Positions 1-64,000 of a stretch of DNA of 64,000 nucleotides are shown piece after piece. This stretch comes from Deltaproteobacteria bacterium (GTDB lineage Bacteria > Myxococcota_A > Polyangia > Fen-1088). The notes beneath the pieces were generated by a model. It was not told the origin of the DNA. It did not search any database and saw nothing but the letters and a program-made list of their open reading frames with translations. How positions within the stretch are numbered: the first letter of the stretch is position 1; the number at the start of each line of letters is the position of its first letter. The stretch covers positions 32,001 to 96,000 of the forward strand of contig JANRKS010000005.1 in NCBI GenBank assembly GCA_033763315.1, given 5' to 3'. Position numbers and translations under genes: made by a program.

Positions 1-693
1 GCGTTTCTCAAGCGCCTGCGAACCCACGCGAGCCCGCACGTGCGTCGCTGGGTGAGCGAGGGATCCCGCCCTCGCTTGCCGTGGGGTTTGCGGCTGCAGG
101 CGTTCATCAAAGATCCAACCCCGGTGTTAGGTCTGATCACGCCACTGCGGGCCGATCCTTCGCTGTACGTACGCAACTCGGTGGCCAACAACCTCAACGA
201 CATAGCCAAGGATCATCCGGACATCGTGGTGGAAACGATGCGTTCGTGGCTGAGCGAAACCAAGAACACCCATGCTCCCTGGTTGGCCAAGCGGGCATTG
301 CGCCACCTGGTGAAGCAGGGTCACGCGGGCGCCTTGCAAACGTTAGGGTTTGGTGCGGGCACGCAAGCGAAACTTGTGGCGCTGCGCCTTGAGCGCCCGC
401 GGGTGAGGGTGGGCGACCACATCGAGTTCGAGGTCCTTCTGCGCGGACGTGCACCAGAGAAGGTGAATGTCGATTACGCAGTGACGTACCAGCTGGCCGC
501 CGGCAAAACAGGCCAAAAGGTTTTCAAGCTCAAGGTGCTTGACCTTAAGCAAGGTCAGACGGTTCTGTTGCGCAAACGGCATTCGCTCAAGCCCATCACC
601 ACGCGCCGTTACTACGCCGGAGAACACAGCATCACCATCTTGGCCAATGGCCAATCGCTCGGCAGCCTGAAGTTCGATTTGGCGTTGCGCTGA
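1..693 (+). CDS. DNA alkylation repair protein (AlkD-like HEAT fold), 5'-truncated by window edge
   Basis: Open frame from base 1; motifs HVRRWVSEGSRPRLPW, DPSLYVRNSVANNLNDIAKDHP and C-terminal TTRRYYAGEH are typical of this family. Confidence 0.85.
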   Translation, partial: AFLKRLRTHASPHVRRWVSEGSRPRLPWGLRLQAFIKDPTPVLGLITPLRADPSLYVRNSVANNLNDIAKDHPDIVVETMRSWLSETKNTHAPWLAKRALRHLVKQGHAGALQTLGFGAGTQAKLVALRLERPRVRVGDHIEFEVLLRGRAPEKVNVDYAVTYQLAAGKTGQKVFKLKVLDLKQGQTVLLRKRHSLKPITTRRYYAGEHSITILANGQSLGSLKFDLALR

Positions 694-883
694 AGTGAGG
701 TGGCACCCCATATGCCACAAGCCCTGCGGGGCGGTTCAGAGAAAAGCAGCACTCCATCCACAGGCTCATGAAGGGACAGCAATGCGCCTGTGTCTCGCTG
801 CGCTATGACGAGCCACCCCGCACACATCGGCAGCCTGCCCCCATATATGTTGCCGCACGACTCGTGCTTAGCGAGCCCCCACG

Positions 884-3100
884 CTAGAAGTTCACGTCAC
901 CGTCCACCACGACTGGAGCGGCCTTGATCAAGGACTCAACTTCGCTGAAGATCTTGAGCGCACCGGTGACCAAAACCGTCGCGTTGTCCCGATTGCGCGG
1001 GTTGGCTTTGGCCCATTCCGCGCGCTCAAGCGCCGCCGCCATTTGCTGAGCCGGCGCACGCACCTGATCAAGGTGTCCGAGCAGTTTCGTCTTCACAGCG
1101 ACAGGCGAGCCTTTTTGCAGCAGGTCGCGTTGCAAATAGGCGAACATGAGCGCCACGTTGGCTCTTAGGAACAAGGAGGGGCCAAGGCGGGCGTCGTCGT
1201 CGTCGATGCGCGCGTTTGGATCCAACCCTTGTACGTCGGTCCAGTCGCCATGAAGCAACGGATGCACGGTCTTTGGCAAGCCGCGGCCCGTGGGCAACTT
1301 AGGCGTGCCCTTGTACTTCGCAAAATAGGCTTCTTGGTTTATCAGCCGGTGTGCGCTGAAAAACGGCTGCTGAATGTAGCGGTGCTCGAACGTGAACAGG
1401 TTCCAGTAGTGACCGTCAATCGTGGGGCCGCGGAAGTTCTCGGCCGTCAACAGCGTGTGATCCATCAGCTGGCCGAGGTACGCCCACGGGTCGCTTAACA
1501 CCTCGGTTTGCAAGTACGTAAGGCTCTTGTTGGGCTCGAGCTCTTCTCTCATGAACTCTGGCAGGCGCTTTAAGACCTCCGCGTCACACTCTTTGTTCGA
1601 GTAACAGGATGGTTCAGCGTTGTGCAGGCCTTGGTGGAAAAAAGGCCCGTAATCTTTGTTGAGTTCCGGGAAGGGCAGCGCGGGCAACTCGAGCCAACCG
1701 GGCTGCTTCGTCAACGCGAGACGGAAGAAGTGCGCCCCCGCCAACACGGACTGGTGCTTGAAAAGCAAGGTGTCTTCCATCCAGCCTTGCGCGTTGTAGG
1801 CAACCGAAAAGTTCGCGCTGATCTCGCGGCCGTGCGAGTCGGCTTTGCTCAGGATGGTCCCATCACTCATCGCTTCGTGAATCGCCGACAGATTCTGGAT
1901 CGTTGGATCCGCGATGTACTTGTCGTGCATCGCGTACCACGACGACGGGTTTTTGGGCACGCGGCCGCCCCCCGGCATCCAGTCATTGAAGCTGCGGTGC
2001 GCGGCGCCGTTGAAACTGTCTTCAGACCACCGGGGGAACGCCACGCCTACGGGCAACGTACGCAGGCTGACAGCTTCGATGGCGTCTGCGGCGGCCTTGG
2101 CTTCCGCGAGCGAGGTGATGGGCTTCGTGTAGATGGCAAGGTTGCGTTTCTCAAGCTCCTTGCCAAACGCAAGCTCGCGCTCGGCAAGTGTGTTGCCAGG
2201 CAAAGGTTCGCCACCGGGTTGGAACGGCCGCCACAACTTGCTGCACGGGTTCTTCACATCGTACTTGGCGCGCATCGCGTGCACGTAGTCGACGATGTCG
2301 AGTGCGTCTTCCGATGACACGTGTTGCAGGCCGCGGCGCAAAATGTCGTCGTCAGTGAACGCGATCGCCGCCAGTTCGATCGCATCGGGGCTGTGGCAGT
2401 TCACACAAGCCGTGCCGTACTTGTCGGGCTTGCGCAGCGCCACCAACCCCTTCTTCATGACTTCGGCTCGTTTGGCGTCCGTCCAATCCTTGGGGTGTGT
2501 GCGGCCCGTGTTGGCGGCCTGGCCGCTGCCCGTGGCGCCTTTGCGAAGCGTTGCGAAGTCGGCGGCGATCTCCGCATCGGTGATGGCCGTGGCATCGAAA
2601 GCGGGCATGTTTGTGCCCTTGCCGGCTCGCACGATGGCCTTGTATTGATCGACGGTAAGCGTGCCAGGAATGGCTGGGTAGCCAGGGCGACCCGCGCCTG
2701 CGGGACCATGGCAACCCGCGCAAGTGCTTGCAAAGCGGTAGGACAACGTCGCGCCGGCCGACTGAACCAACGTGTACGTGGGAGCCGCAACGGCGGGGCA
2801 ATCCAGCATGCCCTTGCCTACCACCGCGGCCGGGCCCGGTGCCTCCGTGGTCCCACCTACACCGTTGCCCCCGTTGGCTACGCTGCCCGCACCGCCGGTC
2901 CCGCCGAAGGAGGCGCCACCGCTGCCGGAGCCGCCTCGGCTTGATTCCCCGCCGCCGCCCCCGCCGCCATCGTCATCATTTGTGTTCGGATTCGTCGATC
3001 CAGACGTGCAGGCCCAAGACAGCGCGACGACACCTAAAACAACATGGCGAGCAAATACATCCATAAACCGTTCTGCGAGGAGATCGCGAAAACGGCTCAA
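884..3100 (-). CDS. Large di-heme c-type cytochrome lipoprotein of unknown function
   Basis: Lipobox-like SWAC, Gly-rich linker, two CxxCH motifs (CAGCH, CVNCH); paralog of 16610..18748; start could be ATG at 3064. Confidence 0.75.
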   Translation of the reverse strand: MSRFRDLLAERFMDVFARHVVLGVVALSWACTSGSTNPNTNDDDGGGGGGGESSRGGSGSGGASFGGTGGAGSVANGGNGVGGTTEAPGPAAVVGKGMLDCPAVAAPTYTLVQSAGATLSYRFASTCAGCHGPAGAGRPGYPAIPGTLTVDQYKAIVRAGKGTNMPAFDATAITDAEIAADFATLRKGATGSGQAANTGRTHPKDWTDAKRAEVMKKGLVALRKPDKYGTACVNCHSPDAIELAAIAFTDDDILRRGLQHVSSEDALDIVDYVHAMRAKYDVKNPCSKLWRPFQPGGEPLPGNTLAERELAFGKELEKRNLAIYTKPITSLAEAKAAADAIEAVSLRTLPVGVAFPRWSEDSFNGAAHRSFNDWMPGGGRVPKNPSSWYAMHDKYIADPTIQNLSAIHEAMSDGTILSKADSHGREISANFSVAYNAQGWMEDTLLFKHQSVLAGAHFFRLALTKQPGWLELPALPFPELNKDYGPFFHQGLHNAEPSCYSNKECDAEVLKRLPEFMREELEPNKSLTYLQTEVLSDPWAYLGQLMDHTLLTAENFRGPTIDGHYWNLFTFEHRYIQQPFFSAHRLINQEAYFAKYKGTPKLPTGRGLPKTVHPLLHGDWTDVQGLDPNARIDDDDARLGPSLFLRANVALMFAYLQRDLLQKGSPVAVKTKLLGHLDQVRAPAQQMAAALERAEWAKANPRNRDNATVLVTGALKIFSEVESLIKAAPVVVDGDVNF

Positions 3101-3132
3101 AAAATCCTAATCCAACGCTCAGCGTTGAAGGT

Positions 3133-4623
3133 TCACGCCTCTGACGCCTTGAGAAACGGCAAAATGTCGCTTGCCTTTTCCTTCACCCCTGAAACGTAGG
3201 TGTTGTCGATGCGGGGGTAACCATAGCCCGCGGGGCCGTTGTTTTTGATCTTTTGAAACTCTGCCGCGGGCACACCTACAGCTTGCAGACACGTGGCCAG
3301 CATCTGCGAATAGAGCAAGCCGAAGAGGCGCGTGCCGGTTCCGATTTTGCGTCGGTAATCGCAATAGTTGCCGGTCTTCAAAAAGCCACCGGCAGAGCCC
3401 GCCATGATCACCGGGATGCTGCGCGAATCGTGTGTTTCTTCGGCGCACTCGTTCGTCCAGATGACCAGGCTGTTGTCGAGAACCGATTGCCCTGGCGCCT
3501 CTTCAACGTCCAGCTTCTTGATCAGATCCACAAAGCCATGGTGGAAAACCTTTTGGTTGGCCTCTTGTAGTTTCAACTGGGGGGCGGGGCTATTCCATTG
3601 GTGCGCAAAGTCTTGGTGCCAGCTGCCCGAAACCGAAACGAAGTCTTCTTCCTTCGTCCCAATCACGGCGATGCGGCTCGTACCGCATAGGAACGCCGCG
3701 GTGAAAACGTCGTTGAATGCGGCCTGGCGGGCAACCGCGCCCGAGGAACTCATGGGCCCCTTTTGATCTTTGCACGCCGCTAGGTTGCCCCCATTGCCCG
3801 AGCCTGTGTTCACGCGCCGGTCTAGTTCATCGAGCCGCGACACGTGGTCGTCCAACCTCTGTTTGTCGGCCGCAGACAAGCGGCGGTTGCTTTGTCTAAG
3901 GCTGCGGTAGTTCTGGATTACACGGTTGATGATCGGCGTTCGCTTGGGTGGCGGTGGCGTTGTGCCAGTGGTGGGCGGCACGAAAATGCGCGTAAACAAA
4001 TCGCCCGGGCTTTCGGCGTTGCGAATCGCCTGGATGGTGCCTGTCTGCGCGCTTGGGTTCGAATAGTTCCACGACACGGAGGAATGCAGGAAGTGGGTCA
4101 CCATCGAACGCTCTTTGATCCCGTCCAAGCTCTTGTAGAAGCTGGGCGACCACGCCATCACCTGGTCAATCGTGGGCATAGGAAAGGCCTGCACAGCTTG
4201 CCCCTCGCTACCATTTCCGTCGTTGCGCGCGAAGTTCCCCAGCATCCCTGTGTTGTGCGCAATGTAGAACGGAATATCCAAGCCGCGTAACACGTTCATC
4301 TTGGACACCAACCGATCCGTCAGGTTAGGCGACGTAAGCACGGTTGATAGGCCGCCGTTGGCAAGTTTCAGATTCCCTCGACGCACGACGTGGCCGGGGT
4401 GAACCTCAAGCGTTTCGTTCGCGGTGGCCTCGTTCGGGTACATGGCGCTTTCGCGGACGCCGCCGTGCATGCTTGTCATGGCAACGAAGCGAGGTGGACT
4501 GGCGAACACCAAATTGGCTGCGTACGCCTTGATAGGGTAAAGCGAGGGTAGGAAGGGTAACCCCAGCGTCATGCCCGCAGAGCCACGCAAGATCTGTCGC
4601 CGGCTGATAACAATCTTCTTCAT
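3133..4623 (-). CDS. DUF1552 family protein with Tat-like signal
   Basis: ISRRQILRG..LGLPFLPSL N-terminus, TIDQVMA, LSAADKQRLDDH, VLDNSLVIW..E, IPVIMAGSAGGFLKTG. Confidence 0.85.
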   Translation of the reverse strand: MKKIVISRRQILRGSAGMTLGLPFLPSLYPIKAYAANLVFASPPRFVAMTSMHGGVRESAMYPNEATANETLEVHPGHVVRRGNLKLANGGLSTVLTSPNLTDRLVSKMNVLRGLDIPFYIAHNTGMLGNFARNDGNGSEGQAVQAFPMPTIDQVMAWSPSFYKSLDGIKERSMVTHFLHSSVSWNYSNPSAQTGTIQAIRNAESPGDLFTRIFVPPTTGTTPPPPKRTPIINRVIQNYRSLRQSNRRLSAADKQRLDDHVSRLDELDRRVNTGSGNGGNLAACKDQKGPMSSSGAVARQAAFNDVFTAAFLCGTSRIAVIGTKEEDFVSVSGSWHQDFAHQWNSPAPQLKLQEANQKVFHHGFVDLIKKLDVEEAPGQSVLDNSLVIWTNECAEETHDSRSIPVIMAGSAGGFLKTGNYCDYRRKIGTGTRLFGLLYSQMLATCLQAVGVPAAEFQKIKNNGPAGYGYPRIDNTYVSGVKEKASDILPFLKASEA

Positions 4624-4770
4624 GCTCGCCCCTTTAGAAATGCTTAGGTGGGTGGCCTCGCTGAGAAAGAGCGTCGCGAGCCACGTCTAATACTGACGCT
4701 AGCAATGCGTCTCTAACAGCTTAGGTTCATTCATGAATGCGCTTGCCCATGCGCGCTTGCCGCCGATCCG

Positions 4771-4802
4771 GTTGAGCCTATTCGGATCCGAATAGGCTCA
4801 AC
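4771..4802. repeat. Perfect 32-bp palindrome
   Basis: gttgagcctattcgga|tccgaataggctcaac, no loop, intergenic. Confidence 0.9.
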
Positions 4803-5065
4803 GGACGGTTCAGGCGGCTCGTCACGATCGCCATTAGGCGGCTGGCGTGCAAGACGACAAAGATCGCCTGTTTGGCGGCGGATTTCGGCATGTCGGCGCC
4901 CCCGATCGGCCTTTGACCTGACAGAGCGATCGTGGAGATCTTTTGTATTCGCTGGGAGAAGTGTTCGTCAGGTTCAAACCTGTCGAAGCGCCGCCGGAGA
5001 ATTTGCCCGGCGCCATCGTCCGCTGCATGGATGAATGAGACGCGGGCTTTTACGCTTGCAATGAG

Positions 5066-5773
5066 CTACGCCGCGCGCGCGATGTGATTCAGCTTCGCAT
5101 CCAGCGAGAACCGATAGAAGCCCCGCAGTTCGGCCAGCATGTCCGTGGTCTTTTCATGCACCAGGTAGCGCTTGTGCAACGCATGGGCATACGCGTTCGC
5201 AGCCCGATGCGCGGTGACATACCGATCGTGTTCTTCGGCGCTCAAGTCATTCGCAAAGTGCGGCTCGTCAAACAACAGCGACCGGACGCGCGGCGCATTT
5301 TGATGGTGATCGTTCGCCATCAGCAAGCACGTGACAAACTTATCCACCTCGGCTTGCAGCTCCAGCTCAAGCGCTGACACGGAACGTTCACCAGCGGCGC
5401 ACACAGCCACGTAAATGAAGTGGCTTACGCCTTCGACCGCCAAGCAGAAGTCGTTGAAGTTCTGCGGCACCAAGCCTTGCGCCGGATCGTGGCGCTGCAG
5501 GTTGTTCAAAGCTTGGGCGTCCACGAACAACGCCATCTTCAATTCGTCGTTTGATTCTTCGATGAGCAATTGTTCGCGGGGGCGCCGAGCCGTGCCGTGG
5601 CTGCCACTGCTGCCAGCCAAAGCGCGGGCGCGCGCCGCTTCGTCCACAACGAACGCTTGCACGTCGAGGTTCGTTTGCACACGGTAAAGCGATTCGAGCC
5701 CACGTTGCAGCCGGCCGAGTACGGAGCCTGTGTCGTTGTTGTGGGCTGCGTCTTCGGTGATCGGTTGCTTCAT
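5066..5773 (-). CDS. Conserved hypothetical protein
   Basis: Clean ORF; motif EGVSHF..VSALELELQAEVDKF; ATG at 5773 just after the upstream stop. Confidence 0.7.
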   Translation of the reverse strand: MKQPITEDAAHNNDTGSVLGRLQRGLESLYRVQTNLDVQAFVVDEAARARALAGSSGSHGTARRPREQLLIEESNDELKMALFVDAQALNNLQRHDPAQGLVPQNFNDFCLAVEGVSHFIYVAVCAAGERSVSALELELQAEVDKFVTCLLMANDHHQNAPRVRSLLFDEPHFANDLSAEEHDRYVTAHRAANAYAHALHKRYLVHEKTTDMLAELRGFYRFSLDAKLNHIARAA

Positions 5774-5778
5774 GACGT

Positions 5779-6354
5779 TTAATGCAGTTTCTTGCCGCCG
5801 CCGTCGTTCACGGTGACGCCCAGTTTTGTGAGCCGCGATTTGGCCCATGAGCTGCCCGTGCGCTGCCAGCGCTCGTACAGCTTCAAGATGTCTTGCGGGC
5901 TGGTCTGCTCGCACAGCATTTCGCTGATCGCTGAAAGCACGCGCACAAAACGTGGGAAGTTGCTGGAAAGCGAACCGAACACCTCGTTGAGGTGATCGCT
6001 TGTGCCTCGCGGGGTGCTGCGGGCCAGCTCCGCATAAGCGGATTCGCCCATGCCGATGTAATAGTCCACATCCACCACGCTGCGGGCCAGGCTTTCAGAC
6101 CAGAAGCCCGACACGTAAAGTGAGGTGTCGCCGATGTCGCGCAATTCGTTGCGGCGCTGGTGGGGGGCCAGATCCACCGCCTGCAGCATCCGCAACGCCA
6201 GCGGTTTATCGGTGATGGGGGTGCATGCGTATCCGGCCAACAGCACCACCAAATAGTGCTCGGTCATCGGGTCCGCGCTGATTCCTTCACGCTTGAGCGC
6301 CCGGTCGATGTGGGCGGCAAAGAAGCTTTCCAGAGAATCACTCAAATCCATCAT
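5779..6354 (-). CDS. Conserved hypothetical protein
   Basis: Motifs LRDIGDTSLYVSGFW, VDVDYYIGMG, LYERW; AGGAGG RBS upstream; divergent from groES. Confidence 0.75.
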   Translation of the reverse strand: MMDLSDSLESFFAAHIDRALKREGISADPMTEHYLVVLLAGYACTPITDKPLALRMLQAVDLAPHQRRNELRDIGDTSLYVSGFWSESLARSVVDVDYYIGMGESAYAELARSTPRGTSDHLNEVFGSLSSNFPRFVRVLSAISEMLCEQTSPQDILKLYERWQRTGSSWAKSRLTKLGVTVNDGGGKKLH

Positions 6355-6470
6355 TGGCCTCCTCGGACGTGCCTATTTAGTCGTTAACTGCCCTTCCTTA
6401 ATCTGTAACAAACATCGACGCGGAAACAAGAAAACTTAAGTGATATCAAATAGATACGCCAAGGAAACAA

Positions 6471-6497
6471 TTGGCATCACGGTGCCGAGAGTGCCAG
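6471..6497. promoter_or_regulatory. CIRCE-like (HrcA) operator 1
   Basis: ttggcatca-N9-gagtgccag versus consensus TTAGCACTC-N9-GAGTGCTAA, upstream of groES. Confidence 0.65.
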
Positions 6498-6515
6498 CTG
6501 GGGCGTTACAACTGG

Positions 6516-6543
6516 TTGACGGCGGCAGACTTGTGATTACAGT
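6516..6543 (+). promoter_or_regulatory. Putative sigma70 promoter of groESL
   Basis: TTGACG-N16-TACAGT between the two CIRCE elements. Confidence 0.5.
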
Positions 6544-6549
6544 TTGCGC

Positions 6550-6576
6550 TTGGCAGTCTGCCTGCCCGAGTGCCAA
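6550..6576. promoter_or_regulatory. CIRCE (HrcA) operator 2
   Basis: ttggcagtc-N9-gagtgccaa about 40 bp before the groES start. Confidence 0.85.
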
Positions 6577-6615
6577 CGAGTGGCATTTAGGGTTTGCCCC
6601 ACCGGAGGAGAGAAA

Positions 6616-6906
6616 ATGAAAGTTCGGCCTTTGTATGACCGCGTGCTGGTCCGTCGCATTGCTGAGGAAGAGAAGACCAAGGGCGGGATCATCATTCCCG
6701 ATTCGGCAAAAGAGAAGCCCGCCGAGGCTGAGGTCGTTGCGGTTGGCAACGGCAAGATCACCGAGAAGGGCGACCTGCGGAAGCTGGAAGTGAAGAAGGG
6801 TGATCGCATCCTCTTCGGCAAGTACAGCGGCAACGAAATCAAGATTGACGGGACTGAGCACTTGATTCTGCGCGAGGACGAGATCCTTGGCGTGATCGAG
6901 AAATAA
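6616..6906 (+). CDS. groES: Co-chaperonin GroES
   Basis: [38 protein letters not shown]; GGAGGAG RBS. Confidence 0.98.
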
Positions 6907-8568
<1,662 letters not shown>

Positions 8569-8603
8569 GATCTAAGGCGCTCGCAAGGGCGCGTTGGATG
8601 TGC

Positions 8604-8640
8604 AAAACGGCGAGTGGCCTTCGGGTGGCTCGCCGTTTTT
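8604..8640 (+). terminator. Intrinsic terminator after groEL
   Basis: aaaacggcgag...ctcgccgttttt stem with T-tract, preceded by a GCAA-loop hairpin at about 8570-8599. Confidence 0.85.
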
Positions 8641-8711
8641 GCGTGTTGCCAGCGCAATCGCTGTAAATCGACGGACCGCGCGGAGCGCAGTTTGCCGGCG
8701 CAGCGGGAACG

Positions 8712-9110
8712 ATGCTGCTGGCGCTGATGAAGAAGCCCAGTTGGTACGACCTGCCCGCGCTGCCGTTCCCCGAGTTGCCTTACGCGATGGGGCCGTTCTT
8801 CGAGCAGGGCCTCAGCAATTCCGAGCCTGCTTGCTACTCGAACGAAGAGTGCAACAAGGAGATCACGGCGCGTCTGCCGCAGTTCATGAAGGAAGAGTTC
8901 CCGCCCAGCATGACGGTGACAAAAATGGCAGCTGGACGTGCTGAGTGACCCTTGGGCGTACTTAGGGCAGCTTCAGGACCAAACTTTGATCACCGCAGAA
9001 AACTATCGTGGTCCACCCAGGATGCCCACTACTGGAACCTGTTCACGTTCGAGCACAAGATGTTCCAGCAGCCCTTGTTCTCGGCGCACCGATTGATCAC
9101 CGAGCAGGCG
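8712..9110 (+). pseudogene. Frameshifted internal fragment of a third di-heme cytochrome paralog
   Basis: LPALPFPEL..GPFF.QGL.N.EP.CYSN.EC and HYWNLFTFEH..QQP.FSAHRLI match the C-terminal half of 884..3100 across different frames. Confidence 0.85.
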
Positions 9111-9241
9111 GTTAGAAGCAAAAAAGCAGAGTAAAACGGGGAATACATCCGTAGGCGACGCGTTCCCGGCGGCAAATCAGATCAAATGCCGTACATTCGA
9201 TTAATCGGACCGTACGAGTTCGTGCACAATGGTTGCGGTTC

Positions 9242-10630
9242 ATGAACACCGCAAAAACTCCCAAACGTCTTTTGTTAGGTACAGGGTTGAAGCTGGTTCG
9301 GGTGTCGTGGCGCGACGTCTGGATCTTGGTGCTGCCGATCATGGCACTCAGCCTGGGCGCGGCGTGGCTGGTCATAAAGTTCGTGCGGCCCGCTCCGCCC
9401 AACCGCATTCGGCTGCTGAGCGGCCCCGAAGGCAGCACGTTCCGACGTCATGCCGAGCGCTACAAGAAGAGCATCGAAGCGCATGGAGTGAAGGTGGAAC
9501 TTCTCAACAGCCGTGGCGCCGATGAAAACCTGGACCAGCTGCGGGACCCGAAAGCCCACGTTGATGTGGGCTTGGTGCAAAGCGGCCTGTTTGAGGAGGG
9601 AGAAGATACCAAAGGGCTGGTGTCGCTTGGCAGCCTGTTCCCGCAGCCCTTGATGGTTTATCACCGCTTGCCGAACCCAAGCACGATCGAACGCCTCACG
9701 CAGCTGTCGGGAAAGCGCATCGCGGTTGGCCCCGAGGGCAGCGGCACACGCGCGTTGGCGATGAAGCTGCTTGCGCTCAACGAGGTTGACAAGGCATCAA
9801 CGGTGTTTGTGGCCTTGGGTGGAGCTGACGCTGCAAAGGCATTGCTTGCGGGCGAGGTCGATGCGGCATTCTTAACCAGCGACACGGCGACACGCGAAGT
9901 GTTCCGTCAGTTGCGCGCGGCCCCCGGAGTTGAATTGATGAACTTTCGGCAAGCGGGTGGCTACGCCAGGCGTTTGCGCTATCTGTCGCGGTTGAAGCTG
10001 CCCGAAGGGGCGTTGGACATTGCGCAGAACGATCCGCCGCATGACTATGATCTTGTGGCCACAACGGTGGAGATGATCGCGCGGCCCGATCTGCATCCCG
10101 CGCTCTCCGATCTTCTGATCAGCGCCGCGCGCGAAGTTCATTCGCCGCCCAGCGTTTTTCGCGAAGCGGGAGAATATCCATCGCCTCAGGCGCACGACTT
10201 CCCGCTCAGTGAAGATGCCGAGCGGTATTACAAAACGGGCGCCAAATTGCTTTACAAGAGTTTGCCGTTTTGGTTGGCGAGCCTGCTTGATCGTTTGGTG
10301 GTGGTGGTGGTGCCGCTGCTGGTGATTATCGTGCCCGCCACGCGCATCGTTCCAAGCCTTTACCGCTGGCGCATCCGTTCACGCATCTACCGCTGGTATG
10401 GCGTTTTGTTGGCCATCGAACGTGAATTGTTGGGCAAGCCAACACAAGAACAGCGCTTGGGTCTGCTGCAAAGGTTGGATGAAATTGAAGACGCGGTGAA
10501 CGAGGTGAAGACGCCGCTTTCGTTCGCGGATCAACTGTATGTGTTGCGAGAGCACGTGACCTTGGTGCGCCACCGCCTTGAATCGCCGGGCCACGCCGAG
10601 CGTGGGCAGCACCTTAGCGCAAAGGCTTAG
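9242..10630 (+). CDS. TAXI-type TRAP solute-binding protein with C-terminal membrane extension
   Basis: SGPEGS, DVGLVQSG, GKRIAVGPEGSGT, LPFWLASLLDR, YRWRIRSRIYRWYG. Confidence 0.85.
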   Translation: MNTAKTPKRLLLGTGLKLVRVSWRDVWILVLPIMALSLGAAWLVIKFVRPAPPNRIRLLSGPEGSTFRRHAERYKKSIEAHGVKVELLNSRGADENLDQLRDPKAHVDVGLVQSGLFEEGEDTKGLVSLGSLFPQPLMVYHRLPNPSTIERLTQLSGKRIAVGPEGSGTRALAMKLLALNEVDKASTVFVALGGADAAKALLAGEVDAAFLTSDTATREVFRQLRAAPGVELMNFRQAGGYARRLRYLSRLKLPEGALDIAQNDPPHDYDLVATTVEMIARPDLHPALSDLLISAAREVHSPPSVFREAGEYPSPQAHDFPLSEDAERYYKTGAKLLYKSLPFWLASLLDRLVVVVVPLLVIIVPATRIVPSLYRWRIRSRIYRWYGVLLAIERELLGKPTQEQRLGLLQRLDEIEDAVNEVKTPLSFADQLYVLREHVTLVRHRLESPGHAERGQHLSAKA

Positions 10631-10672
10631 GGCCTCCAGGCTGTAGCGCCGTACAGTCCGTTTTGGTTCGGT

Positions 10673-10721
10673 CTTCTCGTTCATAGTCGCTCCCTATTTT
10701 TGCGACTGAACGCGTCCGGTT
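10673..10721. repeat. 49-bp junction element X, copy 1
   Basis: 46/49 identical to 33535-33583; internal inverted repeat agtcgc...gcgact. Confidence 0.9.
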
Positions 10722-10740
10722 TCAACTAGGGGCTACACCA

Positions 10741-10855
10741 TGGCGCTCGTTCGCTGCGTGAAGGAACTTGATAAGGTGGAAGAAGCGAACGACGAAGAGC
10801 GCGTTGGCGTGAACATCGTTCGTCGCGCCATCGAAGAACCCTGCCGCCAAATCTC
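10741..10855 (+). pseudogene. groEL: groEL remnant 1 (matches 8192-8306)
   Basis: 115 bp with 3 differences, all synonymous (ctt/ctc, gtg/gtt, cct/ccc). Confidence 0.95.
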
Positions 10856-10856
10856 C

Positions 10857-13145
10857 CTAGCGCGCGACCAGGTCCTTCATCCACGGCACGTCAGCGGGCC
10901 GCACAGGCTTAATGAGCTCGGCCTTCCATTCCTCATCGGTGAGGCGCTTCCAGTTCTCGGTTGTGTGCTGGATGTAGCTTGAGACCAACCCTGCGTAGGC
11001 GCGCGGTCCTGCGCAGGTGTTAACCGTGGTGACCATCAACCGCGCATAGCCCGTTGCCACGTGCAGGATCCGCCCCACTTCGCCACCGCCCTCGTCGGTG
11101 GGTTGTGTGTGAACATCAGCGATGGTGGGGTCAAACTCAAGCGCATTGCCAAAGAACAGTTCCTTGTACCAGCCCTTTTCAAAGAAGCCGCCGCCGCAAA
11201 TATTCTGAATCACCACCGCTTGGTTGATGAACTGCATGTGCGCCGCCGTGAACGGCTTTTCGTCTCGCTGGAATTCCGCCATCTCTTGCAAGATGCCCAT
11301 GATTTCTTGCAGCCGTGTGAAATAGGCTTTCGCGCCAGCGACCACGGTACCCGCGCCCACAAGCGGCTGCAAAGCGGCTTGCCCCTTGGCGGCGAAGGCA
11401 GCCACGGCCGCGTAGAACGCTGGGTAAGGATCGATGAAGGCATCGGGAAACTCGCACACGGCCCCACCCGTATACGATTGTTTGGCGTAAAGGATGGTGT
11501 CGTGACGAAGCTCGGCCCACGAAGCCAACTGCGTGTTGAGCATGCGACGGCCCCAGGCTTCCGTGGTCGCCACTGCGGGCAACTTCGCTGCCGCATCAGG
11601 CGATAACGTGCGCAACGCTGAAAGCCAGTGGTTGTATAAGTTGGCGCTCCAGAACGCTGGGCCATGGGCATCAGCCAAAACGCGCATCGCGGCTAGATCA
11701 GGCGCATAGGGAAAGGCTTGCAGTTCGGGCTTAAGCAAAGCGGCTGCTTGGTTGTTGCCTAATGCCGCGAATGCCGCGTCCAATGGGTCGGGCATCATCC
11801 GCTTAACGGTGCCGAGTGCCACACGATCGTAAACCACGTTGCTGAACACGTGCGAATCGATCACATACCGCTGGCCCAACAACAAGAACGTGCGCGACAG
11901 CGGCAGCGTGCCTTTGTTGAGGCCATTGACCATGTAGTGGCTGGAGATACGTTGACGGCCAAGATCTCCTGCCACCAAGGCGTCTAGGATGGTTGCATCA
12001 GGCAAGGCCTGCACAGCGGCAACAGAATCGGCGCCGATCCCCGCGAGCATTGCTTCAAGCTGTGGCGCGGTCATGTTGTCCGACTCGCCGACGAACGATT
12101 CGATGGTGCTGTCGATGCGCGCAAAGCTGGCGCGCGCGGGTGCGTCCATCAGTGCCACCAAGCTAAAGCCCGCGTCGAATTGGCGGCGGCGGAACACCTG
12201 CGATCCGTCGTCCTGCGTTTCCAGAATGCGAAAATCAATGCGGCCAAGCCACATCATCGCGCGGAAGTACCGAGTGAGCTCAGGCGAATCGGTGTAATGC
12301 CCGCGTGGCGTGAACTGTGAAAAATCCATCCTTCGCTCGGAATCAAACAGCTTCAGTTTTTCTGCGCCTCTTGCGGCAATGGCTTTCGCAACAAAGGCGG
12401 CGATGTCCTTTTCGGAGGCGCCGGCCACGGGCGGTGCCATTTCCGTTTCGTTCAACAGTGACAAAGCCACCGCCAGATAGAAGTCGGCGTCCTTTTGCGC
12501 CACCGGACCCAAAGCGGCAATGGTGCCCGCTTTTAAGTTGGTGCGCATACGTAAAAGCAGTGACTTCAACTCGGGGATAAGCACCGACGTTTCAATTGCC
12601 TTCAAGATGTCGTCGTAAGAGCGGTGCAAAGCGAACAAGATTGAATCGGCTGAAACGAACACAGGCAAGTCTTGGCTGTATATGGTCTGATACCCGTAGG
12701 CGAACGTTGGATAGCGGTAGCGATCTGTCACCACGAAGCCATTCGTCTTTAAGATCTGCGTTTCCGCGTCGTTGAGCTTCAACTCCGAACCTTGAATCAG
12801 CGATAGGTTTTGTGCAGCGAGAGGGTCGTAACCCAAGGTCGACGCAAACGCCGTGGGATAACGCGTGGCGAGTGCTTCCGGGGTGAGGCTCTTAAGGTCG
12901 CCCAACGAAACCGCCAACTGTTGGCGCTCTAAAGCTTCCGTGGGCGAAGCTGCAACGGTCACCTTGGTTCCGGGATCCAAAGGCACCGAGGTGATGCCAC
13001 CGCCGTGGCCACCGCCTGCGCCGGGCGCCCCTGCATTACCGCCCGCACCGGGCCCGGTCGATTGCCCGCCGGAACAGCCAACCATGCTGCTCAACATGGC
13101 AAGGGATAGTGCACCTACAACCTTCGTTACGCGCCCCATGGTCAT
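10857..13145 (-). CDS. DUF3160 family lipoprotein
   Basis: Lipobox MVGC; [46 protein letters not shown]. Confidence 0.88.
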
Positions 13146-13298
13146 GCGCGCGTTGCGCTGCAAGTCGTAAGCCAACGGGAGTTCATGGAAGGGGCGTGCT
13201 TAATGCCAACGGCCTCAAACTGATCCTCGAAAATCTGAGGGGCACTGGTGAGGTTGTCGCAGTTTTGCGCTGGCCAACGCTCCACGATACCGCTCCAG

Positions 13299-13520
13299 TC
13301 AGCGGCGTGCCCGCCTTCGGCGCGATAAGACAAAGACTAGCCACGCCACACCAAAACCCGCACCGCGTGCATTCGCGCCACCGTACGCACAGCTTCCGCC
13401 CCCAGTGTCAGCAGCCGTTCCGGCGTCTGGCGCCATTGCAACATCGAACGGAATCGCCGCTCGTGATGAAGATGAGTAGGTATGAGGGTAAAGGATCGCA
13501 TGTTCGGCGCCAGGTTTCAG
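13299..13520 (-). pseudogene. Orphan C-terminal fragment with MYXO-CTERM-like sorting tail
   Basis: GGGSCAYGG..hydrophobic stretch..SRRRRARR; the gene body is missing and the fragment abuts the dif-like site. Confidence 0.55.
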
Positions 13521-13537
13521 GGGACCGGGGGAAACGA

Positions 13538-13565
13538 AGTTTACGGAAGGGGTGTTGTCCGCCAT
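13538..13565. other. dif/Xer-like recombination site 1
   Basis: agtttacggaa-ggggtg-ttgtccgccat with conserved left flank ccgggggaaacga. Confidence 0.6.
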
Positions 13566-13874
13566 CTGCGGCTGGGCGCCACCTTTGTCGCGAGTGCAAA
13601 TGCAGCTTGAATGTCCTAAGTGCGCCAACCCCAGCGATCACATCCACGGCAGCGCAACAAAGCGGTGCTAGGCGCGTTCATCAACTCAACGCCGATTGAA
13701 GTGTTTGAACAGAGGCGCGGTTGGCCGCCCTAGCCCGCGGGATCCGGTCTTGCCACAGCACAAAGCGCCTACGACCGGCGCCTCGTGGATCCGTGATCAA
13801 TAGTAGTTTTGTACCTGTAGATCAGGTGATATCTGCGTCTGACGCCTTCCTCGTCGCTCAGATAGCATCTATGG

Positions 13875-15452
13875 ATGCACAAGCGTACAGCAGTATCGTC
13901 GCGCGTCGCAGACCGCCGGTTATTCCTTCGTGGTGCCGGCGGCGTGGTCGTTGGCCTGCCTTTTCTGCCTTCAATCCTCACCCGCCAGGCCCATGCAGCA
14001 GACCCCGTGCCGTCCAGGAGGAAGTTCTTCTATGCGATGGTCACAGAGCACGGAGGCGCTTGGGACAGCAACTTCTTCCCGTCTCAGAGCCTGCTGACTC
14101 AGAAGACCAACTACGCCGCCGCCGGGCACGACATCCGTTGGGGCGAGCTCACTCCGCAGAGCAGCGGCGGACAAACAAGCCTCTCTAAGGTTTTGACGGC
14201 ACCGTCAAGCTCGCTTTCGCCTTCGCTGTTGCGGAAGATCAACGTCATCCGCGGGCTTGATACCGCCATGCACATTGGTCACAACCGCGGCGGGGTGTTG
14301 GGCAATTTCGCCGACACGAACGGCCAGAACCAGCTAGGCCTTTCGCACCGCCCCACCTTGGATCAAATCATGGCGTGGTCCCCGGCCGTCTATGCGACGC
14401 CTCAATCACTCAAGCTGCGCAGCATGGCTTACGGACCATCGTGGGGTTATGCCAATCCAGCCGCGCAATCGGGCACCGTGCAAAAAGTAGGGGACGCCGG
14501 CAGCTCGCGAGATCTGTTCGACAAGATCTTCACGCCCCAAGGCACTGTCACTCCGGTGCCGGTTCGCAAGCCCATCGTGGATAAGATCATCGCGAACTAC
14601 AGACGCTTGCGGGATTCCGACCGCAGGTTGTCGGCGGATGATCGGCGGCGCTTGGAGGCGCATATGGCGTTGCTTGCAGAAACCGAAGCGCGCCTAGCCA
14701 ACGCGAACAGCGAAGCGTTTTCGTGTGGCAAAAACACAAAGCCTACCGAAAGCCACTCGGACAATTACGGCAATATGACCAAGTACGTGAACCTTCTGCA
14801 CGACGTGTTCGCAGTTGCGTTTGCCTGCGGTTCCAGTCGCATTGCAACAGTTTCACTTTATCCATTTGTGGGTGAGGGCGGCGGTGACTGGCACCAAAGC
14901 GTGGCTCACCAATGGCAAACCAACAGCGCACAAGATCACTTGGTCAAGTTCTACGCGTCAGTGTTTCGGAACGCATTCTTGAACTTTGCAAACAAGCTTG
15001 ATGCAATCGCGTCCGGGCCGGGCCGAACCCTTCTAGATGATTCGCTGCTGATGTGGACGCAAGAATCCGGCATGGAAACGCATTGGCAAGTCTCGATCCC
15101 GGTGGTCACCGCTGGGGGTGCCGGAGGCGCCATCAAGACAGGCTCGTTCATCGACTACCGCAACATGAACTCGCCGCATAAATACTTGGCTGGCGAAGTG
15201 ACCTGGGCGGGCACTGACGACAAAGCACGCATACACGGCCTGCTGTACAACCAGTTCTTGGCCACCGCCTTGTTGGCCATGGGCGTGCAACGTCCCGAAT
15301 TTGAGCGCTGGGGACACAAGGGCTTCGGTCACGTGGGATTTGGCACCGTGCCCAACGAATACCCCCACGCAACCACCCGGTCGTACTATCAAGGCGAAAC
15401 CGGCAAGTTGTTCCAAATCGCAAGCGATCCCTTGCCAGTTCTTAGCGCCTGA
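13875..15452 (+). CDS. DUF1552 family protein
   Basis: DRRLFLRG..VGLPFLPSI, TLDQIMAWSP, LSADDRRRLEAH, LLDDSLLMW; paralog of 3133..4623. Confidence 0.85.
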   Translation: MHKRTAVSSRVADRRLFLRGAGGVVVGLPFLPSILTRQAHAADPVPSRRKFFYAMVTEHGGAWDSNFFPSQSLLTQKTNYAAAGHDIRWGELTPQSSGGQTSLSKVLTAPSSSLSPSLLRKINVIRGLDTAMHIGHNRGGVLGNFADTNGQNQLGLSHRPTLDQIMAWSPAVYATPQSLKLRSMAYGPSWGYANPAAQSGTVQKVGDAGSSRDLFDKIFTPQGTVTPVPVRKPIVDKIIANYRRLRDSDRRLSADDRRRLEAHMALLAETEARLANANSEAFSCGKNTKPTESHSDNYGNMTKYVNLLHDVFAVAFACGSSRIATVSLYPFVGEGGGDWHQSVAHQWQTNSAQDHLVKFYASVFRNAFLNFANKLDAIASGPGRTLLDDSLLMWTQESGMETHWQVSIPVVTAGGAGGAIKTGSFIDYRNMNSPHKYLAGEVTWAGTDDKARIHGLLYNQFLATALLAMGVQRPEFERWGHKGFGHVGFGTVPNEYPHATTRSYYQGETGKLFQIASDPLPVLSA

Positions 15453-15590
15453 GAGCTCAGCCGACCTCGAACTCCGGTCTCTATAGGCAACAAGCGCTTT
15501 GTGGCCGTCGGAGAAAACACGCGCGGGCGTCCTCAATCCTCTGTTCCGGCAGCCTATACGGAGCGGTGGGTTCAAGTCGAAGCGTCTACG

Positions 15591-15818
15591 CTACGCGGGT
15601 GCAACGCTTGCTCTGGCTCGTAACGTGATGAACGCGCTACGGGTGTGATTGTGCGCGATCACTCCTACCGCCAACGCCAAGTAAATCGACACGGGACACA
15701 GAATGGGGATCCACTGTGGCCGCGCATACTGCAGCCCCGCGGCTATCGACAGCGCCGCCCACACAACGGTTCGCCAGCCGTTATTGTTTCGCAGCAGCAC
15801 GGGCCGTGAGCTCTGCAC
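15591..15818 (-). CDS. Small hydrophobic hypothetical protein or fragment
   Basis: 75 aa ORF with two hydrophobic segments. Confidence 0.3.
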   Translation of the reverse strand: MQSSRPVLLRNNNGWRTVVWAALSIAAGLQYARPQWIPILCPVSIYLALAVGVIAHNHTRSAFITLRARASVAPA

Positions 15819-15848
15819 GCCAGCCCAATCGCCCGCGGCTATGTGCGT

Positions 15849-16403
15849 TCAGTGTGAAGCGCTCGTTGGCGTGCCGATGGCGGTCAGGGCGCTCACAATA
15901 TCAGCGCTCACAGGAGTTGGTTCGGGCCCTTCGCTGCGCTGTCTGGCCACGTTCGCTGCGTCTTTGAGCGTCACGATGCCCAATAACAGGTTGTCGCTGT
16001 TTAACACCGGAAGCCTGTTTACTTGCGCGGAGCTCATACGTTGAAGGGCACGGTCCGCCGTGTCCGTTGGCATCGTGACGACGGCGGCAGCCAATGAATC
16101 CGTCGGCCTGCACGTGGCAACGGATGTGGTCATGATTCCTTCCACGATCGTTCCTCGGCCGCTCTGGCTAAGCCGACTACGAAATTTTCTGAGTTGTTCC
16201 GCGGCGCTCTCCACGGCGTCGGCAGTCATGCCCTTTAGGTGTTCAGCGGCGGCACTCGGATCAGGGAGATTCTTCTCGATGGTTTTCCACTCGCTGCGCA
16301 ACTCCATGCCCGCCAAATGCAGATCGACGACGATTTGCTCGCGAAGCGATTTGAGTTCAGCAAGCTTATCCTGCACCTTGTCTCGTAAAGTTTGGTTCGC
16401 CAT
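15849..16403 (-). CDS. CBS-domain protein, probably internally deleted
   Basis: Coiled N-terminus, then IMTTSVATCRPTDSL..M jumping directly to PTDTADRALQRMSSAQVNRLPVL. Confidence 0.65.
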   Translation of the reverse strand: MANQTLRDKVQDKLAELKSLREQIVVDLHLAGMELRSEWKTIEKNLPDPSAAAEHLKGMTADAVESAAEQLRKFRSRLSQSGRGTIVEGIMTTSVATCRPTDSLAAAVVTMPTDTADRALQRMSSAQVNRLPVLNSDNLLLGIVTLKDAANVARQRSEGPEPTPVSADIVSALTAIGTPTSASH

Positions 16404-16609
16404 GGAATCCTCCGGGGTGTTTCAGCTTCCTCGGCTCGCTGCAATGGTTGTTCCATACCTCCCTCCCATAAGAACGCGGCGCATGGCGGTCGTTGAGTCA
16501 ACCGACGTAACTGTGGAGAAGCGGCGGGCGGCAGCCGAAACGGATGCCATAAGGAAGCGTTCGGCGGCGTCCCCGGGCGATTAACAGGAGTTCAATCTCG
16601 CGCCATGAC

Positions 16610-18748
16610 CTACGGCCCCGCAGCCTCAGTCTCTTTGGCTGCCGCCACACGCTTGGTTACGTCATCCAGCAACGGCACGATGTCGGTGGAGAAGAAGTCC
16701 ATGTCCCCGGCTAGCTCCGGAAATGCTTTGGCATACAGGGGGCCCTGCTTCACCAAGCCCTCCAATTTGCCCTGCCACGTTTCGAGAGCCCGCAGGAGCT
16801 CCGGTCTGTCTGCCACAGCGCCTGCGGCTTTGAGCTTATCCTGCATGAGCAGCAAGAAGGTACGCATGATGTTTCCGTTCATCCGCACCATCGCCGGTAT
16901 GCGCAGGTCTTTCGTATCCTCCGGCACATCTGCCAAGGCGACCTTGAACCATTGCCCATGCAGCAGAAGCGATATGGGCGGCGCTTTGCCATCGCCCCGC
17001 CACAACGGGGCGTGGCCAAAATCACCAAGGCTGGTTTTTGCCTGCGTCTGCACCATCACGCGCTGAGCATTGAACAAGGTTTGCAGCGCGCGGTGTTCGC
17101 CGATCTTGAGCCCATTCCAATAAACGGCTTCAGTTGTGTTGTGGCCAGCGCCGCCCGAATTGAGCAAGCCTTGATCAAGCAACTCACCAATCGTGAACCA
17201 GTTGTGAGAGAAGTCGCCCGCGAATTCTTCGGTGGCGTCGCGTTTTCCTTGGGGCAGCTCCGCACGAACGTCCTCTGGAAACTGCGTAGCATAGCCCTCT
17301 TGGCAAGGTGGATCGTTCGCGCAGGGCGGACCGATGGTCGTGTTGCCCGTATTCCACCACGGGTTCATGTAGCCGCTTTTGTGATCTTCGAAAGGCACAG
17401 GGCCAAGCTCAAACCATCCTGGCTTTTTCATTAAAGCCATCCGAAAAAAGTGCTGCGCCAACAACACAGACTCATATTTTCCCTGCATGATGCTTGTGAG
17501 CCAGTTGCCGTGCCCAAGCTTGCCGTTGGCCTCGAACCAGTCGTCATAACCACCATCGTTTGTCATCTTGTCGACAGCGTTGAGCAAGGCATAAAGAGTG
17601 GTATTGGTGGGGTTCGCGGTATAGGCGTCCATAAGCTTGTACCAAGCGTCTTTTTGCGCGGCGTGTGGCACACGCGGCAACTGCGGAATCCAGTCGTTGA
17701 TGGATCTGTGCTCTTCACCGTTAAAGGCGTCCTCAGTCCACCGGGCGAAGTGAATGCCAAGCTTTGTTTTGCGTAGGTCGAGCGTAGAGAGCTCATCCCT
17801 GACCGCTTGCGCCCTGGCCAAGGAATCCACCTTGGACGTCATCAGCAGCGACTTTGAAGCCACAAGGTTCTGCAGAAACGAATGATCTTGCTCGGCGCGC
17901 GTAGTTCCTGGCAACGGCTGACCACCTGGCTGAAACGGGCGCCAGTCTGTGGTGCAGGGCCGCGTGATGTTGAATCGCTTACGTTGCGCATGCACCAGAT
18001 CTCGTACGACCAGAGCCTGCTCGCTTGTCAGATGCAAAGTAGCCCGTCGCAGGATCGCGTCGTCTCGATAAGCGATCACGGCAAGATCGATGGCGTCTGG
18101 GCTGTGGCAATTGGCGCACGCCATTCCTTTCGGATCGGGCATGCGCCACATAGCCAAGCCTTTCTGATAGGCCTCCTCGACCTGGGCGTTGTCCCAGTCA
18201 ACCTCTGCCGCAAGAGCGCCACTGCCGGGTTTGATCGATTCAGGACGCCTCGAAAGCGTCCCGAAATCCGCGCGCAGCTCGCTGTCGGGCAGCACGGAGG
18301 CAGCAAAGGCAGGCATGCCATGGCCACCCATGCGCACCCGGCTTATGTATGTGGCTTCGTCTAGTTTTCCAGGCAGCGGCGGGTACTTTCCCTGCCCTTC
18401 GCCGTAGCCACCGTGACAGGTTGAGCACGTGCTTTTGTAAACTGCGCTTAGCTTCACGCCATCCGGCAGGCCCACGCCATAACCCGGGGCCGCCACGGTG
18501 GGGCAGTCCAACATGCCCACAATCGTGGGCCCGGCGTCACCGTCGCCTGGCATGGGGCCATACGTGACGCTGCCCGTTGTCGAACCAACGTTGCCCGGCT
18601 TGTCGACGCCCCCAGCCCCTGCTTTGCCCGCGCCCCCGCCGGAATCATCGAGTCCTTCCTCTGGGATCCGTACCGCTCCGGAACAACCAGCCGCCACCAA
18701 CACCACCACAACGAACGTGGAAAAACCGTAACCTGCAGGGTTCCTCAT
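16610..18748 (-). CDS. Large di-heme c-type cytochrome lipoprotein
   Basis: Lipobox AAGC; CSTCH and CANCH; shares GMLDCP, CHSPDAI, WRPFQPGG.PLPG and W.ED.FNG..HRS.NDW with 884..3100. Confidence 0.78.
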   Translation of the reverse strand: MRNPAGYGFSTFVVVVLVAAGCSGAVRIPEEGLDDSGGGAGKAGAGGVDKPGNVGSTTGSVTYGPMPGDGDAGPTIVGMLDCPTVAAPGYGVGLPDGVKLSAVYKSTCSTCHGGYGEGQGKYPPLPGKLDEATYISRVRMGGHGMPAFAASVLPDSELRADFGTLSRRPESIKPGSGALAAEVDWDNAQVEEAYQKGLAMWRMPDPKGMACANCHSPDAIDLAVIAYRDDAILRRATLHLTSEQALVVRDLVHAQRKRFNITRPCTTDWRPFQPGGQPLPGTTRAEQDHSFLQNLVASKSLLMTSKVDSLARAQAVRDELSTLDLRKTKLGIHFARWTEDAFNGEEHRSINDWIPQLPRVPHAAQKDAWYKLMDAYTANPTNTTLYALLNAVDKMTNDGGYDDWFEANGKLGHGNWLTSIMQGKYESVLLAQHFFRMALMKKPGWFELGPVPFEDHKSGYMNPWWNTGNTTIGPPCANDPPCQEGYATQFPEDVRAELPQGKRDATEEFAGDFSHNWFTIGELLDQGLLNSGGAGHNTTEAVYWNGLKIGEHRALQTLFNAQRVMVQTQAKTSLGDFGHAPLWRGDGKAPPISLLLHGQWFKVALADVPEDTKDLRIPAMVRMNGNIMRTFLLLMQDKLKAAGAVADRPELLRALETWQGKLEGLVKQGPLYAKAFPELAGDMDFFSTDIVPLLDDVTKRVAAAKETEAAGP

Positions 18749-18974
18749 AAGGCCCTTCTGGCTGCGACTTTCGATACCGGCTCAAAAATCGTATCGCTTC
18801 GTAACGCGAACTGCCCATGCACGTTCCGACAGGTTGCCCGGGAACGAAAGTGGTTTGCTTGTCGACCTCGGGCTGCGACGTCTGCCCGTTGAGATCAAGC
18901 TGGGAGAGACGGTGGTGTTCGATTTCCTGGTCGACAAGCACTACCCATAGACACTCCGTTGTGCGGGCTGGGGG

Positions 18975-20141
18975 CTAGCGCCCTAGCTCGTCGAGCGCAC
19001 GACGCGCGTCTCGGCGTACGCGATCACTTGGATCGCGCAGCGCCTGCTCAAGCAAGGGTCGAGCCTGCGTGGGCGCGTTTTCCGCAAGCACCCGCAGCGC
19101 GTGCCGCCGATCATCAGAGTTGCTTGCGCTTGTGGCCTGGCTCTGCAAGCGCGTCGACTCTTTCTCAAACGCACTCCCATCGCCCATGCGCTTAAGAGCG
19201 AGTGCCGCGTCAAGCGCTGACGGACCTGTGCCGTCGCCGTAGCTTTGGCGTAGTGCGCCTAGCGCTTGCGCATCGCCCACTTCGCCAAGTCCCCTTATCG
19301 CTTCGCCTTGCACTTCGAAGTCTTTGTCGGCAAGCGCCCGCAAGAGACCCTGCACAGATTCCGGTCCACCCAAATCATGCAACCCGCGGACGGCATCCAT
19401 GCGCGCGCGTGAGTCTTTGTCGACCAACAGTGCGGCAATGTCATTGGCTGCTGCTGAGCGCACGGCGGGGTCGGTAGAGTTCTCGGCCATGTCGGCCAAA
19501 GCTTTGGCGGCGCGCCCACGCACGCTGGAATCGGCATCGGTCAGTAACGCCTTCATCGCCGGGATATGCGCAGGACTCTCCAGACTCTCGAGCGCGTCGA
19601 TCGCTTCCTTCCGAATGCGCGCATCGGGGTCGGCCAACAGGCCTTTGATTGCCGCCAGCGCCTGCGGGTCGGTTTTCACGCGCCCGCGCATGCGGCGCAA
19701 AGCCTGTCGCCGTTCGTCGGCGTCGTCAGATGAAAGCAACGCCTGCTCCGTGTCGCCCCCGTTTGCCGCGCGCTCTTGTAACTGCGCGACCTGACGTGAC
19801 AGTTCGGCGACTGCATTTGCCAACGATGCGCTCTCTGCTCCTTCCGATGATGGATCAATGACGAAGACGGGCGGCGGCAAACGGGTTGGCTGCGTATGAT
19901 CAAAGCCTGCTTCAAGCGCGCTTAACCGTGCCGTCAGTTCCCGCACATTGCCGCTCCGGACGCCGCCCATCACCGCAATCGCGGAAACTGTGCCAGCAAA
20001 GGGCACAGCGAAAGCGAACAACCATACGAAAGCGGAAGGCCCACTATGGGGAGGGGCGGAACCATGCCGCCCTGCATCGTTGCCACGCGGCTGCGCAGGG
20101 GCCACTTCGGTCTTAGAACTGTGTTGACGAAACGGTTGCAT
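18975..20141 (-). CDS. HEAT-repeat membrane protein
   Basis: One TM segment, then repeated LLADPDARIR/LLTDADSSVR/ALADKDFEVQ/ALRDPSDRVR units. Confidence 0.8.
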   Translation of the reverse strand: MQPFRQHSSKTEVAPAQPRGNDAGRHGSAPPHSGPSAFVWLFAFAVPFAGTVSAIAVMGGVRSGNVRELTARLSALEAGFDHTQPTRLPPPVFVIDPSSEGAESASLANAVAELSRQVAQLQERAANGGDTEQALLSSDDADERRQALRRMRGRVKTDPQALAAIKGLLADPDARIRKEAIDALESLESPAHIPAMKALLTDADSSVRGRAAKALADMAENSTDPAVRSAAANDIAALLVDKDSRARMDAVRGLHDLGGPESVQGLLRALADKDFEVQGEAIRGLGEVGDAQALGALRQSYGDGTGPSALDAALALKRMGDGSAFEKESTRLQSQATSASNSDDRRHALRVLAENAPTQARPLLEQALRDPSDRVRRDARRALDELGR

Positions 20142-20256
20142 GACGTCTCTACTGGTCGGGACGGCGGACCGTGCAAAAGCGTCACAAGATCGCCAAATAA
20201 CGAAGTCTCAAGCCACTTGCTTGAACGTTTTGCTAACTTCGGCGGTAGTACTGACA

Positions 20257-20925
20257 ATGTTCTCCAAGACAATCACCCTGCAACCCGATGCGCTTTGCGC
20301 GAATGTTGGGTCTGATGTCTCCCGTGACGATGAGGCGCGTGAGATACGGCGGTTGTTGCGCGAGGCCCAGGCCGGCGATGAGCGTTCGTTCGGCGCTTTG
20401 GTCCGTCGCTACGAAGGAAGGGCTCTCGCGGTGGCTCGGCGACTTTTGGGCAACCGCGACGATGCGATGGATGCCACCCAGGATGCGCTCTTGCGTCTGT
20501 TTCGTTTTATCGGTCGGGTCGATGGCGAACGCGACTTCGGCGCATGGGTTTATCGGGTTGTGGTGAATGCATCAATGGATCTGATGGAACGCCGACAGCG
20601 TCACGCCGGCGCCTTGCAGGAGATGCAGGCCACCATTGATCCGCAGGACCTTGCCGTGTCTGCCGCCCCAGAGGCAAACGTGGAGGGACAGCGCGTTCGG
20701 GTCGCTGTGTCAGACGTAATCGCGCGCTTGCCGCCAAAAGAACGCGCGGCGCTGATTCTGCGGGACGTTGAAGGTCTATCCACGCGCGAGGTGGCGCGCT
20801 TGCTCGAATCAAGCGAAGCGACGGTACGCTCGCAAATCTGCGCGGCGCGGGGCAAACTGCGGAGCATGCGTGCCACGATGGACGAAGGACACCCAGACGT
20901 AGCGCGAAAGGATGGTGCGCGATGA
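20257..20925 (+). CDS. ECF sigma factor
   Basis: GDERSFGALVRRY, DAMDATQDA, FGAWVYRVVVN, LPPKERAALILRDVEGLS..TVRSQI; start uncertain. Confidence 0.88.
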   Translation: MFSKTITLQPDALCANVGSDVSRDDEAREIRRLLREAQAGDERSFGALVRRYEGRALAVARRLLGNRDDAMDATQDALLRLFRFIGRVDGERDFGAWVYRVVVNASMDLMERRQRHAGALQEMQATIDPQDLAVSAAPEANVEGQRVRVAVSDVIARLPPKERAALILRDVEGLSTREVARLLESSEATVRSQICAARGKLRSMRATMDEGHPDVARKDGAR

Positions 20926-21545
20926 AGTGTCACGCTGTCCAAAAGCTGCTTCCTTTGCACGTGGGTGGGGATCTGCCGTCCATGAAGCTCCGCCTGATTG
21001 ATCAGCACCTCGCCGGTTGCGAACAGTGCGCTTCGTTTGCGCGCGACATGGCCGACGATCGATCGTGGTTGCAGGAAAGCATGATTCGCGATGACGCGGA
21101 GATGCCTTTCGAGAGTCCGGCGGTCTTTCGCATGCACGCACGAGTCATGGATAGGATTGGCGCTGCGCCCGTGGGCCAGACATCGCGCTGGGCGTGGCGC
21201 ACTTCCACCACGATGGGCTGCTTGGGTGTAGCGGCTTTGGGTTTGCTCGCGTTTACCCGTATGCGCGCAAGCCACACCACGCCGGTGGCTTTCACCCCGG
21301 CGGCGCCCTTCGCCACGTCGGTTGAACAAAACACTTTATCTTCAGATGACAACAGTGCGGAAGGCGACTGGCGCCGCCATTGGATGCGCGACAGCGCCCC
21401 CCAAACCAGACCAGGACCTGCGCAACTGCAAACCGCTCGCGGTGCTCTTGCAGCAGTCCGGCCAAAGCCCATCGAGATACCATCCAACAGTGCCACGGTG
21501 CGAATCATTTGGTTCGGCGACGTCGTTCCGGGGCGATCTCTTTGA
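20922..21545 (+). CDS. Zinc-binding anti-sigma factor (zf-HC2)
   Basis: MKC..HLAGCEQC (HxxxCxxC) plus TM segment; ATGA overlap with the sigma gene. Confidence 0.8.
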   Translation: MKCHAVQKLLPLHVGGDLPSMKLRLIDQHLAGCEQCASFARDMADDRSWLQESMIRDDAEMPFESPAVFRMHARVMDRIGAAPVGQTSRWAWRTSTTMGCLGVAALGLLAFTRMRASHTTPVAFTPAAPFATSVEQNTLSSDDNSAEGDWRRHWMRDSAPQTRPGPAQLQTARGALAAVRPKPIEIPSNSATVRIIWFGDVVPGRSL

Positions 21546-22288
21546 TCACAAAAGGTGCGGTCACGAGGGCAGGGTGCAGGCTGATCGGGCGCACGGTTGC
21601 TGTGTTGCTCTGCCTTGCTTTCGACGCAGGAACGGCACAGGCAGAGGCGCCGATGCAAGCGCGCTTGTTCCGCCTCAAGTACCAAGTGTCAGACGATGTG
21701 ATCAAGGCGGTCCGCCCGCTGGCTAGCGGTGCCAAGGGCAGCAAGATAGCCGACACCTCGGCGTTCGAGTCAATTTCGATCTTCGACTATCCAGCCAACG
21801 TTGCGGCTGTAGCGGATGCGATCCGCCAGCTTGACGTACCGGTGGTTGATGTCGCAATTCGTGTGCACGTATTGCTAGCGACCAGCGACGGCGAAGCCGC
21901 AGTGCCCAAAACACTCGCGGCCGTCGTGGCCGAACTGCAGCGGTCGCTCCCTTACCGCTCGTATCATGAGTTAGTCGCCGTGGTTCAACGTGTGCGTTCA
22001 GGCGCCTGGTTCCAATCGAACGGGGACGTGCTGCTTAAACCGCCACTTGCCAACGAGCCCAGCAACGCCCGCTATGCGATGAAGATGCAAGCGACCGCAA
22101 CGGTGGGACCCGGCAAGCTGCGGGACATCGTCGTTCGCGGTGTGGACTTCGACTTTGACACCAAGGGCCTTGGCAGCGTGGACATCAATACCGACTTCAC
22201 CGTCCGTCCTGGTGAAACCGTCGTTGTGGGAACCGCCACCTTGAAGGAACGTGCGGTCGTATTGGTGGTCGCTGCAGAGATAAAGTAA
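21542..22288 (+). CDS. Secreted protein with secretin-N/NolW-like segment
   Basis: Signal peptide; LFRLKY..IFDYPANVAAVADAIRQLDVP; coupled to the anti-sigma gene. Confidence 0.55.
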   Translation: MITKGAVTRAGCRLIGRTVAVLLCLAFDAGTAQAEAPMQARLFRLKYQVSDDVIKAVRPLASGAKGSKIADTSAFESISIFDYPANVAAVADAIRQLDVPVVDVAIRVHVLLATSDGEAAVPKTLAAVVAELQRSLPYRSYHELVAVVQRVRSGAWFQSNGDVLLKPPLANEPSNARYAMKMQATATVGPGKLRDIVVRGVDFDFDTKGLGSVDINTDFTVRPGETVVVGTATLKERAVVLVVAAEIK

Positions 22289-22526
22289 ACACCGACGTGA
22301 ATGCCTCGCCCATCCGCGTTTAGGAAGGGGAAGCACCGCCGCAGAACACGAAGTACGCACCACCGTCGCCAACATCTTGGCCGAAGCAAACGCGTTTACC
22401 GTTGGCATTCTCAACACGAAACGGCATTTGACCAGCGCTTGGTTCGGCGAGGCTAAACGCACCATTCCGTCAAAAGATTTGGACGGTGGAACGGTTCACC
22501 ACGTCGCAAGAGACGCCCCGCGGAAC

Positions 22527-22554
22527 GAGTTACGGAAGGGCTGCTATCTGTCGT
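22527..22554. other. dif/Xer-like recombination site 2
   Basis: gagttacggaa-gggctg-ctatctgtcgt, same orientation as sites 1 and 3. Confidence 0.55.
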
Positions 22555-22702
22555 TTAAAACACTTTGCCTCAATGGTGGAGGTGAAAAGTCGTCATAGGG
22601 TCTATTTTATTGGTCCCGAATTCGGGGCCCCAGGGTATCGTGATCGGCGGTGTACCGCGACTATGCCTCCTATGCCCTATCAGTTGCCGGCATAAGGCTC
22701 AC

Positions 22703-24043
22703 ATGTTGACTGCCGATCAAATTCTCGCTCTCTCCCCTGATGATTCATCGGCAAAGTCCGCAAAGGGGCTGCTGAGTCCGGCGAAGTGGCCGACGCTGGG
22801 TTATACGGAGGCTGCGATCTGGGGCGAGTGCCAAGGGAGTGGATCGAAGCCGTATCAGGTGATCATTGATGTCGGCGGGCCGTCCTTTAAATGCACATGC
22901 CCGAGTCGTAAGTTCCCCTGCAAGCATGGTCTGGCGCTGTACTTGTTGTTGGCGCAAAAGCAGAGCGCCTTCACGTCAAAGGAGCTACCGACCTGGGTGG
23001 CAGAGTGGCTGAAAGACCGGCAGGTTCGTGCGGAGAAGCAGGCCGAGAAAAAAGAATCCAAGGTGGCTGTTCCAGCCGATCCTGAAGTCGCTGCGAAACG
23101 TGAAGCGAAGCGACTCGATCGCATGATCGGCGGCGCGCGTGACCTAGAGCGCTGGATGGCAGATCTGGTGCGTCATGGCATCGCCGATCTACCGACGAAG
23201 CCTGTCAACTTTTGGCGTGAGGTTGCCGCGCGCCTCGTGGATGCTCAGGCGTCCGGTCTTGGCCATGCGGTGAGGCAACTCGAGGCCACCGTTTCCTCTG
23301 GCGAAGGCTGGCAGCAGAGCGCGCTTATGCAGATGGGTCGTATGCAATTACTCACAGATGCCATGCAGCGTCTCGACACACTACCGGAGCCGCTGCGACA
23401 GGATGTGCGTGCCTTCGCGGGCTGGCCTTCGGACAAAGAAGACGTGCTGGCCGCGGGCGATTGCTTGGAGGATACCTGGCTCGTTCAAGGCGTGAGTTAC
23501 GATGAACACGAGAAGCTATGGGAGCGCCGTGTTTGGCTGTGTGGTTTGCAGTCGCAGCGTCAGGCCTTCCTGCTCGATTTTTCGCATGGCCAGCGCCGCT
23601 ATGATCATGGTTTCGTGCCGGGCATGGCCGTGAAGGCGAAGCTGGCATTCTTTCCCAGTGCCTATCCCTTGCGTGCACTTCTGACGAATGTTCCACAGTC
23701 GATCGAGACAAATGTTGCCACGTCAGAGGCGCATTCATGGGATTCGGCGCTTGATTCCATAGCCACCGCGCTTGGCAGCAGCCCGTGGATGCAGCGCCTG
23801 CCGCTCATGCTTCATGGCGCCACGCCGATCTCGCACGGCAACCGCTGGTTCGTCCTCGACACCGACTTGCGCGCCGTTCCACTGCGCATCAGCGAAGAAG
23901 ATGGCTGGCAACTGCTTGCGCTCAGTGGCGGGCATCCACTGTCGATCTTCGGGGAGTGGCTCGGTGACCGCTGGCGACCGCTCACGGCGTGGTCAGTGGA
24001 TGAATCAACTCCATGCTGGACGGAGGCCGTCGTACTCGCATGA
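22703..24043 (+). CDS. SWIM zinc-finger protein
   Basis: WGECQGSGSKPY, CTCPSRKFPCKH. Confidence 0.9.
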   Translation: MLTADQILALSPDDSSAKSAKGLLSPAKWPTLGYTEAAIWGECQGSGSKPYQVIIDVGGPSFKCTCPSRKFPCKHGLALYLLLAQKQSAFTSKELPTWVAEWLKDRQVRAEKQAEKKESKVAVPADPEVAAKREAKRLDRMIGGARDLERWMADLVRHGIADLPTKPVNFWREVAARLVDAQASGLGHAVRQLEATVSSGEGWQQSALMQMGRMQLLTDAMQRLDTLPEPLRQDVRAFAGWPSDKEDVLAAGDCLEDTWLVQGVSYDEHEKLWERRVWLCGLQSQRQAFLLDFSHGQRRYDHGFVPGMAVKAKLAFFPSAYPLRALLTNVPQSIETNVATSEAHSWDSALDSIATALGSSPWMQRLPLMLHGATPISHGNRWFVLDTDLRAVPLRISEEDGWQLLALSGGHPLSIFGEWLGDRWRPLTAWSVDESTPCWTEAVVLA

Positions 24044-25584
24044 ACGCACTCGCCTCACTCGCCGCCACCGCATTGATCGGCACGGAACGTCGCCCGCCAG
24101 AATGGCCCTCCCAGGATGGACCGCTCGGTGAGTTGCTCGCCAAGATCACGCGCGATCAACCGGAAAAGGCGCTGCTACAAACCGCGGGTGTGTTGGCCAC
24201 CTGTCATCTCGCGGGCTGGCTCCCGACCACCATTGGGCAATCGACGCCTGTAGCTCTGGACGATGTTTTGCAGGCGGCCGCCGCACCCACATTGCTGCAA
24301 ACGCTCTCCGGCATCCTCACCGACGGCCCAACTCGCTTGCAGGCGGAGGCTTTTCAAAAACTCGCTGCTGCAAACCGCACACTCCCACATCGGCTGTTAC
24401 CCAAAGCTCTCGATGCCGGCAAGCGCAGCACGGTGCTTCGTCCGCATCTACTACCCGCCCTCGGGCATCGAGGCACCTGGCTCGCCGCGCAAAACGAAGC
24501 GTGGGCCTATGCTGTCGGTGGAGGCAGCGAGTCGCTCGACGATGAAGCCTGGCAGAACGGAAGTCTCGATCAGCGCAAGCTTTACCTCACGGCTCTGCGT
24601 CCTCGCGATGCCGACAGAGCGCGCGCACTCATTGCCGCCGCGCTGACAACGGAAGGTGCTCGAGAGCGCGCGACCTTCATCGAATGCCTCTCCACGGCAC
24701 TGAGTCTCGCAGATCAAGATTTGCTCGAAACCACGCTTACGGACAAAAGCAAAGAAGCGCGACAGGCTGCGTTGCGTTTGCTGTCATCGCTCTCCGGCTC
24801 ACGCTTCATGCAGCGAATGGCCGCGCGCCTTGAGCCCTGCCTCATGATGGAGAAAAAGTTCCTCCGCGGCACCGTGATCACCTTGGAGCCGCCCGCTGTC
24901 TTTGTGGCCGAATGGAAGGCAGATTTGATCGAAGAAGCGAAGCCGAAAGGCTTGGAGATGGGCGAACGCGCCTGGTGGCTGCTGCAACTTGTCCGTGCCG
25001 TTCCGCTGAAGTGGTGGGAAGAGAAGACATCGCTCAAACCAATCGAACTCATCGAGTGGGCCAAGAAATCTGATTGGAGCGAAGCCTTGTTACAAGGCTG
25101 GGCCGCAGCGCAGTCCTTGCAGCAACGAGTCGAATGGGCAGAAGCCTTCCTGTCGACACAGATCCCGCAGGGCAGCTCGCTCAACGTGCTCGACTTGCTG
25201 ATCACGCTTCCGCTGGCTATCCGCGAGAAGCATTTCCTTCGCCTCCTCAGCGCCGCAGATGCGAAACAGCCGGGCTCTATGAGTGCGCTGCTCAACCGCT
25301 TCATTGATAGCATTCCATTGGATTCACCATCACTCTCGGTCGACACCGCAAACACACTGATTCAGTTTCTCAAACGCCGCGTGAACAGCGGCGAGGCCCG
25401 CCACGACTGGCTACTCCGCACCACCCTTGTCGAACTCGCTTGCATCATTCCACCCGCGCAATTCGAGGACTGTGCCGGCGGCTGGGATATCACCAAAGAT
25501 GACGTTCAGCCCTTCGCCGAGGCCATCGCACGAGTCGGCATCGTGCTCGATCAACGCAAACAACTCCACTCACTCGGAGCCTGA
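24040..25584 (+). CDS. DUF5691-like protein
   Basis: ALIGTERR, LGHRGTWLAAQNEAW, DKSKEARQAALRLL; position in operon. Confidence 0.75.
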   Translation: MNALASLAATALIGTERRPPEWPSQDGPLGELLAKITRDQPEKALLQTAGVLATCHLAGWLPTTIGQSTPVALDDVLQAAAAPTLLQTLSGILTDGPTRLQAEAFQKLAAANRTLPHRLLPKALDAGKRSTVLRPHLLPALGHRGTWLAAQNEAWAYAVGGGSESLDDEAWQNGSLDQRKLYLTALRPRDADRARALIAAALTTEGARERATFIECLSTALSLADQDLLETTLTDKSKEARQAALRLLSSLSGSRFMQRMAARLEPCLMMEKKFLRGTVITLEPPAVFVAEWKADLIEEAKPKGLEMGERAWWLLQLVRAVPLKWWEEKTSLKPIELIEWAKKSDWSEALLQGWAAAQSLQQRVEWAEAFLSTQIPQGSSLNVLDLLITLPLAIREKHFLRLLSAADAKQPGSMSALLNRFIDSIPLDSPSLSVDTANTLIQFLKRRVNSGEARHDWLLRTTLVELACIIPPAQFEDCAGGWDITKDDVQPFAEAIARVGIVLDQRKQLHSLGA

Positions 25585-25588
25585 AACC

Positions 25589-26665
25589 ATGAACCCCCAA
25601 CGCCAACACGCTGAACAGAACTTTGCGCTAGAAATCGACGAACTCCGTAAAGCCGACACTCGTCAACGCCCGACCAACTGGAACCTTTCACCATGGGCTG
25701 TTTCACAGTATTTGCTCGGTGTAAAACTCGACAACGGATTCGAAGTCACCGCCAAATACATCGGCGATCGTCGCGTCATTGAAATCGCCGTCGCCACGCT
25801 GGCTACCGATCGTGCGCTGCTGCTTTATGGTGTGCCCGGCACGGCGAAGAGCTGGGTTTCCGAGCATCTTGCTGCCGCCATCTCTGGTGATTCGACCCGG
25901 CTTATTCAAGGCACTGCGGGTACCAGCGAGGAACAGATGCGCTACGGTTGGAACTACGCGTTGCTGTTGGCTAAAGGTCCTTCCCATGAAGCCCTCGTAC
26001 CGAGTCCGCTCATGCGCGCGATGAAGGATGGTCGCATCGCCCGTGTCGAGGAACTCACGCGGATCCCAGCGGACGTACAGGACACACTGATCACCATTTT
26101 GTCGGAGAAAACATTGCCGATCCCCGAGCTATCAAGCGAGGTGATGGCGAATCGCGGCTTCAACGTCATCGCCACCGCCAACAATCGTGACAAGGGCGTG
26201 AACGAACTCAGCAGTGCCCTCAAACGTCGATTCAATACCGTTATTCTGCCCGTACCTGCCACAGAGGAGGAAGAGATCGCCATCGTGACAAAACGAGTCA
26301 GCGAAATGGGCCGCGCGCTCGAGCTTCCCAGTGAACCACCAGCGCTCAAAGAAGTGCGCCGTCTAGTGCAAATCTTCCGCGAGCTGCGTGACGGCCAGAC
26401 CGCCGATGGCAAGACCAAACTAAAATCCCCTACTGGCACGATGAGCACCGCCGAAGCCATCAGCGTGCTGAACAGCGGCATCGCCCTCGCCACGCATTTC
26501 GGCGATGGCACACTGAGCGCTGGCGACCTGGCCGCCGGACTGGTCGGCGCCGTAATCAAAGACCCCGTGCAGGATTCCGTCGTGTGGAAGGAGTACCTCG
26601 AAACCGTGGTGAAAGAGCGGAGTGAGTGGAAGGATCTTTATCGGGCATGCCGGGAGATGATTTGA
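25589..26665 (+). CDS. MoxR-type AAA+ ATPase (YehL-like)
   Basis: GVPGTAKS Walker A, RVEELTR, ATANNRDKGVNELSSALKRRF. Confidence 0.92.
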   Translation: MNPQRQHAEQNFALEIDELRKADTRQRPTNWNLSPWAVSQYLLGVKLDNGFEVTAKYIGDRRVIEIAVATLATDRALLLYGVPGTAKSWVSEHLAAAISGDSTRLIQGTAGTSEEQMRYGWNYALLLAKGPSHEALVPSPLMRAMKDGRIARVEELTRIPADVQDTLITILSEKTLPIPELSSEVMANRGFNVIATANNRDKGVNELSSALKRRFNTVILPVPATEEEEIAIVTKRVSEMGRALELPSEPPALKEVRRLVQIFRELRDGQTADGKTKLKSPTGTMSTAEAISVLNSGIALATHFGDGTLSAGDLAAGLVGAVIKDPVQDSVVWKEYLETVVKERSEWKDLYRACREMI

Positions 26666-26668
26666 GCT

Positions 26669-28939
26669 GTGGATCGACGGATCGTGACTCACCTCTTCGG
26701 CATTCGTCATCATGGCCCCGGCTGCACGCGATCGCTAGTTCGTGCGCTTGAGGAATTGTCGCCAGATTGCGTATTGATTGAAGGACCACCGGAAGCCGAA
26801 GCTGTACTGGCATCGGCTCTACACGCGGAAATCGAGCCACCGGTCGCTCTGCTTCTGTATTGCCCAGATGACACGAAGCTGGCCTCGTTCTATCCCTTCG
26901 CCGATTTTTCACCTGAGTGGCAGGCCATCCGCTTTGGGCTTCAACAGAGCATTCCCGTGCGCTTCATCGACTTGCCTCAGGCGCATGACCTTGCCCTGCG
27001 TAAAGAGTGTGAACAGGCCGATTTACCCGATTTGCCGCCAGCAGATCCTCAAGAAGATGTATCCGGGGACCCCCTCGACTGGCTGGGCCGTGCGGCAGGC
27101 TACGGTGATGGTGAAACCTGGTGGAACCAGATGGTCGAAGAACGCCGCGACTTCGACAGCGCAGGTCTTTTCGATGCCATTCAGGAAGCCATGACAAGTG
27201 TGCGTGCTGAATTGCCGCGTCGCTTGTCCAAAGATGCCGTACATCGTGAGAATCTGCGTGAGGCGTACATGCGTCGATGCATCCGCCAGGCGGAAAAAGA
27301 TGGCTTCCAGAAGATCGCAGTGGTTTGCGGCGCCTGGCATGTGCCCGCTCTCGCCACCATGCCTGCAGCAAAGGCAGATAGCGACCTCCTCAAAGCTCTG
27401 CCAAAAGTGAAAGTGGCAGCCACGTGGGCACCGTGGACGTATGGTCGGCTGGCTTCTGCAAGCGGCTACGGCGCCGGTGTGCTGTCACCAGGCTGGTATG
27501 AGTTCTTGTGGAAGAATCAATCTGTTGATGCGAGCCAGCGAGCCATTGGTTGGATCTCCAAAGTCGCGCGCTTCATGCGTGGCGAGGACATGGACTGCTC
27601 GTCCGCGCACGTCATTGAAGCCGCCCGTCTCAGCGATGCTCTGGCAGCGATGCGTGAGCGTCCGGCTCCAGGTCTCGAAGAGATCAATGAAGCCGTGCGA
27701 ACGGTGATTTGTATGGGTGAGGATGCCCCGTTGCGTCTTATCCACGCACAATTGATCGTCGGTGAAAAACTTGGTCGTGTGCCGCCAGACGTACCCACCG
27801 TGCCGCTTCAGCAGGACCTCAAAAAGCAGCAGCGAAGTCTTCGCATTAAGCCCGAGGCAATCGCCAAAGACCTCGATCTCGATCTGCGCAGTGAAAATGA
27901 TCTCGCCCGCAGTCATCTACTCCATCGCCTGAATCTGCTTGGTGTGAAGTGGGGCGAGGTGCGAGGCGCGGGCCGCAGCGCCAAAGGCACCTTCCACGAA
28001 ATCTGGCAACTCCGCTGGCAGCCCGATTTCGCCATCTGCATCATCGAAGCCAGCCGTTGGGGCCAGTCCATCATTGATGCAGCCACTGCGCTCGCCATGG
28101 ATGAAGCGCAGAAAGCGCAGTCGCTGCCTGCACTCTCGAAGCTCGTGGATCGAGTGTTGCTGGCCAACCTTCCCCACGCCGTTGAGTCGGTTACTCATGC
28201 TCTAGAAAACCAGGCCGCCATCGCCGGCGACACGTCACAGCTTCTGGAGGCCATCCCTCCGCTCGCCAACATCTTCCGCTATGGCAATGTCCGACAAACC
28301 GATGCCTCGCTCGTCGGTCATGTGCTCGACAGTCTCGTCGCCCGTGCATGCATAGGCCTCAGCGGTGCCTGCGCGTCACTCGACGACGATGCGGCGGTGA
28401 AAATGCGCGCACGCATCGTCTCGACCCATCAAGCCATCAAGCTCATCGGTAAGGAGGTGCACCTCACCGACTGGATGCCTGCGCTCACGCGAATTGCCGT
28501 GCTCGGCGGTACACATGGCCTCATTTCCGGCCTCGCCGCTCGCCTGCTCTTTGATGAGCAAGCCGAAGATGTGGGGACCACCTCCACACGTGTGAGTCAG
28601 GCACTTTCGATCGGAAACGACCCCTCACAGGCTGCCGCCTGGCTTGAAGGCTTCCTCCATCAAAGCGGTATGATCCTCCTCCACGATGATCGCCTGTGGC
28701 AAACCGTGGATTCCTGGGTCGCCTCACTGACTGAGGAAACCTTCACGCGCATCCTCCCGCTCATCCGTCGCACTTTTTCGACCTTCCCTGGCACTGAGCG
28801 CATCCAACTGGGTCAACGAGCCAAGCACACCAATGACAGCCATCCTGGGACGTTGGCGCATACCAGATTGGATTGGAACCTTGAGCGCGCCATGAAGCCA
28901 CTGCCGGTGCTGCATCAAATTCTGGGTATCCCAACATGA
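26669..28939 (+). CDS. DUF5682 / YehM-like protein
   Basis: FGIRHHGPG, LIEGPPE, FSPEWQA, REAYM, VVCGAWH, SGYGAG. Confidence 0.88.
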   Translation: MDRRIVTHLFGIRHHGPGCTRSLVRALEELSPDCVLIEGPPEAEAVLASALHAEIEPPVALLLYCPDDTKLASFYPFADFSPEWQAIRFGLQQSIPVRFIDLPQAHDLALRKECEQADLPDLPPADPQEDVSGDPLDWLGRAAGYGDGETWWNQMVEERRDFDSAGLFDAIQEAMTSVRAELPRRLSKDAVHRENLREAYMRRCIRQAEKDGFQKIAVVCGAWHVPALATMPAAKADSDLLKALPKVKVAATWAPWTYGRLASASGYGAGVLSPGWYEFLWKNQSVDASQRAIGWISKVARFMRGEDMDCSSAHVIEAARLSDALAAMRERPAPGLEEINEAVRTVICMGEDAPLRLIHAQLIVGEKLGRVPPDVPTVPLQQDLKKQQRSLRIKPEAIAKDLDLDLRSENDLARSHLLHRLNLLGVKWGEVRGAGRSAKGTFHEIWQLRWQPDFAICIIEASRWGQSIIDAATALAMDEAQKAQSLPALSKLVDRVLLANLPHAVESVTHALENQAAIAGDTSQLLEAIPPLANIFRYGNVRQTDASLVGHVLDSLVARACIGLSGACASLDDDAAVKMRARIVSTHQAIKLIGKEVHLTDWMPALTRIAVLGGTHGLISGLAARLLFDEQAEDVGTTSTRVSQALSIGNDPSQAAAWLEGFLHQSGMILLHDDRLWQTVDSWVASLTEETFTRILPLIRRTFSTFPGTERIQLGQRAKHTNDSHPGTLAHTRLDWNLERAMKPLPVLHQILGIPT

Positions 28940-30117
28940 GCGACGCCATTTCTAACACCGAAAGACAACGCCGCTGGCGACTCGTGTTAGGCGGCGAGGC
29001 AAATGAATCTTGTGGAGCGCTTGCGGGTGCCGACATGGAGATGGATCGGGCTCTGGCGGCCCTTTACGAGCCTGATGGCCCTGATGGGATGAAATCAGGC
29101 CGCCGTGGTGGCACGGAAAAGTCTGCGCCTCGAGTCGCCCGTTGGCTGGGAGACATTCGCAAATATTTCCCGGCCAGCGTCGTCCAGGTCATGCAGAAGG
29201 ACGCTCTCGACCGTCTCGGCATGAGAGAGATGCTCCTTCAGCCGGAGATGCTCGAAGCCGTACAGCCCGACGTGCATCTGGTCGCCAGTCTCATTTCCTT
29301 GTCCGGTGTGATTCCTGCCAAGACAAAGGAAACCGCCCGTCTCGTGGTACGTAAGGTGGTGGATGAACTCATGCGCAAGCTTGCCGAGCCGATGCGCAGT
29401 GCCGTCACCGGTGCTCTCAACCGCGCCACGCGCAATCGCCGACCCCGAACGGCCGAAATCGACTGGAACAGAACCCTCCGTGCCAATCTACGGCACTACC
29501 AAGCTGATTATCAGACGATCGTTCCCGAGACCTTGATCGGTTTCGGTCGCAAAGCACATAAGACCCAGCGCAACATCATCCTCTGCATCGACCAAAGCGG
29601 CTCCATGGCTGCCAGCGTCGTGTATTCGAGCATTTTCGGTGCAGTGATGGCCTCATTGCCCGCCGTGAAGACCCAACTTGTCGTCTTTGACACCGCTGTG
29701 GTCGATCTGACCGAGAAACTCGATGATCCCGTCGAACTCCTCTTTGGCACCCAACTTGGCGGCGGCACTGATATCAACAAAGCCGTCGGCTATTGCCAAT
29801 CTCTCATCACAGATCCAGCCAACACGATCCTCATCCTGATCTCGGACCTGATCGAAGGCGGTGTCGAAAGAAACCTGCTCCAGCGCACCAACGAACTCGT
29901 TCAAAGCGGCGTGCAATTCATCACCTTGCTGGCCTTGAGTGATGAAGGTGCGCCTTGTTACGATCAAGAGCTCGCCGCCAAGATGAGTCTGCTCGGGGTT
30001 CCCAGCTTTGCCTGTACGCCCGACAAATTCCCATCCCTGATGGCTGCGGCCATCAAGAAAGACGACATCGCTCTTTGGGCGGCAAAGGAAGATATGGTGG
30101 CAACGAGAAGAGGATGA
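28936..30117 (+). CDS. VWA (CoxE/YehP-like) protein
   Basis: RRWRLVLG, IDQSGSM MIDAS motif, QLGGGTDI, LISDLIEGG. Confidence 0.9.
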   Translation: MSDAISNTERQRRWRLVLGGEANESCGALAGADMEMDRALAALYEPDGPDGMKSGRRGGTEKSAPRVARWLGDIRKYFPASVVQVMQKDALDRLGMREMLLQPEMLEAVQPDVHLVASLISLSGVIPAKTKETARLVVRKVVDELMRKLAEPMRSAVTGALNRATRNRRPRTAEIDWNRTLRANLRHYQADYQTIVPETLIGFGRKAHKTQRNIILCIDQSGSMAASVVYSSIFGAVMASLPAVKTQLVVFDTAVVDLTEKLDDPVELLFGTQLGGGTDINKAVGYCQSLITDPANTILILISDLIEGGVERNLLQRTNELVQSGVQFITLLALSDEGAPCYDQELAAKMSLLGVPSFACTPDKFPSLMAAAIKKDDIALWAAKEDMVATRRG

Positions 30118-30152
30118 TGCTCGCTCTTATCGACGATAGCCCGGGAAAACGA

Positions 30153-30180
30153 AGTTTACGGAAGGGATGTTATCGGTCTT
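30153..30180. other. dif/Xer-like recombination site 3
   Basis: agtttacggaa-gggatg-ttatcggtctt (bottom strand AAGACCGATAA-CATCCC-TTCCGTAAACT); left flank ccgggaaaacga. Confidence 0.65.
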
Positions 30181-30205
30181 TCCCTCACTGGTTACCCTGA
30201 TGACG

Positions 30206-30248
30206 CGCCGAGCACGATGCCCGCTTACCCGCCGAGCACGATGCCCGC
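30206..30248. repeat. 19-bp direct repeat duplicating the Uma2 gene 3' end
   Basis: cgccgagcacgatgcccgc at 30206 and 30230. Confidence 0.9.
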
Positions 30249-30791
30249 ATAAATCTCATCGACGAGTATCGAGATAGGAGGCACGGACAGCACAACGTCT
30301 TCGCCCGCTCGGCTTTCGCTTTGCTCCCAACCCGCAGGCGTCCTCGACACAACAGTTACCTGGGGTCGCCGATGAGAGATGAAAATGACGGCTGCTACAC
30401 TCGCGCACTGTTTGTAGTGGCTTAACTTTTCGCCTCGATCGTAGTCCTCAGTGGAGTCGCTGGTCACCTCCACCACGACGGTGGGGTTGATGACAGCGTT
30501 GCGGTCGATTGAGGCGACCAGGCGCTCGCCGCAGACGATGGTGACGTCAGGAAAGGTTGAGAGGTCAGTAGCTTCGATCCTCACCTTTAGAGCCGACGAC
30601 GATACGCGGCACCGCCCCAAAAGAGCATTGCCGAGAATGCGCGTGACGGAGGCGGCCAAGTCGGCGTGAGCGGGTGTTCCCCCCGCCATTGCGTAGATTT
30701 CTCCGTCGCAATACTCAAGCTTCACGCCACTGATCTCGAGGGCCGCGAGGTACTCTTCATAGCGATAATGAAGCCGTCGGGCGGTGTGCAT
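30225..30791 (-). CDS. Uma2 family endonuclease
   Basis: EYCDGEIYAMAGG..H, FPDVTIVC, VEVTSDSTEDYDRGEKL..Y. Confidence 0.9.
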   Translation of the reverse strand: MHTARRLHYRYEEYLAALEISGVKLEYCDGEIYAMAGGTPAHADLAASVTRILGNALLGRCRVSSSALKVRIEATDLSTFPDVTIVCGERLVASIDRNAVINPTVVVEVTSDSTEDYDRGEKLSHYKQCASVAAVIFISHRRPQVTVVSRTPAGWEQSESRAGEDVVLSVPPISILVDEIYAGIVLGG

Positions 30792-31152
30792 GGAGTCTAC
30801 CGTACCACTTCGGCGGCAGGTTCACACGCCGCCCTGGCCGATGAACGAAGCCCAGAAGGCGCGCCGCGAAGGACAAGGGGCGAGATGCGAGCCCTGCGGA
30901 CTTAAGCCCAGTGACGTGCTTTTTTGGTTGTAAGTAATGGCAATTTCACGCAAGCGCAAGCAGTTTGGATCTGTTCGAGGCTCAGCTTGCGTTGCCACGG
31001 CAGGTCGCAACTGACCGGTGTAACTGACAGATTCGCTGCCTTACAAGCGCCGCGCGACAATTAGGTTGCCGCGCTGACCGCGCGATATGGCGTGCGGTGA
31101 AATTGCCTCAGCTTGTTCTCAACCATCACGGCGGCGACCTGCCACCACCGCC

Positions 31153-32034
31153 TCACACTCGCTGCGGCCAAGCCTCAAGCACACCGCGCCCCCACCGCAA
31201 GAGGTTAGGCAACGCCGACTCGTCACCCGCTGTTAGAGGTGGCTCGGGGAGTGCGCCCCTTAGTGAGAGATCGAGAAGAATGCCCCTCGCTTCATTGGCC
31301 TTCACCACAGCTGCTACATCAGGCAATTGCGCGGCCGATTGCTCTAATGCAAGCAGGTGCCACGCCGTAAGAAGCACCGCAGACCAATCCACCCAGAGCA
31401 GAGAATCGGCAGCGACGAGCTTGGCGAGGGCGCTCGGATGCTTGAGTCGGAAGGAGCCGGCCCCCTTGCCTGGCGCGCGAGCGACGATGCCGGACGTTTC
31501 CAGGTCCCCGAACAGTCTTTCCACAGTTCGCCGCGTGTATCCCAGGAAATCAAGATGGGCAGAGGGCATCCACCGTCCTTCGGCGGCCACCAGCTCACAG
31601 AAGACATCCGCCCGCGCACCGTTGCCCGCAAGCCCCCTCATGCGCAGCCTCACGAGGGACGGACGTTCCACCGGCGGTGCACGCATGGAAGTATGGCTCG
31701 TCTCAACGCGCGCCGAGGCCTTCTTCCAACTGGCAGCACTGCCTGGAAGTCGATCGACAAACGCTGTAAACGCCGTCAGAAGCTGCTTGGGTTGCTTGCG
31801 GGCGAGGCCCCACAAGCGCGTCTGGCTCACGCAGTGGCCATGCTGGGCGCACCAGGCGCTAACTTGCTCGGTAAGGCGCGGCTCTTCTTGCACGAGAGAC
31901 GGCGTAAACACGATGAGCGGCTCAAGGTCCATAGCGACGTGTTTGTATCGCCGCTCCACACCGGGGACTCCCAGCTCCGTCCATGCGTTCCAAAGCAGCT
32001 TGGCGATGGCATCGCTGATCGATTGGGTGCTCAT
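31153..32034 (-). CDS. Hypothetical protein with central winged-HTH-like region, partner of the NTase
   Basis: LWNAWTELGVPG, DLEPLIVFT, LRMRGLAGNGARADV; starts 3 bp after the NTase stop. Confidence 0.6.
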   Translation of the reverse strand: MSTQSISDAIAKLLWNAWTELGVPGVERRYKHVAMDLEPLIVFTPSLVQEEPRLTEQVSAWCAQHGHCVSQTRLWGLARKQPKQLLTAFTAFVDRLPGSAASWKKASARVETSHTSMRAPPVERPSLVRLRMRGLAGNGARADVFCELVAAEGRWMPSAHLDFLGYTRRTVERLFGDLETSGIVARAPGKGAGSFRLKHPSALAKLVAADSLLWVDWSAVLLTAWHLLALEQSAAQLPDVAAVVKANEARGILLDLSLRGALPEPPLTAGDESALPNLLRWGRGVLEAWPQRV

Positions 32035-32037
32035 CCG

Positions 32038-32649
32038 CTATTCCTTGTGACCGAGCGCTGCAAGCAGCGGCACCACATCGATTCCCAGCGTCTTGAGCAG
32101 TGGCTTTGCATCCAGTTCAAGAAAATCCGCGCGGCCGTCAATCCGCATGCACCAACGAAGCGCGTGCAAGACCTCATCAAATGTTGGTGCGAGCCGCTTG
32201 AGGTCGGCCACGTCAACTGCTCGTCGAGAGCGCTGAGGATCGGACGCAGCGAAGATCTTGAGCGCAACCAGATCGAGCCGTGAGGCGATCCGAATGGTCA
32301 AGGGACCGTACGCTCGCCTATCGAGCCGGCCCTGAAAGCCCTCTGGCAATCCCATCGTTGTAAGGTAGGAAGGGCCCGCGTTGAGCCAGTCTTTGGGATC
32401 GCGGGGGTGATGTGGAAGATCCAGCGCTTTTCCCACACGCCTCACGCACTGAACGAGCGCTGTTGGAAGCGGCGCTGAGGCCTGTAGCGTCCCGTTCTCG
32501 ACGCGAGCGACAATATCCAGATCCGCCGTTGGACGTTCCAGTTCGCCCTGGAGCAAGAGTGCTCCTCCTCCCACCAGCACCAAGTCGGCCACCATGCCTT
32601 CCTCGTCGAGTAGCTGCCCCAGCGCCTGAAGCGCGTTCTCGAAGTTCAT
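32038..32649 (-). CDS. DUF6036-like nucleotidyltransferase
   Basis: LVLVGGGALL..RPTADLDI, WLNAGP, DLVALK..DVADL. Confidence 0.75.
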   Translation of the reverse strand: MNFENALQALGQLLDEEGMVADLVLVGGGALLLQGELERPTADLDIVARVENGTLQASAPLPTALVQCVRRVGKALDLPHHPRDPKDWLNAGPSYLTTMGLPEGFQGRLDRRAYGPLTIRIASRLDLVALKIFAASDPQRSRRAVDVADLKRLAPTFDEVLHALRWCMRIDGRADFLELDAKPLLKTLGIDVVPLLAALGHKE

Positions 32650-32654
32650 GGGCT

Positions 32655-32800
32655 AAAAGTGTAGTAGAAAACGACCTTTAACAACATTTAATGTCTCTTA
32701 AAACGATAAAAAATGTTGTCATAAACGACAATTAACGTCGCAAACAATACGCGGTGAAGAAGCTGATAAAGTACTTTCACCCATGTTTTCAGTTGTTTAC
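32655..32800 (-). promoter_or_regulatory. AT-rich promoter/operator region of the NTase pair
   Basis: Strongly AT-rich; three aaacga boxes near 32669, 32701 and 32724; ttgtc..gacaa inverted repeat. Confidence 0.45.
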
Positions 32801-32834
32801 ACGGCGATTTGCTCAGATGACGCAAGTGCAAATT

Positions 32835-33447
32835 CAGTTCGACCGCGAGGAATCGCGGAAGAGCTTCAAGGCGAAGCCTCGATCAACAAGCTGCGTGGCA
32901 CGTTGAACGTGTGTGCGGTGAAGGCTCCGGCCTTTGGCCAACGCCGCAGGGAAATGCGGAAGGACGTTGCCATCCGCACAAAGAGAAGCTGCAAGTGCGC
33001 TTGGCCAAATTTGTTGGCGGTGTTGCGGTGATCAAGGTCAGCGCTGCCACCGAAACCGAAATGAAAGAGAAAAATGCCCGCGTGGAAGACGCGCTGAACG
33101 CAACGCGCGCAGCCGTTGGAGAGGGCCAGCGCGTGGGCGTGAACATCGTTCGTCGCGCCATCGAAGAACCTTGGCGCCAAATCTCTGCCAACGCTGGCAA
33201 AGAAGGCAGCATCATCGTTCAGCGGGTCAAAGAAGGCAAAGGCGGCTTCGGCTACAACGCAGCCACCGATACCTTCGAGGACTTGCTTGAGGCCGGCGTT
33301 ATCGACCCCACGAAGGTCGTGCGCTCGGCTTTGCAAAACGCCGCTTCAGTGGCTTCGTTGCTCATCACAACGGAAGCGCTGATCGTTGAGAAGAAGAAGG
33401 ACGAGGCTCCTGCCGCCGGCGGCGGTGGCGGCGGTCACGAACACTAA
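32835..33447 (+). pseudogene. groEL: groEL remnant 2 (3' half with several internal deletions)
   Basis: Patches matching groEL about 7522-7534, 7690-7828, 8024-8165 and 8250-8568. Confidence 0.95.
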
Positions 33448-33481
33448 GATCTAAGCGCTCGTAAGGGCGCGTTGGATTTGC

Positions 33482-33518
33482 AAAACGGCGAGTGGCCTTC
33501 GGGCGGCTCGCCGTTTTT
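33482..33518 (+). terminator. Duplicated groEL terminator
   Basis: aaaacggcgag...ctcgccgttttt, near-identical to 8604-8640. Confidence 0.85.
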
Positions 33519-33534
33519 GCGTGTTTCGCCTGGC

Positions 33535-33583
33535 CTTCTCGTTCATGGTCGCTCCCTATTCTTGCGACTGAACGTGTCCGGTT
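33535..33583. repeat. 49-bp junction element X, copy 2
   Basis: 46/49 identical to 10673-10721. Confidence 0.9.
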
Positions 33584-33712
33584 CAGGATTTCGGGTAACG
33601 ACCACGTCGGAAAGACCTACGACACAACATTACAACTCCTGGGCCATCATCGCTGTGGGGTACAAGGTCAAGTCGGACTCGTAGTGCAGTTTCGCCAGTT
33701 GGCCGCAGAATT

Positions 33713-34531
33713 TTGCTCAGGCACCGTCAGGACCACCATCAAAGTCTCGAGACCGGTTTGGACTACAAGATGGCGCCTGCCACCCGGCCAAAGATTACGC
33801 ACGACAACGGACACCTTGTGCTCGGTCGCCGCGAACCTGTGGCCGGCGACTACGCGGCACTTGCCAAGTGGCGAGCGATGTTGAATGTGGGCGAGACGCT
33901 CCGCCCCGATCTTACTGACGCTTTGGCCGCATACCGCCACTTCCTTGATGGCGGCGGGAAGCCTAGGGTCTTCAGTTACGAACGGTACGTGATGTCCGAC
34001 GTCTCGGGGCAGACAACGCTTTGGAATGCCATTCTTGACTTTCAGGACGCCACTCAACGCATCTACCTGAAGGACCCCTCCCAGTATCAGTTTCCCGTCA
34101 CGGGTAATGCGATTCCTTGCGGAGCCCCCGCAGGCAAGTATCCGTATCTGTCGGCGATGTTCCCGTACCCATCGACCGAGAATTGGCAGAAGGCGATCGG
34201 TGCTCACCAAATCTGGATTAGTGGTGAAGTCAAAGCGCACAAAGCCCCAAATTCAAACGGGGAAGTTCTCTTCGAAGCAATAATGATTCTGCACGCAGAA
34301 GATCGTTACAACTTCAACGTGAGTGATGCCGATATCGCCACCGGCCTTCCCGATTCGGACAACGGCAGGTTCGAGCGGGTAGGGTGGGGCCATCAATACG
34401 ATCACTTCTCTACTTTGCAGCGATACCTAAAGTGGAAAGGCTTCACGTTGGGAGTGGCCGTTGCTGTTAGCCCCAACACCACAAGGATGCGGCAACCTAA
34501 AGACAACCGCCGTCTCCGAAATCGGCTGTGA
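33713..34531 (+). CDS. Hypothetical protein, possible toxin/effector domain with damaged 5' end
   Basis: Conserved-looking core YPSTENWQKAIGAH..HAEDRYNFN..DIATGLPDSDNGRFE; no good start codon. Confidence 0.55.
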   Translation: MLRHRQDHHQSLETGLDYKMAPATRPKITHDNGHLVLGRREPVAGDYAALAKWRAMLNVGETLRPDLTDALAAYRHFLDGGGKPRVFSYERYVMSDVSGQTTLWNAILDFQDATQRIYLKDPSQYQFPVTGNAIPCGAPAGKYPYLSAMFPYPSTENWQKAIGAHQIWISGEVKAHKAPNSNGEVLFEAIMILHAEDRYNFNVSDADIATGLPDSDNGRFERVGWGHQYDHFSTLQRYLKWKGFTLGVAVAVSPNTTRMRQPKDNRRLRNRL

Positions 34532-35025
34532 TGCGTCTGTCAACCGTCACAGTATTCATCGGCGCAATCACTGCAGCAGCCGCGTGCAAGAGCCCCGATA
34601 CAAACAAGGTCGAAGCGAGGCAATCGAAGATGTCGATCAGTGAAGACGTGAAGCGACTGGAACACTTCATTAGGCTGCCTGCCCCGCCAGACGGTGTGCG
34701 GTGGCTTAAAGAACCACAGCCGGGAGGCGGCGACTTGAGTTTAACCGCCGCTCTGCGCTTTGGCCCCCAGGCGATCGCAAAGGTATTGGAAGGCTCACAG
34801 CCCTTCGATGTTCAACCCATTGTGCGCATCTCTCGTGAGCTCGCCGTAGCATTGCTTCCCGAGCCGCTTCACAAAGGCCTTGGCGACGGGGCGACCGTGG
34901 CTGTTCCAGGCACGGCCGTTCAGCCGAACTTGTTCATCAGCCCGGAGACATCATCCTTCATTCATGGGCGCGCCGTAGTGATGAAGGACGAAGGGATCGT
35001 CCTGCTAAGCCTCTTCACAATGTGA
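34528..35025 (+). CDS. Lipoprotein, possible immunity protein
   Basis: Lipobox AAAC; GTGA overlap with the upstream gene. Confidence 0.6.
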   Translation: MMRLSTVTVFIGAITAAAACKSPDTNKVEARQSKMSISEDVKRLEHFIRLPAPPDGVRWLKEPQPGGGDLSLTAALRFGPQAIAKVLEGSQPFDVQPIVRISRELAVALLPEPLHKGLGDGATVAVPGTAVQPNLFISPETSSFIHGRAVVMKDEGIVLLSLFTM

Positions 35026-35108
35026 CGTATAAGGCCGTCTAGTCTAGCGCTGTGGGAAAGACGGATGTTGCGGTCATGAGCTCGATCAGGGCCGCTACTT
35101 TGTGCTTC

Positions 35109-35271
35109 CAACGCGCGTGGGCGTGAACATCGTTCGTCGCGCGATCGAAGAACCTTGCCGCCAAATTCGTCACTCATCACAACCGAAGCGCTGATCGTTG
35201 GGAAGAAGAAGGACGAGGCTCCTGCCGCCGGCGGCGGTGGCGGCGGTCACGAACACTAAGATCTAAGCGCT
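35109..35271 (+). pseudogene. groEL: groEL remnant 3 (about 8250-8303 joined to about 8482-8578)
   Basis: Direct match including the stop codon and start of the downstream hairpin; shares private variants with remnant 2. Confidence 0.92.
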
Positions 35272-35334
35272 AATGCATATGGACCGCTCGCGGACCCAGA
35301 TGCAATTCCCGGCGCCTTCACCAATTGGAAATAT

Positions 35335-36723
35335 TCAAGGTTTATCGACTCGGAATGCCGTCGGATCGATTCCAAAGCGACGAAGCCACTTCCAGACCAA
35401 CGTTCGCTGACGACCAAGCTCGCGAGCAGCGGCAGCCACATCACCCCCGGTTTTCCGCAGTATGGCCTCGATCTCCTGCGCGCTCGGGGACTCCCGAAGG
35501 CTTCCAGTCGAACGAGAATTCTCCAGGCTCTCAACCGCGACTTTCCGCTCCCCTGGGTCGGTCCACCCGGCAGGGAGGTTCTCCGCCTGGATGACCTGCC
35601 CATCGCCAACGGAGGCCGCGGCGTAACGGATCCGATGCCACAGCTGTCGAATATTTCCTTCCCAGGAAGACAGAAAGAGACATCGAACGGCTTCGTTGGA
35701 AAGTGTCTTTCCCAGCGGTGCGAGGAACAACGCGGCCAGTACGCCCACGTCCTCAATGCGCTCCCGAAGAGGGGGCAACACGATCGGCTCGGGTCCCAGT
35801 CGGTTCGCAAGATCTGGTCGAAGACCACGACCGTCGTTACCAACAGCCAAGTTTCGGCGGTGCGAGGCACCGATGATGCGGGTATTTACCTTGACGGGAG
35901 CCGTACCTCCAAGCGGCGTAAACGATCGGTCTTGCAAAAACCGAAGCAGCTTGGCCTGTACGCCGAAGGACGATTCGCCAAGTTCGTCAAGAAACAGCGT
36001 CCCGTCGCGCGCCAGTTCAAGCAACCCCAGTTTGTGCTCCCGCGCGGCCGAGTGGGCGCCCCGCCGAAATCCAAACAATTCACTTTCCACCAACGGCTCG
36101 GGAAGCGCAGCACAATTGAGTGCAACGAATGATCCCTTGCGCCCGGAAAGCATATGAACAGCCCGAGCCAACACCTCTTTTCCCGTCCCTGTTTCCCCGC
36201 TGATGAACAGATCCAGGTCCGCGTCAGCCAAACGTTTGACTTTTTGATACGTGTGCGCGGCGGCGATCGAGAAGGTGGGTGTACCCGTGGTTGGTCTTCC
36301 ACATTCATTCCGTAGCACCGCGATTTGTTCCGCATTCAAATTACGGAGGACAAATACTTGCGAGCCCGTGAAGATAATCGATCCCTCTTTCAGCGCCGTC
36401 GGTGAGTAAATGGTTTTCCCATCAACAACCGTTCCATTTCGGCTACCGAGGTCCTCAATCGTCCATTCTCCTCCATACTTCTTGAACCGGACGTGCTCGC
36501 GCGACAGCTTTGGATCCAGCGCTAATCTGGGTTCCTCCTCTCCAGTTGAACGACCCAAAACGAGCCCATCGCAAAGCGTGAACAGTCTCGGACCGAGATG
36601 AGCATCAAGGGCGGCGTGGCCAGACCAGGCCAGAACAAGATACGGGAGCTTTATCCCCGCGACGGGTGAGCTTTTGCTTTTTCCAGTACTCGTCTTCGTG
36701 GTGGCGAATTGCGGTTGCGTCAT
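35335..36723 (-). CDS. FHA-domain sigma54 enhancer-binding protein
   Basis: FHA (LGR, LSREH, DLGSRNGT), GETGTGKE, ELFG..GAHSAA, GTLFLDE, C-terminal HTH. Confidence 0.9.
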   Translation of the reverse strand: MTQPQFATTKTSTGKSKSSPVAGIKLPYLVLAWSGHAALDAHLGPRLFTLCDGLVLGRSTGEEEPRLALDPKLSREHVRFKKYGGEWTIEDLGSRNGTVVDGKTIYSPTALKEGSIIFTGSQVFVLRNLNAEQIAVLRNECGRPTTGTPTFSIAAAHTYQKVKRLADADLDLFISGETGTGKEVLARAVHMLSGRKGSFVALNCAALPEPLVESELFGFRRGAHSAAREHKLGLLELARDGTLFLDELGESSFGVQAKLLRFLQDRSFTPLGGTAPVKVNTRIIGASHRRNLAVGNDGRGLRPDLANRLGPEPIVLPPLRERIEDVGVLAALFLAPLGKTLSNEAVRCLFLSSWEGNIRQLWHRIRYAAASVGDGQVIQAENLPAGWTDPGERKVAVESLENSRSTGSLRESPSAQEIEAILRKTGGDVAAAARELGRQRTLVWKWLRRFGIDPTAFRVDKP

Positions 36724-36920
36724 CTCCGTCCACCTTGCCCGCGGTTAGCCCGCACCACATCAATGTGGAAATCACAACCACACGGAGGTGGATTGCCAAT
36801 GGCCACTTTTACGCAAGAAAAGACCATGTTATTACGGTACTTTCATTGAGGGCGAGAGCACTCATCACTTATGACTGGTCTGTTCAGCGGAGGATCCGAC
36901 GCCACATTCGAACCCGTGGA

Positions 36921-39095
36921 TTACTGAAACTCGAAACCGAACACGCCTGCCAGTTTCGTGCGTTCGGAATCCTTGTAAACCTCCAGAATCGTTCCCTGAA
37001 TCGGAGTTACATTCCGTTTCGCCTCGGGATCGTACGTCGAAATCGCTCTGACCTGGGTACCTGGTTTCAGATTGGCAGCCTCGTACGCGGGCACCACGGT
37101 GTCGGGTATTTGGGTGACGCGGGTTTCGTATCCCTTGAGCGTGCAGATCTCTTCATGTCGAGGGAATGCCTTGCCGTCGAGAAACTCCCAATACGCGATT
37201 TTATCTGTATATCGACAGTCGTAGACGGGCGCCTTGTACTTCTCGGCCTTGAACGCGACAACGGCGCCAGCACCCTCCTTTTTAACGGACGCAACAGCGC
37301 CGTCAGGCGTGTAAGCCTTGTCCAGCGCATCCTTCATGTGGGCCGTAAACGTAATGGCTGTCTGACTGGGTTTTCTCGGCAGATTGAATCGATCGAGCAA
37401 GGCGTGAATCCACGGAGGTGGACTCACCGCGCTGCTTGTACAAAAGCCATGAGACCGAAACGGAATATCCGTGCGATCAGCCTCCAACAAAGTCAGGAGC
37501 TTCATCGACTCGGTGCAGGCGGCCGCCCTCGGTCCCCCGCCGGCGATATTGTCGGACAAAAGGTTCTGATACATTGAAGCAGCGCTGGCACGGAATCCAT
37601 GTGCTGCATTGCACGCAACGAGCGATGCCACAATTTGCGAACCTACCGTATCACCGGATGCCGCCATGAAGTTATCAAGCGACTTCACCTTCTTTGACCT
37701 AAGGTATTTGCCGAATATATCCGTCAGCACACCGTGGCAATCGCCGAAAGCTTTCGCGACATCGCGACGGCTGTTTTGTGCTTGCGCGAACTTCAGCTGG
37801 TATTCACCGACCCGATCAAGAGCGGATTTGTTGGCCTTGTAGTTCGCGTCCCAGTCCTTGAACGCCTTCGCCGGGGCGTCGACCAGTACATCCTTCAAAT
37901 CTGGAATTTTTTTGATGAGCGCGTCCGCCTGTCTGGTGGTCTGTTCGGCCACCGTCGCCACGTACGATAGCGACTTGAATGCATTCCAGTAAAGGCGTTC
38001 GGGCAATTTGAGCGCAGACAGTTCCCTGGATATTTTGGATCGGTTCAGGTTGCGCATTTCGACGGAGCACGACGCCATCTCGCCGACGGCCCCGGTGTTG
38101 TCCCAGGAGAAAGTCGATGCGTTTCGACCAATTTCCAGGCTGTGCAGACATCGCCCGACGTAGGCTGCTTTCAATATCTCCGAACCTGGATTGGCGAACC
38201 GATTCAGCGCGATCCAGGACGAAGCTTCCCCCATTTGCTTTCGCAACACGTCGTCTTTGAGACAACCTGTAGCCCACGCAACGACGTCCGCGGTCGCCGA
38301 TTGTTGGGGGTCTCCTTTCGGCGTGGGTTCTTTATAGGTCTTGCACGCCATCTCGTCGTCCGACGCGGTTTTGGGTCCCAACGCCAACGGAGCTCGTTTC
38401 GTCTTGAGAGCCCAGGACAGGAACGCACGGTTGTCAGCTTCCGAGAATCCGAAGGCATTACTGATAACCTGGCGGCCAATGGCAACCCAGGCCTGCATGT
38501 TCTTGTTGTCGGGACGTACGCACGACGACCACGCGAGTATGTGCGCATCCCAATCCGGAATATCGTAGAAGTTGTCTTCCACCTCCGGGTTATCCTCCGC
38601 GATCAATTTCAAAGCCGAATCGTCCGGTGCCCAGCCTCTGTCGAAGAATTCGCTGTCGGGCGCAGGATAGTCAGGGTTGTTGCGCTCTTTCTTTGAAGGA
38701 CACCACGTGGGCGCCATCGGCTTGATCTGTTCAACACCAGCGCGCGGCTTGACCCAGGCCTCCGGCTTCGGCGGTTTGTCATACTCGGGACTGAGGGGTT
38801 TGATCCCTCCCGCTGCGTGTTCGATCGCTGCCGGATCGCCACCGGCACTCGCGATTGTCGAGCCGGATGACGGAACCTTTCCAACGCTTGCTGTTGCCGC
38901 CGAAGGCGCACCGCTCGGAACCAACGGTGTCGACATCGGCGATGATTTCTGGCCCGACTTGCCTTTGAGAATCGCGGCCGCGTCGAACGCACAGCCGGAG
39001 GTACCCATCGCCAGCGCAGCGACCGCGGAAAATACGAACCAAAGACAGGAACAACGTGCGGTTCGTTCGAACGTGCCAAAGCGGGGTGAATACAT
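36921..39095 (-). CDS. Large hypothetical lipoprotein
   Basis: 724 aa ORF, lipobox TSGC, paired cysteines. Confidence 0.7.
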   Translation of the reverse strand: MYSPRFGTFERTARCSCLWFVFSAVAALAMGTSGCAFDAAAILKGKSGQKSSPMSTPLVPSGAPSAATASVGKVPSSGSTIASAGGDPAAIEHAAGGIKPLSPEYDKPPKPEAWVKPRAGVEQIKPMAPTWCPSKKERNNPDYPAPDSEFFDRGWAPDDSALKLIAEDNPEVEDNFYDIPDWDAHILAWSSCVRPDNKNMQAWVAIGRQVISNAFGFSEADNRAFLSWALKTKRAPLALGPKTASDDEMACKTYKEPTPKGDPQQSATADVVAWATGCLKDDVLRKQMGEASSWIALNRFANPGSEILKAAYVGRCLHSLEIGRNASTFSWDNTGAVGEMASCSVEMRNLNRSKISRELSALKLPERLYWNAFKSLSYVATVAEQTTRQADALIKKIPDLKDVLVDAPAKAFKDWDANYKANKSALDRVGEYQLKFAQAQNSRRDVAKAFGDCHGVLTDIFGKYLRSKKVKSLDNFMAASGDTVGSQIVASLVACNAAHGFRASAASMYQNLLSDNIAGGGPRAAACTESMKLLTLLEADRTDIPFRSHGFCTSSAVSPPPWIHALLDRFNLPRKPSQTAITFTAHMKDALDKAYTPDGAVASVKKEGAGAVVAFKAEKYKAPVYDCRYTDKIAYWEFLDGKAFPRHEEICTLKGYETRVTQIPDTVVPAYEAANLKPGTQVRAISTYDPEAKRNVTPIQGTILEVYKDSERTKLAGVFGFEFQ

Positions 39096-39281
39096 GGTGA
39101 TTTTCCTTCAGAAGATTTTTTTTGTGCCAGTTTAATGGGCAGTTAGAAAAATAATTACTCTTACTATTTATATGGCGATGTGTGGGCAAATGGCATCGAT
39201 TCATGTGACTGCTATGACGCCGTCATTCATGACTACCTGACCTGCTTCCTCGAGATTCAGAGTCCGCCGCGCGGCACCTCG

Positions 39282-39297
39282 TGCAGTGGGTGTGCCA
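39282..39297 (-). promoter_or_regulatory. Putative sigma54 (-24/-12) promoter
   Basis: Bottom strand TGGCAC-ACCCA-CTGCA (GG-N10-GC), facing 39095. Confidence 0.6.
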
Positions 39298-39383
39298 GTT
39301 TTGGGCGCGATCGGCGTTGAGCCACATCCCCCGTTTCAGTCGTGCGTGGGTAGCAGCGCAGCCGAAATCTCAGGGGAATCGAC

Positions 39384-39421
39384 CGTATCCGGATACGTAT
39401 CCGGGATACGCTTGTGATACG
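39384..39421. promoter_or_regulatory. Overlapping palindromes / GATACG repeats, candidate upstream activating sequence
   Basis: cgtatccggatacgtatccgggatacgcttgtgatacg, about 90-125 bp upstream of the sigma54 site. Confidence 0.5.
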
Positions 39422-39462
39422 CACACGGCCGTCGTAACCAATCGAAAACGCGATCCGTTACG

Positions 39463-40305
39463 ATGGCATTCAGATTGCTCTTGCTCCAATCCATGCGACG
39501 ACAAACGAGATGGCTACGCGCAACGGTATTGGCAGTTTGTGAGTTGGCGGCGTTTCCAGTTGGAAGTGCGCTTGTGGGAGGATGCTCGGTCCAAGATAAC
39601 GGTCTCGAAGACGTCCAGGCAGGCACGGACGCGGGTGAACCGATCACGAAAGAGAGAACGTCTCGGCGGGACGGGAGGGAAGGCGAACGGGGTGATGTAT
39701 TGCTTATGCCCCCCGGCCCGGTCGTTCCTGTTCCAGAGCAACCGTACGACGGCGGCCTGACGATCGTGCCAGAACCAGTTTCACCACCCGACGCGGACCT
39801 GAGGCCCCCTCCCTCCAAAGATCCCGTACCCGAACCGCCTCCAGTCCTCCCCGTTTTTCCTGATCCCACTTTGCCGAACCTGGTAATCAACGGGAACTTC
39901 GAGCGGGATCTTTCGTCGTGGACCGACTTGAACAAGCAAGTACGCGTCGCTGCTGGCGTTGGCGTTAACCACTCAAAAGCGGCGAAGATCGATCCCACGT
40001 CCAATCCCGGCGGGGCAACCTGGGACGCGTTGGGCCAGATTTTTGTCGTGGCGCCCAACACCACTTATTCTGTCGGCGGCACGGCTTCGTCGTCAGTGGG
40101 CAACGGAGCGGTTATATCCTTCGAGGTGGGCTACAGCGACGGAACAAAGACCCCGGTAACCATTGAAATCGGCACTGAATTCAAAGTTTATCGAGCGACC
40201 ATTAAGACCAAAGGCAATCCTTCGTGGGCGTCGATGCAGATACGCCACCACGGCGGCGGGGGCATCGTGATTGTCGACGAGGTTTTCTTGCAGCCGAAAA
40301 ATTGA
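39463..40305 (+). CDS. Lipoprotein with Pro-rich linker and CBM4/9-like domain
   Basis: VGGC lipobox; NLVINGNFE..W, VAPNTTYSV, IVDEVFL. Confidence 0.65.
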   Translation: MAFRLLLLQSMRRQTRWLRATVLAVCELAAFPVGSALVGGCSVQDNGLEDVQAGTDAGEPITKERTSRRDGREGERGDVLLMPPGPVVPVPEQPYDGGLTIVPEPVSPPDADLRPPPSKDPVPEPPPVLPVFPDPTLPNLVINGNFERDLSSWTDLNKQVRVAAGVGVNHSKAAKIDPTSNPGGATWDALGQIFVVAPNTTYSVGGTASSSVGNGAVISFEVGYSDGTKTPVTIEIGTEFKVYRATIKTKGNPSWASMQIRHHGGGGIVIVDEVFLQPKN

Positions 40306-40859
40306 AGGTCCGGCTTCAGTTAGGCATTGGAATCGGAGTCGTCGAACAGGCCTGTCAACAAGACTGGGACACAAAACACGTGAATCTGGTGTAGTAGAGG
40401 TTCGTCGTTACGGCTGTGGCTTTTGCCAAGCCCCAAGTCGTCGAAAACTTCTTCCATTGCTTTGGCCCTCATTGGCGAGCCTCACGTCCACACCTCCCTT
40501 GGAGCACGTGCAACCAAGCGCGGTACGGCAAAGCAAGGCAGGTGATGACAGTTCGTACTTCATTGAGGCCTTTGCGTTGCCCAGGGTCGGTTTCGATAAG
40601 AGGGCGATGAAAGAGTATCGAGAACCCGCACATCTCTCAGGGCGGCACAGACCCCCAAGCTACCTATCAAGCTGCTGCGAGCGACGACGTGCGCGCTATT
40701 GCTCTAAGTGGGTATGCAACTGCGCTCGTCGCGGGGCTAGGTCATCACGTCGTACTCGCACCACAATATAGGTGTCGCGCTTCTCGTCAATCCTGACCTT
40801 TGTGCCCGTCAACTTAGAAGAGTTGCTTCGCTGTTCGGTGCTTGCAAAAGTTTGAGTTT

Positions 40860-41096
40860 GTTTTTCTCACGACGCAGCCCATGAGAGATCTGCTGCTGCT
40901 TCCCCTCCTTCCTAGCCCGTCCGCCGCGGAGACAAAGGACACGATTGAACGGAACAAAACGGCCTTTGCGGGCGCAGGTGTCGGCTGGGCGGATGCACAA
41001 GTGATCCTTACCGCAGCTGGCGCCGGCGCCAGAATTCACACCTCGGACCGGGCCGTCAGAAAGGTGTGTCGAAGCCTGCGCGTTTCACTGGCTTGA
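40860..41096 (+). pseudogene. C-terminal fragment of a VapC/PIN toxin
   Basis: AGAGVGWADAQVI..RIHTSDRAV; N-terminal DT motif absent. Confidence 0.55.
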
Positions 41097-41278
41097 GTGT
41101 CGACCTCAGTCACTTTGTTGACTCTTTCGCTTTGCTGTCCCGCCGTCCCACTCATCTTGGCGGGGTGCAGACCCGCTCGCAGCAAGGGTGATGCGCGTTA
41201 GGTGCAGCGGATGTGGTTGCGCACGAATTTGCAAAGCCGCCACATAGACCGGTGCTTCGGGTGTTACGTTGCGCCCTT

Positions 41279-42361
41279 ATGACCCGGGTTTGGTGTGCCC
41301 ACTTCACAACGGCAAGCGCCGCGGCCGCGCTGGCAAGCCTCGTCTTTGCCTGCGATGGCCCATCGAACAGCCTGGCCCTCATGCCTGGCGACGCATCCTC
41401 AAAGCCTGCTGCTGTTGACGCGCGAGACGCTGCAGACACCGACGATGGCCCGCCTGACATCCTCGACGCAGGCAAAGTGGCGGTCGACGCTGCCATTGGT
41501 GATGCTTTGGGCAACGATGGGGGCGGCGAAGCGGAAGAAGTGATCGACGCCGCGTGTGCCGCGGTGGCCAGCGCGACGTGCGGCAAGCTTGAAGGGTGTG
41601 CAGCCCGGCTTTTCACTCAGCGCTACGCCGGAGGACAAACGTGCCGGCAGGCCGTGGCCTGGGAATGCGAGAACACCCTTCGATCGTCGGGCGTTCGCTG
41701 GAGTGTTGCCATGGCACGTGAGTGTGCACAGCGAACGGCAGGGCTGTCCTGCGACTCTTGGTTTGCGCAAGGGTTACCCTCCGAATGCGAGATCGGCGCG
41801 GGTTCGTTGGAAGTGGGCGCGCCCTGCCGAACGGCGGTGGCAGGTCAATGCAAGGCGGGAACTCGGTGCGCGGTTGTTGAAGGCGGGTGTGGCGTCTGCA
41901 AAGCCACCCTCGCCGTTGGCGCCGACTGCACCGATTGGAGCTTGGGTTGCGTTGACCAGGCCACGTGCGTAAGAGAGCTCGCCGGTCAAGCGCGGTGTGA
42001 AGCCTATGCGCGTCCAGGCGAAAGCTGCGACTTGCGAACGGCCTGTGTCAACGAGGTCGTTTGCCTGGCGGGCCGCGCAAGCTGTGTCACTTCCGTGCAG
42101 TGCAGTGGCAACGAATGTCGTCATGCGGTTGCCCAAGAGGGCGACAATTGCAAAGACCGCCCGTGCGATCCACGACACGCGTTGGTGTGCAATCAATTCA
42201 CTTTCCGTTGTGAAGCGGACGTCGCATGTTCGGATCCAGCCGGGTGTGCAGGCAGGCTTGAGCTAGGCAAGGCGTGCGCGAAGCCTTGGGACTGCGTGGC
42301 TCCGGCCAGCTGCGTTGGCGGACGTTGCGCGTTGCCAGCGAGCAGCAATACCTGCGGCTAA
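41279..42361 (+). CDS. Cysteine-rich lipoprotein
   Basis: LVFAC lipobox; many G..C..C repeats. Confidence 0.7.
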   Translation: MTRVWCAHFTTASAAAALASLVFACDGPSNSLALMPGDASSKPAAVDARDAADTDDGPPDILDAGKVAVDAAIGDALGNDGGGEAEEVIDAACAAVASATCGKLEGCAARLFTQRYAGGQTCRQAVAWECENTLRSSGVRWSVAMARECAQRTAGLSCDSWFAQGLPSECEIGAGSLEVGAPCRTAVAGQCKAGTRCAVVEGGCGVCKATLAVGADCTDWSLGCVDQATCVRELAGQARCEAYARPGESCDLRTACVNEVVCLAGRASCVTSVQCSGNECRHAVAQEGDNCKDRPCDPRHALVCNQFTFRCEADVACSDPAGCAGRLELGKACAKPWDCVAPASCVGGRCALPASSNTCG

Positions 42362-44382
42362 GACGGACGGCGCCGCCGGGCGACCATCGCTGCAGCAATC
42401 ATCGCGGCTCCCAATAACCAAGAATGCCATCCTAACGCTGGCACGGCCGTGGGCTGGTAATTCAGCAACACCGGCTTTTGCAGAATCACAGGCGTTCCCG
42501 TCATCGGATCAAGCACCGAGAAATTCAGCGTCGCCGTCAGCACGGGAGCCGAAAGCGGCACAGGCACTTCGTAGTTGCTAACGCCCGTGCTGGCACCGAG
42601 CAGATACAGCGTTGATCCGCCGCCCAGAAAGTTAACTTGAAGATTGGCGCTGCCCCACGAAGCTCCGACTTCCTTCGAGATCAATAACACCGGCGCATGC
42701 GACAAAGCCAAGTTCGTATTGAAGTCGCCCACGTCCAGTTTGTGGGACACGGGATCCCGCGTTGCCAAGGCACAAGGCAAACAGATGATCGGGGGTGGTT
42801 GAGGCAGCAACCAGGGAAAGCCCGAACCCGTCTCCGTCGCCGTGCCACAGCCTGCTCCGATGCATGGCGTAGCCGACCCGGTGGTCACAAACGGCGCACC
42901 CGCGGTGGCTACGTTGGCAAGCGCGGGATTGAGATCACCCGTGTCGGGATTGCCTGCCGGGCCCGTCTGGCACGTCGGCAGCACGGCTGGGCACTGGGAG
43001 TTGCCACCCGCGCAGACGGCGGACACGGCCTTGCACAAGTTGATCCTGCGTTGCGCTCCACACGGCGGGCTGGCGCAATAGTCAGCCGCGGTGGTCAAGG
43101 GCGTTCCCGTTTCATAAAGCAGGTCCGCCACTTCACGTGCGGAGAGGCTGGGATCATAGCCCCACACCACCGCGGCTGCGCCCGAAGTGATCGCCGCTGA
43201 GATCGATGTTCCTGTGACAGCCCCGGTGAAGCCTGCATAAAGGCCCGCTTCGTTGTCAGGGACCGACACGCTCCAGGAATAGGCGGCGATTCGCGGTGAG
43301 CCTCCCGCACGCGCGATGGTTAATCTGCGGTCCAAACCATCAACACCACCCGCTGAAACCAAAAACAGGCCGGCGGGCTCCGGCGCATACTGCGTGCCCT
43401 TGAGGAGATCCGCGCATGTTGACAACGATGGCGCAGGCTCGGACTCCCAAGCCGCAGGAAGCAGCGGTCCCTTATCAGCAGGTCCATTGGCGTTGCCTGC
43501 CGCAGCCACCACCAAAACACCGCGGCAAGATGCGTACGCGATAGCGTCGTAGACCGCTTGACTGGCCGGGCCTCGGCTGGCGCTGTCTTTGCTGTCCCAC
43601 CGTGGATCCCAACCCAGACTGAGGTTGATCACCTTGCGCTGCGAACGGGCTTCGTTGCTCGCGTCGTTAACGAAATCAAAGATGGCGCTCGCAAGATCGG
43701 TGGGTGTGCCGTGGGTGCCACCGTGAACTTCGTCGCGCGTTCCGTCGGCAAGGTATGCCAAACCGAGGTAGCTGTGCACAAGGCCAATGCAGCCGCCGGT
43801 GCTCGACGAGCCATCAGGATCAAAGGGGCATGACATTTCACGAATCACGCGCCCCACGATGCGGCCGTGATTGTACGTACCGCTCGGGCCTGCGGTGCCA
43901 TCGGTCGCTTCCTTCGGCGCCGAATCGATCACGCCCACAATGACGTTCGAAGGCCCGTTGCCTTGACCACGCACGTCCGCAAGGCGGCCGGTGCCGTTCT
44001 TGAAACTTTCGTAAAACCGCTTGGTCAAGTCAGATGTGCCAAGCAGGCTTGTGGCTGCCAGCGCCCCGATGATGCGACAATCTTTCTCAGCAACCCAATC
44101 CTTCGGCAGCACCAGATCGCCCTGCGTCACGTTCGGCGACCGGGTGTACACGCAATACCGAGAGAGGTTCTGTCCTCCAGCGCGGCCCGTGAGCAGCGTG
44201 CCCTGCCAAAACGCGGCTTCTGGACAACGTGCAATAGGCACGGGTGAGCGCGCGATCTGGCGCGTTTGCGAGCATGCATAGGGCGGTGGTACGTCGGCCA
44301 CGGCCGCCTCCCTTGCCACCAGGGGCAGCGCCAGAGTTGCTAGCAGTGTTAGTGACCACTTCATTGCTGGTTTCATGTGCAT
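42358..44382 (-). CDS. Secreted S8 subtilisin-like protease with C-terminal sorting tail
   Basis: VGVIDS, NHG, VINLSLG, AAAGN, GTSIS; ends VPAL-hydrophobic-RRRR. Confidence 0.85.
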   Translation of the reverse strand: MHMKPAMKWSLTLLATLALPLVAREAAVADVPPPYACSQTRQIARSPVPIARCPEAAFWQGTLLTGRAGGQNLSRYCVYTRSPNVTQGDLVLPKDWVAEKDCRIIGALAATSLLGTSDLTKRFYESFKNGTGRLADVRGQGNGPSNVIVGVIDSAPKEATDGTAGPSGTYNHGRIVGRVIREMSCPFDPDGSSSTGGCIGLVHSYLGLAYLADGTRDEVHGGTHGTPTDLASAIFDFVNDASNEARSQRKVINLSLGWDPRWDSKDSASRGPASQAVYDAIAYASCRGVLVVAAAGNANGPADKGPLLPAAWESEPAPSLSTCADLLKGTQYAPEPAGLFLVSAGGVDGLDRRLTIARAGGSPRIAAYSWSVSVPDNEAGLYAGFTGAVTGTSISAAITSGAAAVVWGYDPSLSAREVADLLYETGTPLTTAADYCASPPCGAQRRINLCKAVSAVCAGGNSQCPAVLPTCQTGPAGNPDTGDLNPALANVATAGAPFVTTGSATPCIGAGCGTATETGSGFPWLLPQPPPIICLPCALATRDPVSHKLDVGDFNTNLALSHAPVLLISKEVGASWGSANLQVNFLGGGSTLYLLGASTGVSNYEVPVPLSAPVLTATLNFSVLDPMTGTPVILQKPVLLNYQPTAVPALGWHSWLLGAAMIAAAMVARRRRPS

Positions 44383-44391
44383 GTGCTCTGT

Positions 44392-47073
44392 TCATTGTGC
44401 AATTGCGCGAAACGCCGCCCAATCGTGTTTGGCCGTTGGTTCGCTTAACAGCGCCAGCTGGGCCCGACGCAAAGCCGTTGATAGATCAGCAGCGCCTTTG
44501 CCGCGATAAAATGATCGAAACAAAGCGAAGGCGTCTTCATCCCTCACCGCGCGGGTGGTGGCGATCGCCAAAGACGCGCCCGCCAGAATGAACGCTTGTG
44601 CAATGCCCACGCCCGTGGCACCTGCATCCGCAGAACCGCAGCCCGACAACACAACTTCATCGGGCGCGTGCGGCAACGCCAAAATGTCACCGATCTCCAG
44701 CCGCAGCCCCTCGGCAAGGGGCAGGCCACCTTGTAGATTTGCAGGCCCACGATTCAAAGCGTGGCCTGCGTAATGAAACAAGCCCACGCGATCCAGCTCA
44801 TCGAGCATCTTGCTGCGCACCACTTCGTCTCCGCTCAAGAACAGCGTGGGCCGGGTTTGGTTCAACCACGAAGCCACAGACGAGCCTTCCTTGGCTGATC
44901 CCGGAAGATCTTTTTGTGAGTCTGCAACCACCAAAGCAGCTGCGGGGGCCTTTGTCTTCGCGGCCCGCGGTGGCAGATCCAGGCTGTAGCTGATGGGCTG
45001 CAAGGCCACCAACGGCTGGGTACCAACCATGACAGCGTGAAAATCGAGCATGGCCAGCCCCGGAGGCGCGATGATCGTAAGCGACCGCGCACCTTCGGGC
45101 AGGGGAAGCAGGGGTTCCATCAACGCCTCGGCCCGCGTGCGATCGTTGTTGGACGAGCCACTCACTTTATAGGCGGCGGTGTTACCCCGCCAAGCGGCAA
45201 ATGCAAGATAACCGTCGACGGCCTGCACAAACACCACCATCAACTCATCTGCTCCAGGCGCGCGCAGGGACACTTCGTTAACGCGCGGCCCTAGCACCGC
45301 CAAGGCGTCATCGAGGGCCGCCAGCATCCGCTGGACGTACGGCTGTCTTTGCACCGCCGCGTCCACCAATTCTCGCTGTGACAACGCCCAATCATGATCG
45401 CTAAGCGCGGCGATTTGCTCACGCTCGTGCCGGTACCGTGCCATGGCCGATTCCCACGTGGCCCGATCTTGGCCTGTTAGACGGGCCACTTGATCGGGAA
45501 GCAGCGAAACGGCAGCGGTCTGTCGAATGCTTCTGCGTGCCACGGCGATGGCTTCTGCGTTGCGATTTTCTTGCAACAATAAGTCAATCCACTCGCGCAC
45601 GCTTTGTTCGCGAAGTGTGACCAGCGAGGCGCGGCCCTCACTTACAGGCACCCAACGCCGTTCGTCATCCAAAATGTTTTGGGCCTTCGCAAAGGCTTCA
45701 AGCGCGAAGCGCGTTCGTCCCAATCCACGGTAGGCACGCGCTTTGCCAAACGTCGCGCGCCACTCGTCTTGCGGGCGAGCGCTGGCGGATGCCAGCTTCT
45801 CAAGCGAAGTATACGCAGCCAGCGCTTTGGTGAACTGTCGCTCTTGCAGGTTCACACGCCCTTGCAGCTCATGCCACCACAGCGCCACCGGCAAGGACTT
45901 GGCCATTGCGTCTTGTTGAACAGAGGCCAATCGAGATTTTGCACTTTGCACATCGTTGTGTTGAAGGTCGTCGATCACCGCTGTTAGTTGTGTTGAGTCG
46001 CGGTTGGGAGATCCAGGGCATGACTCGTCGTATTGTTTAAGAGCCTGTGCCACAAGCTCGTGTGCGCCTGCCGCTCTAGAAGCAGCGTCGGGCTCGTTTG
46101 ATTCGCGAGCCATCAGCAGGGCCCAGGCCTTCGACGACAACCAATCCGCACGTTGGCAGCCGTGGCTATCCCCACCGTCACCCGCCTCTGACAGACGATC
46201 AAACATCGCCTGCCATTGGCCCAGTTGCTGATAAAGCTGCGCCAATTGCATGCTGGTGGCTTGCACCAGTTTGGTAAAACCGAGCCGGCGCGCCGCGAAT
46301 GCCGCGTCACCCAGCAAGCGCAGCGCAGATCGTACGTCGCCCGTTTGGGCCGCGTTTAAACCGCGAAAATACAGCACATGCGCCTGGCCATCAGGATATT
46401 GCGGAGCTTGCGCCCACGCCTCGTCAAGGCGCTTTCGGCTTTCACCGTAGCTCCCGCGGTGCTCTAACTCTATGTACGCAAGCACCAACAAGTCATCACA
46501 CGCCTCGGCGGCGTGGCCAGCCTCTGCAAACAGCGCCACAGCCTCAACGAGATCGTGAAACGCAGAATCCAGTTGCCCTGCACGCAAAGACAAACGCGCG
46601 CGTTCACTCAAGGCCCGGGCCCTCGGCACGCCTTGTGATGAATCCAGCACCGCCTGCACGGCTTGCGACACGGCTGACACATTCCCGCTGTCGCGCGCTT
46701 CGCGCGCCCGCAACATAAGCGACGAGGGCGGCTCGATTCGCAGCGACCACGCGCGCGTGGTTCCCCCTGTTGTGGTCACTGTGAGCGTGCTTGCGGACGC
46801 CGGCACCGTGATCTGCAGCAGACGGCCTTCGTTTGCGGCAAGTGTGACAACGCTCGCGGCGCCCTTGTCGGTGGCGGCCACGATCGCGTCGCTCAACGGT
46901 TCCGTGAGGAGCACCCGCAACGAATTGGTTGCATCGAGAATGCAGGCGGCCCCGGGCAGCTGCTTGGCACAGCCAGAGATTTCAACCGCCAACGCCGCCG
47001 GTTCAGGATCACGGCACGCGACGGCCCAAAGCGCCGCCCAAATACACAGCCGCCTCTGTTGATGCCCGAACAT
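44392..47073 (-). CDS. TPR + CHAT (caspase-like) lipoprotein
   Basis: AVAC lipobox, TPR-like helices, FHYAGHA and VVLSGC dyad motifs, DWAAF; start uncertain. Confidence 0.85.
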   Translation of the reverse strand: MFGHQQRRLCIWAALWAVACRDPEPAALAVEISGCAKQLPGAACILDATNSLRVLLTEPLSDAIVAATDKGAASVVTLAANEGRLLQITVPASASTLTVTTTGGTTRAWSLRIEPPSSLMLRAREARDSGNVSAVSQAVQAVLDSSQGVPRARALSERARLSLRAGQLDSAFHDLVEAVALFAEAGHAAEACDDLLVLAYIELEHRGSYGESRKRLDEAWAQAPQYPDGQAHVLYFRGLNAAQTGDVRSALRLLGDAAFAARRLGFTKLVQATSMQLAQLYQQLGQWQAMFDRLSEAGDGGDSHGCQRADWLSSKAWALLMARESNEPDAASRAAGAHELVAQALKQYDESCPGSPNRDSTQLTAVIDDLQHNDVQSAKSRLASVQQDAMAKSLPVALWWHELQGRVNLQERQFTKALAAYTSLEKLASASARPQDEWRATFGKARAYRGLGRTRFALEAFAKAQNILDDERRWVPVSEGRASLVTLREQSVREWIDLLLQENRNAEAIAVARRSIRQTAAVSLLPDQVARLTGQDRATWESAMARYRHEREQIAALSDHDWALSQRELVDAAVQRQPYVQRMLAALDDALAVLGPRVNEVSLRAPGADELMVVFVQAVDGYLAFAAWRGNTAAYKVSGSSNNDRTRAEALMEPLLPLPEGARSLTIIAPPGLAMLDFHAVMVGTQPLVALQPISYSLDLPPRAAKTKAPAAALVVADSQKDLPGSAKEGSSVASWLNQTRPTLFLSGDEVVRSKMLDELDRVGLFHYAGHALNRGPANLQGGLPLAEGLRLEIGDILALPHAPDEVVLSGCGSADAGATGVGIAQAFILAGASLAIATTRAVRDEDAFALFRSFYRGKGAADLSTALRRAQLALLSEPTAKHDWAAFRAIAQ

Positions 47074-47503
47074 GAGTGTGCCATCAAGCCGCGCGTCAAT
47101 GCGCCTGGAAAACCTCTGCGACCATACGAAGAGCCACGACGGACGCAAGCGACGTTTGTGGTGAAATGCAATGAGCGAAACGAACTGATTACGTGATGCG
47201 TGCCATACCGTCACAAAGGTGTCGCTTTACTGCCGGTGGTTTCATGATCGAGTCGTGCTGTGTCAGCACGACGACCATTGATACTGATCTTGTGTGGCCT
47301 GTTGCTCGGGTGCGGTGATGATGGCGCCGCAAAGATGTCAACCGATGGGGGCCTCATTGATGCGCAAGCTTCGTCTTCACTCTGGACACGAACGTGGCCT
47401 AGATCAACAATGGCCGTGGGTCCACGTGGGGCTCCACAGCTTAACCCCAGGACGTTCTGGTGGGGCAGAAGTTCTCGGCTGCGCACAAGCATCGAGGGGA
47501 CAC

Positions 47504-49171
47504 ATGCCGTTTCAAAGCCAATACGCGAATCTGGTCTCCCAGAAAAGTGAAGCACACACGCGCCTCATTCGTGATTACGACGGCCCGAATCCAGACTTTG
47601 ACTACATCGTTATCGGATCGGGGATGGGCGGCGGCACGGTTGCAGACGCCTTGGCTGATCGCAATCCTGGCAAACGCATCCTCGTCGTGGACGCTGGATC
47701 ATTCGTTTACCCTACGCACGTTTACAACATCAGCCGCATCCCGAATGGATCGGTGGCAGCGCACTTCGGCGTCGACAACTTCTTGCAGACCGAAACACCG
47801 CAGCACTTCATCGGCAGCAAACCGCAACTTGTGTTCGGCGGACGCTCCATTTTTTGGTCGGGTCTCATCCCGCGGCCGCAGGATTGGGAGTTGGAATTCT
47901 TCCCCGACACCCTCCGCGCTGACTTGAAAGCCACGTATCTTTCGCTTGCCGCCGAGCGCATGAACGTCTCGCGTACCTTGGGCCAGAAAGCCAGCCAGCT
48001 GGTCGACCACTTTCGAAGCAGCCCGATCGCCAACGATTTTGACATCTACGAGACGCCGCGTGCCTTGCACCAGCCTTACCTATTGGCTGACGGCACGCCT
48101 ACGAATAACTTCTTCGTGGAGCCAACCGGCGTGTTCAATACGGCTGAGCTTCTTATCAACCAGACCGGTCTGACGCGCCCCGAGCTTGACCTCAACGGCG
48201 CCGGCTTGTTTGTCAAATTGAATAGCTTTGTCGAAGGTGTAAACAACGTTCCGTTCGATTGGTACGAAGTGAGGACGACCAACACGGTGACGGGTCAACA
48301 GCGCAGCTTCTACTCGCAAAAAGTGGTGATCGCGGCCGGTTCGACGGAAAGCCCAAAGCTTATCAACCGCTCGTCGGTGTTCCACACCTTGCCCAGCGAC
48401 ATCAAACAACTTGTGGGGTTTGGGCTCACGGATCACCCCGTCACAAGCGAATCGCAGGCTTATGTCACGGCTTTGGGGAACCCACCCATCGAAATCTCGC
48501 CCCATGATCACGCGAAGATCATCTTCTATTCCCGGGGTAAAACGGACGCCAACGGCAACCTGCAATATCCCTTTAACATTGAGATGAATATCAACCACGA
48601 GTATTGGCATTTGCGGAACAACGATCCGTCGGCAGGCCTCACCGATCACGATCCAACCCGCTCACGTGTGGACATCAAATTTAGCTTCGCCAACTGCCTG
48701 GACGACCAAAACGGCATTCACTCGCACGCCAACGATGGCTACACGCCCTACATCACATTTAAGCGCTTCGCCAACCTCGCCGACCTGCTGAACTCACGCA
48801 TCCCCGCCGTCGCCGGCTGGCAGAGCGACATTGCCAGCTTCATGACGCTGCTGAACCAAACGCGAGATCGTCTTTGGAATGAGTTCAATGATGTGCAGGT
48901 CATCACCGGGCCGTATGGGGGTTTCCCTGGCGAGCAATGGCCGTTCGGCTGGGGTACGGTTCACCATGCCTGCGGCACCCTGCGGATGCCGTGGAAAGCG
49001 AATCGGAATGCCGCTTTCAACCATCGATCCGTGGTCGACGAGAACTTGAAAGTGTTTGGCACCACGGGCCTCTACGTCTGCGATATGTCCGTGCTGCCCA
49101 TCAGCACCGCCGCGAATCCGGTGCGCGCCTTGGCTGGTTTGGCGCTGCGGCTGTCGGAGCATTTGAGTTGA
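47504..49171 (+). CDS. GMC family flavin oxidoreductase
   Basis: DYIVIGSGMGG, FGGRSIFW, AAGSTESPKL, GLTDH, HHACGTLRM, LYVCDMS, ANP. Confidence 0.9.
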   Translation: MPFQSQYANLVSQKSEAHTRLIRDYDGPNPDFDYIVIGSGMGGGTVADALADRNPGKRILVVDAGSFVYPTHVYNISRIPNGSVAAHFGVDNFLQTETPQHFIGSKPQLVFGGRSIFWSGLIPRPQDWELEFFPDTLRADLKATYLSLAAERMNVSRTLGQKASQLVDHFRSSPIANDFDIYETPRALHQPYLLADGTPTNNFFVEPTGVFNTAELLINQTGLTRPELDLNGAGLFVKLNSFVEGVNNVPFDWYEVRTTNTVTGQQRSFYSQKVVIAAGSTESPKLINRSSVFHTLPSDIKQLVGFGLTDHPVTSESQAYVTALGNPPIEISPHDHAKIIFYSRGKTDANGNLQYPFNIEMNINHEYWHLRNNDPSAGLTDHDPTRSRVDIKFSFANCLDDQNGIHSHANDGYTPYITFKRFANLADLLNSRIPAVAGWQSDIASFMTLLNQTRDRLWNEFNDVQVITGPYGGFPGEQWPFGWGTVHHACGTLRMPWKANRNAAFNHRSVVDENLKVFGTTGLYVCDMSVLPISTAANPVRALAGLALRLSEHLS

Positions 49172-49229
49172 AGGGCTCGTTTGCGCCCATCGGAGCTGCA
49201 CGAATCAACATCCAATCTTCAACGTTGCA

Positions 49230-49530
49230 TCCTTCACGCCGGCTGCCTTCAATTTGCTGCACCACTTCCCCCTTCAAGATGACAGAAGGGTTGCCTTCAC
49301 CGAGAAAGTACATGCAGAGACCTGTCCGGTGATGGTGCTCAACGCCTGTTCAATTTCCGTCGGGTCGGTGGTTGAATAGAACTTCACGTTGCCGCTGCGC
49401 GCTCGACCGCCCCCTTCTGCAAGCTGGGTTTAAAGCGGCGAAGTTGCTGGCTCCAGCAAGGGACACATCGGGAATGGCTATCCCCAGAACGAAGGTTGCA
49501 TATCCGGCGAGTCGAGCGTTCGCGTAAAGT
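49230..49530 (-). pseudogene. Degraded fragment resembling the C-terminus of a myxobacterial VWA protein
   Basis: Bottom-strand remnants TFVLGIA..FYSTTDPTEIEQALSTITGQVSACTF. Confidence 0.4.
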
Positions 49531-49559
49531 ACTCACGCTCCTTGTCGCGGGACCGGGGC

Positions 49560-50067
49560 GCTAAGGCACGGCGGTGCACTGCATTTGCACCGTGCCGTTG
49601 CGGCCTCTGATGTTTTCCACGCAGCGTCGGTTGAGCCATCGAAGGTCACGGTGATGCTGCGGCCACGAAAGCCCGTGTGAACGATCGATCCTGCGGAAGG
49701 GCAGCTGGCTTTGCAGGTTTTGATGCCGGTGATTGATGTCGAGCGGTTGACGTTGCCTACGGAAAGTTGCCAGGTACCATTGAGCTCCATGCACTCAGTG
49801 GCGGGATCGGCCACCACGTGAACTGCCCGTGCGCGTAAAGCGATTGCCTCGCTGGCCTACGCCATTGCCTGAAGACATCACTGTTAATCGTTTGTTCGCG
49901 CCTTCATTCGTGAGCAGCCCCGTGGAAGTGATATCCATCGTGGCTTGATTCACTTTCAAATCTTTGCTGGTTAGCGAAATCTGAACGCCGTTAGGCGTGT
50001 CTGAGAAAGTGGTGGTTAACGTTCCCGTGATTTGGCGCAGGCCCCGCGGGCCGGTGCAGGCTTGCAA
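49560..50067 (-). pseudogene. Frameshifted fragment of a beta-rich secreted protein
   Basis: CTGPRGL..ITGTL.. continuing in another frame as CPSAGSI..ITVTFDGS..W. Confidence 0.5.
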
Positions 50068-50069
50068 CG

Positions 50070-50325
50070 TGACATCGGCGACAACTCACTGGTCATGTGG
50101 ATTACGGAGTTTGGCAATGGGGCTTCACACAGCACAATGGACATTCCGATTGTGCTGGCCGGTAGCTTGGGCGGTGCTCTGAAAACAGACCGCTACATCA
50201 ACCTGGCGAACCCAACGTCATCGACCAACCGGCTGTTCGTCACAATCAGGAAGCTGTTTGGCATGCCCGACGACAGGTTCGGCAGTGGCCCCCGCAACAC
50301 GGGCACTTTGCCTGGCATCGCGTAG
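50070..50325 (+). pseudogene. C-terminal fragment of a DUF1552 gene
   Basis: DNSLVMWITEFGNG..H..IPIVLAGSLGGALKTDRY..FG. Confidence 0.75.
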
Positions 50326-50402
50326 CGGTTGCGAACTCAAATAGCTCCCGCATCTTGAGACCGCGGCATTGATCGGTGGCGTTCAATTGCCAGCCTCGCG
50401 CA

Positions 50403-50441
50403 CACGAAAAAACGGGACCCTTTCGGATCCCGTTCGTCGTG
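50403..50441 (-). terminator. Probable terminator
   Basis: aaaaaacgggaccctttcggatcccgtt hairpin with A-tract, downstream of 50459..51805. Confidence 0.6.
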
Positions 50442-50458
50442 GTTAACTGCGTCTGTGG

Positions 50459-51805
50459 TTACGTCTTGACGTTGACGTCGTCGATGCAGACGCAGGCGTC
50501 CTTGGGAGCGCGAATCTCAACCTTGAGGAGACCATCCCAGTTCAACGTCTTTGGTACGATACCGTTGAGGTAAACGGTTTCAGTCTTCTTGGTGGTGCTG
50601 CCCTTTGAATAGCCTGAAATCGTAGCCATCCTGTTGTTGTTGAGGTTGTATTCGTCGTTGATCTTCAAACTCGTCAATGAGAACGGCTCGCCGCTGTTCT
50701 TCGTGACCACGATGTGAGATCCGTTACCAACGCACAACCGCTTGCTGCCATTGTTTTCCGAGAGGTTTAAGACCCCGTTCGAGTAGAGGTCAACCGTGTT
50801 TTTAAACTCAATGCCAGTGGCCGTTGTCCAAACGTCGGTGCGGGTGTTGGTCTTACGGCCCGTTGCCTCGGCTTGAAAGTCCAGCGTGCGCGGCGTCCAG
50901 TTTTGGACGACGGTGCCGTTGTAGTTGCTGTTGACGTAGGTGACCAACACGTTTTGCCACGTATTATTGAACTGGCCGTAAGGCGCGTCAGACTTGCCGC
51001 AATCGATGTACTCGAAGTGCTCATTATCGGGCAGATACCTGGCGGTGCAAAGCCCATCCGCAACGCCATCGAAGAACGCGCTGGTGTCGGGACGGTAGCC
51101 GCTCCACGCCTTGTATGGATTGCTGGTGCTGGCGCCCAAACGCCCGGGGATGCTGGCTTTGAAGCCGTCGCCTTTGACGTACCAAGCTTGGGGAGGGTTT
51201 TGCGAGAGCATGTTGCCGAAGAACACGCCTTCTTGAATGTGAGCGTCACTGCCAGCTTGGTATGCCTCGCTGATGCCAACGGAAGGCATCTTGTTGGGAT
51301 CGCCGTTGATGTAGATGGGCACCTTGTTGCCGGTGCTGTTCATGTGGGCCATCATGCAGGCGCTGACCTTTTGTTGGCAGCTGGAATCGCAAGCGCCAGT
51401 CTTCCAACTCGTGCCGATACCGAGCCGTCCATAATAGCGGCGCATCACACCCGTGTTGTCGGCTTTGTCCAGATAGTCGCCATTCGCCAAGGCACACTTT
51501 GCCAAGTACTCCACCGTGGAGCGTCCGCCGTTTGAGGTCATCAAGCCATTCGAGGTCATCAGGCCGTTGATCGTGGAAAGGCCGTTGATCGTCGACAAGC
51601 CGTTGGACGTCATGAGACCGTTGGACGCCACCAAACCATTGATGGCCGATAAGCCGTTGATGGCCGAAAGGCCGTTCTCCGACGTCAGACCTTGCTTTAC
51701 GGGGTCATCTTGAAGCAGTGACGCTCCCTCCTCAGCAGGCGCGCCACACGCGGCCGCGCCGCCCAACAGCAAAGCACTCACCGACCACAACAGGCTCTTG
51801 GACAT
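50459..51805 (-). CDS. Lipoprotein with NGLxxx hexapeptide repeats
   Basis: AAAC lipobox; eight NGLxxx repeats, YLAKCAL, CDSSCQQKVSACM, QEGVFFGN. Confidence 0.8.
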   Translation of the reverse strand: MSKSLLWSVSALLLGGAAACGAPAEEGASLLQDDPVKQGLTSENGLSAINGLSAINGLVASNGLMTSNGLSTINGLSTINGLMTSNGLMTSNGGRSTVEYLAKCALANGDYLDKADNTGVMRRYYGRLGIGTSWKTGACDSSCQQKVSACMMAHMNSTGNKVPIYINGDPNKMPSVGISEAYQAGSDAHIQEGVFFGNMLSQNPPQAWYVKGDGFKASIPGRLGASTSNPYKAWSGYRPDTSAFFDGVADGLCTARYLPDNEHFEYIDCGKSDAPYGQFNNTWQNVLVTYVNSNYNGTVVQNWTPRTLDFQAEATGRKTNTRTDVWTTATGIEFKNTVDLYSNGVLNLSENNGSKRLCVGNGSHIVVTKNSGEPFSLTSLKINDEYNLNNNRMATISGYSKGSTTKKTETVYLNGIVPKTLNWDGLLKVEIRAPKDACVCIDDVNVKT

Positions 51806-51914
51806 TTTCTTTCTCCTTCGGAAACCCAGCCGGCTCGGTGAGCCCTGTTGGCTTTGCGTCCCGCGGTTGCCCGCGGTTTGCGTTTTTCGGGAAAATCCCC
51901 GCCCTTTCCGCCGT

Positions 51915-51930
51915 TGCAGAGCTTGTGCCG
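51915..51930 (-). promoter_or_regulatory. Putative sigma54 promoter
   Basis: Bottom strand CGGCAC-AAGCT-CTGCA; TGTTG/GCAACA boxes at about 51982-52021 upstream. Confidence 0.55.
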
Positions 51931-52180
51931 ACCGTTTTCCCTAAGAAACGCTGGGGCAGTTGGGATCTTGGCGGGCGCCTGTGTTGTGTGGCAGGCAACA
52001 GGTGTTGGTTTCGGTGCAACAGAAAGCAGGAGCAGCGAGATACGCCTACACCAGAGCGTCCGCACGACACTTCAGCTTGCGGCTACCTTTGCCCCGGCGC
52101 CGCCCGGGCCTCCCCAGCGAGCGGCTCCCGAACGATTTGCTCGGGCCACAAAAGGGGCCCGGGGTATAATTTGACGTGAA

Positions 52181-52950
52181 GTGGTTGAGACGCTGTTCTG
52201 TGACCGTGAAGGCACGATCTGGATAGGGACATCGGGAACCGGTTTGTTCCGAAAAGCTCCGGGCCTTGTTGATGTGCCCACGATCAGCGATACACGGGTT
52301 GGCGTGTTCTCTGTGCTCAAGACGCACGACAGCAAGCTTTGGGTTACGTCGACCGCTGGCGTGGACGTGCTGGACCAGCGCGGGGCGGTGCTGAAGCACT
52401 TTTCCTTGGAGGCCTTAGACATCTGGTCTCCGCGTGGAATGGCCGAGACGGAAGACCATAAGATTCTGATCGCTGCCGATGGCTTTGGGGTGCTTTATGG
52501 TGATGAGACTGGCTCACCAGACACACGATCGTCCGCGACAACGTACAAGCTGCTTCGCCTGCTGTGTTTTCACTTTCGCGAGGGCGCTTGGGCATTGCCT
52601 TTGGCGACCATGGCCTTCGGCTGACCTCAGCGGAAGCTTTGCACACTTCGTCAATGCCCTTCGCGGCGGGTGCCGATGTCGATATTGGCGTCGGACTTTG
52701 CCAAGGGCCCATCGTGGCCGCAGCCTACGACAAAGCCGGCACGATCTGGACAGCCCATAGCAAGGGGGGGCTTTCCTCGATTGCCGATAACGGAGTCACC
52801 TGCTTTAGCGACACGCACCCACTTCCCTCCCGCGAGCCGGTAAGTCTCGCTGCAGATCAGTACGGCCGGGTGTGGATAGGATTCGCTACGGCGGTGGGTC
52901 TTGGTTTACTGCAGGACGGCCGCGTGTCCATCATTCCACAAAGCGCGGGC
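52181..52950 (+). pseudogene. Fragment of a two-component regulator propeller sensor
   Basis: DREGTIWIGT, DSKLWVTS, DKAGTIW, DQYGRVWIG repeats, split across frames. Confidence 0.7.
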
Positions 52951-52955
52951 CTTCC

Positions 52956-53173
52956 GCCGCCGGCTCTGTTGGGTGATAAGCCACCCTGTCCCGCCTCGTT
53001 TTTACCTGCGCTTCCACCCGACGAGGGCGTGGCGCACGCAGCAACTGTCGCCACCCTGAACTTTGAGTTGGACATGAGAAGCCTTCCTGGTCGCGCCCCA
53101 AAGCGCCATCAACCCCACACCTAACCATGAACACTTCACGGCGACATCGTCACCCGGTAGCACACGATTCTAC
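52956..53173 (-). pseudogene. Inverted, internally deleted copy of the upstream region and 5' end of 55212..56270
   Basis: Same N-terminus MSNSKFRVATVA plus about 100 bp of upstream similarity starting gtagaatcgtgtg. Confidence 0.85.
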
Positions 53174-53288
53174 GCAGCAAAGACGAGAACGTGCGCGATC
53201 AGGTACAAACGTACCTGGTCGAAGCCGACGCATGGTGTAACCCTTGTGGTCATGCGGTCGGCGAGTTCTGTCGACCAAGGGAGCCTGT

Positions 53289-54506
53289 ATGAAGTTCTAT
53301 ACAGAGTTTGTTTTGTGTTTGCTCGCGAGCTGGACATTGGTTGCCTGTGTATCCAACGCACCAACCGCAGATGACGTGATGGCCGGCGGCGGGGATGGCG
53401 GGGACACGGTGATGGACGGCGATGGGGGCTTCACCGGCGGCGCTGGGGCGGGCGGTGAACAAAGCCAACCATCGGCTAACGGCGGCCAAGGCGTGGCGGG
53501 CTCGGGCCCAGATGCGGGCACTGGCAGTGATGCAGCGGGAGGTGAAGCCGCGGTGCCGGCTGGTATGGTGCCGATGTTTGTTGCGGTTGGTCCCGGCCTG
53601 CGCACAACCATTTCGTGCGACGATGGTTTGACCTGGGTGGAGAATCGTTTTGAAAAGGAAAGTGACGATGATTTTTCTCACGACGAAACCAACATCCATG
53701 GTGCCGTGTTTTCGAATGGTCGCTTCTACTACCCCGCAGGGTGGGGCCCGTCTAATACGCGGATTTTTGCGTCGGAGAACGGCATCGATTGGGAACGCTT
53801 GTACCTAGGCGCAGCCCATCAAAGCAATTCGATGGCGGCCGGTGACGGCGTCTTAGTGTTTGGCGAAGGCAGTACAATCCGTCGCAGCGCTGATGATGGA
53901 AAAACGTGGACAGAGGTTCGTCTGCCAGCCGACTATTCTCATATGCGGCTTACCCACGGTGGTTACCAAGGTGGGCGATTCGTGGTGGGGGGACGGGACA
54001 AACGGCACACATACTCAACCAATGGCGGACGCACTTGGATCAAAGGCCAAGGAGACGGCGGCCACCGTCCCGTTTATGGAGGCGGGGTGTTTGTGAGCTT
54101 TCAAGAAGAAGGCGGAAGTTTGGTGCGGTCAAACGACGGCGGCGCCACCTGGCAACCCGTAAGCTGCTGCGGAAACCCCGGCTATATCGCTCACGTGTTC
54201 TGGTCGGGAACGCGGTTCTTGCTGTTTACGGACAACAGCGTTTGGGCAAGCGTTGACGGTGCCGTTTGGGAAAAGCAATCAAGCGTTGTGATGGCACGAT
54301 TGAATGCCATGGCACGCAACCCATCCAGCGGAACTTTCGTTGCCGCTGCTGGGGGCCGGCCGGTGCGCTTCTTCCGATCCGCTGACGGGTTGCGTTGGCA
54401 GCCGCTTGCGGATCGCGCTTTCAGTCCACAAGGCGCCGAGATCAAATACATCACGTTCGGTTACGGCCGCCCATCGGCGAAGTGTCCGTTGCGATCCCTG
54501 CCCTAG
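53289..54506 (+). CDS. BNR/Asp-box beta-propeller lipoprotein
   Basis: LVAC lipobox; repeated S.D.G.TW motifs. Confidence 0.8.
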   Translation: MKFYTEFVLCLLASWTLVACVSNAPTADDVMAGGGDGGDTVMDGDGGFTGGAGAGGEQSQPSANGGQGVAGSGPDAGTGSDAAGGEAAVPAGMVPMFVAVGPGLRTTISCDDGLTWVENRFEKESDDDFSHDETNIHGAVFSNGRFYYPAGWGPSNTRIFASENGIDWERLYLGAAHQSNSMAAGDGVLVFGEGSTIRRSADDGKTWTEVRLPADYSHMRLTHGGYQGGRFVVGGRDKRHTYSTNGGRTWIKGQGDGGHRPVYGGGVFVSFQEEGGSLVRSNDGGATWQPVSCCGNPGYIAHVFWSGTRFLLFTDNSVWASVDGAVWEKQSSVVMARLNAMARNPSSGTFVAAAGGRPVRFFRSADGLRWQPLADRAFSPQGAEIKYITFGYGRPSAKCPLRSLP

Positions 54507-54601
54507 GGGCGTCGATCCGCCGCGTGTCATCAATGGTGACTAGACACAGCTGGGTGATCTCTTGCTGGTGCTCTCCGATCAGATACCGTCAAGGTGTCAC
54601 T

Positions 54602-55033
54602 ATGGTCGGAAACAACATTCGATGGCTCCTGTCAGTCATGCTTCTAAGTGCGTGTGGCTCTGCTGCTCCGCTTCCGGGCGAAGACTCGAACGGTCAGGGA
54701 AATTCGGTTGCCGACGAGCACACCCTCACCACGGCCACCGAGGGCAAGCCATTCGGGGCTACCTGCTCGATGAAATCGGATGCGGCAAACACCAAGGATG
54801 CAGATTCTGAGCCTTGGATAGCTTTTCGGATGGTGGTGGAAAAGGGAGGTGCGGAATGTGCCTCGCACCTGTGTGCGTTGGTCGATTCAGTTGACCATTC
54901 CCCAGCCGTTCCGTTTTGCACCAAAGAGTGTAAATCCGATGCTGATTGCAGCCATTCATCGCCAAGTTGTGCCCCGGGCTATGGCTGCCGGTTCGCCGAC
55001 AGGTTCGAGGCCGGCTATTGCGCGTGTCGGTAG
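54602..55033 (+). CDS. Small cysteine-rich lipoprotein
   Basis: LSAC lipobox; CASHLC..FCTKECKSDADC. Confidence 0.7.
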   Translation: MVGNNIRWLLSVMLLSACGSAAPLPGEDSNGQGNSVADEHTLTTATEGKPFGATCSMKSDAANTKDADSEPWIAFRMVVEKGGAECASHLCALVDSVDHSPAVPFCTKECKSDADCSHSSPSCAPGYGCRFADRFEAGYCACR

Positions 55034-55211
55034 TCGGGAGCGAAATGCTTTCGCCCCTGTGCCCTTGAGCGACGCCCCAATTGGCAAGACCGCTTGTGTC
55101 TCGTCAGTAGTGAGTAGAATCGTGTGCGCTCTGGTGACCATGTCATCGCGAAGTCTTCATGGTTAGCTGCCCGGTTGGTGGCGATACAAACGCCAACCAG
55201 GAAGGCTTGTC

Positions 55212-56270
55212 ATGTCCAACTCAAAGTTCCGGGTGGCGACGGTTGCTGGGTGCGGGTTGTGTCTTTTGATTCTTGCGTGCGCGAACGAATCCAAAACTGA
55301 TATCGACCCAACGCCAGAAGGCGGCGCGGCAGGAGAAGCACAGGGTGGTGAAGGCGGAGACGCGGTCGAGGACGGCAATGGTGGGGGCACCACATCAGCC
55401 AGCGCGGGTGGAGCCACGCCGCCTTCGGGTGGCAGCGCAGGTGCGAATGTGGCCGGGCAGGGTGGCGTATCACCCGGGAATGCGGGCGGCATGGGTGCCA
55501 GCATTGGGAACGTTGGCGGCAAGCCCGTTCCTTCTGCGACGGGCGGGCAGGCAGGCGGGGCCACCGCGCCACTTTCAACATGCGAAGCGCCAGCATGTGA
55601 TGATTTCGAGAAATACAGCGCGGGTACGCGTCCCGGCGCACCTTGGTCAGAGTTTGAAGTAAGCGCTACAGGTGGCTTGTCTGTTGATGCTTCACGCGCC
55701 TTTTCCGGCACTAGATCGATGAAGTTCACGATGAGCCCAGGGGCCGATATGGTGGCTCGGATGCGGCATGCTGGTTCGGGCGTCGTACCCGGAAAAGAAG
55801 TTTTCATGCGCGCCATGATGTTCTTGGAAAAAACCATCACAGGACAGGGCGTGTTTCATTGGAACCTCATGCGCACAGAAGGCAACAACTCGATCGTGGC
55901 CGGCGGAAACGCATCAGGAAAAACGTTTCAAAACTTTGGTGGGCAGGGTCGCGATTGTTACGTTCACGGCGGCAATCCGATCCCCACCGGCAAATGGGTT
56001 TGCATTGAGTACCATGTGAACGGTCAAAGCGACGTTGCCGAGATCATGTTGAACGGCGTTGTTGATGATTTCACCCAAGTCACCAGCGGCGATGCGTTGC
56101 CCGGTCTTTCTGGCTGTCTTAGCCCCCCCGGCAACAACTGGGACATTCCAGAACCCAAGGTGGTTCGGTTCGGATTCACGATGCATCATCAACTCGATCG
56201 GCCCGTGACCATGTGGCTTGACGACATTGCGGTGTCGAACAAGCGCATCGGTTGTCCAAGTCAAAAATGA
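55212..56270 (+). CDS. Lipoprotein with Cip1/polysaccharide-lyase-like beta-sandwich
   Basis: CDDFE, VDASRAFSG, GKWVCIEYH, WLDDIAV..IGC. Confidence 0.65.
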   Translation: MSNSKFRVATVAGCGLCLLILACANESKTDIDPTPEGGAAGEAQGGEGGDAVEDGNGGGTTSASAGGATPPSGGSAGANVAGQGGVSPGNAGGMGASIGNVGGKPVPSATGGQAGGATAPLSTCEAPACDDFEKYSAGTRPGAPWSEFEVSATGGLSVDASRAFSGTRSMKFTMSPGADMVARMRHAGSGVVPGKEVFMRAMMFLEKTITGQGVFHWNLMRTEGNNSIVAGGNASGKTFQNFGGQGRDCYVHGGNPIPTGKWVCIEYHVNGQSDVAEIMLNGVVDDFTQVTSGDALPGLSGCLSPPGNNWDIPEPKVVRFGFTMHHQLDRPVTMWLDDIAVSNKRIGCPSQK

Positions 56271-56384
56271 CTGCAAATGCATCCGTCTAGCTGTCGTGGC
56301 CGATGGGCCCTCGCTCCCCTAGTGTACGGGCGAGGAGCAGCTCTCAAGCTGTTTGAGATCTTGCGCCATGGAGGACGTTCACCG

Positions 56385-57338
56385 ATGAAGAAGACTAGCC
56401 TGCGTTCCGCGTCACTTGTTTCAATCGTGCTTGCTGTTTGTGCAGTAGCTGCGTGTTCAAGCAACAGTAGCGATAGCGATTCCGCCAACGGTGGCGACGG
56501 CGGCAACTCTGACGGCGGCAAGGGTGGTTCAAGCAGCGGCGGCAAGGGTGGAGCGAACGCTGGCGGCAAAGGCGGCTCTGCAACCAACGGCGGATCGGCG
56601 GGAGGCGGCCAAGGGGGTTCTGTGGGGACGGGAGGTGCGATGGGCACGGGCGGCGCAATGGGCACGGGCGGCATGATGGGCACGGGCGGCATGATGGGAA
56701 TGGGTGGAATGGCCGGATCTATGACACCCGCCGCCGAAACGGGCGTGTTCTTGTTCACGGGCAAGGCAGCCACAATGGAAAAACTTGTGAGCGCTGATCC
56801 TGCTGCCGGATACTTCTACTCAGGCGGCGATGCGAGTGCGACGGGTGGAGCGGAGATGCTCAATGCAACCCAAGCCATGGGACTTCCTGCGGGTATCAAC
56901 TTCGCCTTGTCGGCCAAGCCGTTGCAGGCAGGCCTTACAATCTTGGGTGTAAACTTCCGCGCCGACGATGGCACGAAGTGGCGCTTCTTCGACGCCAGCG
57001 CTTACGCGGGCATTACCTTTTGGGCTCGCAGCACGAAGCCGTTGGTGTTGAACACCACGCTTGTTGATGCAGACAACACCACGCCTGGTGACAAAGGAGG
57101 AACCTGCGCGGCTCCCACGCCCGCACCCGACGGCGCGTGCAAACCTGTTGCCGGACGCGACATCATTGTTACGGCTACGTGGAAGCAGTTCAAGTTGGCT
57201 TGGACTGACTTTGTTAACGGTGGTCCTGCCGCGCCGGCTACGCTTGCCCGCATTGACTGGTTGACGTTCCAACAGGGCGGCAATGTCGACTTCTGGATCA
57301 CCAGCGTGCGCTTGGCGACGCTTACCGATCTTGACTAA
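56385..57338 (+). CDS. Lipoprotein with CBM11-like domain
   Basis: VAAC lipobox, Gly/MGTGG linker, DASAYAGITFWARS, WKQFKLAWTDF, DFWI. Confidence 0.7.
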   Translation: MKKTSLRSASLVSIVLAVCAVAACSSNSSDSDSANGGDGGNSDGGKGGSSSGGKGGANAGGKGGSATNGGSAGGGQGGSVGTGGAMGTGGAMGTGGMMGTGGMMGMGGMAGSMTPAAETGVFLFTGKAATMEKLVSADPAAGYFYSGGDASATGGAEMLNATQAMGLPAGINFALSAKPLQAGLTILGVNFRADDGTKWRFFDASAYAGITFWARSTKPLVLNTTLVDADNTTPGDKGGTCAAPTPAPDGACKPVAGRDIIVTATWKQFKLAWTDFVNGGPAAPATLARIDWLTFQQGGNVDFWITSVRLATLTDLD

Positions 57339-57410
57339 CGACCGCGCCTGACTTGTTGCCTCGAGCCACCCAACCGGCGGTTCGAGGCATTTTTGCCGAA
57401 GGGACAATGC

Positions 57411-59186
57411 ATGCGCTCGCTTCATAGCTGGTCGCTCTTTCCAATCATTCTGGCATCGATTGTTGTTCATGGATGTACCGGCGGCGCTGGGGGCGACGGC
57501 CCTGGAAGCGACGGAGCGCCGGGGGGCGCCGGGGGCAACGAACTACCCACAGCGCCCATTCCTGAAGGCGTCCGTTGCGGTGAACGCAACCGCCCTGCGT
57601 GGCAATTGTCGGGGCACACGGCGTTTGAAGTACAGACCATCGTCGAGCAAGTGTTTGGCACCGCAGCAGCGTCAGACCCACAAGTGCGATCCATGTTCGC
57701 CAACTTGCCGACCGAATTGCGGAGCAAAGGCTTCGACACCGAGAACCACAAGGTCTCACAACAGTTCATTGACGCGTACGTGGGCTTGGTACGGCGGCTT
57801 GCCGGTCTTGCCATAGAAAACAAGCCGGTGCGGGACGCGATCGAAAGCTTCGTCGGTGTTTCCTGCGGCGGCACTCTAGATCTGGACACGGGCTGTGGCA
57901 TCAATGTGGCGAAGGCTTTCGCACGCCACGTTGCCAGTGCAAGTGTGCCGGATGATGAACTTGAACGCCTAACCTCGCAGTACGCAGAGAACAAGAGCAA
58001 ATACCAATCGTCAAAGGCGTACGCGGGCTTTGTGGCTTCGGTGCTCCTGGGTGCTCGTAGCGCTCTTCGTTTTGATGTTGCCGAGCGTGATGCCAGTGGC
58101 GTTGTAGATGCGAAAACGATGGGTGTTCGGTTGTCGATGGTCCTCACGGGCGGGCTACCGGACCGCGATCTGCGTGAAGCCATCGATGACCAGTCGATCT
58201 TGCAGGACGAGACGCTTCGGCGGCAAGCAAAGCGGCTTCTGGCAACGGGCGCTGGACGCAAGTGGCTAGGGCACTTTGCACAGCAGTGGCTGAACGTAGC
58301 GCTGGTAAAATCGCCACCGCCCCGCACCGGCTACGTTGCGACGGATGACGAAAGCGTACAGGTAGCGCAGGCCGCCCGGGAAGAAGTAGGCAAGATCTTT
58401 GCCAACACCGTGGTCGATAAACGAGGCTCGCTTGCAGACTTCTATGCCACCGATGATGTCAGTCCTTCGCACGCATGGCTTGCGAAGTTATACCAAACCG
58501 AGCAATCGGGTGATGTTGTGCGCGCAAAGGCGTCCAGCCGGCACGGCTTGCTGACGCGTGCAGCGTTCAACTTATACGGCACCTATGGTGACTACTTGCC
58601 GCTGGCTCATCGAGGATACGGAGTCAAGATCACCATGCTTTGTGGCAGCATTGGCGCGCTGCCCGACATGATTGACAAGACGTTGCCCGAGTCGTCACCG
58701 GATGTGATGTCCTCGCGCGAATATTTTGCCACGTTGACCGAACGTGGAAGCTGCCTTGGATGCCACGCCGCGATGAATCCCTTTGGATTTGCGCAGTCGG
58801 CCTATTCCGTGACGGGTGAATACTTGACCAAAGAAGTGGTCAAGAACCGCAGAACGAAGGAAAGCGTTTCCGTCGACGTCGCACAAGATGGACGCATCGG
58901 TCTTGATCGCGCCGACGTGAGCGTGGCCAACGCCGGCGATATGAGTGACGCCATAGGGGCCAGCGAAGAAGCGCGTGCTTGCTTTGCGCTGCGGTTAGAC
59001 CAAGCGGTGCTTGGCGGTCCGCGCGGCGTCATCGAGGAAGAGGGCGGCGTAGATGACTTTTTGCCGAAAGACACGTCATGCAGCGTGCGGCTAGCCGCGC
59101 ATGCGTTGAACCAGTCGTCAGACGAAGGTGCGTTACAGAACGCTATACTGGCTTACGTGACGAGCCTTGAATTCAAAATGCAGTGA
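57411..59186 (+). CDS. DUF1592/DUF1588 family lipoprotein
   Basis: RLSMVLTGGLPD..L, FAQQWL, RHGLLTRAA, CLGCHAAMNPFGF; directly upstream of DUF1552. Confidence 0.8.
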   Translation: MRSLHSWSLFPIILASIVVHGCTGGAGGDGPGSDGAPGGAGGNELPTAPIPEGVRCGERNRPAWQLSGHTAFEVQTIVEQVFGTAAASDPQVRSMFANLPTELRSKGFDTENHKVSQQFIDAYVGLVRRLAGLAIENKPVRDAIESFVGVSCGGTLDLDTGCGINVAKAFARHVASASVPDDELERLTSQYAENKSKYQSSKAYAGFVASVLLGARSALRFDVAERDASGVVDAKTMGVRLSMVLTGGLPDRDLREAIDDQSILQDETLRRQAKRLLATGAGRKWLGHFAQQWLNVALVKSPPPRTGYVATDDESVQVAQAAREEVGKIFANTVVDKRGSLADFYATDDVSPSHAWLAKLYQTEQSGDVVRAKASSRHGLLTRAAFNLYGTYGDYLPLAHRGYGVKITMLCGSIGALPDMIDKTLPESSPDVMSSREYFATLTERGSCLGCHAAMNPFGFAQSAYSVTGEYLTKEVVKNRRTKESVSVDVAQDGRIGLDRADVSVANAGDMSDAIGASEEARACFALRLDQAVLGGPRGVIEEEGGVDDFLPKDTSCSVRLAAHALNQSSDEGALQNAILAYVTSLEFKMQ

Positions 59187-59198
59187 ACGGAGTGTGTC

Positions 59199-60773
59199 AT
59201 GAACCACTGGAGCAATGATCCCTCTCGTCGCAGGATCTTGGCGCAACTTGGCGTTGGCGCAGCCCTACCATTCTTGGGCTCACTGGTGGGCGGCAAGCGC
59301 GCTGTGGCGGCACCCAAACGACTGACGCGTCTGGTGGTGGTGTCGCAAGCGCACATGAGTTTGGGATACCACCGCATCCCTGAGTTTTGCAACGGAGCGT
59401 GGGGAAATGCGGATCCGTCTCGGCTAAAGGCAAACACTGCTTTGGGTTTGCGTGTGGCCGCGTTCGGTACGGAGCCCGCAAAGCTAGGAAGCTTTTACGG
59501 CCAAGGTCTGCTGAAGTCTTCTGCGCGTCTGCAGAAAGAAATGATGGTGTGCAACGGCTTGGGTGCAACCTACCAACACGCCCGCGGGCACCTATCCGAT
59601 GGCAACGGCGAATGGACGGGTGGAAACCAAAGCGGCAAGTTTAATTTGGGTGCCCGTTACCCGTTAAGCGGTTCCGTGCACGAGCCCATGATCACCATGG
59701 ATCAGCTGATAGCCAAAAAGCTCCACATGCCTGGCCAACGTATTTTGTTCATGGGCAGCGGTGTTTGGGGAGATTCCAGCGCCAACACCAACGAGTCGGT
59801 GAATGCCAGCGGAACGCCTCAGACGTTGATCGGACGCACCAACGATATCTTCAACGGCCCCATCTTCGACGCCGGCAAAAAGATAACGCAGGCCCAACAG
59901 ATGCGCGGAATGACGACGAGTCCTGTGGGCGATCCAAAAGCCACGATGTCGGCTGAGGATTTTGCTGCGTCGGTGGGACTGGCTTTCAACCAAGGCGAAC
60001 GGCAACGGCTTTTGGCTGATGCATCACTTTCGTCGAGCGACCGCAACACACTTAATCAATACTACGACCTACTTGCGGAGGCGTCGAAGTCGTCGGTCAC
60101 GCCGCCCCCGGGTGCACCCAGTGGCAGCGGTTCGGCAGCGTCTTCGGAGTGTAAGGCACCCGAACTGGGCCCTGCGGAGTTTGGCAGCTACCTGAAGCTG
60201 TTGGCCAGCGCGTTTCTGTGCGATTTGTCGAAGGTGGCCTTCATCTCGGTAGGCGCGGCCTATGATCACAATTCGGAATGGCACGTCGGCGCAGATGGCG
60301 ATGCCAGCAAAGTCGGGATGTATAATGTTTTGGCCGATCAGGTTGCCAAGGTGGCCGACCTGCTTGCAACGCTTACGGACCCCGCGACGGGCCGCGACAT
60401 GCTTGAGACCACGTTGGTGCTTGGCATAACCAACAGCTCAATGGCTTTAAAGACAGACGATCGCGATCCTTCGCACGAAATGGGAGACTATTCGTACTTC
60501 AGCGTGGGTGGCAGCGCGGCGCTAAACACCGGTTTCATGTACGACGCCATGGGCGTCAACGGGGGCAAGCGCACGGCCATCAACGGACCAATTCCCACTG
60601 TAAACCAATACCTGCAAACGATCGGTGCCGCGTACGGTTTGACACCTGCAGAATGGGCGGGCACTACGGGCAAAGGGTTCGGGCCGTGGCTTAGCAACAC
60701 ATGGAAGGGTCGTAGCTTGCGCGTGGACGATATGGCCAGAACCACGCCGATCCCGGGACTACTGGTTACTTAG
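59199..60773 (+). CDS. DUF1552 family protein
   Basis: SRRRILAQ..ALPFLGSL, TMDQLIA, LSSSDRNTL..Y, AFLCDLSKV, MLETTLV. Confidence 0.75.
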   Translation: MNHWSNDPSRRRILAQLGVGAALPFLGSLVGGKRAVAAPKRLTRLVVVSQAHMSLGYHRIPEFCNGAWGNADPSRLKANTALGLRVAAFGTEPAKLGSFYGQGLLKSSARLQKEMMVCNGLGATYQHARGHLSDGNGEWTGGNQSGKFNLGARYPLSGSVHEPMITMDQLIAKKLHMPGQRILFMGSGVWGDSSANTNESVNASGTPQTLIGRTNDIFNGPIFDAGKKITQAQQMRGMTTSPVGDPKATMSAEDFAASVGLAFNQGERQRLLADASLSSSDRNTLNQYYDLLAEASKSSVTPPPGAPSGSGSAASSECKAPELGPAEFGSYLKLLASAFLCDLSKVAFISVGAAYDHNSEWHVGADGDASKVGMYNVLADQVAKVADLLATLTDPATGRDMLETTLVLGITNSSMALKTDDRDPSHEMGDYSYFSVGGSAALNTGFMYDAMGVNGGKRTAINGPIPTVNQYLQTIGAAYGLTPAEWAGTTGKGFGPWLSNTWKGRSLRVDDMARTTPIPGLLVT

Positions 60774-60990
60774 GGGCGGCGGCGCGGGTCGACTGGAAGC
60801 ACCACCTCAACGCGCGTTCCTTGGCCCGCGTTTGCGACAGCTTCTTGAACAACAAGCGGTAACTCGTGCCGCATCTCGGGCGAGGCGGCTGGACGCTTGC
60901 CGCCACTGTCGTGACCGATCTGTGTTGAACACGCACGAGCCGTTCGGCTTCTCTAGAGGGTAGCGACCTTCGCGCGGTGCGTGCGTACGT

Positions 60991-62223
60991 CTAGGCTCCG
61001 AGGTCGGTCATTGTGGACTCGAGGAATCGGCGAAGCGGCGAACTGCGCGTGAGCGCGACCGCTTGAATCATCGCCACTCGCGCGCCTGCCAGGTCGCCTC
61101 GCCGCTGCCGTGCATGCGAAAGCACGACCCAGTAGGGCGCATACTCCGCGACGCGCGCCTCTTCGAGGTTGTCGAGCACATGCTGCGCATCGGCGGCGCG
61201 GTCGATCTCGACGAGTACCGCGGCGTGAGCGACTGCGCTCGCGACGGTAGGCCAAGTGGCGTTCAGCCTCGTATAAAGAAGCTCGATCGCCGTCCAGGGG
61301 GTTTGCCCGGAAAAGAGGCGCTGGCAATGGGCGGACTGGATGGCCGCCTCGAGCTGAAAAAAGCCGGGCACCCGAAAAGCGGCCGCACGCAAGAGAATGG
61401 CGTTCCCCTCCATGATGGCGGCGCGATCCCAGCGCCCGACATCCTGCTTGGCGAGGGGGACGAAGCCGGCATCGGGCGTGCTGCGAGCAGCTCTGCGCGC
61501 ATGACTGAGAATGAGGAGCGCATGGAGGCCGAGCGACTCAGGGTCGTTTGGGGCGAGCTCGATGAGAACGCGCGAAAGGTAGATGGCTTCTTCGGCAAGT
61601 GATTCCACCCCTTGCTCATTTTCGTGCTCATCGTAGTCGGTGCCGAAGGCGGCGTAGATCGCTTCTCTGACCGCGGCCATGCGCTCGGGGCGTTCTTCGG
61701 GTTCAGGTTCTTCGAACGGGATCCCGGCGTCACGGATCTTCTGCTTCGCGCGCACGAGCCGCTGGCTCATCGCCGTGGGGGTCAAGAGGAACGCGCGTGC
61801 GATGCGCGCGGCGTCGAGCCCGAGAACCGATTGCAGCATGAGGGGGGTGCGCACGCTCTCATCGATGGCCGGGTGCGCGCACACCAAGAGCAAACGCAGG
61901 CGCAGGTCACCCTTCTCGGACTGGTGTTCCGAAAGCTCGACAAGCGCCTGCTCGAGCGCGCCTATCACACGCGGGTTCGACGTTACGTTGCGATGTCGAG
62001 CGCGCTGCCGGAGTTGGTTCTTCGCGACCGTGATCAGCCACGCCTCGGGCGATACAGGAATGCCCGCGTGGGGCCATCGTGCAAGCGCTTCGGCAAATGC
62101 GTCGCCGAGTGCATCTTCGGCGGCCGCGACGTCGCGAAAGCGTACGGAGAGCGCGGCCACCAACCTTCCGTACACTTCGCGTGCCACGCGAGCAGCCGTT
62201 TCGACCGTCTGATCGCTAGCCAT
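60991..62223 (-). CDS. ECF sigma factor with DUF6596/TPR extension (ECF42-like)
   Basis: AEDALGDA..WP..G.P..PEAWL, LRLLLVCAHPAI, MSQRLVRAK, QLEAAI. Confidence 0.88.
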   Translation of the reverse strand: MASDQTVETAARVAREVYGRLVAALSVRFRDVAAAEDALGDAFAEALARWPHAGIPVSPEAWLITVAKNQLRQRARHRNVTSNPRVIGALEQALVELSEHQSEKGDLRLRLLLVCAHPAIDESVRTPLMLQSVLGLDAARIARAFLLTPTAMSQRLVRAKQKIRDAGIPFEEPEPEERPERMAAVREAIYAAFGTDYDEHENEQGVESLAEEAIYLSRVLIELAPNDPESLGLHALLILSHARRAARSTPDAGFVPLAKQDVGRWDRAAIMEGNAILLRAAAFRVPGFFQLEAAIQSAHCQRLFSGQTPWTAIELLYTRLNATWPTVASAVAHAAVLVEIDRAADAQHVLDNLEEARVAEYAPYWVVLSHARQRRGDLAGARVAMIQAVALTRSSPLRRFLESTMTDLGA

Positions 62224-62230
62224 CCGGCAA

Positions 62231-62593
62231 TCAACCTTGGGGAGGCGGCGGAAGAACCGGGCGCACTTCGACGCTGCCGTGGCGTGCGCAGGGTGCCTTT
62301 GCCGCCCACTGCAGAGCGACATCGAGGTCCGGGACATCAATGATGAAATAGCCCCCCAGGTGCTCTTTCGCGTCGGGGTGCGGGCCATCTTGCACGTGTC
62401 GCTTCCCCCCTTCGATGCGGAGCGTGGTCGCGGTGTGCGGTGCTTGAAGACCGTTGCCGCTTTTGACCGTTCCCGACGCGTGGAGCTCCTGAACATAGGC
62501 GTTCCACGCCCCCCAATACGCTGAGGCCTCCTTCGGGTCTTCGCGGCGAGCCACTTCGTTCGTTGTTTCGGAGAAAATGAGCATGTATTCCAT
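62231..62593 (-). CDS. YciI/DGPF-domain protein
   Basis: VQDGPHPDAKEHLGGYFII..SVEVRP; usual ECF42 partner. Confidence 0.9.
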   Translation of the reverse strand: MEYMLIFSETTNEVARREDPKEASAYWGAWNAYVQELHASGTVKSGNGLQAPHTATTLRIEGGKRHVQDGPHPDAKEHLGGYFIIDVPDLDVALQWAAKAPCARHGSVEVRPVLPPPPQG

Positions 62594-62739
62594 GAGCGGG
62601 TCCCTTTCGTTGTAGTGAGCGGCAGCTGCCGTCATGGGGTTGATGTGCGAGCCGTGCTCATTTCGACAGGCCACCTGCTTTTTTTAGCGGCCCGTTGGCG
62701 GCCTCGGGGAGCTGGTGGGGGCGATCGCGCGTCGTTTGC

Positions 62740-62850
62740 CAGCGCGTGGTGAACCGTTCCACCGGATTGGTGGAACGCGACGCCGAAATTCTCAGCGAGC
62801 TCCAGCAGACGGTTGTCCGCCGTCCAAAGCTTGGCACCCTGGCTGCCCAC
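62740..62850 (-). pseudogene. Possible VapC/PIN C-terminal remnant
   Basis: AKLWTADNRLLELAENFGVAF. Confidence 0.35.
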
Positions 62851-63191
62851 GCGCGGCCCCGTGACGAAAGCGACCGGAAATCTGCGCCGGGCCGCTGTGA
62901 GTACGTGTTCCAGAGTCCTCGATATCACACGATAATTGTTCAGCTTTTTCACCCCAAAGACGCGGGGTACGCAAAAATGGCAGACGTCCAGTACGCCGCT
63001 GTCAGCGACTTTCTGAAGTAGCCCCTGCCGTAATCCGTCGATTCCTCGGCAGGCCGCTATGCACGGCGTTTTTCGCATTTCTCGCTGTTATCGTTTGTGC
63101 CCTGGAACGTACATCCGTGTAAGGCGCCACTTCACTGACGTGGCTGGGCGCGAGCCTGTGCGGCTTGTGATGATCAAAAAAAGAGGGATAG

Positions 63192-64000
63192 ATGTTCTCC
63201 TTTCTCAATCGGTTCTCAATCTTTGGCGCAGTGATTTTCGCTGTCGCTGCGCCACCCGTAAAAGTGCATGCGGTACCGGCCTTTCCGGGCGCTGAAGGTC
63301 ACGGGGCACGCACCCCTGGCGGTCGTGGGGGGCGTCTCATTGAAGTGACTTCCTTGGCTGATAGTGGCCCAGGCACGTTGCGCGCGGCCCTGCTGGCGAC
63401 CGGACCTCGCATTGTGGTGTTTCGTGTGGGCGGCACCATTACGCTTAAGGATCGCATCAAGGTGAACGCACCGTTTATGACCATCGCTGGACAAACGGCA
63501 CCTGGCGATGGTGTCCAGATCCGTGGCGCTGGCTTAGCGATTGGTGCAAGCGATGTCATTGTGCGCGGCCTTCGCATTCGGCCAGGCGACGACGCGGACG
63601 GCCCCGATCCGCAGATTCGAGATGGCCTCGAAATTTGGAGCCCAAATGTGATCGTCGATCATTGTTCACTTAGTTGGGCGGTGGATGAGACGGCTTCCAC
63701 CTGGTTCAACACGGTTGCCGACGTCACGTACCAATGGAACATCTTTAGCGAGGGGCTTCACGCTAGCACGCATCCCCGAGGGGCTCACAGCAAGGGCCTG
63801 CTGGTGGGTGACGGAGCCAAACGCGTTTCGCTTCATCACAACTTGTTCGCACATCAAGACGAACGAAGCCCTCACATGAAGGGCGCCACCGATACCGAAG
63901 TCATCAACAACGTTATCTACAACTGGGGCGGCTATGGCACTCACTTTGCCACGTGCCATGAAGACTACGACGATCGCTCAGGCCCCGTCCTCAGCAACAT
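63192..64000 (+). CDS. Pectate lyase (PL1-like), running off the window end
   Basis: Signal peptide, then AFPGAEGHG..GGRGG..VTSLADSGPGTLR, TIAGQTAPG, IVDHCSLSWAVDE; absent from the ORF track because there is no stop. Confidence 0.9.
   Translation, partial: MFSFLNRFSIFGAVIFAVAAPPVKVHAVPAFPGAEGHGARTPGGRGGRLIEVTSLADSGPGTLRAALLATGPRIVVFRVGGTITLKDRIKVNAPFMTIAGQTAPGDGVQIRGAGLAIGASDVIVRGLRIRPGDDADGPDPQIRDGLEIWSPNVIVDHCSLSWAVDETASTWFNTVADVTYQWNIFSEGLHASTHPRGAHSKGLLVGDGAKRVSLHHNLFAHQDERSPHMKGATDTEVINNVIYNWGGYGTHFATCHEDYDDRSGPVLSN

What the first reader, a model, noticed from the sequence alone, without database searches (positions are those of the whole stretch)
13525..30180. Three direct-repeat dif/Xer-like 11-6-11 sites delimiting cassettes
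Seen: agtttacggaa-ggggtg-ttgtccgccat (13538), gagttacggaa-gggctg-ctatctgtcgt (22527) and agtttacggaa-gggatg-ttatcggtctt (30153). They share orientation, a GGGnTG core and a conserved left flank (ccggg..aaacga). Each lies at a junction: site 1 beside an orphan CTERM tail, site 2 beside a truncated ORF fragment, site 3 beside a duplicated Uma2 end. Established: E. coli dif is GGTGCGCATAA-TGTATA-TTATGTTAAAT. The bottom strand of site 3 (AAGACCGATAA-CATCCC-TTCCGTAAACT) has the same architecture, with 7/11 identity in the XerD arm. Inference: a tyrosine-recombinase cassette system with ~9.0 kb and ~7.6 kb units excisable as circles. The TTCC in place of inner TTAT hints at a dedicated recombinase rather than canonical XerD. 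Such circles might also feed the groEL array.
Basis: partly seen in the sequence, partly recalled or inferred. Interest (0 to 1): 0.85.

Follow-up and report, generated by a model that had tools for sequence, protein, structure and literature searches.

The report
dif-mimic ends of ISCR-like transposons
The three repeats are real and do resemble this bacterium's own chromosome-resolution site (dif), but each is the core of a roughly 100-base end-piece of a rolling-circle transposon of the ISCR kind, a link that may help explain how such gene-capturing elements move.

Summary
The three 28-mers sit where stated, in one orientation, at junctions.

They are not free-standing sites. Each is the core of a ~100-nt module with five copies in the genome. 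One copy lies just downstream of a 5'-truncated ISCR-like (IS91-family, HUH-Y2) transposase gene. In a same-genus relative, two full IS copies share sequence exactly up to the module's outer end, so the module is the IS right (oriIS-side) terminus. That end resembles the ISCR2 end.

The dif reading also holds. The genome has one canonical dif-like site (contig C23). After it, the best arm matches in 7.6 Mb are site 3 (18/22), the C7 copy (17/22) and site 1 (17/22). XerD and a XerC-like gene are present.

Five relatives carry the same module architecture, three of them in same-orientation arrays bounding 3-10-kb blocks, some with cut genes at their edges. In one relative, module halves are reshuffled across the core. 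IS1202-like "dif-hunter" ends lie 5-6 nt from the XerC-like arm, as at that genome's true dif.

No tyrosine recombinase lies on this contig, and no intact cognate transposase was found. No circles or empty sites were seen, but the read data were too thin to test this.

This is a new variant of a known kind.

The parts
13525..13623 (+). Module copy s1. It runs from the left boundary CCGGGGG to the end-like CCTAAGTGC, is diverged, and has an ~11-nt gap in the middle.
   Evidence: Alignments.
13538..13565 (-). dif-like core of s1. Bottom strand: ATGGCGGACAA-CACCCC-TTCCGTAAACT.
   Evidence: 17 of 22 arm positions match the genome's own dif.
22516..22577 (+). Module copy s2. The left part and core are present. 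It breaks off at ...CTCAATGGT, so the outer (oriIS-like) end is missing.
22527..22554 (-). dif-like core of s2, with a one-base deletion in the XerD-like arm.
30141..30206 (+). Module copy s3, with an 11-nt internal deletion. The right limit is uncertain and could extend to about 30240.
   Evidence: One low-depth metagenome contig continues past 30181 with the undeleted module sequence (table 7).
30153..30180 (-). dif-like core of s3. Bottom strand: AAGACCGATAA-CATCCC-TTCCGTAAACT.
   Evidence: 18 of 22 arm positions match the own dif. This is the best non-dif match in the genome.
13624..22515 (.). Block A between s1 and s2. Genes: DUF1552, CBS-domain protein, cytochrome c (712 aa), HEAT-repeat protein, ECF sigma factor, zf-HC2 anti-sigma factor, and an ORF with a weak Secretin_N hit.
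22578..30140 (+). Block B between s2 and s3. It is exactly one operon (22610-30117): SWIM, DUF5691, AAA_5/MoxR, DUF5682, VWA_CoxE.
   Evidence: DUF5682 passes its cut-off in only 2 of 40 relatives. There is no PADLOC system match.
13299..13430 (-). Orphan C-terminal sorting-tail-like remnant abutting the left side of s1.
   Evidence: stop-to-stop ORF 13299-13637, minus strand.
30206..30248 (.). A 19-nt tandem duplication (period 24) of the Uma2 gene end, abutting s3.
   Evidence: Uma2 was identified.

Best explanation
The three sites are the cores of three partly decayed solo copies of a ~100-110-nt module. That module is the right-hand (oriIS-side) end of an ISCR-like, IS91-family rolling-circle element.

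The module is built as follows: [CCGGG...] - [XerD-arm-like | 6 nt | XerC-arm-like, a mimic of the host dif] - [45-75 nt] - [GCTTGAAnnnnCCTATGC end].

Shown:
- The module ends the IS.
- It also occurs without the IS, always starting at the same inner boundary.
- Its core is the closest thing to dif in the genome.
- In relatives, copies lie in one orientation and bound multi-kb blocks, some with cut genes at their edges.

Inferred:
- Blocks A and B were brought in or assembled by this element family. One route is rolling-circle copying that starts at the module's outer end and runs leftwards into neighbouring DNA (one-ended transposition, or the two-oriIS 'sandwich' structure). Another route is recombination between modules.
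- Host XerC/D bind the core. Two direct modules could then be recombined, excising a block as a circle that can re-enter at another module.
- In this genome the system looks fossil. The only cognate transposase found is truncated, and s1 and s2 are damaged.
For: Module and IS in this genome:
- There are five copies.
- The C26 copy lies about 110 nt after the stop of a Y2_Tnp ORF.
- The C7 copy keeps the last ~200 nt of the IS, including ~96 nt of transposase coding end, at 89% identity.

The same layout in relatives:
- G002 has an intact 542-aa Zn_Tnp_IS91+Y2_Tnp gene followed by the module.
- G001 shows it too. In G020 it is seen by coordinates only.
- In G001, two full IS copies at different loci share sequence exactly up to the module's outer end and then diverge.
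- The end resembles the ISCR2/ISVsa3 end CTTCCTATAC. The transposase is 40.6% identical to ISVsa3 and its best NCBIfam hit is ISCR clade Ia.
- Solos share the inner boundary in G000, G001 and G002.

dif mimicry:
- The genome has one canonical site, on C23.
- A single site of this kind is found in 16 of 40 relatives, and at least one match in 28 of 40.
- GC skew changes sign at the G024 site, and C23 skew is negative in 9 of 10 windows.
- Arm scores are 18, 17 and 17 of 22, against a shuffled-genome maximum of 17 reached once.
- XerD passes its equivalog cut-off, and a XerC-like gene is present.

Activity at the core in G001:
- Left and right module halves occur in the combinations L1R1, L1R2, L2R2 and L2R3, with an identical core.
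- ISNCY_2-type IS ends lie 5-6 nt from the XerC-like arm of two cores. An IS-end-like remnant lies 5 nt from the true dif. This is the geometry reported for dif-site hunters (PMC10132070, passages read).

Precedents in the literature (passages read):
- An ISCR28 'sandwich' between two sequential oriIS, and attC sites at the ISCR gene end (PMC12772301).
- CR2-sul2 units moved by an integrase at att sites that coincide with the ISCR2 boundaries (PMC9376610).
Against: - No binding, excision or transposition was observed.
- The read data showed no joints, but cover was thin and consisted of contigs only. That is not informative either way.
- The XerD-like arm carries TTCC instead of the inner TTAT, next to the cleavage position.
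- The central regions (CAnCCC) differ from the dif central region (CAGATA).
- s1-s3 differ from each other at central position 3.
- No consensus hairpin was found for an IS91-type origin. The alifold energy is about 0 and single-sequence z-scores range from -2.2 to +2.6.
- No CTTG or GTTC tetranucleotide lies next to the module ends.
- G001's mosaic modules could arise by short-homology recombination in the shared 43 nt rather than by Xer.
- The genome holds no intact cognate transposase, only residues 230-538 of 542. The assembly is 90.85% complete.
- Same-genus relatives are too diverged for synteny tests (about 67% DNA identity). That blocks A and B are insertions is therefore not shown.
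Confidence: 0.6

Rival explanations
1. The sites are pure fossils. They are decayed right-end remnants of ISCR-like insertions, with no Xer activity and no present or past role in moving blocks A and B. On this view the likeness to dif reflects what the HUH transposase recognises, or ancestry from an insertion near dif.
For: - The module is the IS terminus.
- The cognate transposase is truncated.
- s1 and s2 are damaged.
- The inner XerD-arm positions are changed.
- The G001 IS left end carries GCGCGATAAGCC, an inverted copy of part of the XerC-like arm. The arm could therefore be an IS inverted repeat.
Against: - The likeness covers both arms at the right spacing. It reaches 21/22 in the G002 copy, by my hand count; the scan covered G000 only.
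- dif-hunter-type IS ends sit at the 5-6-nt offset from module cores, as at the true dif.
- Module halves are reshuffled across the core.
- The solos' fixed inner boundary needs a regular process, not random decay.
Confidence: 0.25
2. This is an autonomous Xer (or other tyrosine-recombinase) cassette system. The module is an independent recombination site with accessory sequence, and the ISCR-like element is merely one more IS that settles beside it.
For: - There are direct-orientation arrays in G001, G010 and G014.
- Each genome has its own near-uniform central region.
- Other IS families also sit beside modules.
- Mosaic modules occur.
Against: - Independent IS copies in G001 carry the module inside the shared sequence up to its outer end.
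- The outer end resembles the ISCR2 oriIS end.
- The Pfam tyrosine-recombinase scan gave no match on contig C5.
- Some block edges cut genes, unlike tidy cassettes.
- The sites are not at the chromosomal dif, unlike IMEX elements.
- They are direct rather than inverted pairs, unlike Acinetobacter dif modules (PMC10132070, passages read).
Confidence: 0.12
3. The sites are a regulatory motif, such as an ECF-sigma-type promoter (GGAAC-N17-CGTT) or a small RNA placed in front of genes.
For: - GGAAC-N17-CGTT can be read in the C7 copy, and an ECF sigma/anti-sigma pair lies in block A.
- s1, s2, s4 and s5 have a co-oriented gene 80-340 nt downstream.
- The ISCR1 oriIS region does carry outward promoters (PMC6218425, passages read).
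Against: - The -35 and -10-like letters are not conserved in the G001, G002, G010 and G014 modules.
- s3 faces the 3' end of a convergent gene.
- The downstream genes are unrelated.
- The G000-type motif (GTTACGGAAGGGNNGNTATC, up to 1 mismatch) is absent from 40 relatives.
- No Rfam family matches at gathering threshold, and there is no consensus fold.
Confidence: 0.03

Closest known systems
ISCR elements of the IS91 family (ISCR2/ISVsa3, ISCR1, ISCR28)
   Same: - A HUH-Y2 transposase with Zn_Tnp_IS91 and Y2_Tnp domains.
- About 210-220 nt between the stop codon and the right end, compared with ~232-240 nt in ISCR1 and ISCR2.
- An end of the form ...CCTAT(G/A)C, like ISCR2's ...CTTCCTATAC.
- Cargo genes next to or between oriIS copies (the 'sandwich' of PMC12772301).
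- Truncated copies that keep only the oriIS side.
   Different: - Only 40.6% amino-acid identity to ISVsa3.
- Below the NCBIfam ISCR clade Ia cut-off.
- The host is a Polyangia-type genome rather than a proteobacterium.
- The right end contains a mimic of the host dif, and it occurs as discrete solos with a fixed inner boundary. I found neither feature described in searches.
Acinetobacter pdif / dif modules
   Same: - 28-nt XerC-6-XerD-like sites away from the chromosomal dif that bound gene modules.
- IS1202-family 'dif-site hunters' insert 5 bp from the XerC arm (PMC10132070). The same geometry is seen in G001.
   Different: - Those modules are bounded by inversely oriented pdif pairs and are mostly on plasmids.
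- Here the sites are direct repeats, chromosomal, embedded in a ~100-nt IS end, and some block edges cut genes.
IMEX elements (CTX-phi, TLC-phi and others) that exploit XerCD
   Same: - dif-like sites with an altered XerD side or central region.
- A rolling-circle (HUH) replicon combined with host Xer, which is the logic proposed here.
   Different: - IMEX elements integrate at the chromosomal dif itself.
- These modules lie on another contig, at least 45 kb from its ends.
- No phage genes are present.
CR2-sul2 units mobilised by the GIsul2 integrase
   Same: - An ISCR2-type element whose predicted boundaries coincide with tyrosine-recombinase att sites.
- Three direct att sites delimit excisable units (PMC9376610, Introduction and Discussion read).
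   Different: - That system uses a dedicated integrase encoded in the island and an att core GAGTGGGA.
- Here no integrase is nearby and the core mimics dif.
Integron attC sites and cassettes
   Same: Direct ~60-140-nt recombination sites that separate gene units.
   Different: - No consensus folded structure.
- No integron integrase on the contig.
- The units are 7.6-9 kb and hold several genes.

Membership tests
Xer/dif-type core site | An 11-6-11 layout whose arms match the host's own dif. | tested here: met
   s3 scores 18/22, s1 17/22 and the C7 copy 17/22 against C23:3715-3742. These are the three best non-dif scores in the genome. The shuffled genome gave one hit at 17 and none higher. 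s2 and the C26 copy have indels and score lower.
Xer/dif-type core site | Inner dyad ...ATAA / TTAT... flanking the central region. | tested here: not met
   In G000 the XerD-like arm begins TTCC, not TTAT. The XerC-like arm keeps GATAA in s3 and the C7 copy, but reads GACAA in s1 and GATAG in s2. The feature is met in the G002 copies (TTAT).
Xer/dif-type core site | The host encodes XerC and XerD. | tested here: met
   The C9 ORF scores 359 bits on TIGR02225 XerD, above the 329.6 cut-off. The C16 ORF's best hit is TIGR02224 XerC at 293 bits, below the 335 cut-off, so it is XerC-like only.
Xer/dif-type core site | Recombination products: hybrid sites, empty sites or circles. | tested here: inconclusive
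   G001 module halves are reshuffled across an identical core. No joints were seen in the one run laid, which consisted of thin contigs.
Xer/dif-type core site | Binding and cleavage by XerC/XerD. | not testable with these tools
   Needs EMSA and recombination assays.
IS91/ISCR right end (oriIS side) | Lies downstream of the HUH-Y2 transposase gene and forms the terminus shared by independent IS copies. | tested here: met
   Searches give the position in G000 and G002. Searches show that two G001 copies are identical in extent up to ...GTTCCTGTACGCA| and have different flanks.
IS91/ISCR right end (oriIS side) | Terminal sequence like known ISCR oriIS ends. | tested here: met
   ISCR2 (L054) ends ...TTCTTCCTATAC. 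G001 ends ...GAACTTCCTATACGC and G000 ends ...AAACGCCTATGCTC. The likeness is short (7-11 nt).
IS91/ISCR right end (oriIS side) | Subterminal palindromes or secondary structure. | tested here: inconclusive
   no consensus structure across 11 modules, and z-scores are not significant. Single copies have local palindromes, for example AAGGGAC/GTCCCTT in the C7 copy.
IS91/ISCR right end (oriIS side) | The target tetranucleotide CTTG or GTTC abuts the oriIS end (a feature of IS91, IS801 and IS1294; PMC13181058). | tested here: not met
   The flanks after the end read TTCA, CTGA, GCCA, CGCC, ACTC, TGTA and GACC.
IS91/ISCR right end (oriIS side) | An intact cognate transposase in the same genome. 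| tested here: not met
   only residues 230-538 of 542 are present, on C26. A second, unrelated Y2_Tnp lies beside two integrases on C27. The assembly is 90.85% complete.
Acinetobacter-type dif module | A module bounded by two inversely oriented pdif sites. | tested here: not met
   All three window sites, and the arrays in G001, G010 and G014, are in direct orientation.
IMEX | Integrated at the chromosomal dif. | tested here: not met
   The candidate dif is on C23. The sites are at C5:45.5-62.2 kb on a 385-kb contig.
Integron cassette array | attC sites with a folded structure, plus an integron integrase. | tested here: not met

The most novel reading that the evidence does not exclude
In this Polyangia-type lineage, ISCR-like elements are hybrids that combine rolling-circle copying with host Xer recombination. 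The dif mimic in their origin-side end lets XerC/D excise, integrate and reshuffle the DNA blocks lying between direct modules. This would be a chromosomal, Xer-driven cassette system seeded by an IS91-family transposon. Tyrosine-recombinase sites at ISCR ends (attC in ISCR28, att in CR2-sul2, dif-like here) would then be a general part of how ISCR elements move.
Probability: 0.3. Interest if true: 0.85.

Novelty: new variant of a known kind. Interest (0 to 1): 0.62.

Why it matters
ISCR elements are major gene-capturing vehicles, including for resistance genes. According to the passages I read in PMC6218425 and PMC9376610, their own transposition has never been shown experimentally and their boundaries are debated.

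Here an ISCR-like lineage carries a mimic of the host dif inside its origin-side end. This gives a concrete, testable link between rolling-circle elements and Xer recombination.

It also extends the idea of dif-like sites bounding gene modules from Acinetobacter to chromosomes of an uncultured Polyangia-type group. As by-products it supplies that group's candidate dif sequence and a case of IS1202-like dif-site hunters outside Acinetobacter.

Tried and rejected
- ECF promoter or small RNA reading. Rejected, for the reasons given under the fourth rival.
- Attachment to a dedicated tyrosine recombinase. There is none on contig C5. The two integrases beside the second Y2_Tnp on C27 have no module nearby: there is no hit at or above 16/22 on C27.
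- Synteny test for insertion of blocks A and B. Same-genus genomes are only about 67% identical in DNA, and the neighbours of the DUF3160 orthologue in G001 are unrelated. Uninformative.
- Reads. One run held 0.16 of the sampled words. Laying three runs gave 29, 1 and 0 contigs, many bins without cover, and no joints. This neither supports nor opposes circles or empty sites.
- Two metagenome scans with module patterns found nothing.
- The motif as a conserved feature of relatives. The G000-type core is absent from 40 relatives. Only the looser dif-like pattern finds their own variants.
- ssDNA hairpin or attC-like fold. There is no consensus.
- Paralogy of the genes downstream of the C7 and C26 copies. 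There is none.
- Block B as a defence system. No PADLOC system matches; only weak single hits were found.
- GC skew at the G011 site was noisy and inconclusive. Module orientation relative to skew was inconsistent across three loci.
- An early assumption that the genome was a planctomycete, and that L016 came from another phylum, was wrong.
Supplements were not opened. The Yuan et al. paper on ISCR28 is not in the library and is known to me only through passages of PMC12772301.


Full report
**1. Observation**

They share the GGGnTG centre and the left flank ccggg..aacga.

The likeness is not chance.
- The 13-mer with up to 2 mismatches gives 8 window hits against 0.9 expected, and 0 of 100 shuffles reach 8.
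- The exact 11-mer TTACGGAAGGG occurs 5 times in the 7.63-Mb, 40-contig genome, three of them here.
- An nhmmer profile finds five copies at E <= 2e-3: the three window sites, C7:175103-175153 and C26:95398-95352 (minus). The next hit is at E = 0.95.

Three of five copies within 17 kb is itself improbable. My estimate is roughly 5e-5 for random placement; this is an inference, not a call result.

**2. Surroundings**

Block A (s1 to s2) holds these genes:
- DUF1552
- a CBS-domain protein
- a 712-aa cytochrome c
- a HEAT-repeat protein
- an ECF sigma/anti-sigma pair
- an ORF with a weak Secretin_N hit

Block B (s2 to s3) is exactly one operon: SWIM, DUF5691, AAA_5/MoxR, DUF5682, VWA_CoxE. It starts 33 nt after s2 and ends 24 nt before s3. 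DUF5682 passes its cut-off in 2 of 40 relatives, so the operon is patchy.

- Left of s1 lies an orphan C-terminal tail of a minus-strand gene.
- Right of s3 lies the 3' end of a Uma2 gene, with a 19-nt tandem duplication.
- The Pfam tyrosine-recombinase scan gave no match on this contig. The genome's five matches lie on C9, C16, C27 (two) and C2.

**3. The sites are cores of a longer module that ends an ISCR-like element**

The C7 and C26 copies share 313-324 nt at 89% identity. On C26 this stretch begins inside a Y2_Tnp ORF (PF04986). The core therefore lies about 110-150 nt after the stop, and the shared sequence ends 213 nt after it. That ORF is a remnant. It matches only residues 230-538 of an intact 542-aa relative, and nothing else in the genome matches.

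The intact relative (L016) has Zn_Tnp_IS91 and Y2_Tnp domains. It is followed by the same blocks of sequence.
- Its genome is G002, a same-genus relative.
- There the last ~130 nt of the IS also occur as solos with unrelated flanks, starting at the same homologous point as s1-s3.

The decisive test came from G001. Two full IS copies at different loci (96.9% identical) share sequence through the stop codon and the whole module, and they diverge exactly after ...GTTCCTGTACGCA. The module is therefore the IS terminus.

Further points on family membership:
- The terminus resembles that of ISCR2/ISVsa3 (...CTTCCTATAC; L054).
- The transposase is 40.6% identical to ISVsa3 over 86% of its length. Its best NCBIfam hit is 'ISCR element clade Ia', below the cut-off.
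- The IS91-family layout places terIS upstream and oriIS in the last ~80-240 nt downstream. I took this from passages of PMC13181058, PMC6218425 and PMC2725981.

In the window, s1 is a nearly whole but diverged module (13525-13623). s2 has lost its outer part (22516-22577). s3 has an 11-nt internal deletion (30141-30206 or further). One low-depth metagenome contig continues past 30181 with the undeleted sequence.

**4. The core really does mimic dif**

A scan for ATAA-N6-TTATGTNAA finds one exact site in the genome: C23:3715-3742 (minus), ATGTCCGATAA-CAGATA-TTATGTAAACT.

A pattern built from it, with up to 2 mismatches, matches in 28 of 40 relatives. Sixteen have a single site, typically CCGATAA-CAGATA-TTATGTCAAC. 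The reversed-pattern control gave 2 hits in 41 genomes.

GC skew supports a terminus location.
- In G024 the skew is positive in 4 of 5 sampled windows before the site and negative in 4 of 4 after it.
- G011 was noisy.
- C23 is negative in 9 of 10 windows beyond its site.

I take the C23 site as the chromosomal dif. The genome encodes XerD (above the equivalog cut-off) and a XerC-like protein.

Scoring every 28-mer of the genome against the dif arms gives 22 for dif, then 18 (s3), 17 (C7 copy) and 17 (s1). The shuffled genome gave one 17 and nothing higher. By my hand count, the G002 IS-linked copy matches 21 of 22; the scan covered G000 only. The true dif sites lack the module flanks.

**5. 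The same architecture in relatives**

Twelve of 40 relatives have two or more matches to the dif-like pattern. I checked flanks in G001, G002, G010, G014 and G020.

All show this layout: [CCCGG...] - 13-40 nt - XerD-like arm - 6 nt - XerC-like arm - 45-75 nt - GCTTGAAnnnnCCT(A/G)T... end.

Copies lie in one orientation in local arrays:
- G001 C11 has six sites over 50 kb.
- G010 C100 has three sites, 3.0 and 3.7 kb apart.
- G014 C89 has two sites.

In G001, four solos are 100% identical over 106 nt while the DNA between them is unrelated. The blocks hold mixed cargo, and some edges cut genes. One example is the first 138 residues of a peptidase S46, the only trace of that family in the genome.

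**6. Signs of activity at the core (all in G001)**

- Module halves occur in combinations. The solo and L068 copies share the left half (39/39) but not the right (31/39). L068 and L069 share the right half (44/44) but not the left (35/39). The core is identical in all three.
- ISNCY_2-type transposase genes belong to IS whose TGTAG...AAATGTCC ends lie 5-6 nt outside the XerC-like arm of two different module cores. An IS-end-like remnant lies 5 nt from the XerC arm of G001's true dif. PMC10132070 (passages read) reports this geometry for the IS1202 family, the 'dif-site hunters', which ISfinder keeps in the NCY group.
- This is indirect evidence that the cores are treated like dif in the cell.

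**7. What remains open**

- No excision, binding or transposition was seen.
- The XerD-like arm begins TTCC, and the central regions differ from dif.
- No consensus hairpin and no CTTG/GTTC flank support an IS91-type origin.
- The solos' fixed inner boundary lies just after a conserved CCTTGTTTT(T)C. It suggests a regular process, such as early termination of rolling-circle copying or a mini-element, but I could not test this.
- Whether blocks A and B were inserted could not be tested for lack of close relatives.

**8. Comparison with known systems, and novelty**

The closest known things are:
- ISCR elements, including cargo 'sandwiched' between two sequential oriIS and attC sites at the end of ISCR28 (PMC12772301, passages read)
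- CR2-sul2 units moved by an integrase at direct att sites that coincide with ISCR2 boundaries (PMC9376610, Introduction and Discussion read)
- Acinetobacter dif modules
- IMEX elements

Searches listed no paper describing a dif-like site inside an IS91/ISCR end, or dif modules in Myxococcota. I read only listings and the cited passages, and supplements were closed.

I file this as a new variant of a known kind. The dedicated-recombinase cassette model is at best half the story.

Noticed in passing
window 51817-51892 (-): A c-di-GMP-I riboswitch (57 bits, above the gathering score) lies just upstream of ORF 50459-51805 (-), which has no Pfam hit.
   Followed up: no
G000 contig C23:3715-3742 (-), outside the window: Candidate chromosomal dif of this lineage: ATGTCCGATAA-CAGATA-TTATGTAAACT. 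Near-identical single sites occur in 16 of 40 relatives.
   Followed up: partly
G001 loci L070:4419-4489, L067:4072-4110 and L077 around 4134-4156: IS1202-like (ISNCY_2) IS ends sit 5-6 nt from the XerC-like arm of two module cores. An IS-end-like remnant sits 5 nt from the true dif. This may be 'dif-site hunters' outside Acinetobacter.
   Followed up: partly
window 13642-13703: A ~60-nt dispersed repeat between s1 and the DUF1552 gene. It matches several loci of G001 and G002 at 78-85%.
   Followed up: no
window 31048-31100: A 54-nt repeat also present at 91% and 85% in two G002 loci (C75, C195). There is no protein-level likeness.
   Followed up: partly
L016:4165-4420 (G002): A second 235-256-nt repeat family starts right after the IS end. 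It has at least 15 copies in G002, three of them direct on contig C291 at 2.1- and 3.7-kb spacing. In G000, too, the DNA after the C26 copy is a dispersed repeat.
   Followed up: no
G000 contig C27:2346-5099, outside the window: A second, unrelated Y2_Tnp gene lies next to two tyrosine-recombinase genes. The same trio pattern is seen in G002 C1 and G020 C84.
   Followed up: no
window 884-4623 and 13875-18748: Paralogous pairings of a large cytochrome c protein (738 and 712 aa) and a DUF1552 protein occur twice in the window. DUF1552 with DUF1588/DUF1592 occurs again at 57393-60773.
   Followed up: no
window 6943-8568 (+): A Cpn60/GroEL gene.
   Followed up: no
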